The notes under the pieces: generated by a model
Database searches by the model: none
The model's input: the letters and a program-made list of their open reading frames with translations, nothing else
Told to the model about the DNA's origin: nothing
Origin: Octopus sinensis
Taxonomy: Eukaryota
DNA length: 64,000 bases
Assembly (NCBI RefSeq): GCF_006345805.1
Contig: NC_043024.1
Coordinates: 14,632,001-14,696,000 of the forward strand
Direction: 5' to 3'
In this document: positions 1 through 64,000 of the stretch, one piece after another
Numbering within the stretch: the stretch's first letter is position 1
Layout of the letters: each line of letters begins with the position of its first letter
Translations under genes and position numbers: made by a program

Positions 1-99
1 TAACTTAGAAGCAACTTATGAAAGCAATTAACAGGGAAGATAAACAATCAGTCAGAGATTTCTGAAACAAATGCAACATAATAGATGTTGCGAATAATA

Positions 100-200
100 T
101 ATGAGTCATGGGATAAAATGAAACCCTCAACTTTGGTTAGTGCTTGGAAAAGCATATAGGCAGACTGTATCCATAACATTACAAATTTTCTCAATCACAA
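100..200 (+). mobile_element. Possible pogo/Tigger transposase C-terminal remnant
   Basis: Translates ESWDKMKPSTLVSAWKSI*ADCIHNITNF, similar to the pogo/Tigger W-x2-V-x3-T-x3-W-xK motif. Confidence 0.35.
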
Positions 201-1491
201 TTGTCAAATTCGAAAAGATATGATAAGTGAAGGCGCATGGCTCAGTGGTTAGAGTGCCCTGCCACATCAAAACGGTAGAGGAGTAGGGGCCAAAACCGGA
301 CGTGGTTCCTCCTGATGATGTCTTGAGCTAACTGGATCCTATAAAGGAGCTGTTGTGGTAGCAGACCATGAAACATGGTTGAAATTCCTCCTACAAGTCC
401 ATAGGAACACAGTCTCATTTGATAATATGATAATACATGCTGAATCTTGGCTGGCAGGAGACAATTTGATAATAATTTGTTCCAATCACTTCTTTCGTTT
501 CTTATTAGTCAAATAGTTAACAAAATAACTGCATGATTAATCATCTGGTCAATTAATTATCTGATTTGTCAGAGTTCAGGTCTAACTTGCTGTGTTTTTG
601 AGAGTAGTCGAGTGAGAATTCGCCATTGTGTTTGCCATTGAGAATTCATGGAAGAAGTTTCGTGGGAATATGTGGATTTCACAAGCGGTCCCCAACAATC
701 CTGCATGTAGAGACATCCTGTTTGCCACAGATTGTCCGCAGACGCAGGGACAGAATGACTGAGGAGCCACCGGTTGCCGAAACAGACACCTCGAAGATTT
801 TCACCAGAGCCCCTTCTGCCGGGTTGTGGCCCTAATATCACTCAGTGTCAGACCAATCCGCCTTGGGTGGCCCTACCAGGAACCAAAATTCCCAACGGCA
901 TAGCTCTGACACTACCCGTTGCCAGTGTCCCTACCACGGTGAGGAGGGGATGGACTTTAGGGATGAAATCTAGAATGATGAAGGCATGTTTTTGATTTTA
1001 TGGCCTGGCAAACAACAAAAAACACTCTGACAAGCGACATGAGTAATTGAATAATCAAACAATCAACCATGCATTTGATTAGCTAATTATTCAGATGATT
1101 AAGTTATTGACAAATAATAACAAAAAGAAGTGAATTAGGATGGGTACATATACCTTTCATTGCAAACTGACCCCTCATAAGAAAGAAAACCATCTGATTA
1201 AACTTGCAAAACAAATTCCCAAATAAAATACAAAAATGTGTGTGTGTGCACGTGTGTGTGTGTGCATGTGTGTCTTGCTCAAGATGAAGCTGAGAAGACC
1301 ATAGTTCAAATGAACACTCAACATACATATAGTTAGAGTGGGGGTATGTTTATCGGTAGCTAAGTAAAAACTCTGTGGAGAGCTCATTTACTTCACAGGT
1401 CCAATCGTAACCATAACCAGAGAAATTCTGATCATAAAGGATATAATCCTTGTGTACATATATATATATGTGCGTGCATGTGTGTGGTGTT

Positions 1492-1570
1492 GGCGGTTTA
1501 GCTTAAAGGTTTAGAGCACCGCGACACATAATCACGGAGGTGTGAGTTCAAGTCTCATAGCCAGCCACCA
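1492..1570 (+). pseudogene. tRNA-Met(CAU)-like pseudogene or tRNA-derived head with encoded 3' CCA
   Basis: D-arm GCUU/GAGC, anticodon arm CCGCGA-CACAUAA-UCACGG, T-arm GUGAG-UUCAAGU-CUCAU, ends ...GCCA-CCA. The acceptor stem has a bulge and the anticodon stem a mismatch. Confidence 0.5.
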
Positions 1571-2226
1571 ACACTTTTTTCTGCAAAATAGGGGTAGCTT
1601 ATCCTGTTCAGGCTATATTATTAGCATTATCCTGCGTTTGAGAATTTAAAATCACTTCTTTAACTTTCTAAGACATCTCAACGCTTCTAAAGCAAACTTA
1701 GTTTGTTTGTTTACATTCATCATAATTTGAATTTTATATATTTATTTTTACGCTTTGGTTTTTCGCTGAATTTTTTTCTTGAGAACACATTCTCCATGGA
1801 AAATGGCTATGTTGATGTCTATATCTAGCATACAGGCTGTCCACTTTTAGTGGTCAATCCTCTAAATTTTGTGTGTATATATATATATATTATATATATA
1901 TATATATATATATCGTCACGTCATGTCACGTCACGTGACCGACCAGACCATCGCTGGTCACAATGCACTTCGCATTGTTTTAGCCTTCAAATGACGCCAC
2001 CCCGCTGGCTAAGCGAGCAGGCCAACAGAAGAAAGAGTGGGAGAAAGTGTGGTGAAAGAGTACAGCAGGGATCACCACCCCCTGCTGGAGCCTCGTGGAG
2101 CCTTTTAGGTGTTTTCGCTCAATAAACACACACAACGCCCGGTCTGGGAATCGAAACCGCGATCCTCTGACCGCGAGTATGCTGCCCTAACCACTGGGCC
2201 ATTGCGCCTCCACATGCATACATACA

Positions 2227-2305
<79 letters not shown>

Positions 2306-2584
2306 TATATTCCAAATAGATTAGATAGCTGCCTATGTCTGGTGCCATGTTTTATAGTTCTTGTGTGTGTGTATTTTTGTATGGGGTTGCAGGCTTAATT
2401 TCAGTTTGGAATAGATTGACAGTTGAGCAAGAACACAGTCATTATCAAATCTGATGGATGACTATAAGCAAGTAGTAATGGCAAAACTTGAAATAAAGAT
2501 TAGAAAAGTTTAAATGAGATGCTTCAATTATTCTAGGAAACCACTGGAAACAGCAAGGAAGATGTGAATAAAGTCTCACACTTT

Positions 2585-3064
2585 TTAACCCTTTCATTAC
2601 TGTATTTATTTTGAGATGTTCTGTGTTTCTTTCAATTAATTTTAAATATAACAAAGAACTTAGTAAAATAACTTAGTTATCATTCAGCTAGTGTTAGGAA
2701 CATAAATTGTGACTAAAATCTGGAGGAAGATTTTAATTCAAACCTTATGAAAACAAGACATTTGTACTCAGTACCAGAGTTGGTTTCAACCGGGTTGGTA
2801 TCAAAAGGGTTAAGAATTGTTTCTCTATTATTTATTTTAACCCTTTCATTACCATATTTCTGTTGAGATGCTCTGTGTTTCTTTCAATTACTTTAAATAT
2901 AACAAAGAATTTAGTAAAATAACTTAGTTATCATTCAGCTAGTGTTAGGAACATAAATTGTGACTAAGATTTGGTGGAAGATTTTAATTCAAAACTTATG
3001 AAAACAAGACATTTGTACTCGGAGCCAGAGCTGGTTTCAGCCTGGTTAGTAACAAAAGGGTTAA
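2585..3064. mobile_element. Two tandem piggyBac-like MITEs (TTAA-CCCTTT...AAAGGG-TTAA)
   Basis: Two about 228-bp copies, each bounded by ttaa|ccctt and aaggg|ttaa. The same element is at 16227-16625. Confidence 0.7.
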
Positions 3065-3861
3065 GCAAGTGTTGGATAGTCATGAATATTTAGATTGTCA
3101 CTGGACTCTACTGTCCAAAAAAGTATCTGCAAATTTGGAGGATAATTTACAGGAATTTCATCATTAGATGATGGAAAGTTGTTGTATCTAAAATGAAAGA
3201 GCATTTGTTCTCCACATCATGGATTACTGGTTTGTAAAACTGATTTTGAAATTTCTCTTTCATTTCATGTGTTATTTTTTCCAGCCACACTAATTCATAT
3301 GCTCTCGTTCTATTTCTCATTGTCTTCCTCTGTGTCATTCTCTCTCACTTAAATTTTCATTTGGAAAAAGGAATATTCAATTTTTAGTGAGTAAAATAAA
3401 CAAAGCTACTCTGTAAATTTGTGAGACATCAATTTAAGTACTAAATAACAAATGGATGTCTACTGCTTAAGTCTACTTTACAATGAACAGCCCTAAAAGT
3501 CTTAGTTTAAAAATCTGAGAAAACATTCATATCATGTGGAAATAAACATGATAAAACTTGTAAGTAACCGTCTTATTTATTTAATCAAATCTCCAATATC
3601 ATTTAAAAGTGAACAGATTTCTATTAGTAAGAGTCAAAGAAATTATAATACAAATATATTGGTACCTTTTTGCAGTTCCCAGAATACGTGACCCATCTGT
3701 TACTGTAACAGATATATTAAGCTCAGCTCCATTGTATGTTTAATTATTATAATGAAAAAGTACTACAAATGAAATTAGTTATTCTCTCAAAAAATTTTAG
3801 TTTTTCATCCAATGGTTTATTCATAGTTTGTACTAGTTCACACATCCCACTTAGTATTATA

Positions 3862-4271
3862 TACTCCTTTTACTCTTTTACTTGTTTCAGTCATTTGACT
3901 GCAGCCATGCTGGAGCACCGCCTCTAGTCGACCAAATCAACCCCAGGACTTATTCTTTGTAAGCCTAGTACTTATTCTATCGGTCTCTTTTGCCGAACCA
4001 CTAAGTTACGGTGACGTAAACACACCAGCATCGGTTGTCAAGCGATGTTGGGGGGGGGGACAAACACAGACACACAAACATATACACACACACACACATA
4101 TATTTATATATACATATATTTCAGTTTCTGTCTACCAAATCCACTCACAAGGCTTTGGTCGACCCGAGGCTATAGTAGAAGATATTTGCCCAAGATGCCA
4201 TGCAGTGGGACTGAACCCGGAACCATGTGGTTGGTAAACAAGCTACTTACCACACAGCCACTCCTATGCCT
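3862..4271 (-). mobile_element. tRNA-derived SINE, family A (head aggcgcaggagtggctgtgtggtaag)
   Basis: A box TGGCTGTGTGG, B box GGTTCAGTCCC, internal (CA/TA)n. Other minus copies at about 5444-5858, 13995-14399, 15424-15802, 21712-22147, 24750-25179 and 29028-29428. Confidence 0.9.
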
Positions 4272-4766
4272 ATATATGTATTCATCTCAATGAATTAATA
4301 AATAGCAGCCTATCGGCAGCATTGCAGATTTTATATAGAATCATGCAACCACAATCCCCCCCCCCCCCACCATCTCCACATCAAATTTCACATTTGGTTT
4401 GTGCCTATCTTCTAGACATAATAGTTCTTTTGTGTCATTGTGTTTGAGACATGTCTTGCATTATCTTGCATTTTTAGCTTGAAATGGGCAAATGGTTTGG
4501 AGTGTATAAAATGTGTATATACACAAGCTTTATTCAAGGTTTGTCACTTTGAAACAATGAGGTAAACATGAACTCAGACAATCTAGATGATTGATTGGTC
4601 AAATAATTATTTGACCAATTATAATTATAATAATTATAATTAATCAAGCAGCTGGTTATTAGGTGGTTAGAAAATTGATAACCAGTGACTAATAATTATA
4701 AAAAGGAGTGAAATATGAGTGTATGTGTTCCTTATAGCCTAAATGAATTATCTAATTAATAAACAC

Positions 4767-4769
<3 letters not shown>

Positions 4770-4806
<37 letters not shown>

Positions 4807-5400
4807 AATTATTGTATACAGTGCTCAGGTGCACCACAACTTGTCAAAAGTGCATATAAAGTATATGCAGTAATGTATAAATGTCTGGGAAGTGAACAGT
4901 GTATGAGTCAGATACATGCTTGCGTGTGTATGGAGGGGAGAAAATCAGGTGTAGTGTTGGCAAATCTCAGGAAGCATGGAAGTTTTGAAGGATGCAGTGC
5001 TCCGACAACTAACAACTGATGCCGGCAGTTTGTTCCATACTTCAGCAACTCTCAGCGTGAAAAAATGTTTCCGAAAGTCATGGGAGCTGTGCTGTTTTCT
5101 GACTTTGTAAACATGTCCATGGGTGTTAGACAGGTGGAGTTTGAAAAGGTGCTCAGAGTTATTGTTTGTAAGATGGTTAATAATTTTATGGGTGTCTGCC
5201 AAGTCAGCTGCCAGATGTCGGAGTTTCAGTGTATCCATGCCCAGCGAAGTAAGGCGTTCAGAATATGGCAGATGCCTGATGGAGGGTATTCTCTTGGTTG
5301 CACGTCACTGAACGGTTTACAGATGATTAATATCCTGGACAAGATAGGGGTTCCAGACCGGTGATGCAAATTCCAGGTGAGACCACACCATAGCTATATA
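4770..5400 (-). mobile_element. CR1/L2-like LINE 3' remnant with (TTA)n tail
   Basis: ORF 4945-5238(-): HGHVYKVRKQHSSHDFRKHFFTLRVAEVWNKLPASVV, a typical CR1-group ORF2 C-terminus. Confidence 0.75.
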
Positions 5401-6089
5401 AAGCCTTGGATAGATAGCCGGAGAGCTATATATAAACTACATATACTCTCTCTTTACTCTTTTACTTGTTTCAGTCAGTTGACTGCAGCCATGCTGGAGC
5501 ACCGCCTTTAGTCGAGCAAATCGACCCCGGGACTTATTCTTTGTAAGCCCAGTACTTATTCTATCGGTCTCTTTTGCCGAACCGCTAAGTGACGGGGACG
5601 TAAACACACCAGCATCGGTTGTCAAGCAATGCTAGGGGGACAAACACAAACACACAAACATATACACACACACTTATATACATATACATATATACGACAG
5701 GCTTCTTTCAGTTTCCGTCTACCAAATTCACTCACAAGGCATTGGTCAGCCCGGGACTATAGCAGAAGACACTTGCTCAAGGTGCCACGCAGTGGGACTG
5801 AACCCGGAACCATGTGGTTGGTTAGCAAGCTACTTACCACACAGCCACTCCTGCGCCTATTTTCTTTTTTCCTAAACACATTTTCCTTTTTATGTTTCTC
5901 TTGCTGTTTTGAACAATCATCAGATGCACGTTGCTGACCAGCTTAATGGTCAAAAAGGTGTTTGTTTGGGTCTCCTTGTCTAAACCTTTCCCAGGTTTCT
6001 GGGTGAGCAGTGTTACACTAGAAAGGGTTGCTCAGATGCTTGCAGCCTCACTGAAACTTGTTGCTGTTCTGTCAACAATTTTTTTTTTT

Positions 6090-6422
6090 TGACCCCCTTC
6101 GGTCAGACACTGACCATGGGTTTGCACCTAGAGAGTTACCCTCTGAGGCACAAGTCTGGGCAAGGTTGTTTTATGGAAGACCAGCAGTCGCCCATGCATA
6201 CCGGTCTCCCCTCTCCACGTCACCGATGTTGTCCAAGGGAAAGGCAAAGGGGCTGATACAGCTTGGCACCTGTGACGTCGCAACTCATTTCTACAGCTGA
6301 GTGAACTAGAGCAACGTGAAATAAAGTGTCTTGCTCAAGAACACAACACACAGCTCGGTCCGGGATTCGAGCTCACAACCTCACGATCGTAAGCTCGACG
6401 CTCTAACCACTGAGCCACGCGT
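6090..6422 (-). mobile_element. tRNA-derived SINE, family C
   Basis: Head gcgtggctcagtggttagagcg...gagctcgaatccc, then ttcttgagcaagacac. Related copy at about 27785-28020(-). Confidence 0.75.
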
Positions 6423-7047
6423 CAACAATACAACCACATCTAATGGGCTTGAGCCACCTCCATGCATAGTTATGACTGTGCTTCCAGCTCTTTAAGCCTG
6501 GACATTCCCCACTACTCACTGACCATTGGACTCCAAGAGATATCTGTACACTGATAAAAATGCTAAATGCTTGAATGACGTATAATACCATCTCCTCTCA
6601 CAAAATCTTATGTCCATTGAAAAGCTAAAATAAGGTAACTGAATGATTATGGAAGCCACATATGTTATTGGCTGATTGAACTCTTTAGTCTTATTAAGAT
6701 GTGTGTGTGTGTGTGTGTGTGTGTGATCATCATCATCATCGTCATCGTTTAACGTCCACTTTCCATGCTGGCATGGGTTGGACGGTTTGACTGAGGGCTG
6801 GCAAGCCAGAAGTCTGCACCAGGCTCCAATTTGATGATCTGGCAAAGTTTCTACAGCCAGATGCCCTTCCTAATGCCAACCACTCCGAGAGTGTAGTGGG
6901 TGGCACTGGCAACGACCATGTTCAAATGGTGCTACAGACATGGGATCAGTCAGGCAGAACACACACACACACATATATATTCATGTATGTATGTATGTAT
7001 ATGTATGTATATATGTGTGTATAGATATATATATGTATGTATATATG

Positions 7048-7090
<43 letters not shown>

Positions 7091-7544
7091 ATATGTGTGT
7101 GTGTGTATATATATATATATGTATATATGTGTGTGTGTGTGTGCATATATATATATATATATATACATATATATGCATGTATATATATATATGTGTGTGT
7201 GTATGTATGTATGTATGTATGTATGTATGTATATGTATATATGTGTGTATATATGTATGTATATGTATGTATATAATCAACATGAAATTAAATATACATG
7301 TACTCACTCCATAGAAAGGTAATCTATCGCAATTCAATCATTCAGGATGAGAAACAAATACAATACATATAACAAAATGAGAGTATTTTCATTATAAAAA
7401 CGTAACATATATTAAGACTTATTTAGTGTTAAATATAAATGTTTCCCTGTAGACGGTATTGAGGAATAAATTGGAGCAGTAAAAGAGTGACATTATATTT
7501 GTATTATAAACTGGTTTACACTTAACTTTAATACCTCAAATGTA

Positions 7545-9690
7545 CATTTATGTTCTATAGAATGTATAAATATCATATGAAACTATTTCTGATCAAAAAC
7601 TATGAATTGCATAAATATCATATGGAGTATTTCTAATGAAAAACTGTAGAATGTATAAATATCATATGAAGTTATTTCTAATAAAAAAAAACTGTAGAAT
7701 GTATAAATATCATATGAAGTTATTTCTAATAAAAAAAACTGTAGAATGTATAAATATCATATGAAGTTATTTCTAATAAAAAAAACTGTAGAATATATAA
7801 ATATTATATGAAGTTATTTCTAATAAAAAAAACTATATAATGTATGAATATCATATGAAGTTATTTCTAATAAAAAAAACTGTAGAATGTATAAATATCA
7901 TATGAAGTTATTTCTAATAAAAAAAACTGTAGAATGTATAAATATCATATGAAGTTATTTCTAATAAAAAAAAATGTAGAATGTATAAATATTATATGAA
8001 GTTATTTCTAATAAAAAAAACTGTAGAATGTATAAATATCATATGAAGTTATTTCTAATGAAAAAAAACTGTAGAATGTATAATATCATATGAAGTTATT
8101 TCTAATGAAAAAAAACTGTAGAATGTATAAATATCATATGAAGTTATTTCTAATAAAAAAAACTGTAGAATGTATAAATATCATATGAAGTTATTTCTAA
8201 TAAAAAAAACTGTAGAATATATAAATATCATATGAAGTTATTTCTAATGAAAAAAAACTGTAGAATGTATAAATATCATATGAAGTTATTTCTAATAAAA
8301 AAAACTGTAGAATGTATAAATATCATATGAAGTTATTTCTAATAAAAAAAACTGTAGAATGTATAAATATCATATGAAGTTATTTCTAATAAAAAAAAAT
8401 GTAGAATGTATAAATATCATATGAAGTTATATCTAATAAAAAAAAAACTGTAGAATGTATAAATATCCTATGAAGTTATTTCTAATAAAAAAAACTGTAG
8501 AATGTATAAATATCATATGAAGTTATTTCTAATGAAAAAAAACTGTAGAATATATAAATATCATATGAAGTTATTTCTAATGAAAAAAAACTGTAGAATG
8601 TATAAATATCATATGAAGTTATTTCTAATAAAAAAAACTGTAGAATGTATAAATATCATATGAAGTTATTTCTAATAAAAAAAACTGTAGAATGTATAAA
8701 TATCATATGAAGTTATTTCTAATGAAAAAAAACTGTAGAATGTATAAATATCATATGAAGTTATTTCTAATAAAAAAACTGTAGAATGTATAAATATCAT
8801 ATGAAGTTATTTCTAATAAAAAAAACTGTAGAATGTATAAATATCATATGAAGTTATTTCTAATAAAAAAAAATGTAGAATGTATAAATATCATATGAAG
8901 TTATTTCTAATAAAAAAAATGTAGAATGTATAAATATCATATGAAGTTATTTCTAATAAAAAAACTGTAGAATGTATAAATATCATATGAAGTTATTTCT
9001 AATAAAAAAAAATGTAGAATGTATAAATATCATATGAAGTTATTTCTAATAAAAAAACTGTAGAATGTATAAATATCATATGAAGTTATTTCTAATAAAA
9101 AAAACTGTAGAATGTATAAATATCATATGAAGTTATTTCTAATAAGAAAAAATGTAGAATGTATAAATATCATATGAAGTTATTTCTAATAAAAAAAACT
9201 GTAGAATGTATAAATATCATATGAAGTTATTTCTAATAAAAAAACTGTAGAATGTATAAATATCATATGAAGTTATTTCTAATAAAAAAAAAATGTAGAA
9301 TGTATAAATATCATATGAAGTTATTTCTAATAAAAAAAACTGTAGAATGTATAAATATCATATGAAGTTATTTCTAATGAAAAAAAACTGTAGAATGTAT
9401 AAATATCATATGAAGTTATTTCTAATAAAAAAGAACTATATAATGTATAAATATCATATGAAGTTATTTCTAATAAAAAAAACTGTAGAATGTATAAATA
9501 TCATATGAAGCTATTTCTAATAAAAAAAACTGTAGAATGTATAAATATCATATGGAGTATTTCTAATGAATAACTGTAGAATGTATAAATATCATATGAA
9601 GTTATTTCTAATAAAAAAGAACTATATAATGTATAAATATCATATGAAGTTATTTCTAATCAAAGAAATTATACAATGTATAAATATCAT
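7545..9690. repeat. AT-rich minisatellite, about 47-bp unit (ctgtagaatgtataaatatcatatgaagttatttctaat(a)n), about 45 copies
   Basis: Period of 47 measured at 7692/7739/7786. Length variation lies only in the A-run; edge copies are more diverged. Confidence 0.97.
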
Positions 9691-9699
9691 ACGTAACTA

Positions 9700-11780
9700 T
9701 AGACTGTAACAGGTAAACTGGGACCATTTAAGTATGTTTAATATAATTATCGTTCGTCGTTTAACGTCCGCTTTCCATGCTAGCATGGGTTGGACGGTTT
9801 GACTGTGGGCTGGTGAACCAGATGACTGCACCAGGCTCCAGTCTTGATCTGGCAGAATTTCTACTGCTGGATGCCCTTCCTAATGCCAACCACTCCAGGA
9901 GTGTAGTGGGAGCTTTTACGTGCCACCAGCACGGGGGCCAGTCAGGCAGTACTGGCAACAACCTCACTTGAATTTTTCTACACATGCCAACGGCACAGGT
10001 GCCAGTAAGGCGATGCTTGTAATGATCCCACTTGGTGAGCTGGTTAAGGCGACGAGCTGGTAGAATCGTTAGCACGCCGTTACGTTCTGAGTTCAAATTC
10101 CGCCGAGGTCGACTTTGCCTTTCATCCTTTTGGGGTCGATAAATTAAGTACCAGTTACTCACTGGGGTCGATGTAATCGACTTAATCCCTTTGTCTGTCC
10201 TTGTTTGTCCCCTCTGTGTTTAGCCCCTTGTGGGTAGTAAAGAAACATGTAATGGTGCCTCCTACATGCCACCGGCATGGAAGCCAATCAGCCACTCTGG
10301 CAACGATCACGCTCGGATGCGGAAAAATCAAACAGTGCAAGTTTTATGTTTATGCCAATTTATTGTGGAGTTTTTAGCACTTATTTCAGTTCAATGTAAC
10401 TGCCATTATCTTTCTTTGCCAGTTCAATCCGTTTCCGAAATGACGTGCATGCCTTAACTATTTCTTCCTTTTTCATTTTACCAAATGCTCACTCGGTTGA
10501 AGCAATCAGTGAAGACACACAGTTGTGAAAAGTTGTGTTAGATATTGCTTCAGCTGCACCCCTTAGCCAAAAATCACACAAATTCAAAATCTTGTAAGCT
10601 AGAGGGCCAGATATCTTTAGGGACAGACATGGGCAGTTCCTTCTACAAGCATTTTTACACTATTTTTAAAGAATGAGTGGGTGTGGAGTCCTGTACAAAC
10701 ATGTCTTGACTTTCATTCTAATGCTTCTTAATCCAAGGCAACAAAACTTATAAGATTTTGAGATACTCTGCTCCATTGATTTTAAGACCCACTTCAATAA
10801 GATGAGGAAGTATCAATTTCCCATCTCCTGCAACAGCTCCACAGACCATAATGGAAGCTGGATTCTTGCTATGCAGAGCAGAGGGTACTTGGGAAGGGTT
10901 GAACACTATCACTCAGGAGTTTTGATGGTTTGCAACTTCGTTCTACCACGAACTACTTTTCATTCACAAAGATGTTTCAGATGACTAACTTTAAATATCA
11001 ACTTTAACAAAATAAAAACAACCACCACACTGTTTTAGTTGACTAAGAAGTTTTGGACTTCTTTCAACCAACCCAAATGGCTTTGGAGTGCATAGTTAGG
11101 ATGTTACAGTGTCTATTCACATATGATTCCATATGGAAGTCTTTGTTTCACGGCCCTAGAAATGGTCATTTTACTGATTCCTCAATCTTGAGCCAACTTC
11201 ACCATCAATTTCGATGGATTCAACTCAGTTGATCTTATAAGTCCTGCTAAGAAGCGAGGTGTGCAGTTTCAGTCCCCACAAGGATTTTAGGCTTTCTCTA
11301 AACCTCCCGACTTTTCTTCAAATTGACTACAACTCTAAAAACAGTAGATTTGGCATACTTTATGGCTCTAACAATCTTCCCAACACTTTTACTGGTGCAC
11401 AATAATTCAGAAATTACACTTCTACAATTTAATTCTTTATTAATATTTATAACTTGTTCAAGCAGAAATAAAAAAAATAGCTCAAGTGATTATTGAAGCT
11501 TGTAATATTTAAAATTTAGACTCCAACAAAATCTATACAATTAGAAATCTACCCATTTGAAACTTGTCCCAGTTTACCTGTTACACCCTGTATTTGAAAC
11601 TTGTCCCAGTTTACCTGTTACACCCTGTATTTGAAACTTGTCCCAGTTTACCTGTTACACCCTGTATTTGAAACTTGTCCCAGTTTACCTGTTACACCCT
11701 GTATTTGAAACTTGTCCCAGTTTACCTGTTACACCCTGTATTTGAAACTTGTCCCAGTTTACCTGTTACACTCTGTATTT
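9700..11780 (-). mobile_element. Decayed DD37D (maT-like) Tc1/mariner transposon with nested retro-insertions
   Basis: Minus-strand remnant about 10330-10960: KNPASIMVCGAVAGDGKL...FVQDSTPTH...DIWPSSLQD(fs)LNLCDFW, with 37 residues between the second and third D. Left TIR-like tagactgtaacaggtaaactgggac at 9700 after TA; right TIR gtcccagtttacctgttacaccctg-ta. Confidence 0.75.
11555..11780. repeat. 37-bp x6 tandem repeat made of the transposon's right TIR plus the TA target
   Basis: Unit atttgaaacttgtcccagtttacctgttacaccctgt; its reverse complement matches tgtaacaggtaaactgggac at about 9705. Confidence 0.9.
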
Positions 11781-11990
11781 CTAATCAAAAACATTAAGCC
11801 CAGCTGCAGTTCATCTATGTCTAATGCTTATATGGATTTGTTACTATACTGTCACACTTAGTGACTGATTTATTGTGTAGAAATAATAATTGCTCATTAA
11901 ATATATTTTTATATAGAATAACAGATATATAAATAATTTGTGAGAGGGAGGAATTGGAAGTTGTGCGATGCCATGGATTGCAGCAAGAAA

Positions 11991-12374
11991 TCTCTCTATA
12001 TATAAACGGCAGTTTGTCTGTCTGCGTGTCTGTGTGTCTGTTAGGTTGTACCCTCACCCTGACCACGGCTTTCAACTGATTCTGATGAAACTTGACACAC
12101 ACATAGCCCAATGTCATAATTCAAAACTAACGCAGCGAAAATTTTGAAAAGTTCCCCCAGCTCTGAAAAAAATCGATAAATTCGACATGGGGTCGAGAAT
12201 CAGAAACACAAACCACAGACTGTCTAGGGGACGCAACTCGACCTTTTTAACTCTCAAAAAAAATTTACCATAATTTTTTTTCCATTTTTTTGCTATTTTT
12301 TGGCTATAACTCTCTAAAAATGCTTTATAGTTATTTCCCTTACAAACCCGAGCAACGCCGGGCGATACTGCTTG
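11991..12374 (+). mobile_element. Non-autonomous Helitron-like element
   Basis: A|TC 5' end (atctctctatatataaac), subterminal hairpin cccgagcaacgccggg, and CTTG|T (CTAG variant) 3' end. The same 3' end occurs inverted at 17597. Confidence 0.65.
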
Positions 12375-12639
12375 TATATTTATAACTCATAAGCTATCTG
12401 TAGGTCTGTTTGTCTTTTCTCACTCAGCATGTTAACTAATATCATTTGAACTTTCACTATGTCAACAGATTATTCATTCACAATATATTTACTGTTACAT
12501 TTAAATGAAGAGGTCTTGATTGTAATTTTCTACATTTACTGAGATATTTATGCTATATAGTACTTTGTTTTTTTTTAACACATATCAGCTTAAATATTGT
12601 ATGACAGAAAGTAAATGGATATTCACTCTTTGATTACAG

Positions 12640-12669
12640 GGAAAACTGGCCCAAACTGTACTCACACTG
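12640..12669 (+). CDS. Probable 30-nt phase-1/phase-1 micro-exon of the mucin-like gene, encoding xG-KTGPNCTHT
   Basis: Acceptor ctctttgattacag|G and donor CTG|gtatgg. Length 30 = 2+27+1, open in the phase that joins the 20023 exon. Alternative reading: an ATG at 12694 (MKCLYILSLFDFTFSISATADAGK, signal-peptide-like) spliced at weaker donors 12767 or 12773, also phase 1. Confidence 0.45.
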
Positions 12670-12807
12670 GTATGGATATTTTAATATCAATATATGAAAT
12701 GTCTTTATATTTTATCATTGTTTGATTTCACTTTTTCAATATCAGCGACAGCGGACGCTGGAAAAAGTATAAGTATTTGTGAAGGAAATCTAATTCTCGC
12801 CGACAAC

Positions 12808-12868
12808 TATGATTGTCACACGCTGACGAGAGGTCAATACCTCGAAACTCGAGTCCGTGTGTATCATA
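12808..12868 (+). ncRNA. Type I minimal hammerhead ribozyme (intronic, sense strand)
   Basis: Stem I CACACG(12817-22)/CGUGUG(12856-61); core CUGACGA(12823-29); stem II GAGG/CCUC with loop UCAAUA; GAA; stem III AC/GU with UCGA loop; GUC cleavage triplet (after 12855). Distal stem I extension UAUGAU/AUCAUA. Confidence 0.85.
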
Positions 12869-14566
12869 AGTTGAAGACGGGAAGGATGACTTCCCTTTGC
12901 AAATACTGACAGGACACAGAAAGTGTGTCTATGGCCAGCTGGAGGAGTGTGTCCTCCTGGGGCTAAAAACTACAGTAGCATCCACCCTTAGGGGTTAGCC
13001 ATATTGAAATGGCAAATATACGTCACTTTATATTTTAATTATATATACTTATTATAAGTACAAATTGCCAGTTCTATAACATGGAAGCAGTGAAAATACC
13101 TTGGTCTATAGTTGGTTGTTTTTATTTTGTTAAAGTTAATGTTTATTGTGAAGCCAAAAAGATCATCTTAATCTCAGGATACTTGTCTCACATTTGAATA
13201 CTCCTTTGCTAAGTTTTGTATGAAGAATGTATCTATATTCTGTTGTGTCTGGGGAGAGTCATTTTCTTTTTGTACCTTATAATGTAACACACTCACCAGT
13301 AAAATTTCCACTTTTTCTTCTTTTTTTTTTATTTTCCTAAAATTTTCAATAGTCTTGACTAAGAAAAAAGTGAAATTTTACCAGTGAGTGTGTTACATTA
13401 TAAGGCACAAAAAGAAAATGACTCTCCCCAGATACAACAGAATATGCTTCAACACATGAACTCATATAAAGAATCTTGCAAACCAAATCCAAAAACGAAA
13501 TGTATCTATAGACAATTGAAAAAACATTGCAGATTAAAATGGAAGAATCACAACATATTTATGGAATATGCAGAATGATAGGTTCTTAAAATGTTGAAAG
13601 AATGGTGGATGAGAGTTGTATTCTTCAGGAGATGATACATAGATTGCTACTTCAATTAAGGAAGATCTGTTACAGTTGAGGTACAAAGGGCAGCGTGACA
13701 CTGAGAGTTTTAATCAAAGATACACAACGATCTATTGTTGTAGATGTGTTATAGAGAGACAATTTGAAAAATACATAGATCGTAATATGGGAATTTGTAT
13801 CCAAGATTACCATTTACATTTTATTTAATACTATATTCTATATTATATAAATGTACATTTGAGGTATTGAAGTTTTGTGTAAACCTGTTTATAATACAAA
13901 TATAATGTCACTCTTTGACAGCTCCACCTGGTTCTCCTATATCATCCACAGGTATGTATATTTTACGCTAAAAAATTCTTTCTGTATTTCTCTTTTTTTT
14001 CTCTTTTATTTGTTTCAGTCATTTGACTGCGGCCATGCTGGAGCACCGCCTTTAGTCGAGCAAATTGACCCCGGGACTTATTCTTTGTAAGCCCAGTACT
14101 TATTCTATCAGTCTCTTTTTGCCGAACCGCTAAGTGACGGGGACGTAAACACACCAGCATCGGTTGTCAAGCAATGCTAGGGGGACAAACACAGACACAC
14201 AAACACACATACATATATATATATATACATATATACGACAGGCTTCTTTCAGTTTCCGTCTACCAAATCCACTCACAAGGCATTGGTCGGCCCGGGGCTA
14301 AAGCAGAAGACACTTGCCCAAGATGCCACGCAGTGGGACTGAACCTGGAACCATGAGGTTGGTAAGCAAGCTACTTACCACACAGCCACTCCTGCGCCTA
14401 TGTTACAACTTTATAATGGAAGTTCTCAGACTCTCTCTCTCTTCATATTTTCTTAAATGTGTTGTTTTTTTTTTCATCCTGGATGATTGAATTGAAGTGG
14501 TAACCTTTATATGATGGTAATACACATCTACCTTCATGCTCATTATGCATATGTGTATATGTATTT

Positions 14567-14790
14567 CTTTACTACCCACAAGGGGCTAAACATAGAGGGG
14601 ACAAACAATGACAGACAAACAGATTAAGTCGATTATATCGACCCAGTGCGAAACTGGTACTTTATTTATCGACCCCGAGAGGATGAAAGGCAAAGTCGAC
14701 CCCGGCGGAATTTGAACTCAGAACGTAACGACAGACGAAATACAGCTAAGCATTTCGCCCGGTGCGCTAACGTTTCTGCCAGCTCGCCGC
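14567..14790 (-). mobile_element. tRNA-derived SINE, family D
   Basis: Head ggcgagctggcagaaacgttagc...gttcaaattccg and central gcctttcatcctctcggggtcgataaataaagtaccag. Copies at about 10055-10245(+), 25375-25480(+) and 27610-27745(-). Confidence 0.75.
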
Positions 14791-14828
14791 CTGCATATGT
14801 GTATATATATGTGTGTGTGTGTATATGT

Positions 14829-14869
<41 letters not shown>

Positions 14870-16226
14870 TACACTCACGGAGTGGTTGGCGTTAGGAAGG
14901 GCATCCAGCTGTAGAAACACTGCCAGATCAGACTGGAGCCTGGTGCAGCCTCCTGGCTTCCCAGACCCCGGTCGAAACTGTTCAACCCGTGCTAGCACGG
15001 AAAACGGACGTTAAACGATGATGATGATGATATATGAGCACCATCCGAGTGTAATCATTGCCAGAGCAGCCAACTGGCTTCCATGCCGGTGGCATGTAAA
15101 AGGGTACCATTCGAGCGTGATCATTACCAACGTTGCCTTACTGGCACCTGTGCTGGTGGCATGTGTAAAAAGATTCAAGTGAGGTCATTGCCTGTACCAC
15201 TTGACTGGCCCCCATTCCAGTGGCACGTAAAAAGCACCCACTACACACTTGGAGTGGTTGGCATTAGGAAAGGCATCCAGCTGTAGAAACTCTGCCAGAT
15301 CAAGATTGGAGCCTGGTGCACCCATCTGGTTCACCAGCCCTCAGTCAAAATCGTCCAACCCATGTTAGCATGGAAAGCGGACGTTAAGCGATGATGATGA
15401 TGATATATATATATATATATATATACTCTTTTCTTGTTTCAGTCATTTGACTGTGGCCATGCTGGAGCACCGCCTTTAGTCGAGCAAATCGACTCCAGGA
15501 CTTATTTTTTGTAAGCCTAGTACTTATTCTATTGGGCTCTTTTGCTGAACCGCTAAGTTATGGGGATGTAAACACTCCAGCATCAGTTGTCAAGCGATGT
15601 AAGGGGGACAAACACAGACACACAAACATATGCACACACATACATATATATGTATACATATATAAGACAGGCATCTTTCAGTTTCCGTTTACCAAATCCA
15701 CTCACAAGGCTTTGTTCGGCCCTAGGTACCATGCAGTGGGACTGAACCCACAACCATGTGGTTGGTAAGCAAGCTACTTACCACACAGCCACTCCTGCGC
15801 CTATATATATATATATATATATATGTGCATGGACAATGGACATTAAACAATGATGTATATACAAGTACTAAAGTATATCTGTATGTATGTGTATATATAT
15901 ATATATATAATACTCACAGACACACATATCCACGCCTATGTATGACACATGCATGTGTGTCTTAGACTGGCTGCCTTAATAAGGTTAAGGACTTCAATCA
16001 ACCAATAAAATGAGGGGCTTCCATAATCATTCAGTTATCTTACTTTGGCTCTTCAAGAGATATGAGTTATTGAGGGGAGGAGATGGGGATATGCATGTGG
16101 TACAAGCATGTAACTTTTCTGTCGAAGTGTACAGATATCTCTTCAAGTCTCTAAGCAATGGATTCGTGGTGGAATGTCCGGGCTTAAAGAGCTGGAAGCA
16201 CAATCATAAATCAGCATGAAGGTAGC

Positions 16227-16625
16227 TTAACCCTTTCGTTACTGTATTTATTTTGAGATGCTCTATGTTTTTTCAATTACTTCAAATACAACAAAAGAAT
16301 TTAGTAAAATAACTTGGTTATCATTCAGCTAGTGTTAGGAATATAAATTATGACTAAGGTTTGGTGGAAGATTCTAATTCAAAACTTATGAAAACAAGAC
16401 ATTTGTACTACAGAGCCAGAGCCAGTTTCAGTCAGGTTGGTAACAAAAGGGTTAAATATAACAAAGAATTTAGTAAAATAACTTGGTTATCATTAAGCTA
16501 GTGTTAGGAAAATAAATTATGACTAAGGTTTGGTGGAAGATTCTAATTCAAAACTTATGACAACAAGACATTTGTACTACAGAGCCAGAGCCAGTTCCAG
16601 GCGGGTTGGTAACAAAAGGGTTAAG
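16227..16625. mobile_element. piggyBac-like MITE plus a partial tandem copy
   Basis: ttaaccctttcgttac...gtaacaaaagggttaa, followed by a 5'-truncated repeat ending aaaagggttaa. Confidence 0.7.
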
Positions 16626-16894
16626 GCCATTGAATGTGGCTGCATTGTTGACAGAACAGCAATAAGTTTCAGCAAGGCCACAATCTATGTTGGTGTGTTT
16701 GCATCAGCTAAGTGACCGGGCTTAAGAAAAGATAATTATTGGGGTTGACTTGTCCAGCTAAAATTCTGCATAGCTGCAGTTTAATGATTGAAATAAATGA
16801 AAGAAAATTGAAGAACAAAACAATGGCTAATTATTATTTCACTCTTATAAAGCACTAAAATCGTAATTTCTTTTTTCTTTAAAACAATTTGGAA

Positions 16895-17460
16895 AATGTG
16901 TGGAGGAATTACAACCGTGTTTCGTGGTCTGCTACCACAACAGCTCTTTTATAGGATCCAGTTAGCTCAAGACATCATCAGGAGGAACCACATCCGGTTT
17001 CGGCCCCTATTCTTCTACCGTTTTGATGTGGTGGGGCCCCCACTTTCGGAGGTGTCTTCAGCTTCTGGTGTTGGGTGCATGTCTTCTTTCTTCTTTCTTC
17101 TGTTCCCTGGCCTCTTCGATGTATCGTCAGCGAGTGTCAGCCGGTGACTGACTGTCTTGTCAAATTTTTCCCTTTAAATACCTGCCGCATAGGCTCCAGC
17201 AGGCAGCCCCAGCAAGTTGTCACATGACACTGTCTCACCTTAACTGACTAGTGAAGGCGTGTAGTTTTAGACCGCGCTTTTTCTAAACGACCGTCACCTG
17301 ACAGGCAGTCCCAGCAAATTGTCACATGACACTGTCTCACCTTAACTGACTAGTGAAGGTGTATAGTTTTAGCCCGCGCTTTTTTCTAAACGACCGTCAC
17401 CTGTCAGTCAGATCTACAAACTGTGAGAAAGCTGTTACAAGATGATGTCTTGAGCTAACA
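16895..17460. repeat. Unclassified dispersed repeat with an internal about 102-bp duplication and a 19-bp inverted repeat
   Basis: 16895-17030 is the reverse complement of about 262-395. gttagctcaagacatcatc (16961-79) is inverted at 17441-59. Confidence 0.6.
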
Positions 17461-17596
17461 GGGACGTATATGGAATATTCTTTATGTAATCCCTATTATT
17501 TATGTAAACAAGCCTCTTGTAGCATTTAAAAGTATACATGTGACACATAAAAATTTCTATTAGTTCTTAAGAGTAAAAGAGTTTATAATATAAATT

Positions 17597-17640
17597 TACT
17601 AGCAGTATAGCCCGGCGTTGCTCAGGTTTGTTTTTTAGTT
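17597..17640 (-). mobile_element. Helitron 3' terminus
   Basis: The reverse complement reads caaacctgagcaacgccgggctatactgctagta, matching 12343-12375. The element's 5' extent is not resolved. Confidence 0.6.
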
Positions 17641-19367
17641 GCACTTAAAACGGCAGACTTTGATGTCGCATTAACAAAGTTTTGACATAGTTTCAATCTA
17701 TGAATAAAAGTATAGAGTGGTGATGCTCGAATTTGCTCTGAATGTGCTGCGAATGTGTAATGCCGACTTGAATTGTTGATTAATATTCCTTCTATTAACA
17801 TTATGGAGAAAAAAATTACCCATAGATTTAAAGCAAAATGAAGCTCAAATCTCGAACTGCACTGAAAATCTATTAAGAAGTTAACACTGCAACAGAATTC
17901 ATTAAGAAAAAGTACAGGAAAATCCAAAACGTTAGTAAGAACAGTTTGTGGTTAGAAAAATCAAAAAATGTTATTGTGAAGCCAAACGGGTGGGCAACAT
18001 GAATCATAGTTGTACCTGTAAAATGAATAAAATCAACTATTTTACATCATGTATAACTAAAAAAATCTGCAAAATCAAAACACACCCATTGAAGGTTTGA
18101 CTTGAAGATCTAACACAATGAACACAATTAAATCAGTAATGAGCAGAACGAGAGATACGCATACCATGCGTGATGGCAGTGCAAACAACACAGTGAGTTA
18201 TCAAGAGCAAACTGACATGTTTGGTGCTAGCACACGATACGTCAGCACCATCATCATAATCATCGTCATCATTTAACGTCCGCTTTCCATGCTAGCATGG
18301 GTTGGACGATTTGACTGAGGTCTGGCGAACAAGATGGCTGCACCAGGCTCCAGTCGGATCTGGCTGTGTTTCTACAGCTGGATGCCCTTCCTAACGCCAA
18401 CCACTCTGAGAGTGTAGTGGGTACTTTTACATGCCCTGGCACGAGGGCCAGTCAGGCAGTACTGGCAATGGCCTCACTCAAATGGTGTTTTTTTACATGC
18501 CACCTGCACAGGAGTCAGTCCAGCGGCACTGGCAATGACCTCGCTTGAATGTTTTTTCACATGCCACCGGCACAAGTGCCAGTAAGGAGACGCTAGTAAC
18601 GATCACTCTTGAATGGGGCTTTTTACGTGCCACCAGCACAGAAGCCAGTTAGCTGCTCTACTCTATTGCTAAACTAAATAATGAACTTTCTTATCGTTTG
18701 TTTTAATTGCTGTTTTAATAAATTTTATAATATGGCTTATATCTAACCAAAAGTATAGTTATAATCTTGTGCATGTGCATAACTCAAAATCCTGACGTGC
18801 TAGAACAATTCTAAGTGCCGACTCAGAATCAATATTCTCGATTTAGTCTAAAACATGTGCTTTTACTTCAGTAACAAAATCTTTGTTCTTTAGTGTTATT
18901 GTTTGTTCCTTCTCGAGCCATGTCTGGCTCATAAGGGCCAGTTTCCTTGGTGTATAGGTTCCCCACCTGGGCGGGACGCTTGTCCATCACAGGTGAGCTG
19001 CAAGATGCAGGAGGAAAGAGTGAGAGAAAGTTGTAGTGAAAGAGTCAGCAGAAGTTCGCCATTACCTTCTGCTGGAGCTGCGTGGAGCTTAGGTATTTTT
19101 GCTCATAAACACGCACATCACCTGGTCTGAGATTCGAACCCACGATCCCTCAACCACGAGTCCGCTGCTCTAACCACTTGGCCATGTTCTTCCACCTTCA
19201 GTGTTATAGATGAATGTAAATAGAAAAAGCTTCTTTTCCCTCCATGATTTTCTAAGACATATATTTAGATAGCGGACAACAAAACAATAATTACTGTTTA
19301 GTTTATGCTTACAATGCACACTCCTAACATTTTGTTTTACAGATTTAGAAACGTCTCTAAATATTTA

Positions 19368-19878
19368 CCATAAATCCTTGAGTATAATCCGCATTTTTTC
19401 CCAAAATTTAAAGGTCAAAATCCCTAGTGCATACTATATACAAGGTTAAAAATGAAAATTGTTTTCTAAGCAATGTCCAAGTCTCCATTTGCTGTCCGGC
19501 AATGTTTATTCAGACGCATTTTGTGATGTCGGGCATGAAAATACCTTAAGCTAAGCCTGAAAGTAATGAAGTTATAAAAGAATCATCCATAACTTGCAGT
19601 AAGCAACATTTATTAAATGTTATTACTGTTATTTCTTTATTTTCTGCAAACAAAATGCACAAAAAAGCTACACGTTTGCATTATGTTATATATACAATAA
19701 TAATAAAGGATGTTACCGTATACAGTTTTACAAATCAAGGACATTATATAGACCTCCTTGACTCAAGTTAGAGAAAGGGTGCATATTATACACAAGGTTG
19801 AGGTTTTTCAGAAGTACATCCCCCTAAAAATCCCCTGCCTATTATACTCAAGGGCGGACTATACTCGAGGATTTAAGG
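19368..19878. mobile_element. TA-flanked MITE (Tc1/pogo-type TIRs)
   Basis: TA|ccataaatccttgagtataatccgc ... gcggactatactcgaggatttaagg|TA. Confidence 0.75.
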
Positions 19879-20022
19879 TATGGATTTTTGTTAATCCTTT
19901 ATTAATTTAATCAAATTGCCTCTAGGATGAAAAGTATACATGTGACACATTGAAGAATTTTATTAATTATTAACAATGAAAAAAACAATATATGATGCAA
20001 ATAAATTGCCATTTTGTTGCAG

Positions 20023-20058
20023 GACCAAGTGTGTCTGGCGCAGCTGTTACTCCAGCAG
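20023..20058 (+). CDS. 36-nt phase-1/phase-1 micro-exon (G-PSVSGAAVTPA)
   Basis: Acceptor ccattttgttgcag and donor CAG|gtaagg. GC-rich island in an AT-rich intron. Its frame joins exon 28439 without a stop. Confidence 0.75.
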
Positions 20059-20124
20059 GTAAGGACACTTCTACTGTTTGTTTAGTCTTATTATGAAAGT
20101 ATTTCTTTTTCCTGCCTTTAACCC

Positions 20125-20720
20125 TCCAACACGGAGTATAGGCCACTTATAGTTGAATTCTATGTCGCATAATTTTTTGCTTCTGTACTTCTACTCTGCC
20201 AGGAATGTCCCCCTTTCTCTAGTTCCTTTTGTATTGATCTACGCCACGGGTTCTTAGGCCTACCTCTCCTTCTATACCCATCCGTGGAGTATAGGCCACT
20301 TATAGTTGAATTCTATGTCGCATAATTTTTCACTTCTGTACTTCTACTCTGCCATGAATGTCCCCCTTTCTCTAGTTCCTTTTGTATTGATCTATGCCAC
20401 AGGTTCTTAGGCCTACCTCTCTTTCTATATCCAACCGGTTTCCACTTTAAAGCACTTTTTGCTACATTTGGTGTGTCTTTTCTAATTGTGCTACCAATCC
20501 ACTTCCACTTTTTCTTAAATATTTGCTCCCTAATCGAAACTTGATTTGTTCTTTGCCATAGCTCCATATTGCTTATGTGTTTGGGCCAACTAATTCTAAG
20601 TATACTACGCAAGCATCTGTTGATGAATGATTGTATTTGCTTATTTGACTTAACTGTTGTTTGTCATGTCTCAGCCCCATACAATAACACCGCTTTTACA
20701 TTAGTGTTAAAAATTCTTAT
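20125..20720 (-). mobile_element. RTE-clade LINE 3' fragment with a 153-bp terminal tandem duplication
   Basis: LRISWPKHISNMELWQRT...KWKWIG...ALKWKPVGYRKRGRPKN. Repeat copies start at about 20132 and 20285. Confidence 0.75.
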
Positions 20721-21922
20721 TTTGTTCTTTATTGAAATTACACTCATAAACACACACATCGCCCGGTCTGAGATTCGAACCTGTGATCCCTCAACCGTGA
20801 GTCCACTGCTCTAACCACTAGGCTATGTGCCTCCACCTTCAGTGTTATAGATGAGTGTAAATAGAAAAAGCTTCTTTTCCCTCCATAATTTTCTGATATT
20901 TAGATATTATGAAAGTATTACTGAATGCAATTTGTTATTCTATGATAGAACTTTTAGCTTATCATCAAGTGATTTGAGATTATTTTTAATAACATATGAA
21001 GCTATTTCTCTTTGAAAATATTCAGCCCAGCTGGTTACACTTGTCCTATAATGCCTATATAGAATGATAAACGATAAACGTTGCCCTTTTCAAGCCTAAC
21101 CAGGCTCATGGGCCCTGTTTCCCAGTTTCTTTGGCGTGTGTGTTCCCCCCCCCCACCAAGCTGGATGGGATGCCAGTCCATTGCAGCATTACTCAAGGAA
21201 CAGGAAGAGAGAGTGAGAGAAAGTTGGGGCAAAAGAGTACAACAGGGGGCACCACCACCCCCTGCCAGAGCCACGTGGAGCTTTTTGGTGTTTTTGCTCA
21301 ATAAACACACACAACGCCTAGTCTGGGAATCGAAACCATGATCTTCCAACCGCGAGTCCGCTGCCCTAACCACTGGGCCATTGCGCCTCCCATAATGCCT
21401 ATTTATGGAGTTGAAACTATACTGCAGCACAGAACAACTGAATTATTGTGGGAGGATAATGATAGCTGAGTAAATATATTTTTATATGAAATACCATATA
21501 TGAAATTATTTATCAATGGGAGAGGGGAATTGGAAATCTCTCTGTAATAGATAACATGGACACCAACAAGAACTATACGCATTGCTCAGAAACCACCAGT
21601 AAATGTGTTTGTTTTTACTCAATTAAAATGTTGTGTATAATGACTAACATCATATAAAATATATCAACAATTAATTCATCCATAATAAATGTGTATGACT
21701 TTTAACTATATATACTCTTTACGCTTTACTCTTTTACTTGTTTCAGTCATTTGACTGCGGCCATGCTGGAGCACCGCCTTTAGTCGAGCACATCGGCCCC
21801 GGGACTTATTCTATGTAAGCCCAGTACTTATTCTATCGGTCTCTTTTGCCGAACTGCTAAGTGACGGGGACGTAAACATACCAGCATCGGTTGTCAAGCA
21901 ATGCTAGGGGGACAAACACACA

Positions 21923-21964
<42 letters not shown>

Positions 21965-22182
21965 ATATGTATATGCATATATACGACGAGCTTCTTTCAG
22001 TTTCCGTCTACCAAATCCACTCACAAGGCATTGGTCGGCCCAAGGCTATAATAGAAGACACTTGCCCATGGTGCCACGCAGTGGGACTGAACCCGGAACC
22101 ATGTGGTTGATAAACAAGCTACTTACCACACAGCCACTCCTGCGCCTATATACTGATTATAATAACAATTTTTCATGTATTA

Positions 22183-22762
22183 CATGACTAGTGACCGAGA
22201 CTTGACTAGTGACCGAGACCTGACTAGTGACTGAGACCTTTGGAAATATGCTGTGCGTGAGAAGACTCGGCAGGACAAATGAGACCATAACTTGTGGCCT
22301 TTACCTGGGATGTAGCCAGTCCATTTATGCATACCTTTCCTTCTTGGGACACAAAACTCTGCTTGCAAAGACCTGTTGAGCCAAGTGAAATCGAAATCGA
22401 TCAAAGATCAATGGAAATTGTAGTTGTGATACCAGTGCCGGTGGGACGTAAAAGAACCATCCGAACGTGGCTGTTGCCAGCGCCACCCCGACTGGCCTCC
22501 GTGCCGGTGGCATGTAAAAAGAACCAACTGATCGTGGATGTTGCCAGCCCCCCCTGGCACCTGTGCCGGTGGCACGTAAAAAGCACCCACTACACTCACG
22601 GGATGGTTGGCGTTAGGAAGGGCATCCATCTGTAGAAACACTGCCAGATCAGACTGGAGCCTGGTGCAGCCTCCTGGCTTCCCAGACCCCAGTCGAACCG
22701 TCCAACCGTCCAACCCATGCTAGCATGGAAAGCGGATGTTAAACGGAGATGATGATAATGAT
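22183..22762 (+). mobile_element. RTE 3'-UTR copy with an 18-bp triplication at its 5' junction
   Basis: Matches 26895-27535. Further copies of the same tail at about 6725-6920(-), 9750-10030(-), 14868-15030(+), 15040-15405(+), 18250-18660(-), 36505-36660(+) and 44017-44690(-). Confidence 0.85.
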
Positions 22763-22861
22763 ACAACATGGAAATTATGAGGAAATGTTGGTTTATAGAT
22801 GATTGTTTTTATTTTGTTCATGTTAGTATTTACTATGAAGACAAAGAGCTCAACATATCCT

Positions 22862-23272
22862 AGGCGCAGGAGTGGCTGTGTGGTAAGTAGCTTGCCTACC
22901 AACCACATGGTTCTGGGTTCAGTCCCACTGCGTGGCATCTTGGGCAAGTGTCTTCTACTATAGCCTCGGGCCTACCAAAGCCTTGTGAGTGGATATGGTA
23001 GACGGAAACTGAAAGAAGCCTGTCGTATATATATATATGTATGTATGTGTGTGTATATGTTTGTGTGTCTGTGTTTGTCCCCCTAGCATTGCTTGACAAC
23101 CGATGCTGGTGTGTTTACGTCCCCGTCACTCAGCGGTTCGGCAAAAGAGACCGATAGAATAAGTACTAGGCTTACAAAGAATAAGTCCCGGGGTCGATTT
23201 GCTCGACTAAAGGCGGTGCTCCAGCATGGCCGCAGTCAAATGACTGAAACAACTAAAAGAGTAAAAGAGAGA
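22862..23272 (+). mobile_element. tRNA-derived SINE, family A (plus-strand copy)
   Basis: Same consensus. Other plus copies at about 23690-23812 (partial), 29612-30043, 31840-32245, 37075-37215 (partial) and 37931-38328. Confidence 0.9.
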
Positions 23273-23590
23273 GGGTACTTTGAATTCTCTCATGAAGTTT
23301 TTAGAAACATTACATCTCAGCAACCAATACCTTCTTCACCCATCTCACTATAGTATCTTTTCCCCAGTTGTTATTATTGCATGAAAGCAGAGCTGCATAT
23401 GTTTTCTTTTGTGCACATATCCCCTTTTATGCTACTAGTAATGCCTCCCCTTGGAACCATTTCCCTTGTCACCCATCTTGAACTCTTCGCATCATTCTTT
23501 GCTTTTATATTTCCAGTGAATGCCACTTCCACCTAAACACGCTGTCATTGTCTTCCAGCAATATCCACCACCATTTTTTTTGTAACTCTC

Positions 23591-23685
23591 TACATCCACC
23601 CTTGTATGACTACATCCACCCTTGTATGACTACATCCACCCTTGAATGACTACATCCACCCTTGAATGACTACATCCACCCTTTT
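23591..23685. repeat. 20-bp x5 minisatellite (tacatccacccttgwatgac)
   Basis: Starts at 23591, 23611, 23631, 23651 and 23671. Confidence 0.95.
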
Positions 23686-23964
23686 ATCGGTCTCAAAAGA
23701 GACCGATAAAATAAGTACTGGGCTTACAAAGAATAAGTTCCGGGATCAATTTGCTCGACTGAAGGCGGTGCTCCAGCATGGCCGCAGTCAAATGACTGAA
23801 ACAGGTAAAAGTAACCATGCTGCCACAGGCGTATGTCAACTGGTTTCTTTGTACTTGTTGTTCATCAGATTCCATTCAACACTTTGTCATTGTGACTTAA
23901 ATTTGGGGAGTAGATTTGGAAGATGTTTACCATTCAGTTAACGGCACAGTAGGAGACACTCATT

Positions 23965-24420
23965 GAGGGTCATAGAAACAGTCAGTGTGATAGTTGTAGA
24001 AGTCATAGTGACAGTCATGGCAAGCATAATAGTGATAGTGGCAGTCATAGTGAGAGTGATAGTCACAGCTATAGTAACAGTCGTAGTGACAGACAGTGGT
24101 AGTCATAGTGACATAGTGTCAGTCATAGTAACAGTTGTAGTGAATCGTATTGACTGTTGTAGTGGCAGTCCTAATGTCAGTTTTAGTGATTATCATATTT
24201 ACAGTCATAGAGGCAGTCATAATGACAGTTATAGTGGCAGAAGTAGTGAAAGTCATAGCAAATGCCATGGTGAGTGTTGCATGGAGAGTCATAATGACAG
24301 TCACAGCAGCAGTCATAGTGATAGTCATAAGGACAGTCATATCTGTAGTAGCAGTCATTGTGAGAGTGATGGTATAATCATAGTGAGTCATAGTGGCAGT
24401 TATGATGACAGTCAAAGCAT
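23965..24420. repeat. Degenerate 3/6-bp periodic low-complexity tract (agtcat/agtgat/gacagt)
   Basis: Direct reading; no splice signals linking it to the gene. Confidence 0.7.
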
Positions 24421-24983
24421 CTGTGGATACAGAGCGAACGTAAGAAATCATTGGAGATTTATAAGCCTTAAAAATTCACTCCGACACTACCTATGGAACG
24501 TAGAGCAGTCATCTAGAGGTTCTGAGTTCAGTCCCAGGCAAGGCACTAAGGGGAATCACAAGACACCTGAAGATGCCTGGAGCATATACACCTGAAAGAA
24601 GGGAAGATGCTGAAGAAGCAACAGCACAAAGGACAGTTTTCCACTTACCTGAAGGCATGATGTGAAGAAGGTTGGAGCATACACAGCCAATATGTAGTGA
24701 AAACGACAATCAAGATGAGGACACCACTCCAGCTAATACATAATATATCTCTTTTATTTTTTCTCTTTTACTTGTTTCAGTCATTTGACTGTGGCCATGC
24801 TGGAGCACCGCCTATTAGTCGAGCAAATCGACCCCAGGACTTATTCTTTGTAAGCCCAGTACTTATTCTATCGGTCTCTTTTGCCGAACCGCTAAGTGAC
24901 GGGGACGTAAACACACTAGCATCGGTTGTCAAGCAATGCTAGGGGGATAAACACAGACACACAAACACACACACATACATATA

Positions 24984-25016
<33 letters not shown>

Positions 25017-25574
25017 GACAGGCTTCTTTCAGTTTCCGTCTACCAAATCCACTCACAAGGCATTGGTCGGCCCGGTTCTATAGCAGAAGACACTTGTCCA
25101 AGATGCCACGCAGTGAGACTGAACCCGGAACCATGTGGTTGGTTAGCAAGCTACTTACCTCACAGCCACTCCTGCGCCTATATAATAAATAATATAATAA
25201 ATTCCTCATCTCAGAAATACAGAACTGGGAAATGTTTAGTTTGTTGTCTTACCATTCTTTGTAATGGTTTTGTTTGGAAAACAGGGCGGTGTCTGTGATC
25301 CTTGCAGATTCTGAAAAACCAATGAGATTTGATGCCATTTCTTCTGGCTTTATGTTCTTTCTGAGTTGAAATTTTGCTAAGGTTGACTTTGCCTTTCATC
25401 CTTTCAGGGATCAGAAAATAAGGACCAGTTGAGCACTGGGGTCGAGATAATTGACTTGGAACTTCTCACAAAATTTCAGGCAAATAGGAGAAAAAAACAT
25501 GTTGCTTTTTTTTTAAGTTGATGAGTGTGAGAAAAATATGGGTACAGGGGGAATTCCAGAGGGTTGGGAGTCCT

Positions 25575-27535
25575 TTATTTTACATGTAAATATTGAAAAC
25601 CTGTTTCAGCCCAACTAATTAAGGAGAGAGTCAGTTTGGATGAGATACAGTTTGGGTTCATGCCAGGGAAAAGCACCAATGATGCTATATTTCTGGTAAG
25701 ACAGCTGCAGGAGAAATACCTAGCCAAAGATAAGCCCTGTACCTGGCCTTCGTTGAAAGTCTTTGACAGGGTCCCCCGATCCCTTATCTGGTGGTCAATG
25801 AGGAAACTAGGGATAGATGAATGGTTAGTGAGAGCTGTGCAAGCCATGTACAGGGATGCTGTCAGTAAGGCAAGGGTTGGCAACGAGTACAGTGAAGAAT
25901 TCGGGGTAGAGGTAGGGGTCCACCAAGGTTCAGTCCTCAGCCTCCTCCTATTTATCATAGTCCTCCAGGTAATAATGGAGGAATTCAAGATAGGATGCCC
26001 CTGGGAGCTCCTCTACACTGATGACCTTGCTCTAATTGCTGAGTCACTAATAGAACTAGAGGAGAAGTTTCAAGTGTGGAAACAAGTATTAGAATCGAAG
26101 AGCCTTAGAGTCATTCTAGCTAAAACCAAAGTCCTAATAAGTAGGAAGGCAGGCAAGCCACAAATCCCTTCAGGTAGATGGCCCTGCTCGATCTGTAGAA
26201 CAGGCGTAGGCAGAAACTCTATAAGATGTACCCAGTGTAAGCTCTGGACACAAGAGGTGCAGCAATATCAAAGGAAGGCTAACTGGGAAGATAGTTTTGT
26301 ATGTGACAGATGCTCGGAAGCAATAAATAACACTGAAAATGTGCAGAGAACAGCTTTCATCACATTCCAGGAAGAAAAACTAAAAGTAGTTGATAGCTTC
26401 CGTTACCTAGGTGACCAAGTCAGTAGAGGGGGAGGGTGCACTGAAAGTGTAGCTGCTAGAGTAAGAATAGCCTGGGCTAAGTTCAGAGAGCTCTTACCTC
26501 TGCTGGTGACAAAGGGCCTCTCACTCAGAATAAATGGTAGACTGTATGATGCATGTGTATGAACAGCCATGCTACATGGCAGTGAAACATGGGCCATGAC
26601 TGCTGAGGACATGCATAAGCTCACAAGAAATGAAACCAGTATGCTCCAATGGATGAGTAATGTCAGTGTGCATACTCGACAGAGTGTTAGTGCCTTGAGA
26701 GAAAAGTTGGACCTATGTTGGTGTGCAAGAGAGACGACTGTGCTGGTATGGTCATGTGGCGAAAGTAGATGTGGATAGCTATGTGAAAAAGTGGCACACT
26801 CTAGCAGTTGAGGGAACCTGTGGAAGAGGTAGACCTAGGAAGACCTGGGATGAGTTGGTGAAGCATCACCTTCGAACATTGGACCTTACCAAGGCAATGA
26901 CTAGTAACCGGGACCTTTGGAAATATGCTGTGCTTGAGAAGACTCGGCAAGCATAAGTGAGACCATAACCTTGTGGTCTATGCCAGGGGTATAACCAGTC
27001 CACTTATATTGGACACTAAACTCTGCTTGCAAAGACTTGTTGAGGCAAGTGAAATTGAAATCGAATTCGATGACTGGCATCCATGCTAGTGGAGCACTAA
27101 GAGTACCATACGAGCAAGATCATTGCCAGAGCAACAAGCTGGCCTCCGTGCTGATGGCATGTAAAAATATAACACCATTTGAGTGTGATTGTTACCTGCG
27201 TCGCCCTACTAGCACTTGTGCCGATGGCATGTGAAAAAACATTCGAGCGAGGTCATTGCCAGTGCCGTTGGACTGCCTCCTGTGCAGGTGGCACATAAAA
27301 AAAACACCATTTGAGCATGACCGTTGCCAGTACCGCCTGACTGGCCCTCATGCCAGTGGCACGTAAAAGCACCCACTACACTCTTGGAGTGGTTGGCGTT
27401 AGGAAGGGCAACCAGCTGTAGAAACTCTACCAGATCAGATTGGATCCTGGTGCAGCCATCTGGTTCGCCAGCCCACAGTCAAATCGTCTAACCCATGCTA
27501 GCATGGAAAGCAGACGTTAAACGATGATGATGAAT
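25575..27535 (+). mobile_element. 5'-truncated RTE-clade LINE (reverse transcriptase pseudogene) with 3' UTR and (GAT)n tail
   Basis: QFGFMPGKST...FDRVP...GVHQGSVLS...LLYTDDL, C-terminal GRGRPRKTW, stops and frameshifts. 3' end catgctagcatggaaagcagacgttaaacgatgatgatg. Confidence 0.92.
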
Positions 27536-28438
27536 AACTCATCTCAGATATTTAGACATTTAATCAAAAGACCAATATGTTTAAGGAAGTGGGTAAGTTA
27601 TTTACATTAATCCCAGTGCTTAACTGGTACTTATTTTATTGACCCCAGAAGGATGAAAAGCAAAGTCAATTTGAACTCAGATGGCTGAAATACCACTAAA
27701 CATTTTGCCCAGTATGCTAACAATTCTACCAGTTTGCCACCTTCAATATGATAGTAATAAATAATAAATAAATGCACCCTTTTAAAGCCTAGCCAGGTTC
27801 ATGGGCACAGTTTTCCGGTTTCTATAGCTTATGTGTTCCCCAGCTGGATGGGACACCAGTCCATCGCAGCGTTACTCATTTTTGCCAGCTGAGTGGACTG
27901 GAGCAATGTGAAATGAAGTGTTTCGCTCAAGAACACAACATGTCGCCTGGTCCAGGAATCGAAACCACAATCTTATGATCATGATGCTGACACCCTAACC
28001 ACTAAGCCACGCGCCTCCACTAATATGATAGTAATATTACTAGTTTATTGAATGGCTTTCCTTTATGGTATTTGTTCTAACTCCAGGATGATACATTTCT
28101 TGTCCATGCAACAATTGATGACAACAGATTTTCTGCTGTGAAGAGATTGAGACCAACACTACAGGAACTGAACTGTAAAAGTTATTTTCCTAAGGGGCCC
28201 TAGTTTCCATTTGTTGTACCTGCCATTTTATTTCTACTACTAATACCTTGCATGTTATTAACTCACTTTCCTCCCCTACAAATCTTGTAATTATCAAAAA
28301 AATTCATTAATGTCTCTACTAATTACAACAGCAAACTGTACCCTACCATTGAGTCTACAAATTTAGCTGTTATTGAGATTTTACCTCATGAATTTCAAAT
28401 GTGACATTTTAATAAATCCCTTTTAATTCTTGTTTTAG

Positions 28439-28701
28439 TTAAAAAGTGCAGATTTATGGATGGAATGGCAAATGGGAATTTGATCCCAGATTCTGATATC
28501 TTCATCTCCACTAAGGAATCTCCAGAAGTGCTACGGCCATCTGGAATAGGTTGGAAAATAAAGCCATTTGCTTCATCAAAACTTGAAGTTAAAATTGATA
28601 ACAACATTTTGAAATATGGAGCAGTCGTTATTTTACGGGAACATAAAAATGTAGCTACGTTTTCCATAAGTTTCCAGAAAGATCATTCAAATGTAATAAG
28701 G
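28439..28701 (+). CDS. Exon: N-terminal part of degenerate discoidin/F5-8 type C-like domain, copy 1 (VKKCRFMDGMANGNLIPDSDIF...LRPSGIGW...SNVIR)
   Basis: Acceptor ttcttgttttag, donor AGG|gtaagt, 263 nt (phase 1 to 0), no stops. The motif C-x3-DGM-x5-IPDS...LR...GW resembles the FA58C start C-xx-PLGM-x3-IPDSQI...ARL...GW. Near-identical paralogous exon at 34433. Confidence 0.85.
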
Positions 28702-30094
28702 GTAAGTGACATAAATATTTACTTTTATATTAGTTTAACCCTTTAACATTCAGATTTTTTCTGTCAAACGTAATCCTTATTCTTTAACATTGTTTAAAAT
28801 TAATTATGCATTATCTTGTGGCTTTGAGATTTTGATGATGTGATTGTTTATTTTGAGAATGACGCTGTAGTAATGGAAGGCATTCAATTTGATGCTATAC
28901 TGTGTTAGATATCTTTGTATTTGTTGTGATGGGACATCTGAAATATCATTGTATATTTTAATTGAACACTGAATAATGAAATGAAATTGTAGGGTAGGTG
29001 TGAGAAGCCACATCTATTCTGGACAGATACTCTTTACTCTTTTTACTCTTTTACTTGTTTCAGTCATTTGACTGCGTCCATGCTGGAGCACCGCCTTTAG
29101 TCGAGCAAATCGACCCCGGGACTTATTCTTTGTAAGCCCAGTACTTATTCTATCGGTCTCTTTTACCGAACCGCTAAGTGACGGGGACGTAAACACACCA
29201 GCATCGGTTGTCAAGCAATGCTAGGGGGACAAACACAGACACACAAACACACACATGTATATATACGACAGGCTTCTTTCAGATTCCGTCTACCAAATCC
29301 ACTCACAAGGCATTGGTCGGCCCAGGGCTATAGCAGAAGACACTTGCCCAAGATGCCACGCAATTGGACTGAACCTGGAACCATGTGGTTGGTTAGCAAG
29401 CTACTTACCACACAGCCACTCCTGCGCCAGTTTAAATGCTAAATTGTTAAATGGGGATAGGGACAAATGATGGTAAAGAGAAAAACTAAATTATTTTCAA
29501 CAGATTATCTCTTTTTTTTTTGTAACTTCTCACAGATTCTTTATATTTTTCTTTAAGAAAAAGTTCTATCAGACACAAGAGAGATTTTAAAAATGCAAAT
29601 AACTCTCATATGGAGTGGCTGTGTGGTAAGTAGCTTGTCTACCAACCACATGGCTCTGGGTTCAGTCCCACTGCATAGCACCTTGGGCAAGTGTCTTCTA
29701 CTATAGCCTCGGGCCGACCAAAGCCTTGTGAGTGGATTTGGTAGACGGAAACTGGAAGTCCATCGTATATATGTATATATATATATATATATATCCATGC
29801 TAGCATGGAAAACGGACGCTAAATGATGATGATGATATATATGCGTGTGTGTGTTTGTGTGTCTGTATTTGTCCCCTAGCATTGCTTGACAACCCCGATG
29901 CTGGTGTGTTTATGTTCCCATTACTTAGCGGTTCGGTAAAAGATACCGATAGAATAAGTACTGGGCTTACAAAAGAATAAGTCCCGATTAAAGGCGGTGC
30001 TCCAGCATGGCCGCAGTCAAATGACTGAAACGAGTAAAAGAGTATATATTTGTTATTTATACTAAAAATTACAATTAGGTAATAATTACAATTG

Positions 30095-31180
30095 TGTTGT
30101 CCAGAAAGTTCTTGCTGATTTACAGTAGCTTACCTTTCGACTTATTTTAGAACATGGTTGAGTCCATAAAATAGGATTTGACTACACCTCCATTTAGAGC
30201 ACAGTTTAAGCTATCTTTTCGTGGAAGAAGGTTTATGTTCCTATAACCTCTGTTAATTCTGTAACCCTTTAAAATGGAAGATAAGAAAGTTCATTTTTGG
30301 CACTTGATGCTTTGGGAACCAGACAAAAATTGCTGCAGCTCGGCTGATTTATAGTAGCTTACCTTTCGACTTATTTTAGAACATGGTTGAGTCCATAAAA
30401 TAGGATTTGACTACACCTCCATTTAGAGCACAGTTTAAGCAATCTTTTCGTGGAAGAAGGTTTATGTTCCTATAAGCTGTGTTAATCTTGTAACCCTTTA
30501 AAATGGAAGATAAGAAAGTTCATTTTCGGCACCTGATGCTTTGGGAACCAGACAAAAATTGCTGCAGCTCGGCTGATTTATAGTAGCTTACCTTTCGACT
30601 TATTTTAGAACATGGTTGAGTCCATAAAATAGGATTTGACTACACCTCCATTTAGAGCACAGTTTAAGCAATCTTTTCGTGGAAGAAGGTTTATGTTCCT
30701 ATAAGCTGTGTTAATTCTGTAACCCTTTAAAATGGAAGATAAGAAAGTTCATTTTCGGCACTTGATGCTTTAGGAACCAGACAAAAATTGCTGCAGCTCG
30801 GCTGATTTATAGTAGCTTACCTTTCGACTTATTTTAGAACATGGTTGAGTCCATAAAATAGGATTTGACTACACCTCAATTTAGAGCACAGTTTAAGCTA
30901 TCTTTTCGTGGAAGAAGGTTTATGTTCTTATAATCTGTGTTAATTCTGTAACCCTTTAAAATGGAAGATAAGAAAGTTCATTTTTGGCACTTGATGCTTT
31001 GGGAACCAGACAAAAATTGCTGCAGTTCGGCTGGGATGTGTTACCCCACCCTCCATATTCGCCAGATATTGCTCCTTCGGACTTCCACTTATTCAGGTCT
31101 CTGCAGAATAGTCTTAATGGTGAAAATTTCAATTCCTTGGATGATGTAAAAAGATACCTTGATGAATTCTTTGCCACATC
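30095..31180 (+). mobile_element. Internally deleted mariner (DD34D-type) with its 229-bp 5' segment amplified x4
   Basis: Start MEDKKVHFxHLMLWE fused to KLLQFGWDVLPHPPYSPDIAPSDFHLFRSLQNSLNGENF. Repeat starts at 30114, 30343, 30572 and 30801. Confidence 0.9.
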
Positions 31181-31358
31181 TCAATCATTCTCTCTTCATT
31201 CTGTCAACCATTCTATCTAGCATTTATTGTTGTAACGATGTCTGGTACCGAAAATATTTTTACAGCTACTTTCATTTTTCACCGTCTTCTGTACTGGCAT
31301 ATTTGTGTACACCAACACATAAACAAAATTTTAGAAAGATTGAAGGATCAAGCAAAAA

Positions 31359-31719
31359 CACTGTACTGGTGCCTTAGTGTATCAGTAAATAAGCATTTAC
31401 TGGTACCAAAAAAAATATTACAGCAACTTTTATTGTTTACAATCTTCTGTACTGGTATATCTGTGTATCAGTAAATAACCATGGCTAAATATTTTGTAAA
31501 GGACCTCTTTGTATCTTGGTGTAGAATAATTGTTTTCCCTAGGTATTTTTTGAGCGTATTCAACGTATCTGACCTCCAAACCCACCGCAAACTACTTTTT
31601 TCTGGAAAAGAAAGGGGGAAGGGGGTCGAAAAATTATTTCAAAGTTGCTGTAATATTTTTTTTGGTACCAGAAATCGTTACATGCTTATTTACTGATACA
31701 CTAAGGCACCAGTACAGTG
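31359..31719. mobile_element. MITE-like element with long (about 75-bp, gapped) inverted repeats CACTGTACTGGTGCC...GGCACCAGTACAGTG
   Basis: Arms are directly visible; no target-site duplication recognised. Confidence 0.6.
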
Positions 31720-32637
31720 CTAGTTAGATATAATTCTTGCAAAGTAGGTTCCATAAAGATCTGCCACAATGTTTCATGCAATCCAAGAAATAGGTAGGTG
31801 CAGACTTTATAATGTATACATTGAAGAATATTGTTCTATAGGCGCAGGAGTGGCTGTATGGTAAGCAGCTTGTTTACCAACAACATGGTTCTGGGTTCAG
31901 TCCCACTGCGTGGCACCTTGGGCAAGTGTCTTCTACTATAGGCTCGGGCCGACCAAAGCCTTGTGAGTGGATTTGGTAGACGGAAACTGAAAGAAGCCCG
32001 TCGTATATATGTATATATATATATATATATGTATGTGTGTTTGTGTGTCTGTGTTTGTCCCCCTAGCATTGCTTGACAACCGATGCTGGTGTGTTTATGT
32101 CCCCGTCACTTAGCGGTTCGGCAAAAGAGACCGATAGAATAAGTACTGGGCTTACAAAGAATAAGTTCCGGGGTCGAGTTGCTCGATTAAAGGCGGTGCT
32201 CCAGCATGGCCGCAGTCAAAATGACTGAAACAAGTAAAAAGAAGAAAAAAAAGGGAAAAAAAAGAAAAGTATTTCTGAATAAAAAATGTCAGAGTCATTG
32301 CTAGATAGCTTTGACCATGGTCCAATTGGACCTGTGCTAACCAAGGGCTAAACAAGTGAAACAGCTACAGACAAGAACGTTGAACCAATCAAATTGCTGG
32401 TGGAGTTAACCCTGTACTGCTTATACTGAGGTCTCTTCATTAAATGCAAGCTTTTTCTTTGTTTAGGAAAACAAACAGAATGAATTGGTTTGGTTCTAAT
32501 TTATTTCTCTGGTGGATATTTTGTTGAACTTGATGAGGTATTCACAAAGTCTAAATACAAGACAAGACACTAGGTATTTACTTCACTCTGTAAAATGGTG
32601 TTCTCTTAATATCATGTTTGGTTCTTTTTTGAAATAG

Positions 32638-32773
32638 AGTTTCGGAGCAACTGAAAATGGTACCATACCACAAGGAACAAATGCAGACCAGATTCTGATT
32701 CACTTTCAATCGGTAAACTCACAGGAAGCAATGACTGTCACTATGTCAATTATTGCCTGTTTCCAAACAATAA
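32638..32773 (+). CDS. Exon: C-terminal part of discoidin-like domain, copy 1 (SFGATENGTIPQGTNADQILIHFQSVNSQEAMTVTMSIIACFQTI)
   Basis: Acceptor tctttttttgaaatag, donor A|gtaagt, 136 nt (phase 0 to 1). Ends VTMSIIAC, similar to the FA58C terminal LRxELxGC. Contains an N-G-T sequon. Confidence 0.85.
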
Positions 32774-34137
32774 GTAAGTTAATCATATTTAATTCTATTT
32801 GATGTGCTTCAATGTGTTACTGCTGTGTTTTGTGTGTGTGTGTGTTTGTTTTGTCTGTTTCCTTTTTCTTTTACCTCACATATATATATATGTATTTATA
32901 TGTGTGTATATATTATTACTGTACATGCAGCCTCTTGACTACCATCAACAGGCTCCCACAGGCTGTGTCCAATAGCTCAGAATTCTGTGCAGGAAAGCTC
33001 TGCCAACCATCTTGCTTAGAGTGGAAGAATCAGTAATCAAAGAGTCAGAAGATTTAAAAATAACGAAAAAAAAAAAGTTGAGTTTAACCAAAATAAAAGA
33101 CACTTAATTTAGAGGCAAATAAATGCTTAGGGAATAAATAGTGAGTTCTTTAGAGAGTTCTTTAGAGAGATCTTTAGAGAGTTCTTTCATTCATCTCTGA
33201 AGAGTGTAGATTCCTTTTGCTGAGCTCTTCTTTTATTCAGAAGTTTTTTTTACCTTTTTTGCTCTCTTCTTTTTTTTTTTTTGACTTGACTCTGTTTTTA
33301 CTTCCAAATACACTTTAGTCTCGTACCAACTTCATACTCTGCATTCTTTATGTTGCCAAGTTCACGCTATTTTTGCAGCAAGGTGGAAACCTTCCACCTT
33401 ACAAAGACACCACTGTACACATAAACCAACTCACATTCACAGTCACATCAAACTGGCTTATTACTGTTTTCCTTGACACCTAATACTGTGACAACTGTTC
33501 CTCATGCCTGGCTCCATGGCACTTGTTGAGAGCCTCACTTCGACCTCATGGCACTGAATACTACATAAAGAATTCACATCAGCTTCCAGCACGGATTCCT
33601 GACATGAATTAACTTACCACATATCAATGAGTAGGCTTTATAGTTCGCCCAAACAGTAGAAAGAGTGCCAAAATCACACTTCCTGTGCTGTAAGCAGTAA
33701 CATACCCACAGTAAATGTTTGCTGTCCTGCCTTGGAAAACCAGAGATCGGTGTTCTAATAAGCGTCGTACAAAGGAGAAATTATCTCAATATCATTTTTT
33801 GCTCATAACAATATGTTATTTTTGTATGTGTGTAATTATATGAATACAGAAACACATGCATATGTATTTCGCACAGAACATAAAAAATTTTTTGTATTTG
33901 GTCAATATTCTCTTTCATAATCAAAAACTCCACATAACTGTAGTATTTAATTTCTTTGGACTTAAACATGAACATTGAAAGAAATGCAAGACTGAAATTT
34001 GAAAAAGGCAATTGTAGAAACATCTCTGCAATTTTAATGCCATTTTAGAAATTATACAAAATGAGTAAACATAGTTTCTAGTGCTATATTTTGTATCTGC
34101 CTAAATGTAAAATGAGTTATCTACTTTGCATTTCCAG

Positions 34138-34179
34138 CGCCATCAAGTCCAACACCATATTTAGGACCGAGTCCAACAG
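34138..34179 (+). CDS. 42-nt Pro/Ser/Thr linker exon (T-PSSPTPYLGPSPT)
   Basis: Acceptor ctttgcatttccag, donor CAG|gttagt, phase 1 to 1. Bridges domain copy 1 and copy 2 in frame. Confidence 0.8.
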
Positions 34180-34432
34180 GTTAGTAATTATCAACATGAA
34201 TTCAAACCTTTTATATGCTAACATTTCAATTCATTGTTTATGTTTGTGTATCAGTACAAATGCATGGACAAATCTTGTATTTACCAAAACAATATTTTAC
34301 TAATGTCTCTATTAAATACAGCAGCAAGCCACACCCTGCCATTAAGTCAAGGAATTTAGCTGCTATTGAGATTTTACTTCATGAATTTCAAATGTGACAT
34401 TTTAATAAATCCTTTTTTAATTCTTGTTTTAG

Positions 34433-34695
34433 TTGAAAATTGCAGATTTATGGATGGAATGGCAAATGGGAATTTGATCCCAGATTCTGATATATTCATC
34501 CCCACTAAGGAATCTCCAGAAGTGCTACGGCCATCTGGAATAGGTTGGAAAATAAAGCCATTTACTTCATCACAACTTGAAGTTCAAATTGATAACAACA
34601 TTTTGAAATATGGAGCAGTCGTTATTTTGCGGAAGCATAAAAATGTAGCGACGTTTTTGATAATTTATCAGAAAGATCATTCAAACGTAATAAGG
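34433..34695 (+). CDS. Exon: N-terminal part of discoidin-like domain, copy 2 (VENCRFMDGM...SNVIR)
   Basis: Same 263-nt length and splice sites as 28439-28701; 10 amino-acid differences by my count. Confidence 0.85.
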
Positions 34696-35477
34696 GTAAG
34701 TGACATAAATATTTACTTTTATATTAGTTTAACCCTTTAACATTCAGATATTTTCTGTCAAACGTAATACTTATCCTTTCACATTGTTTTAAATTAATTA
34801 TGCATTATCTTGTGGCTTTGAGATTTTGATGATGTGATTGTTTATTTTGAGAATGACACAGTAGTAACGGAAGGCATTCAATTTGATGCTATACTGTGTT
34901 AGATATCTTTGTATTTGTTGTGATGGGACATCTGAAATATCATCGTATACTTTAATTTAACACTGAATAATGGAAAAGAAGAAATAGCACATTCCATTTG
35001 GCAAAACATAATCCAAATTTCATTAAAGAATAAAGTCTAAAATATTTAACGTACAGGAACAGATGTGGCCTTGTGGTAAAATCTTGCTTTGAAACCATAA
35101 GGTTGCAGGTTAGACCCACTGCAAAAGATGATGGAGTCATTGCTGGACAGCTTTGGCAGTGGCTCAATTGGACCACTGAAGACCAATGGTTAAACCAGAC
35201 TACAGACAAGAATGTTGAGCCAATTAAAGTGCTCAGAGGGGGGAGTTAACCCTGTACTGCTTATACTGAGGTCTTTTAATTAAATGCAAGCTTTTTCTTT
35301 GTTTAGGAAAACAAACAGAATCAATTGCTTTGGTTCTAATTTATTTCTCTGGTGGATATTTTACTGAACTTGACGAGGTATTCACAAAGTCTAAATACAA
35401 GACGAGACACTAGGTATTTACTTCACTCTGTAAAATGGTGTTCTCTTAATATCATGTTTGGTTCTTTTTTGCAATAG

Positions 35478-35613
35478 AGTTTCAAAGCAACTGAAAATGG
35501 TACCATACCACAAGGAACGAATGTAGACCAGATTCTGATTCACTTTCGATCGGTAAACTCAGAGGAAGCAATGACTGTCACTCTGTCAATTATTGCCTGT
35601 TTCCAAACAATAA
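35478..35613 (+). CDS. Exon: C-terminal part of discoidin-like domain, copy 2 (SFKATENGTIPQGTNVDQILIHFRSVNSEEAMTVTLSIIACFQTI)
   Basis: Same 136-nt length and splice sites as 32638-32773; 5 amino-acid differences. Its phase-1 donor matches the phase-1 acceptor at 45671. Confidence 0.85.
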
Positions 35614-35994
35614 GTAAGTTCATCACATTTAATTCTATTTGATGTGCTTCAATGTGTTACTGCTGTGTTTTGTGTCTGTGTGTTTGTTTTGTTTGCTTGT
35701 TTTTTCTTTTACCTTACATGTAACAAAATCGGATTTGAATGAACTGGTTTTCATTCAAGGAGAACACCAGTTGCAAGCATATATATATATCATCATCATC
35801 ATCATCATCCTCATTATTTAACATCTGTAGCAGCTGAATATGATGCTGCTACACCAGTCACTGAGGATTAAACCTTCCTGAACAACCTGATTAACTATAC
35901 AGGTGACTAGACTATACCCTGGTCTAGTCACCTGTATAGATAATCAGCTTATATCTAGTGACTCAGTTGTAACCCACTCCCTCAGATATCAAAG

Positions 35995-36365
35995 AAGCTT
36001 GAGAGGCGGTTGGATGGAACCTACACTCGCCTCCTTATGAGAGCTCAAAATCTCTCATGGAAGCGCCATCCAACCAAAATGCAAATATATGGGAAACTAC
36101 CACCTGTGTCATCTCTTGTGAAAAGTAGGAGAGTCCAGTTTGCTGGACATTGTTGTTGAGCTGAAAAAGAGGTAATTTCTACTCTTATCCTCTGGAAGCC
36201 ATCTACTCGCAATACCAGAGGGCGCACACTCTCCTACCCTGATGTAATCTCCAGGGATACAGGCATCCAGCAACAGGACCTCCGTAATGCTATTGATGGA
36301 CCGTGAAGTCTGGTGTAGCATGGTAAATTCCATTGTCTCGACCACGGTCAGACAATGATGATGAG
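35995..36365 (+). mobile_element. 3' end of a second LINE family (RTE-X-like)
   Basis: Translates LERRLDGTYTRLLMRAQNLSWKRHPTK..IYGKLPPVS...RRVQFAGHC...LILWKP. Confidence 0.6.
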
Positions 36366-36485
36366 ATATTTTAAGCACCTCAGCAGTGATTCCTGGTGCA
36401 CTGGGTGCTTTCCCTTTCTTCATATCCTTAACTGCCTTATCTATCATACTGCTGTCAACTAGGATAGCTGGTCCCTCAGTTTAGT
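36365..36485 (-). mobile_element. RTE pre-RT fragment
   Basis: IDKAVKDMKKGKAPSAPGITAEVLK. Confidence 0.6.
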
Positions 36486-37784
36486 TCATATAAGGGAACT
36501 AAACTGGCGTTAGGAAGGGCATCAAGCTGTAGAAACTCAGCCAGATCAGATTGGAGCCTGGTGCAGCCATATGGTTCACCAGTCCTCAGTCAAATCGTCC
36601 AACCCATGCCAGCATGGAAAGCAGATGTTAAACGATGATGATGATGATGATGATGATGAAGGGAAACTCCCTTTCACCCATTCATTCTCCACATTTCATA
36701 GTAGCACTTTCACACCTCTTTCTTGTCAAAGTCACCAAGTGCAAGCATATCATTATCCATCCATACACACGTCTCCCCCACAACATCTTAATTCTCTTTC
36801 ACATGCTGTCTTGTAATCTGGAACACCTCAAGTCTCTGACCTTCATGCTGTAAGACACCGGCAAACCTCTTCCTTTTTGCTTCTGCTCTAGCTAGATAAA
36901 CCTGTCACCTAGCTTCCCTTTTAGCTATATGATATAGTTCTTAGCTACCCCCACTTTTCTGCTTTTTCCAAACCTGTCTCTACTTTTTTATGGCCCTGTC
37001 ACCCTTATTGTGCCACTACCATGTCACCCTTTAACTAGTAGAAGCTTTGGTCCAACCACAGATTTGGCCTGTTGCCCATCGTATATATGTGTGTATATAT
37101 ATATATGTATTTGTGTGTGTATGTTTGTGTGTCTGTGTTTGTCCCCCCCCCAACATCGCTTAACAACCGATGCTGGTGTGTTTATGTCCCCGTAACTTAG
37201 CGGTTCAGCAAAAGTTTTCCTCTATATCACACATCACTATAATATCTTCTTTCTCATCAAATGCTTCATTTAGAATATCTCTGAATCTCAGCTTATTTGA
37301 AGAATCCTTGAGATTCCATAATCTCCTTTTCCATATCAATTTGTGTCCTTAAGTCTGAAGTAGTGAAGTTATATATATTTATTAGAAATGGAAATCAAAA
37401 TAATAAATTGAACAATTAAATAATTTAATCATTAAATGATAAATTTAATTCAACTTTATTATTTAATACAAACAAATGATACATCCCATAAATTACAACT
37501 GTTTCAACACCATTAATAAAAACAAGTTTTTCAAGAATAATAAAATATCGTTTTAAATATAATGAGGTTTCATCAGATAGACATATCTTCTTAAATATCT
37601 CATGTAAAATAGCAATTGAAAATTTTTACAACTGCTAACGCTTTTCAAAATAACGCTTTTTAAGAGCAAGCTTAATCATAAATAATCTAACTGAAATTTC
37701 ATAAATTCTTAAATTTAAATCTGTTATTATCTAGTGTTCTATAACTGATTTTGTTGCTTAATACACACATTCATATAGACATAT

Positions 37785-37818
<34 letters not shown>

Positions 37819-38750
37819 ATCTATCCATTTTTGTATATATACATACACATACATAGATGCATATTCACCTACATACACACCCACACTCACACATAGACTT
37901 AGATATCCACAAGCTAGATAACATATACATAGGCGCAGGAGTGGCTGTGTGGTAAGTAGCTTGCCAACCAACCACATGGTTCCGGGTTCAGTCCCACTGC
38001 GTGGCATCTTGGGCAAGTGTCTTCTGCTATAGCCCCGAGCTGACCAATGCCTTGTGAGTGGATTTGGTAGATGGAAACTGAAAGAAGCCTGTCATATATA
38101 TGTATATGTATATATATATATTTGTGTGTCTGTGTTTGTCCCCCTAGCATTGCTTGACAACCGATGCTGGTGTGTTTATGTCCCCGTCACTTAGCGGTTC
38201 GGCAAAAGCTACCGATAGAATAAGTACTGAGCTTACAAAGAATAAGTCCCGGGGTCGATTTGCTCGACTAAAGGCGGTGCTCCAGCATGGCCACAGTCAA
38301 ATGACTGAAACAAGTAAAAGAGTAAAAGTGTAATATATATAAACATATGCATCCATATATATATATACACACATATATAGGTATATATATATATACACAT
38401 TGTATATAAATGTACATATACATATACACACATATATATATATACATACTAATACACCCACATAGCTAAACATATATACCTACATAAATATATACATACT
38501 AATACACCTATACTTGCATATATACCCCCCTATATATACATATATACATATATATAGATACATATACATATATACATACATATACATATATATATATATA
38601 TACTTATTTACACATCCTCATATATACAGATGCACACCCACCTGCATACATATATATATATATAATATATATATATACACACATATACATACATATACAC
38701 ATACATATACTTATACACATATATATACATACTTATATACACATACATGT

Positions 38751-39135
38751 GGAGGCGCAATGGCCCAGTGGTTAGGGCAGCGGACTCACGGTCATAGGAT
38801 CGCGGTTTCGATTCCCAGACCGGGCGTTGTGAGTGTTTATTGAGCGAAAACACCTAAAAGCTCCACGAGGCTTCGGCAGGGGTTGGTGGTGATCCCTGCT
38901 GTACTCTTTCACCACAACTTTCTCTCACTCTTACTTCCTGTTTCTGTTGTACCTGTATTTCAAAGGGCCGGCCTTGTCACTCTCTGTGTCACGCTGAATA
39001 TCCCCGAGAACTACGTTAAGGGTACACGTGTCTGTGGAGTGCTCAGCCACTTACACATTAATTTCATGAGCAGGCTGTTCCGTTGATTCGGATCAACCGG
39101 AACCCTCATCGTCGTAACCGACGGAGTGCTTCCAA
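38751..39135 (+). mobile_element. tRNA-derived SINE, family B (head ggaggcgcaatggcccagtggttagggcagc)
   Basis: A box TGGCCCAGTGG, B box GGTTTCGATTCC. Minus copies at about 1913-2211, 18895-19195, 20745-20836 and 21065-21390. Confidence 0.85.
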
Positions 39136-39146
39136 TCCAATAATAC

Positions 39147-39211
<65 letters not shown>

Positions 39212-40499
39212 GGAAAATTGAAAATGGAGACAAATGCTCAAGATGTTATTAAAACTTTTATATCTTTGTATAATCGACATGTTTCAGTGGATGCATTTAA
39301 AATACATCCGACAGGATGAATAATGATCAGAAATGCATTAATTTCATCAAGGAGGATATATACAACAGTGCTCTTCAAATAGACATTTTAACATATATAA
39401 GAAGCCATAGAAAATGTGACATATGTATAAACATATATATAATCAAAATAAGCAACAAGGATATCCAGAAGTAATGCAGTAAGTACGATCGTTTCACGCA
39501 ACGCCATTTAATTGAATAATGCAATCATTACATCAATTTAAAGTGCATTGCAATCCTCAGCTGCACAAATACATAGAATTTAATTAAATTAGAAAAGATG
39601 GACACATTAGTATAATTATACCTAAAATCTCCCAGAAGTTAAGGAGATAGACAAAGATTATGTTGCGTTAATTAAATTCTATATCTTTGTGCAGCTGAGG
39701 ATTGCTCTGCATTTTAAATTGATGTAATGATTGCATTGTTCAATTAAATGGAGTTGCATGAAACGATCATACTGCATTACCTCTGGATATCCTTGTTGCT
39801 TATTTTGATTTTAATCACCTTACTTTGAAATTGTATGGATAATGCTGTACTAAATTCTGGTGCCTTGACTTAAGTACCGTATTCATTTGAATCTAAATTT
39901 TTGCTAAACATATATACATATGCATATGCACACATGCATACACACATACATGCTATATATATATATACACACATACACATGTACGTCACATACACATCGA
40001 CATATATACACATCCGCACATAAGTATACATATATATGCACATATATACACACATACATATACTCACAACACACACATATGCGTACACATACGTTTATTG
40101 AAGTGTGCGACCATGTACTTACACACATAAACACATGTACACATACACGCACAAGAGCATACACATGCCCAAAGCATAGATACACCCAAACACACACTTA
40201 CATAAACACATACACATATACATAGTGTACATACATACATACATGTACGAATACAGGTATACATATATGGAAAGCTAATTAGTGAAGGGAACGCTAAAAT
40301 TTGAAAATGCTGTTATAGAAATATACTTCAGAGGGTGAGAGAAGAAGAGAAGGTATAGATAAATAAGGAGGGAAGGAGAAAACAAAGTTAAAAGAGAGAG
40401 AGGGTAGAGAGGGAAAATTAGATAGATAAAAGATGGAAAGAAAAGATGAAGGGAGGAATAAAGATTGTGGGAAATAAAAATAAAGAACAAAGAAAAGAT

Positions 40500-41025
40500 A
40501 ATTTTCAGAAATTATTATTAGGTAAGGGGTAGACACTATTAAAAAAAATGTGAAAGAGTGCTTTTTCCAATGTGAACACCTGTAAACACTCTGTAAGCGT
40601 GTTCACCAGTTTATGTTTGGAAAAGAAGATAGAAGATTGCTCTTCTATACAGAGAGGACAGAAAGATTTCCCTTTATCATAAAGAAATGATCTAGATAAA
40701 ATTTTCCAATCTAGAGAAAAAAGTTTGTTAGAGTCTTTAAGGTGCCAGATTAGTTTACCGAGTCCTGTGGAATTACGCTTACGAATGTATTTGAAGGTAG
40801 AAAAGTGGTTTGCTAGTCTGGATTTCAAATCCTTAAAAGATAATCCAACATAAATATTGGATTATCTTCTACAGATTTGAAATCCAGACTGGCGAACCAC
40901 TTTTCTACCTTCAAATACAATAAATTGGATTATCTTCTACGGATTTGAAATCCAGACTGGCGAACTGCTTTCCTACCTTCAAATATAATTGTAAGCATGA
41001 TTTCATTGGATTATCTTCTACAGAA
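40500..41025 (-). mobile_element. Penelope-like element remnant (GIY-YIG C-terminal part) with inverted/duplicated end
   Basis: RLANHFSTFKYIRKRNSTGLGKLIWHLKD...WKIL...CPLC, plus a fold-back at 40789-40918. Confidence 0.7.
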
Positions 41026-41121
41026 AAACAAAATGAGTTAATTTCTATTAAATTATTTTTTATGAATTCAAAGAGCCAAGTTTATTAGCATCTTTCTTTT
41101 TATCATTATTTTCACCATTAA

Positions 41122-41240
41122 CATCCTTCTTCTTCTTCCTCTTCTTCTTTTTCTTCTTCTTCTTCTTCTTCTTCTTCTTCTTCTTCTTCTTCTTCTTCTC
41201 TTCTTCTTCTTCTTCTTCTTCTTCTTCTTCTTCTTCTTCT
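41122..41240. repeat. (TTC)n microsatellite
   Basis: Direct reading. Other large (TA/CA/TATG)n tracts at about 6960-7275, 38330-38750, 39900-40270 and 45095-45490. Confidence 0.97.
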
Positions 41241-41599
41241 CATGATTATTATTATGATTATCATTATTATATGCATGGCTTTTGCTTTGCATTTGTACAA
41301 GCTGAATCCAGGTCCCACCCTGAGACCTCAAGAGACAACAGGTTAGAAGTTCAAGTCAGTATTATAAGGGTACCATATTTTTGGTTTTGCATAGATAGTG
41401 CCTGTCAAAACATAAGAAGATTAAAAGTTTGTTTTAAAAATAATTTCATGGTAAGATTATAGTTACTATTACTATGAAATCTCACAGCTTATTTTTCTGG
41501 GTATAATGGAAAGTGTCAGCTGTCTGCAAATAACAGACTAAGGTAGCACTTGTTTACTGATCATGCTTGAAGAATCCTGTGAAGAATTCTTGCAGTTCC

Positions 41600-42900
41600 A
41601 AGCACCGATCTTTTTCAGCCATGTTGATAGTTGAGTGCTGATACTTCCAAGTGCATCAATTACTACTGGCATCATGTCTACTCTCTTCATTGACCACAAC
41701 CTTCTTACTTCCCACTTTAAATCATCATAGTTGTTTATTTTTTACTTCCTCCTCCACACAGATCCTGTTGTCACCAGGGTATGCAATGTCGATTATCATA
41801 CATGTTCTTACTTTTTTATTCACCACAACAATGTTTGGTTTCCTATGTCTGGTCAGCTGATCGCGCTGGATTATTACATCTCACAGTATTTTGCAATTCT
41901 CATTTTCGGTGACTCCTTCTGGAGTTTTCTCTTACCACATCTTTGCTCTTTGTATGCCATGATTTCCACAGAGCTCCCAATGGATCATTCTTGCCACATT
42001 GTCATGGCGTCGTTTATATTCATGTTGTGCCAATTTCAGGCATTTGCTAATGATGTGCTATACTGTTTCGCCCCTCTCACCACACATTCGGCATTTGTCA
42101 CTATCGGTAGTGTTGTCCATATAATTGATCCTTAATGCTTGTTCCTGAGCTGCGCATATGAGTGCTTCTGTCTCTATCTTCAGGTCACTCCTCCTCATCC
42201 ACAGCCACAAGCCCTCTGTATCTGTTTTGGTGTTCACATCTCTTGGAAACTGACCATATATTTTCTTTTCCTTCCATGTTTTTTCTTTTTTTTTTTTGTT
42301 TATTTCTTGTTTAAATTTTTCTTTAGTTACACAATTTTCAGTGTTGATGACACATCCATTATTTTTATTTCTCTCTTTTGCTATTTTATAATTCCCACTC
42401 CATACCGAAGTGATGCTATCGCTCACATATTAACTGCTTGGATTTTATTCCATCCAGTCAATCTTGAGTGCAACGCCGACATCAGTTTTCATAAATACTC
42501 CATTCTCAGTTGCTCTTCCATTTCCTTTTCCATTATCTCATTAAACTCTAGTACACCAAGGTATTTGTATCCTTCCATTTCAATTTGCTTAATCAAGTCT
42601 CTATTCGGTAATTCTATCCCTGCTAAGGACTGCACTTTGCCTATTTTTAGGTAGATTATTCTGTACTTATTGAGTCCAAATTCCATTCTAATATCAGTGC
42701 TAAAACAGTGGAACGTGTTTACTAAGGAATTCACTTGTGTCTCATCTTTGCCGTAGTTTCAAATCATCCTTGAAGAGGAGATGGTTGATTATTTGGAATT
42801 TTACCTTTTATCTTTAGTCGGTACCCCAGGTTATGTAAGGTGCAAATGGTGCATTTTATCAGGTAATATTCTTTGATTTAGTCTTTATTTTATTTACAGC
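41600..42900 (-). mobile_element. R4/Dong-type (restriction-like endonuclease) non-LTR retrotransposon remnant
   Basis: ETEALICAAQEQALRINY...DKCRMCGERGETV, followed by RRHDNVA...HWKLC...RKPNIVVV...IIDIAYPGD. Confidence 0.7.
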
Positions 42901-43162
42901 TCCATATAAATTATCGACATCCTGCCTGCTTCCGATAAAATGATTTAGCACCTCTTATAATTAGTATATAATCAGAGTAAGCAAAGGAGAAATTGCAATT
43001 AACATAAATTTATATTATTTGTTCTGAGATATTCATTCACATGTAGGAACGAATTATATAAACTTGTGCTTATTGTAATTTCTCATATATACACATATGG
43101 ATGTGTATGTCTATACATATATGTAATATATATGTATATATATATATGCATATGTATACATA

Positions 43163-45094
43163 CAGGGGTTGGACAAAATAATGGAAACACCTTAAAATTT
43201 TAAACAAATTTATTTTAATATGGGGGTACGACTGCCTTTGTCTGTAATTACAGCTTGAATTCTATGAGCTGTGGACTGTTCATAGTTTGAATTGTTTCCA
43301 AAGGAATTTTTGTCCATTCTTCAGCTAAAACAGTCTCCAGTTCTTGTAGTGATGATGGTGGAGGATATCAACTCCTTACTTGTTTTTATAAAATCCACCA
43401 TAAATGTTCAGTAATATTGAGATCTGGGGACTGTGGTGGCCAGATAAGATGTTCAACTTCACTAGAACGTTCCTCGTGCCATTCAGTAACAACTTTAGCT
43501 GTGTGAATTGGTGCATTATCATCCTGAAAGATTGTGTTTGCCTCTGGAAACAGTTCCGTATCCATAGAATGAATTTGATCAGATAAAATACTCAAATAGT
43601 CTTGACTATTAATTCTGCCATGAAGGGAAACCATTTGGCCAGTAGATTTTCAAGATATACCCACCACCAGATCATCACAGATCCTCCTCCATGTTTAATA
43701 GTTTGAAGAAGGCAGTCTGGGTCAAATGCTTCTTTTGGCTGTCTCCACACATACACTCAGCGGATGGTTGAAAATAAGATAAAGAATAACTATATCCAAG
43801 AAAATAACATTCTTCCACTGTCTAGGGACCAATTCTGTAGGTTTCTACTCCAGTCTAAATGCTTTGCAACGTTTGTTTTTGAGAGTAATGGTTTTCTGAT
43901 TGCAGCCCTCCCATGAAATCTGGCTTTGTGCAGCTCCCACCAAACAGTTTTTGTGGAAGCTGGGTTCTTGGGGTGGTCATTAAGCTCTGCAGTAATTCTG
44001 GGAGATATACTTTTGTGATCATCATCATCATCATCATCATCATTTAGCGTCCGTTTTCCATGCTAGCATGGGTTGGACGGTTCTACTGGGGTCTGTGAAG
44101 CCAGAAGGCTTCATCAGGCCCAGTCAAATCTGGCAGTGTTTCTACGGCTGGATGCCCTTCCTAACGCCAACCACTCCGTGAGTGTAGTGGGTGCTTTTTA
44201 CGTGCCACCCGCACTGGTGCCAGACAGAGCTGGCAAACGGCCACGAACGGATGGTGCTTTTTATGTGCCACCGGCACGAGGGCCAGGCGAGGCTGGCAAC
44301 AGACACGAAACGGGGCGGTGCTGGCAACGGTCGCGAAACGGAAAGTTCTCTTACATGCCACCGGCACTGGTAACACATCTGCAATTTCCATTGATCGATT
44401 TCCATTGATCGATTTCGATTCTGATCCTCACTTGCCTAAATGGGTCTTCACAAGCAGAGTTTCGACATGCCACCGGCACTGGTAGCACATCCGCAATTTC
44501 CATTGATCGATTTCGATTCTGATCCTCACTTGCCTCAACACGTCTTCACAAGTAGAGCTTTGTGTCCCAAGAAGGGAAGGTATGCATACGTAGGCTGGCT
44601 CCATCCCATGTAGAAGGCCACGGGTTGTGGACTCACTTGTCCTGCCAGGTCTTCTCGTGCACAGCACACTTCCAGAGGTCTCGGTAATTCGCATAAGAGT
44701 CCGACAGTCTTTATCTGAAAGTTTTGGTTTTCTTCTAGAGTTTTGTTTCAATGAGGAGGTTTTTCACTCTTTCTCAAGGGGCTGTCATTACTTTTGAGAC
44801 AGTACTTCTTGATACAACAAACATTTCAGCTGTTTTCATTATGCTAGCGCCTGTCATACGAGCACCAACAATTTGACCTCTTTGAAAGTTCGATAGATCT
44901 GTCATTTTAATGAATTTTAATTAGCTTTTTCTGATGATATCTGAAAAGAAACAGCAGTTTTAGCAAAACATATTAAGCAACACTAATAATAAATCGAAAA
45001 GCATAAAAATAAACAAGCTTCTGACGGTTTTATACATATTCCAAAATTATGATGCTATGATACTAGGTGTTTCCATTATTTTGTACAACCCCTA
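43163..45094 (-). mobile_element. Near-complete decayed Tc1 (DD34E) element with a nested RTE-tail insertion at about 44017-44690
   Basis: TIRs caggggttggacaaaataatggaaacacct / aggtgtttccattattttgtacaacccct flanked by TA. Minus-strand FQDDNAPIH...WPPQSPDLNITEHLW and N-terminal RKPKLSDKDCRTLMRI. Confidence 0.9.
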
Positions 45095-45154
45095 TATATA
45101 TATGCATATATGTGCATATTATATATATATATATAATATATATATATATATACT

Positions 45155-45267
<113 letters not shown>

Positions 45268-45670
45268 CATATGTACATGGCTGTGTGTATTATTTATATA
45301 TATACATACACACATACATATGTATATGTGTGTGTGTGTATATATATATACATATGTACATATACATATGTGTATGTGTATGTATATATATATAGAGAGA
45401 GAGAGGGAGAGAGAGAGATGCATGCCTATGTATATATGTATTTATATATATGTGTGTGTGTGTGTATGTACTTATGTCTATATGTATGCATGTCTTTCTG
45501 AAGTTTCTTATATATATCTTAATATCAGTTTTATTTCTTACAATCTGGTGACCCTTGATATTACACTGAACAAATTTAGATCATCGATTAAGGAAAACTA
45601 AGACCCAAAAACTACATACATTGTACATTCAAGAACTATATTAAATATTTTCATGTGTTCCATGTTACAG

Positions 45671-48600
45671 CAACAACAGAACAATATAAGTCAGCATCCA
45701 TTCCTTACACAACCAGTACAGTTACACCAATGACAAATATCATTACCAAGACATCGTCTCCTACTAAGATTATAACCACCATGACCAATAAATTAAACGC
45801 AACTACAATCCGTACACAAGCATTTTCTTCCACATCTCTTGGCAAAACACCTTCAATATTACCAAGCACTACAACAACGAGACAACAAACACAGGTACCA
45901 TCAGCAACAACCTCAATACCATCAGCAACAACCTCAGTACCATCAGCAACAACATCAATACCATCAGCAACAATATCGATACCATCAGCAACAACATCCA
46001 TACCATCAGCAACAATATCGATACCATCAGCAACAACATCCATACCATCAGCAACAATATCGATACCATCAGCAACAACATCCATACCATCAGCAACAAT
46101 ATCGATACCATCAGCAACAACATCCATACCATCAGCAACAAATCGATACCATCAGCAACAACATCCATACCATCAGCAACAATATCGATACCATCAGCAA
46201 CAACATCCATACCATCAGCAACAATATCGACACCATCAGCAATGACAACAACACCAGCAACAAAGGCATCAATACTGTCAACAACATCAGTAATACCATC
46301 TGCAACAATATCAATACCTTCCACAATTACATCAATACCATCGGCAACAATATCAGTGACAGCAGCAACAACTACAGTACCATCCCAAACAAAATGGATA
46401 GCATCAGTCATGACATCGATGTCAACAGCAACAACATCAATACCACTCGTAACATCAACACCATCAGCAATGACATCAATACCACCAGCAACAACAACAG
46501 TACCATCAACAATAACATCAATTCCATCAGCCACAACATCAACACTATCAGCAACAACATCATTACCATCAGCAACAACATCAATACCATCAGCGACAAC
46601 ATCAATACCATTAGCGACAACATCAATACCATCAGCAACAACATCAATACCGTCAGCAACAACATCAATACCGTCAGCCACTACATCAATACCATCAGAA
46701 ACTACATCAATACCATCAGCAAAAACTTTAATACCATCAGCCACTACATCAATAACATCAGCAACAACATCAATACCGTCAGCAGCAACATCAATACCAT
46801 CAGCAACAACATCAATACCATCAGCGACAACATCAATACCATCAGCAACAACATCAATACCATCACCAACAACATCAATACCGTCAGCAGCAACAGCAAT
46901 ACCATCAGCAACAACATCAATACCGTCAGCAACAACATCAATACCATCAGCAACAACATCCATAACATCAGCAGCAACATCAATACAGTCGGCAACAACA
47001 TCAATACCATCAGCAACGACATCAATACCATCAGCAACGACATCAATACCATCAGCAACGACATCAAAACCATCAGCAACAACATCGATACCATCAGCAA
47101 CAACAACAATACCATCAGCAACAACATCAATACCATCAGCAACAACATCAATACCATCAGCTACGACATCAATACCATCAGCAACAACATCAATACCATC
47201 AGCAACAACATCAATACCATCAGCAACAACATCAATACCGTCAGCCACTACATCAATACCATCAGAAACTACATCAATACCATCAGCAACAACTTTAATA
47301 CCATCAGCCACTACATCAATATCATCAGCAGCAACATCAATACCGTCAGCAACAACATCAATACCATCAGCAACAACATCAATACCATCAGCAACAACTT
47401 TAATACCTTCAGCAACAACATCAATACAATCAGCAACAACATCAATACCATCAGCAATAACATCAATACCATCAGCAACAACATACATACCATCAGCAAC
47501 AACATCAATACCACCAGCAACAACACCAACACTACCTGCCACTACATCAATACCATCAGCAACAACATCAATACCATCAGCAACAACATCAATACCATCA
47601 GTAATGACATCAATACCATCAGGAACGACAATACCATCAGTAATGACATCAATACCATCAGCAACAACATCAATACCGTCAGCAACAACATCAAAACCAT
47701 CACCAACAACAACAATACCATCACCAACAACATCAATACCATCAGCAACAACATCGATGCCATCAGCTACGACATCAATACCATCACCAACAACATCAAT
47801 ACCATCATCAACAACAACAATACCATCAGCAACAACATCAATATCATCAGAAACTACATCAATACCATCAGCAACAACTTTAATACCATCAGCCATTACA
47901 TCAATACCCTCAGCAACAACATCAATAACGTCACACCGAGCAACACATCACTACCGTCATCAACAACATCAATACCGTCAGCCACTACATAATACCATCA
48001 GCAAACACAATCAATACCATCAGCGACAACTTTAATACCATCAGGCACTACATCAATACCATCAGCAACAACATCAATACCATCAGCAACAACATCAATA
48101 CCATCAGCAACAACATCAATACCGTCAACAACAACATCAATACCATCAGCAACAACATCAATACCATCAGCAACAACATCAATACCATCAGCAACAACTT
48201 TAATACCTTCAGCAACAACATCAATACCATCAGCAACAACATCAATACCGTCAGCAGCAACATCAATACCATCAGCAAGAACATCCATAACATCAGCAGC
48301 AACATCAATACCATCAGCAAGAACATCCATAACATCAGCAACAACAACAATACCATCAACAAGAACATCCATAACATCAGCAGCAACATCAATACCATCA
48401 TCAAGAACATCCATAACATCAGCAGCAACATCAATACCGTCATCAACAAAATTAATACCGTCAGCAACAACATCAATACCGTCAGCAGCAACATCAATAC
48501 CATCAGCAACAACATCAATACCATCAGCAACAACATCAATACCATCATCAAGAACATCCATAACATCAGCAGCAACATCAATACCGTCAGCGACAACATC

Positions 48601-51600
48601 AATACCATCAGCAACAACATCAATACCATCAGCAACAACTTTAATACCTTCAGCAACAACATCAATACCATCAGCAACAACATCAATAACGTCAGCAGCA
48701 ACATCAATACCATCAGCAACAACATCAATACCATCAGCAACAACATCAATACCATCAGCAAAACATCAATACCATCAGCAACAACATTAATACCATCAGC
48801 AACAACATCAATACCATCAGAAACACATCAATACCGTCAGCAACAACATCAATACCATCAGCAACAACTCATAACAAACATCAGCAAGCACCATCAAAAT
48901 ACCATCAGCAAGAACATCAATAACATCAGCAACAACAACAATACCATCAGCAACAACATCAATACCGTCAGCAACAACATCAATACCAACAGCAACAACA
49001 TCAATACCATCAGCAACAACATCAATACAATCAGCAACAACATCAATACCGTCAGCAACAACATCAATACCATCAGCAACAACAGCAATACCATCAGCAA
49101 CAACATCAATACCATCAGCAACAACATCAATACCATCAGCAACAACATCAATACCATCAGCAACAACATCAATACCATCAGCAACAACATCAATACCGTC
49201 AGCAACAACATCAATACCATCAGCAACAACAGCAATACCATCAGCAACAACATCAATACCATCAGCAACAACATCAATACCATCAGCAACAACATCAATA
49301 CCATCAGCAGCAACATCAATACCATCAGCAACAACATCAATACCGTCAGCAACAACATCAATACCGTCAGTAAGAACATCCATAACATCAGCAACAACAT
49401 CAATACCATCAGCAACAACATCAATACCGTCAGCAACAACATCAATACCATCACCAACAACATCAAAACCATCAGCAACAACATCAATACCATCAGCAAC
49501 ATCATCAATATCGTCAGAAACAACACCAATACCATCAGCAACAACATCAATACCATTAACAACAACATCAATACCATCAGCGACAACATCAATACCACCA
49601 GCAACAACATCAATACCATCAGCAGCAACATCAATACCGTCAGCAAAAACATCAATACCGTCAGCAACAACATCAATGCCATCAGCAACAACATCAATAC
49701 CATCAGCAGCAACATCAATACCGTCAGCAACAACATCAATACCACCAGCAACAACATCAATACCATCAGCAGCAACATCAATACCGTCAGCAACAACATC
49801 AATACCATCAGCAACAACATCAATGCCATCAGCAACAACATCAATACCATCAGCAGCAACATCAATACCATCAGCAACAACATCAATACCATCAGCAACA
49901 ACATCAATACCATCAGCAACAACATCAATACCGTCAGCAGCAACATCAATACCATCAGCAACAACATCAATACCATCAGCAACAACATCAATACCATCAG
50001 CAACAACATCAATACCATCAGCAACAACATCAATACCATCAGCGATAACATCAATACCACCAGCAACAACATCAATACCATCAGCAGCAACATCAATACC
50101 GTCAGCAACAACATCAATACCGTCAGCAACAACATCAATACCATCAGCAACAACATCAATACCATCAGCAACAACATCAATACCATCAGCAGCAACATCA
50201 ATAATCAACCATACCGCAACAACAACTCAATACCATCAGCAACACATCGATGCCATCAGCTACGACATCAATACCATCACCAACAACATCAATACCATCA
50301 TCAACAACAACAATACCATCAGCAACAACATCAATATCATCAGAAACTACATCAATACCATCAGCAACAACTTTAATACCATCAGCCATTACATCAATAC
50401 CCTCAGCAACAACATCAATACCGTCAGCAGCAACATCACTACCGTCATCAACAACATCAATACCGTCAGCCACTACATCAATACCATCAGCAACAACATC
50501 AATACCATCAGCGACAACTTTAATACCATCAGGCACTACATCAATACCATCAGCAACAACATCAATACCATCAGCAACAACATCAATACCATCAGCAACA
50601 ACATCAATACCGTCAACAACAACATCAATACCATCAGCAACAACATCAATACCATCAGCAACAACATCAATACCATCAGCAACAACTTTAATACCTTCAG
50701 CAACAACATCAATACCATCAGCAACAACATCAATACCGTCAGCAGCAACATCAATACCATCAGCAAGAACATCCATAACATCAGCAGCAACATCAATACC
50801 ATCAGCAAGAACATCCATAACATCAGCAACAACAACAATACCATCAACAAGAACATCCATAACATCAGCAGCAACATCAATACCATCATCAAGAACATCC
50901 ATAACATCAGCAGCAACATCAATACCGTCATCAACAAATAATACCGTCAGCACAACATCAATACCGTCAGCAGCAACATCAATCCATCAGCAACAACATC
51001 AATACCATCAGCAAAACACATCAATACCATCATCAAGAACTTCCATAACATCAGCCGCAAGCCCCAGCAACACATCAATACCGTCAGCGACAACATCAAT
51101 ACCATCAGCAACAACATCAATACCATCAGCAACAACTTTAATACCTTCAGCAACAACATCAATACCGCCAGCAACAACATCAATACCGTCAGCAGCAACA
51201 TCAATACCATCAGCAAGAACATCCATAACATCAGCAGCAACATCAATACCATCAGCAAGAACATCAATAACATCAGCAACAACAACAATACCATCAGCAA
51301 CAACATCAATACCATCAGCAACAACATCAATACCATCAACAACAACATCCATAACATCAGCAGCAACATCAATACCGTCATCAACAAAATTAATACCGTC
51401 AGCAACAACATCAATACCATCAGCAACAACATCAATACCATCAGCAACAACATCAATACCATCAGCAACAACATCAATACCATCAGCAACAACTTTAATA
51501 CCTTCAGCAACAACATCAATACCATCAGAAACACATCAATACCGTCAGCAGCAACACATCAATACCAGCACAAGAACATCCATAACATCAGCACAACATC

Positions 51601-54600
51601 AATACCATCAGCAACACCATCAATACCGTCAGCAACAACATCAATACCAACAGCAACAACTCAATACCATCAGCAACAACATCAATACAATCAGCACAAC
51701 ATCAATACCGTCAGCAACAACATCAATACCATCAGCAACAACAGCAATAACATCAGCACACACATCAATACCATCAGCAACAACATCAATACCATCAGCA
51801 CAACACATACCATCAGCCACACAATCAATACACTCATCAACAACATCAATACCGTCAGCAACAACATCCATACCATCAGCAACAACACATACCATCAGCA
51901 ACAACATCAATACCATCAGCAACAACATCAATACCATCAGCAACAACATCAATACCATCAGCAGCAACATCAATACCATCAGCAACAACATCAATACCGT
52001 CAGCAGCAACATCAATACCATCAGTAAGAACATCCATAACATCAGCAACAACACACATCAAAAAACATCAGCACAACATCAATACCGTCAGCAACAACAT
52101 CAATACCATCACCAACAACATCAATACCATCAGCAACAACATCAATTCCATCAGCACACATCAATATCGTCAGAAACAACAATAACCATCAGCAACGCAT
52201 CAATACCATTAACAAACACATCATACCATCAGCGAACACACAATCAATACCACCAGCAACAACATCATTACCATCAGCACGCAACATCAATACCGTCAGC
52301 AAAAACATCAATACCGTCAGCAACAACATCAATGCCATCAGCAACAACATCAATACCATCAGCAGCAACATCAATACCGTCAGCAACAACATCAATACCA
52401 CCAGCAACAACATCAATACCATCAGCAGCACATCAATACCGTCAGCAACAACATCAATACCATCAGCAACAACATCAATGCCATCAGCAACAACATCAAT
52501 ACCATCAGCAGCAACATCAATACCATCAGCAACAACATCAATACCATCAGCAACAACATCAATACCATCAGCAACAACATCAATACCGTCAGCACAACCG
52601 CAACATCATCACAATCAGCAACAACATCAATACCATCAGCAACAACATCAATACCATCAGCAACAACATCAATACCATCAGCAACAACATCAATACCATC
52701 AGCGATAACATCAATACCACCAGCAACAACATCAATACCATCAGCAGCAACATCAATACCGTCAGCAACAACATCAATACCGTCAGCAACAACATCAATA
52801 CCATCAGCAACAACATCAATACCATCAGCAACAACATCAATACCATCAGCAGCAACATCAATACCGCCAGCAACAACATCAATACCATCAGCAACAACAT
52901 CGATACCATCAGCAACAACATCAATACCATCAGCGACAACATCAATACCATCAGCAACAACATCAATACCATCAGCGACCACATCAATACCATCAGCAAC
53001 AACATCAATACCATCAGCAGCAACATCAATACCGTCAGCAACAACATCAATACCATCAGCAACAACATCAATACCATCAGCAACAACATCAATACCATCA
53101 GCAACAACAACAATACCATCAGCAACAACATCAATACCATCAGCAACAACAACAATACCATCAGCAACAACATCAATACCATCAGGAAGAACATACATAC
53201 CATCAGCAACAATACCATCAGGAAGAACATACATACCATCAGCAGCAACATCAATACCGACAGCAACAACATCAATACCATCAGCAACTACATCAATACT
53301 ATCAGCAACAACATCAATACCATTAGCAACAACATCAATACCATCATCAACAACATCAATACCGACAGCAACAACATCAATACCATCGGCAATAACATCA
53401 ATACCATCAGCAACAACATCAATACCATCAGCCACAACATCAATACCATCAGTAACAACATCAATACCAACAGCAACAACATCAATACCAACAACCACAA
53501 CATCAATACCGTCAGCAACAACTTTAATACCTTCAGCAACAACACCAAGACCATCAGCAACAACTTTAATACCTTCAGCAGCAACATCAATACCGTCAAC
53601 AACAACATCAATACCATCAGCAACAACATCAATACCACCAGCAACAACATCAATACCATCAGCAACAACATCAATACCATCAGCAACAACATCAATACCA
53701 TCATCAGCAACATCAATACCGTCAGAAACAACATCAATACCATCAGCAACAACATCAATACCATCAACAACATCAATACCATCAGTAACAACATCAATAC
53801 CAACAGCAACAACATCAATACCAACAACCACAACATCAATACCGTCAGCAACAACATCAATACCATCAGCAACAACATCATTACCGTCAACCACAACATC
53901 AATACCGTCAGCAATAACATCAATACCAATAGCAACAACATCATTACCGTCAGCAACAACATCAATACCATCAGCAACAACATCAATCCCATCAGCAGCA
54001 ACATCAATACCATCATCAACAACATCAATACCGTCAGAAACAACATCAATACCATCAGCAGCAAGCATCAACACCATCAGCAACAACATCAATACCGTCA
54101 GCAACAACATCAATACCATCAGCAACAACATCAATACCATCAGCAACAACATCAATACCATCAGCAACAACATCAATACCATCAGCAACAACATCAATAC
54201 CGTCAGCAACAACATCAATACCATCAGCAAAAACATCAATACCATCAACAACAACATCAATACCATCAGCAACAACATCAATACCATCAACAACAACATC
54301 AATACCATCAGCAACAGCATCAATACCATCAGCAACAACATCAATACCGTCAGCAACAACATCAATACCATCAGCAACAACATCAATACCATCAGCAACA
54401 ACATCAATACCATCAGCAGCAACATCAATACCATCAGCAACAACATCAATACCATCAGCAATAACATCAATACCATCAGCAACAACATCAATACCATCAG
54501 CAACAACATCAATACCATCAGCAACAACATCAATACCATCAGCAACAACATCAATACCATCAGCAACAACATCAATACCGTCAGAAACAACATCAATACT

Positions 54601-57600
54601 ATCTGCAACAGCATCAATACCATTAACAACAACATCAATACCATCAGTAACAACATCAATACCAACAGCAACAACATCAATACCATCAGCCACAACATCA
54701 ATACCATCAGCAACAACATCACTACCATCAGCAACAACATCAATACCGTCAGCAACAACATCAATACCGTCAGCAGCAACGTCAATACCATCAGGAACAA
54801 CATCAATACCATCAACAACAACATCAATACCATCAGTAACAACATCAATACCATCAACAACAACATCAATACCATCAGCCACAACATCAATACCATCAGC
54901 AACAACATCAATACCATCAGCAACAACATCAATACCGTCAGCAATAACATCAATACCGTCAGCAGCAACGTCAATACCATCAGGAACAACATCAATACCA
55001 TCAGTAACAACATCAATACCATCAGCAACAACATCAATACCATCAGCAACAACATCAATACCGTCAGCAACAACATCAATACCATCAGCAACAACATCAA
55101 TACCATCAACAACAACATCAATACCATCAGCAATAACATCAATACCGTCAGCAGCAACGTCAATACCATCAGTAACAACATCAATACCATCAACAACAAC
55201 ATCAATACCATCAGCAACAACATCAATACCATCAACAACAACATCAATACCATCAGCAATAACATCAATACCGTCAGCAACAACATCAATACCATCAGCA
55301 ACAACATCAATGCCATCAGCAACAACATCAATACCATCAGCAGCAACATCAATACCATCAGCAACAACATCAATACCATCAGCAACAACATCAATACCAT
55401 CAGCAACAACATCAATGCCATCAGCAACAACATCAATACCATCAGCAGCAACATCAATACCATCAGCAACAACATCAATACCATCAGCAACAACATCAAT
55501 ACCATCAGCAACAACATCAATACCATCAGCAACAACATCAATACCATCAGCAACAACATCAATACCATCAGCAACAACATCAATACCGTCAGCAACAACA
55601 TCAATACCATCAGCAACAACATCAATACCATCAGCAACAACATCAATACCATCAGCAATAACATCAATACCGTCAGCAGCAACGTCAATACCATCAACAA
55701 CAACATCAATACCATCAGTAACAACATCAATACCATCAGCAACAACATCAATACCATCAGCAACAACATCAATACCGTCAGCAACAACATCAATACCATC
55801 AGCAACAACATCAATACCATCAACAACAACATCAATACCATCAGCAAAAACATCATTACCGTCAACAACAACATCAATACCATCAGCAACAACATCAATA
55901 CCATCAGCAACAACATCATTACCGTCAACAACAACATCAATATCATCAGTTACAACATCAATACCATCACCAACAACATCAATACCATCAGCAACAACAT
56001 CAATACCATCAACAACAACATCAATACCATCAGCAACAACATCAATACCATCAACAATACATCAATGCCATCAGCAAAAACATCAAGACCTTCAGCAATG
56101 ACAACAATACCATCAGTTGCGACATCAATACCATCAGCAACAACATCAATACCATCAACAATAACATCAATACCATCAGCAAAAACATCAAGACCTTCAG
56201 CAATGACAACAATACCATCAGTTGCGACATCAATACCATCAGCAACAACATCAATACCATCAGCAACAACATCAATACCATCAACAATAACATCAATACC
56301 ATCTGCAACAACATCAAAACCTTCAGCAACAACATCAATACCATCAGTGGCAACATCAATACCATCCATCACAACATCAAAACCATCAGCAACAACATCA
56401 AAACCATCTGCAATGACGTCAATATCAATAACCACATCGATACCAGCAGCAACAACAGCAATACCATCCACAAGAACATCAATGCCATCAGTAACCACAG
56501 CCATACCATTAGTAACAACATCAAAGCCATCCATGACAACATCAATATCATCCACAATGACATTGATACCATCGGCAACGATATCTGTACCATCTGCAAC
56601 TACATCAGTACCAACAACAACATCAATACCATCCAGAACAACATCACTGCCATCAGCCACATCAATACCACCAGCAACAACACCATTGCCATCAGCGATA
56701 ACTTCAACGCCATCTGCAAAATTATCAATGGCATCAACCATTATATCAATAGCATCCACATTGACATCAATACCGGCAGCAACAACATCAATACCATCCG
56801 TCACAACATCACTACCAACTGCAGCATCAACAACACCATCAACAACAATGTCAGTACCATCCACAACAAGCTCAATACCATCTACAACTTCAGCAACATC
56901 ATTAGCAACTACATCAATGCCATTCGCAAAGACACCAGTTACATCGGTAAAGTTATCTGTACCACCAACCACAATATCAATACCATTCGCAACCACAGTT
57001 ATACCATCAGCAGCAACGGCAGTAACATCTATCCTAGAAACAACAACATCAATACCCTCAGCATTCACATCTTTACCATCTGCAACAACATCAATACCAT
57101 CAGAAACAACATCAATACCATCAGCAACAACATCAATACCTTCAGCAACGACATCAATACCATCAGCAACAACATCAATTCCATCAGCAACAACATCGAT
57201 ACCATCAGCAACAACATCAATAACATCTAAAATGGCATCAATGCCATCCACAATGACATCAATACCATATGCACCAACATCTTTTACAACAGCAACAACT
57301 ACAATACCATCAGCAACAGCATCAGTTCCAACATCAATAGCAACCAGAACATATCTGCAAGCAGTGACCACGAGGCCCTCACAGGCCATACCTACTCTCA
57401 CAAGTCCCAAAGCAGCAACAATAAAGCAACTTCAACCCAGAACTACGTCAATACCTTCAAAAACGTTTATACCATCAACCACATCCATTGGGACATCTTC
57501 AAAATTCTTAGAGAAAAAAACGTCTTCAGTCGCAACTGAAACAACGACAACAGCGGTACCAAAATCACAATTAACATCAAAAAGCACAAGTACTCCAACA

Positions 57601-60600
57601 ACAATATCAATATCTGCATCAACCACGCTGTTACCGATAACTACTTCAATACCAGCAACTGCAACATTAATACCAACAATAACAACAGCCTCATTGTCGG
57701 GCACAAAATCTTTAATGCCAACAACATCAACACCAACCACTACATCACCAATAACTACAACATCAACTACAACACCAGCCACAAGTGCAATACCAACGGT
57801 ACCACAATCATATCAGTCAACAGCATCCTCGGTACCTTCCACATCATTTATCCCGACCACATCCATACATACATTAACTTCAGTGCCAACAAGGAATGTC
57901 AGACTAAGAACTAAAGTGGCATCAATACCTACAGCAACGGGAACGCCAATAAGAGTCATATCCACACAAAGTTCCCCAACGGCCAAGGAAGCATCAACTT
58001 CGAGAGTAGGGGGCCCATCTACAATAGGAGCTACACCAAAAATTCCCGTTAGCATTTCACCTTGTAAGGAAAAGACAGGAGGGAGAAAACAATATACAAC
58101 AACTGCGATACCAGCAACAGGAACAATGCCGACAGCAACTGCAACGTCAGTGCCAAATACAGCATCATCAACAAAGGGGACAATCCCATCGGGACCAACA
58201 ACTACATCACTACGACATATGACATCAATACCAATGATAATCCGATCAATACTAACAACAACATCAACACCGACAACAACATCAACACCATCAACAACAT
58301 CAATACCAACAACAACATCAATGCCAACAACAACATCACTAACAACAATACGATCAAGACACACAACAACATCAATACCTACAACATCAATACCCAAAAC
58401 AACATCAATACCAACTAAAACATCAATACTCACAACAACATCAATACCCACAACATCAAAACCCACAACAACATCAATACCCACAACATCAAAACCCACA
58501 ACAACATCAATACCAACAACAACATCAAGACCCACAACAACATCAATACCAACAACAACATCAAAACCCACAACAACATCAATACCCACAACGACATCAA
58601 AACCAACAACAACATTAATACCAACAACAACATCAATACCAACTAAAACATCAATACCCACAACAACATCAATACCCACAACATCAAAACCCAAAACAAC
58701 ATCAATACCCACAACAACATCAATACCCACAACAACATCAATAACAACTAAAACATCAATACCCACAACAACATCAATACCCACAACATCAAAACCCACA
58801 ACAACATCAAAACCCACAACAACATCAATACCCACAACGACATCAATAACAACAACAACATCAATACCAAAAACAACATCAATACCAACTAAAACATCAA
58901 TACCCACAACAACATCAATACCCACAACAACATCAATACCCACAACAACATCAATAACAACTAAAACATCAATACCCACAACAACATCAATACCCACATC
59001 ATCAAAACCCACAACAGCATCAATACCCACAACAACATCAATACCCACAACAACATCAACACCAACAACAACATCAATACCAACAACAACATCAATACCA
59101 ACAACAACATTAATACCAACAACAACAACAATACCAACTAAAACATCAATACCCACAACAACATCAATACCAACAACAACATCAAAACCCACAACAACAT
59201 CAATACCAACAACAACATCAATACCCACAACAACATCAATACCCACAACAACATCAACACCAACAACAACATCAATACCAACAACAACATCAATACCAAC
59301 AACATTAATACCACCAACAACATCAATACCAACTAAAACATCAATACCCACAACAACATCAATACCAACAACAACATCAAAACCCACAACAACATCAATA
59401 ATAACAACAACATCAATACCCACAACAACATCAATACCCACAACAACATCAATACCCACAACAACATCAATACCCACAACAACATCAATACCCACAACAA
59501 CATCAATACCAAAAACAACATCAATACCAACAACAACATCAATACCCGTAACAACATCAATACCCGTAACAACATCAATACCCACAACAACATCAATACC
59601 GACAACAACGCCAATACCTACAACAACATTAATACCCACAACAACATCAACACCAACAACAACATCAATACCAACAACAACATCAATACCCACAACAACA
59701 TCAATACCCGTAACAACATCAATACCCACAACAACATCAATACCCACAACATCAATACCAACACCAACATCAATACCAACAACAACATCAATACCCACAA
59801 CATCAAAACCCACAACAACATCAATACCCACAACAGCATCAATAATCACAACAACATCAATACCAACAACAACACCAATACCAACAACAACATCAATACC
59901 AACAACAACATCAATACCAACAACAACATCAATACCAACAACAACATTAATACCAACAACAACATCAATACCAACAACAACATCAATACCAACAACAACA
60001 TTAATACCAACAACAACAGCAATAACCACAACAACATCAATACCCACAACATCATCAATGCCCACAACAACATTAATACCAACAACAACATCAATACCAA
60101 CTAAAACATCAATACCAACAACAACATCAATACCCACAACAACATTAATACCAACAACAACATCAATACCAACTAAATCATCAATACCCACAACAACATC
60201 AATACCAACAACAACATCAATGCCCACAACAACATTAATACCAACAACAACATCAATACCAAATAAAACATCAATACCCACAACAACATCAATACCAACA
60301 ACAACATTAATACCCACAACAACATTAATACCAACAACAACATCAATACCAACAACAACATCAAAACCCACAACAACATCAATAATCGCAACAACAACAT
60401 CAATACCCACAAGAACATCAATACCAACAACAACATCAATACCCACAACAACATCAATACCCACAACAACATCAATACACCAACAACATCAATACCAAAC
60501 AACAACATCAATACCCAACATCAACATCAATAACCCAAACAACAACATCAATACCACAAACAACATCAATACCCACAACATCAATACCAACAACAACATC

Positions 60601-63600
60601 AATACCCACATCAACATCATAAGACCGCGTAACAACATCAATACCAAAATCAATACCAACAACAACATCAATACCCACATCAACATCAAACCCGTAACAA
60701 CATCAATACCCAACAACAACATCAATACCCACATCAACATCAATACCCACAACAACATCAATACCAACAACAACATCAATACCCACATCAACATCAATAC
60801 CCACAACAAGATCAATACCCACAACAACATCAATACACACAACAACATCAATACCAACAACAACATCAATACCCGTAACAGCATCAATACCGACAACATC
60901 AATACCAACAACAACATCAATACCCGTAACAACATCAATACCGACAACATCAATACCCACAACAACATCAATACACACAACAACATCAATACCAACAACA
61001 ACATCAATACCCGTAACAACATCAATACCGACAACATCAATACCAAAAACAACATCAATACCCGTAACAACATCAATACCGACAACATCAATACCAACAA
61101 CAACATCAATACCCGTAACAACATCTATACCGACAACATCAATACCAACAACAACATCAATACCCACAACAACATCAATACCCACAACAACATCAATACA
61201 CACAACAACATCAATACCCGTAACAACATCAATACCGACAACATCAATACCAACAACAACATCAATACCCGTAACAACATCAATACCAACAACATCAATA
61301 CCAACAACAACATCAATACCCACAACAACATCAATACCAACAACAACATCAATACCCACAACATCAATACCAACAACAACATCAATACCCGTAACAACAT
61401 CAATACCAACAACAACATCAATACCAACAACAACATCAATACCAACAACAACATCAATACCCACAACATCAATACCAACAACAACATCAATACCCGTAAC
61501 AACATCAATACCGACAACATCAATACCAACAACAACATCAATACCAACAACAACATCAATACCAACAACAACATCAATACCCACAACATCAATACCAACA
61601 ACAACATCAATACCCGTAACAACATCAATACCAACAACAACATCAATACCCACAACAACATCAATACCAACAACAACATCAATACCCACAACATCAATAC
61701 CAACAACAACATCAATACCCGTAACAACATCAATACCAACAACAACATCAATACCCACAACAACATCAATACCAACAACAACATCAATACCGACAACATC
61801 AATACCAACAACAACATCAATACCCGTAACAACATCAATACCGACAACATCAATACCCACAACAACATCAATACCCACAACAACATCAATACCCGTAACA
61901 ACATCAATACCGACAACATCAATACCAACAACAACATCAATACCCACAACAACATCAATACCCACAACAACATCAATACCCGTAACAACATCAATACCCA
62001 CAACATCAATACCAACAACAACATCAATACCCACAACAACATCAATACACACAACAACATCAATACCAACAACAACATCAATACCCGTACAATCAATACC
62101 CACAACATCAATACCAACAACAACATCAATACCACAACAACATCAATACCAACAACATCAATACAAACACAACAACATCAATACCACAACAACATCAATA
62201 CCCACAACATCAAACCAAACAACAACATCAATACCCACATCAACATCAATACCAACAAACACACAATACCAGCATAAAACATCAATACCCACAACAACAT
62301 CAATACCCACAACATCAAAACCCACAACAACATCAATACCAACAACAACATCAATACCCACAACAACATCAATACCCACAACATCAAAACCCACAACAAC
62401 ATCAATACCAACAACAACATCAATACCCACAACAACATCAATACCCACAACAACATCAATACCCACAACAACATTAATACCAACAACAACATCAATACCA
62501 ACTAAAACATCAATACCCCCAACAACATCAATACCAACAACAACATCAATACCCACATCAACATCAATACCAACAACAACATCAATACCAGCTAAAACAT
62601 CAATACCCACAACAACATCAATACCCACAACATCAAAACACACAACAACATCAATACCAACAACAACATCAATACCCACAACAACATCAATACCCACAAC
62701 AACATCAATACCCACAACAACATTAATACCAACAACAACATCAATACCAACTAAAACATCAATACCCACAACAACATCAATACCAACAACAACATCAATA
62801 CCCACAACAGCATTAATACCAACAACAACATCAATACCAACTAAAACATCAATACCCCCAACAACATCAATACCAACAACAACATCAATACCCACAACAG
62901 CATTAAAACCCACAACAACATCAATACCAACTAAAACATCAATACCCACAACAACATCAATACCAACAACAACGTCAATACCCACAACAACATTAATACC
63001 AACAACAACATCAATACCAACTAAAACATCAATACCCACAACAACAGCAATACCCACAACATCGAAACCCACAACATCAAAACCCACAACAACATCAATA
63101 CCCACAACAACATCAATACACGCAACAACATCAAAACCCACAACAACATCAATACCAACAACAGCATCAATACACGCAACAACATCAATACCCGCAACAA
63201 CATCAATACCCACAACAACATCAATACCAACAACAACATCAATACCAACAACAATATCAATACCCACATCAACATCAATACCAACAACAACATCAATACC
63301 CACAACAACATCAATACCCACAGAAACATCAATACCCGAAACAACATCAATACCCACAAGAACATCGATACGCACAACAACATCAATACCCGCAACAACA
63401 TCAATACCCGCAACAACATCAATACCCACAACAACATCAATACCCACAACAACATCAATACATACAACAACATCAATACCAACAACAACATCCATACCCA
63501 CAACAACATCAATACCCACAACAACATCAACGCCAACAACAACATCAACGCCCACAACAACATCAATACCCACGACGACATCAATACCAAAATCACCCTC

Positions 63601-64000
63601 AATACCCACAACAACATCAATACCCACCACAACATCAATACCTACAACAACATCAATACTCACAACAACATCAATACCCACAACAACATCAATACCCACA
63701 TCAATAACGACAAAGTCATCAATACCCACGACGATATCAATACCAAAAACAACATCAATACCCACAACAACATCAATAACCACAACATCAAAACCCACAA
63801 CAACATCAATACCCACAACAACATCAATACCCACAACAACATCAATACCCGCAACGACATCAATACCCGCAACAACATCAATACCCACAACAACATCGAT
63901 ACCCACAACAACATCAATACCAACAACAACATCAATACCTACATCAACATCAATACCAACAACAACATCAATACCCACAACAACCTCAATAACCACAACA
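45671..64000 (+). CDS. Giant PTS (Thr/Ser/Pro-rich) mucin-domain exon, >=18.3 kb (about 6100 aa), 3'-incomplete, with several apparent frameshifts
   Basis: Acceptor ttccatgttacag|CA in phase 1 gives T-TTEQYKSASIPYTTS. ORF-track segments in the T/S/P frame (45655-46245, 46242-48035, 49676-50941, 50250-, 55310-56101, 56065-) tile the region, shifting frame at 1-nt indels (e.g. about 46142 gcaacaaatcg vs gcaacaatatcg). I saw no obvious splice signals inside. Confidence 0.8.
45890..57250 (+). repeat. Coding tandem array of 21-bp units (aca aca tca ata cca tca gca = TTSIPSA), roughly 540 units by length
   Basis: Read directly. Variants include TTLIPSA, RTSITSA and TTSMPSA; the array degenerates from about 56400 onward. 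Confidence 0.95.
58250..64000 (+). repeat. Coding tandem array of 18-bp (and 15-bp) units (TTSIPT / TSIPT / TTSKPT), roughly 320 units, continuing past the window end
   Basis: Read directly: aca aca tca ata ccc aca / cca aca. Confidence 0.95.

What the first reader, a model, noticed from the sequence alone, without database searches (positions are those of the whole stretch)
12640..64000. Giant mucin-like gene: micro-exons, two degenerate discoidin-like domains and an exon of >=18 kb of PTS repeats
Seen: seven small exons with GT-AG boundaries and matching phases (1-1, 1-1, 1-0, 0-1, 1-1, 1-0, 0-1) splice in frame into a phase-1 acceptor at 45671, followed by >=18.3 kb of Thr/Ser/Pro repeat coding sequence. 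Known: PTS domains are the O-glycosylated core of mucins, and classic gel-forming mucins use N-terminal VWD/C8/TIL assemblies. Inferred: here the visible N-terminal globular part is a pair of FA58C-like domains rather than VWD, suggesting a distinct mollusc mucin or secreted glycoprotein class (mucus, ink, egg coat or sucker). An exon this large is also extreme and likely missed or fragmented by automatic annotation.
Basis: partly seen in the sequence, partly recalled or inferred. Interest (0 to 1): 0.85.

Follow-up and report, generated by a model that had tools for sequence, protein, structure and literature searches.

The report
Octopus giant mucin-like gene
This octopus locus most likely encodes part of a very large mucus-type glycoprotein, with small discoidin-fold domains followed by at least 18 kb of Thr/Ser/Pro repeats, and public annotations truncate it or read the repeats on the wrong strand.

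Summary
The seven exons exist with AG/GT borders and compatible phases. An eighth micro-exon (13922-13951) was missed. The exons match gene models in Octopus vulgaris (CAI9741633.1) and O. bimaculoides (XP_052833088.1).

The two ~128-aa Cys-bounded domains match no Pfam family and no solved structure by sequence. A confident AlphaFold model (pLDDT 93.7) is nonetheless closest to discoidin (F5/8 type C) domains. "Discoidin-like" therefore holds for the fold, not for family membership.

The repeat array (45896-64000) is real: PSATTSI heptads, a degenerate stretch, then IPTTTS hexads, with 66-81% Thr+Ser+Pro. It is not one open frame as assembled. The first stop is at 46243, and the Thr/Ser/Pro frame shifts 22 times.

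I still judge it coding. The orthologous O. vulgaris exon stays open for 1772 codons from the same acceptor. No frameshift is shared between the two assemblies. Stops are strongly avoided in that frame only.

No transcript evidence could be obtained. A chiton "mucin-2-like" protein has the same domain-plus-repeat layout. Verdict: a lineage-specific mollusc mucin-like gene, a new variant of a known kind, of moderate interest.

The parts
12640..12669 (+). Micro-exon, phase 1-1, encodes (G)KTGPNCTHT
   Evidence: AG/GT borders. 8 of 9 residues match ITGPNCTHT of O. bimaculoides XP_052833088.1.
13922..13951 (+).
   Evidence: AG/GT borders. 100% identical to XP_052833088.1 residues 851-860. Kept with its splice sites in O. 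vulgaris.
20023..20058 (+). Micro-exon, phase 1-1, encodes GPSVSGAAVTPA
   Evidence: 100% match to O. vulgaris CAI9741633.1 residues 11-22. Homologous to GPSVSAAGVTPS of O. bimaculoides.
28439..28701 (+). Exon A1, first two thirds of discoidin-fold domain 1 (phase 1-0)
   Evidence: One open frame only, AG/GT borders. 80-85% identical to the octopus proteins. Intact in O. vulgaris.
32638..32773 (+). Exon B1, last third of domain 1 (phase 0-1), ends ...IIACFQTI
   Evidence: P0002 reads straight across the A/B junction.
34138..34179 (+). Linker micro-exon, phase 1-1, encodes PSSPTPYLGPSPT
   Evidence: 93% identical to CAI9741633.1 residues 60-73. Resembles the SSSTPYLGSTPT linkers of O. bimaculoides.
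34433..34695 (+). Exon A2, first two thirds of domain 2. Tandem duplicate of A1 (93.5% nt identity)
   Evidence: (96.6% amino-acid identity to O. vulgaris).
35478..35613 (+). Exon B2, last third of domain 2 (duplicate of B1, 94.9% nt identity)
45671..45895 (+). Start of the large exon: phase-1 acceptor, then a 75-codon non-repetitive Thr/Ser-rich lead-in (TTEQYKSASIPYTTSTV...)
   Evidence: The frame continues from exon B2. 99.7% identical in O. vulgaris, with the acceptor kept. There the frame runs on for 1772 codons.
45896..56099 (+). 21-nt tandem array encoding PSATTSI heptads (222 exact copies). 19 of the 22 frame shifts lie here
56100..58244 (+). Degenerate, largely non-repetitive Thr/Ser/Pro-rich stretch between the two arrays
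   Evidence: 0 stops in the Thr/Ser/Pro frame against 38 and 5 in the other two plus-strand frames. Sequence shown.
58245..64000 (+). 18-nt (36/54-nt higher-order) array encoding IPTTTS hexads. Runs off the end of the window
   Evidence: Thr+Ser+Pro 73-81%.

Best explanation
The window holds the middle and 3' part of a very large, lineage-specific mucin-like gene of an Octopus vulgaris-group octopus.

Shown:
- Micro-exons encode short Gly/Pro/Ser/Thr/Val linkers.
- Two tandemly duplicated exon pairs each encode a ~128-residue domain bounded by Cys at both ends and predicted to adopt a discoidin (F5/8 type C)-like beta-sandwich.
- A phase-compatible acceptor at 45671 opens onto a Thr/Ser/Pro-rich array of at least 18 kb.

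Inferred:
- The array is one translated exon. Its product would be an extended, densely O-glycosylated 'bottle-brush'.
- The discoidin-fold modules, spaced along the polymer as CysD domains are in vertebrate gel-forming mucins, act as lectin-like or surface-binding nodes. They would cross-link or anchor the glycoprotein in mucus or another secreted coat.
- The 22 frame shifts in this assembly are mostly long-read consensus errors, not real lesions.
For: Gene and exons:
- The exons match octopus proteins at E 1e-93 and 1e-75. They correspond to RefSeq XP_052833088.1, whose layout is repeats, domain, linkers, domain, micro-exons, domain, Thr/Ser/Pro region, domain.
- All eight exons keep their frames and AG/GT sites in the O. 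vulgaris reference.

Domain fold:
- The AlphaFold model built from a 15-sequence alignment has pLDDT 93.7 and pTM 0.86.
- Its best PDB matches are factor VIII C2, neuropilin b1b2, a Bacteroides F5/8C domain and retinoschisin.

Array is coding:
- Its frame is the one delivered by exon B2.
- The O. vulgaris ortholog is open for 1772 codons from the same acceptor.
- None of the 38 frameshift contexts is shared between the two assemblies.
- In the tracked frame there are 3 stops against 72.7 expected from the C-to-A/G rate at second positions of ACA/CCA/GCA codons (P about 2e-28). The other two frames hold 165 and 24 stops.
- The degenerate stretch 56100-58240 has 0, 38 and 5 stops in the three frames.

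Same layout elsewhere:
- The chiton protein XP_064614628.1, named 'mucin-2-like', has seven copies of the domain between Thr/Ser/Pro linkers.
Against: - As assembled, the exon would terminate at 46243 and the Thr/Ser/Pro frame is broken 22 times.
- The O. vulgaris reference also has 16 shifts, clustered in a similar part of the array.
- No database protein covers the start of the large exon or the heptad repeats.
- None of the domain's tryptic peptides appear in the held supplements of an O. vulgaris skin-mucus proteome.
- No signal peptide, transmembrane segment or C-terminus is visible in the window.
- The duplicated domains differ by 5 synonymous and 15 non-synonymous codons. Window against O. 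vulgaris differs by 9 and 15. Constraint on the domains therefore looks weak.
- The stop-avoidance test counts repeat copies, not independent mutations.
Confidence: 0.7

Rival explanations
1. The array is a non-coding A/C-rich minisatellite lying in an intron or downstream of the gene. Its open frames are a by-product of composition, and the gene ends or continues elsewhere.
For: - All three plus-strand frames of the consensus unit, and two minus-strand frames, lack stops.
- The frame is broken in both assemblies.
- No protein or gene model contains it on the plus strand.
- The O. vulgaris locus also carries a plainly non-coding 9-kb (ACAT)n repeat after the assembly gap that follows the array.
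Against: - Stops are avoided in one frame only: 3 against about 73 expected, with 165 and 24 in the other frames.
- The non-repetitive stretch 56100-58240 is open only in that frame.
- The acceptor is in the right phase and is followed by a non-repetitive Thr/Ser-rich lead-in.
- In O. bimaculoides the homologous domain is also followed directly by a Thr/Ser/Pro region.
Confidence: 0.15
2. The large exon was once coding but is decaying in this lineage. The frame shifts are real, so at most a truncated protein ending near 46243 is made.
For: - Both assemblies show many 1-2 nt indels, concentrated 3-7 kb into the array.
- Constraint on the adjacent domains is weak.
Against: - No frame shift is shared between two genomes that differ by only about 2%.
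- The O. vulgaris copy lacks the window's first two shifts.
- Almost no stops have accumulated in the Thr/Ser/Pro frame.
- All upstream exons and splice sites are intact in both genomes.
Confidence: 0.12
3. The array is coding on the minus strand, as the C-terminal exons of the neighbouring K/Ca-exchanger gene, as annotated in O. vulgaris.
For: The model CAI-series 'potassium calcium exchanger 3-like isoform X2' ends with GIDVVADGIDVV... read from the minus strand of the array.
Against: - The genuine exchanger exons lie 27-66 kb away.
- The array-derived tail replaces the exchanger's expected last membrane segments with an acidic repeat.
- The minus-strand frame is open simply because the unit has no stop in it.
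Confidence: 0.02

Closest known systems
Octopus bimaculoides LOC106881592 (XP_052833088.1, 1260 aa) and Octopus vulgaris CAI9741633.1 (194 aa)
   Same: - The same domain at 81-95% identity.
- The same micro-exons (ITGPNCTHT, APPGSPISST, GPSVSAAGVTPS).
- A Thr/Ser/Pro-rich region directly after the domain.
- The O. vulgaris locus is collinear with window 12953-48449 at 93-99% identity.
   Different: - Neither model contains the giant heptad/hexad exon.
- O. bimaculoides shows a single domain at this position, followed by a different 17-residue repeat and a fourth, divergent domain.
- The O. vulgaris model is a truncated artefact that starts at an intronic ATG.
Liolophura sinensis (chiton) 'mucin-2-like' XP_064614628.1
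   Same: Seven copies of a homologous Cys-bounded domain (C.LEDGM..LPDDSI...IRP...) alternate with Thr/Ser/Pro linkers.
   Different: - Only about 22-24% identity.
- Its domain is about 20 residues longer.
- Its linkers are short, not a multi-kilobase array.
F5/8 type C (discoidin) domains: factor VIII C2, neuropilin b1/b2, retinoschisin, CBM32
   Same: - The predicted beta-sandwich is closest to these (Foldseek E 1e-4 to 5e-3, TM 0.57-0.64).
- Cys residues sit at both ends of the domain, as in FA58C (my own knowledge of the family).
- A loosely similar start motif (C...DGM...IPDS.I).
   Different: - About 128 residues against about 150-160.
- 10-17% identity.
- No hit to Pfam PF00754 or to any PDB sequence, even with a family profile.
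Vertebrate gel-forming mucins (MUC2, MUC5AC, MUC5B, MUC19)
   Same: - A very large central exon of Thr/Ser/Pro tandem repeats, and small Cys-containing globular domains interspersed in the repeat region (the CysD analogy). These mucin features are from my own knowledge.
- Repeat units that turn over quickly between species.
   Different: - No VWD, C8 or TIL detected in the visible parts.
- The interspersed domain has a discoidin fold, not CysD.
- The ends of the gene were not seen.
'Orphan' mucins that arise by gain of exonic Thr/Ser/Pro repeats (Pajic et al. 2022, PMC9417175)
   Same: Mucins there are defined by function, not ancestry, and arise repeatedly through exonic repeat expansion (abstract). 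This gene fits that pattern.
   Different: That study concerns mammals. No mollusc case with discoidin-fold modules was found in the literature searches.

Membership tests
Mucin (functional class) | Long tandem-repeat region rich in Pro, Thr and Ser | tested here: met
   The array spans 45896-64000. Thr+Ser+Pro is 66-81% in the tracked frame, with 222 PSATTSI and 141 IPTTTS units.
Mucin (functional class) | The repeat region is translated as part of the protein | tested here: inconclusive
   For: phase-compatible acceptor, frame-specific stop avoidance, and 1772 open codons in O. vulgaris. Against: 22 frame shifts as assembled, and no transcript or protein evidence.
Mucin (functional class) | Dense O-glycosylation and secretion or membrane anchoring | not testable with these tools
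   Both ends of the gene lie outside the window. The O. bimaculoides model also lacks an obvious signal peptide at its start.
Gel-forming mucins (VWD-C8-TIL assemblies, C-terminal cystine knot) | N-terminal VWD, C8 and TIL domains | tested here: not met
   No such Pfam hit in the spliced window protein or in the 1260-aa O. bimaculoides model. Both are incomplete at the N-terminus, so absence from the whole gene is not proven.
Gel-forming mucins (VWD-C8-TIL assemblies, C-terminal cystine knot) | C-terminal cystine-knot dimerisation domain | not testable with these tools
   The window ends inside the array. The O. vulgaris reference has a 100-N gap in the array.
F5/8 type C (discoidin) domain, Pfam PF00754 | Sequence match to the family model | tested here: not met
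   No PF00754 hit at E <= 10 for the window protein, or at E <= 1 for five relatives. The family profile and single domains find no discoidin chain in the PDB at E <= 10.
F5/8 type C (discoidin) domain, Pfam PF00754 | Distorted jelly-roll beta-sandwich like factor VIII C2 | tested here: met
   The model has pLDDT 93.7. The top six Foldseek rows (five PDB entries) are discoidin domains, E 1e-4 to 6e-4, TM normalised to the query 0.46-0.64. The low-confidence single-sequence model already gave CBM32 as its top hit.
F5/8 type C (discoidin) domain, Pfam PF00754 | Disulfide joining the first and last residues of the domain | tested here: inconclusive
   The first Cys is invariant, and a C-terminal Cys is present in 11 of 12 full-length copies. 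Model coordinates could not be inspected, so the bond itself is not shown.
Unnamed mollusc domain family (octopus LOC106881592, chiton mucin-2-like) | Significant sequence similarity over the whole domain, with the conserved C...DGM...IPD..I...RP..GW...NV core | tested here: met

The most novel reading that the evidence does not exclude
The ~128-residue module is a mollusc-specific 'mini-discoidin' lectin that binds the O-glycans of the same or neighbouring molecules. Spaced along a giant Thr/Ser/Pro backbone, it would make a self-cross-linking mucus or adhesive. That would be a gel-forming principle independent of VWD/cystine-knot polymerisation, shared by cephalopods and chitons.
Probability: 0.15. 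Interest if true: 0.7.

Novelty: new variant of a known kind. Interest (0 to 1): 0.45.

Why it matters
If it is translated, this is one of the largest coding exons in an invertebrate. It would also be a clear case of a mucin built on a non-VWD scaffold, adding a mollusc example to the view that mucins arise repeatedly by repeat expansion.

The domain has no Pfam family yet is confidently predicted to have a discoidin fold. A family model for it would improve the annotation of mollusc secreted proteins.

In practice, the locus shows how current cephalopod annotations mishandle such genes. One model is truncated, and another is a chimera that borrows the array's reverse strand. This matters for anyone mining octopus mucus, adhesive or egg-coat proteomes against those databases.

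Tried and rejected
- Pfam scans of the spliced protein and of relatives gave only sub-threshold noise.
- Sequence and profile searches of the PDB found nothing.
- The single-sequence AlphaFold model was too weak to rely on (pLDDT 58). It was replaced by the alignment-based model.
- Most multi-stretch hits of the representative search (P0005, P0007, P0009, P0012, P0015, P0017) were short repeated partial matches and were discarded as spurious.
- The profile search in the word-indexed database returned only octopus proteins.
- A chimeric query combining the Thr/Ser/Pro frame with the minus-strand frame found no plus-strand protein. It found only the exchanger chimera and an unrelated amphioxus protein.
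- P0002 is not on record as a gene, and the O. bimaculoides gene range (158 kb) was too long for its DNA to be returned.
- The C-terminal fourth domain of O. bimaculoides has no detectable counterpart downstream of the O. vulgaris array.
- The held supplements of an octopus skin-mucus proteome contain none of six tryptic-peptide strings from the domain.
- A literature search for octopus + mucin + discoidin found no paper.
- I considered and rejected the idea that the long open frames prove coding. The consensus unit is stop-free in five of six frames.


Full report
**What the window is.** The sequence is eukaryotic: 33-45% G+C, with many microsatellites and interspersed repeats. The best protein match is a hypothetical protein of Octopus vulgaris, CAI9741633.1. 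Its locus (L001, OX597840.1:6392368-6426762) is collinear with window 12953-48449 at 93-99% identity. Exon divergence between the two is 2.3%. The window therefore comes from a very close relative, or from another assembly, of the O. vulgaris group.

**The exons.** Joined in the stated phases they give a single stop-free frame that enters the acceptor at 45671.

The exons are not chance open frames:
- The 263-nt and 136-nt exons are each open in one frame only.
- They match octopus proteins at E 1e-93 and 1e-75.
- P0002, and the RefSeq model XP_052833088.1 that clusters with it, read straight across the junction between the two exons.
- The micro-exons at 12640 and 20023 correspond to ITGPNCTHT and GPSVSAAGVTPS of the O. 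bimaculoides model.
It encodes APPGSPISST, identical to the O. bimaculoides residues.
- For seven of the eight exons the orthologue was located in the O. vulgaris reference and keeps AG/GT and an open frame. The automated match failed for the 42-nt linker exon, but its peptide is 93% identical to residues 60-73 of the O. vulgaris model.

The two exon pairs are a recent tandem duplication. The exons are 93.5% and 94.9% identical, and the flanking intron sequence 92.6% and 90.3%.

The gene also extends upstream of the window. The O. bimaculoides model spans 158 kb and has two more domains and many more micro-exons before this part. A possible further micro-exon lies near 3672.

**The domain.** Each exon pair encodes about 128 residues that begin and end with Cys.
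- Pfam gives no F5/8 type C hit, nor any other hit above threshold. This holds for the window protein and for five relatives.
- A profile of 15 copies, and single domains, find no solved structure by sequence.
- An exhaustive HMMER search found few true relatives. These are other octopus copies, short genomic fragments of unknown origin, a metagenomic protein with a VWC domain plus four or five copies, and a chiton protein that NCBI names 'mucin-2-like', which has seven copies between Thr/Ser/Pro linkers.
- Without an alignment, AlphaFold gave a weak model (pLDDT 58) whose nearest fold was CBM32.
- With the 15-sequence alignment the model is confident (pLDDT 93.7, pTM 0.86).
- Its best PDB matches are discoidin domains: factor VIII C2 (E 1e-4, TM 0.60-0.64), neuropilin b1b2, a Bacteroides F5/8C domain, neuropilin-2 and retinoschisin.

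Membership of the sequence family was tested and not met. I treat the domain as an unnamed, divergent, shortened discoidin-fold family.

**The array.** Tandem Repeats Finder reports one array from 45896 to the end of the window. It has four parts:
- a 75-codon non-repetitive lead-in;
- about 10 kb of 21-nt units encoding PSATTSI;
- a 2-kb degenerate stretch;
- 18-nt units encoding IPTTTS.

Thr+Ser+Pro makes up 66-81% of the tracked frame.

The claim of at least 18.3 kb of coding sequence fails literally. The frame entered at 45671 stops at 46243, and a frame-tracking walk needs 22 shifts. The consensus unit is stop-free in five of six frames, so long open runs prove nothing by themselves.

**Why I still read it as coding.**
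- The acceptor delivers exactly the Thr/Ser/Pro frame.
- In the O. vulgaris reference the same exon is open for 928 codons to the end of L001, and for 1772 codons in the longer locus L002. It lacks the window's first two shifts.
- None of the 22 shift contexts in the window or the 16 in O. vulgaris is shared with the other assembly. Nearly all are single 1-2 nt indels in otherwise perfect units. That is what consensus errors in a long homogeneous repeat look like.
- Stops are avoided in one frame only. At the second-position C-to-A/G rate seen in ACA, CCA and GCA codons (5.7%), the 1269 TCA-class codons should have given about 73 stops. Three are seen (P about 2e-28). The other two frames carry 165 and 24 stops.
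- The degenerate stretch 56100-58240, where repeat structure cannot hold a frame open, has 0 stops in that frame against 38 and 5 in the others.

Caveats remain. The stop test counts repeat copies, not independent events. The shifts cluster 3-7 kb into the array in both assemblies, which I cannot explain. No transcript or peptide evidence was available.

**Annotation state.**
- The O. vulgaris model for this gene starts at an ATG inside the intron before 20023, skips parts of the domains and ends before the array.
- The minus strand of the array (GIDVVADG...) is attached as the last ~100 residues of a 'potassium calcium exchanger 3-like' model. The genuine exons of that gene lie 27-66 kb away, in convergent orientation.
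- The O. vulgaris reference has a 100-N gap after about 9 kb of the array, followed by 9 kb of (ACAT)n.

**How it probably works.** What is shown is a multi-exon gene that alternates short linkers, discoidin-fold modules and Thr/Ser/Pro repeats, and a giant array in the right frame. The rest is inference:
- The array is translated and heavily O-glycosylated, giving an extended hydrated polymer.
- The discoidin-fold modules bind glycans, lipids or matrix, as known discoidin domains do (my own knowledge of factor V/VIII, discoidin I, CBM32, DDR and neuropilin). They would serve as cross-linking or anchoring nodes, as CysD domains do in vertebrate gel-forming mucins.
- The tissue and the role (skin mucus, sucker, egg coat or gut) are unknown.

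Constraint on the domains looks weak: 5 synonymous against 15 non-synonymous codons between the duplicates, and 9 against 15 between the two genomes. That is compatible with fast-evolving secreted proteins but gives no positive support for function.

**Comparison and novelty.** Mucins are a functional class that arises repeatedly by exonic repeat expansion (PMC9417175). Multi-kilobase repeat exons are normal for them (my own knowledge of MUC16, MUC19 and MUC5B). The size is therefore large but not unprecedented.

What is unusual is the scaffold. It is a small discoidin-fold module with no family model, shared with a chiton mucin-like protein, and no VWD, C8 or TIL is detected in the visible parts. 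I rate this a new variant of a known kind, with moderate interest (0.45).

Noticed in passing
window 25597-26559 (+): A 321-codon open frame with a reverse-transcriptase domain (Pfam RVT_1, E 2.7e-16). It is a retroelement fragment inside the intron between 20058 and 28439.
   Followed up: partly
window 3868-4273, 5446-5860, 13987-14401, 15426-15804, 21725-22149, 22861-23273, 24750-25181, 29037-29428, 31838-32258, 37929-38327 and fragments: About 12 copies, in both orientations, of a ~415-bp interspersed SINE-like element at 84-94% identity. They sit mostly in the introns of this gene.
   Followed up: partly
window 1492-1566 (+): A tRNA-Met-like sequence (Rfam tRNA 32.4 bits; ARAGORN anticodon CAT). 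It could be a gene or a tRNA-derived repeat.
   Followed up: no
window 7558-9691, 11555-11780, 30114-31033: Three non-coding tandem repeats: 47-nt units x45 (22% G+C), 37-nt units x6, and 229-nt units x4 in the intron between exons A1 and B1.
   Followed up: no
L002 (O. vulgaris OX597840.1:6421010-6493009), reverse-complement coordinates 3004-3159 and 30026-69000: The O. vulgaris model 'potassium calcium exchanger 3-like isoform X2' is a chimera. Its first 528 residues map to genuine Na_Ca_ex exons, and its last ~100 residues are the minus strand of the mucin array.
   Followed up: yes
L002 reverse-complement 11997-12097 and 12605-21743: The O. vulgaris reference has a 100-N assembly gap after about 9 kb of the Thr/Ser/Pro array. 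After about 0.5 kb of non-repeat sequence, about 9 kb of (ACAT)n simple repeat follows. The array is therefore unresolved in that assembly.
   Followed up: partly
window 48755-52589; L002 reverse-complement 7294-9059: Frame shifts cluster 3-7 kb into the array in both assemblies (14 of 22 and 14 of 16), although none is shared. The cause is unexplained: either a hard-to-polish stretch or real decay.
   Followed up: partly
window about 3670-3700 (+): A possible further upstream micro-exon: an AG acceptor followed by VPRIRDPSVT, 9 of 11 residues matching AVPRIAGPSVT of O. bimaculoides. Its length would change the phase, so it is uncertain.
   Followed up: partly
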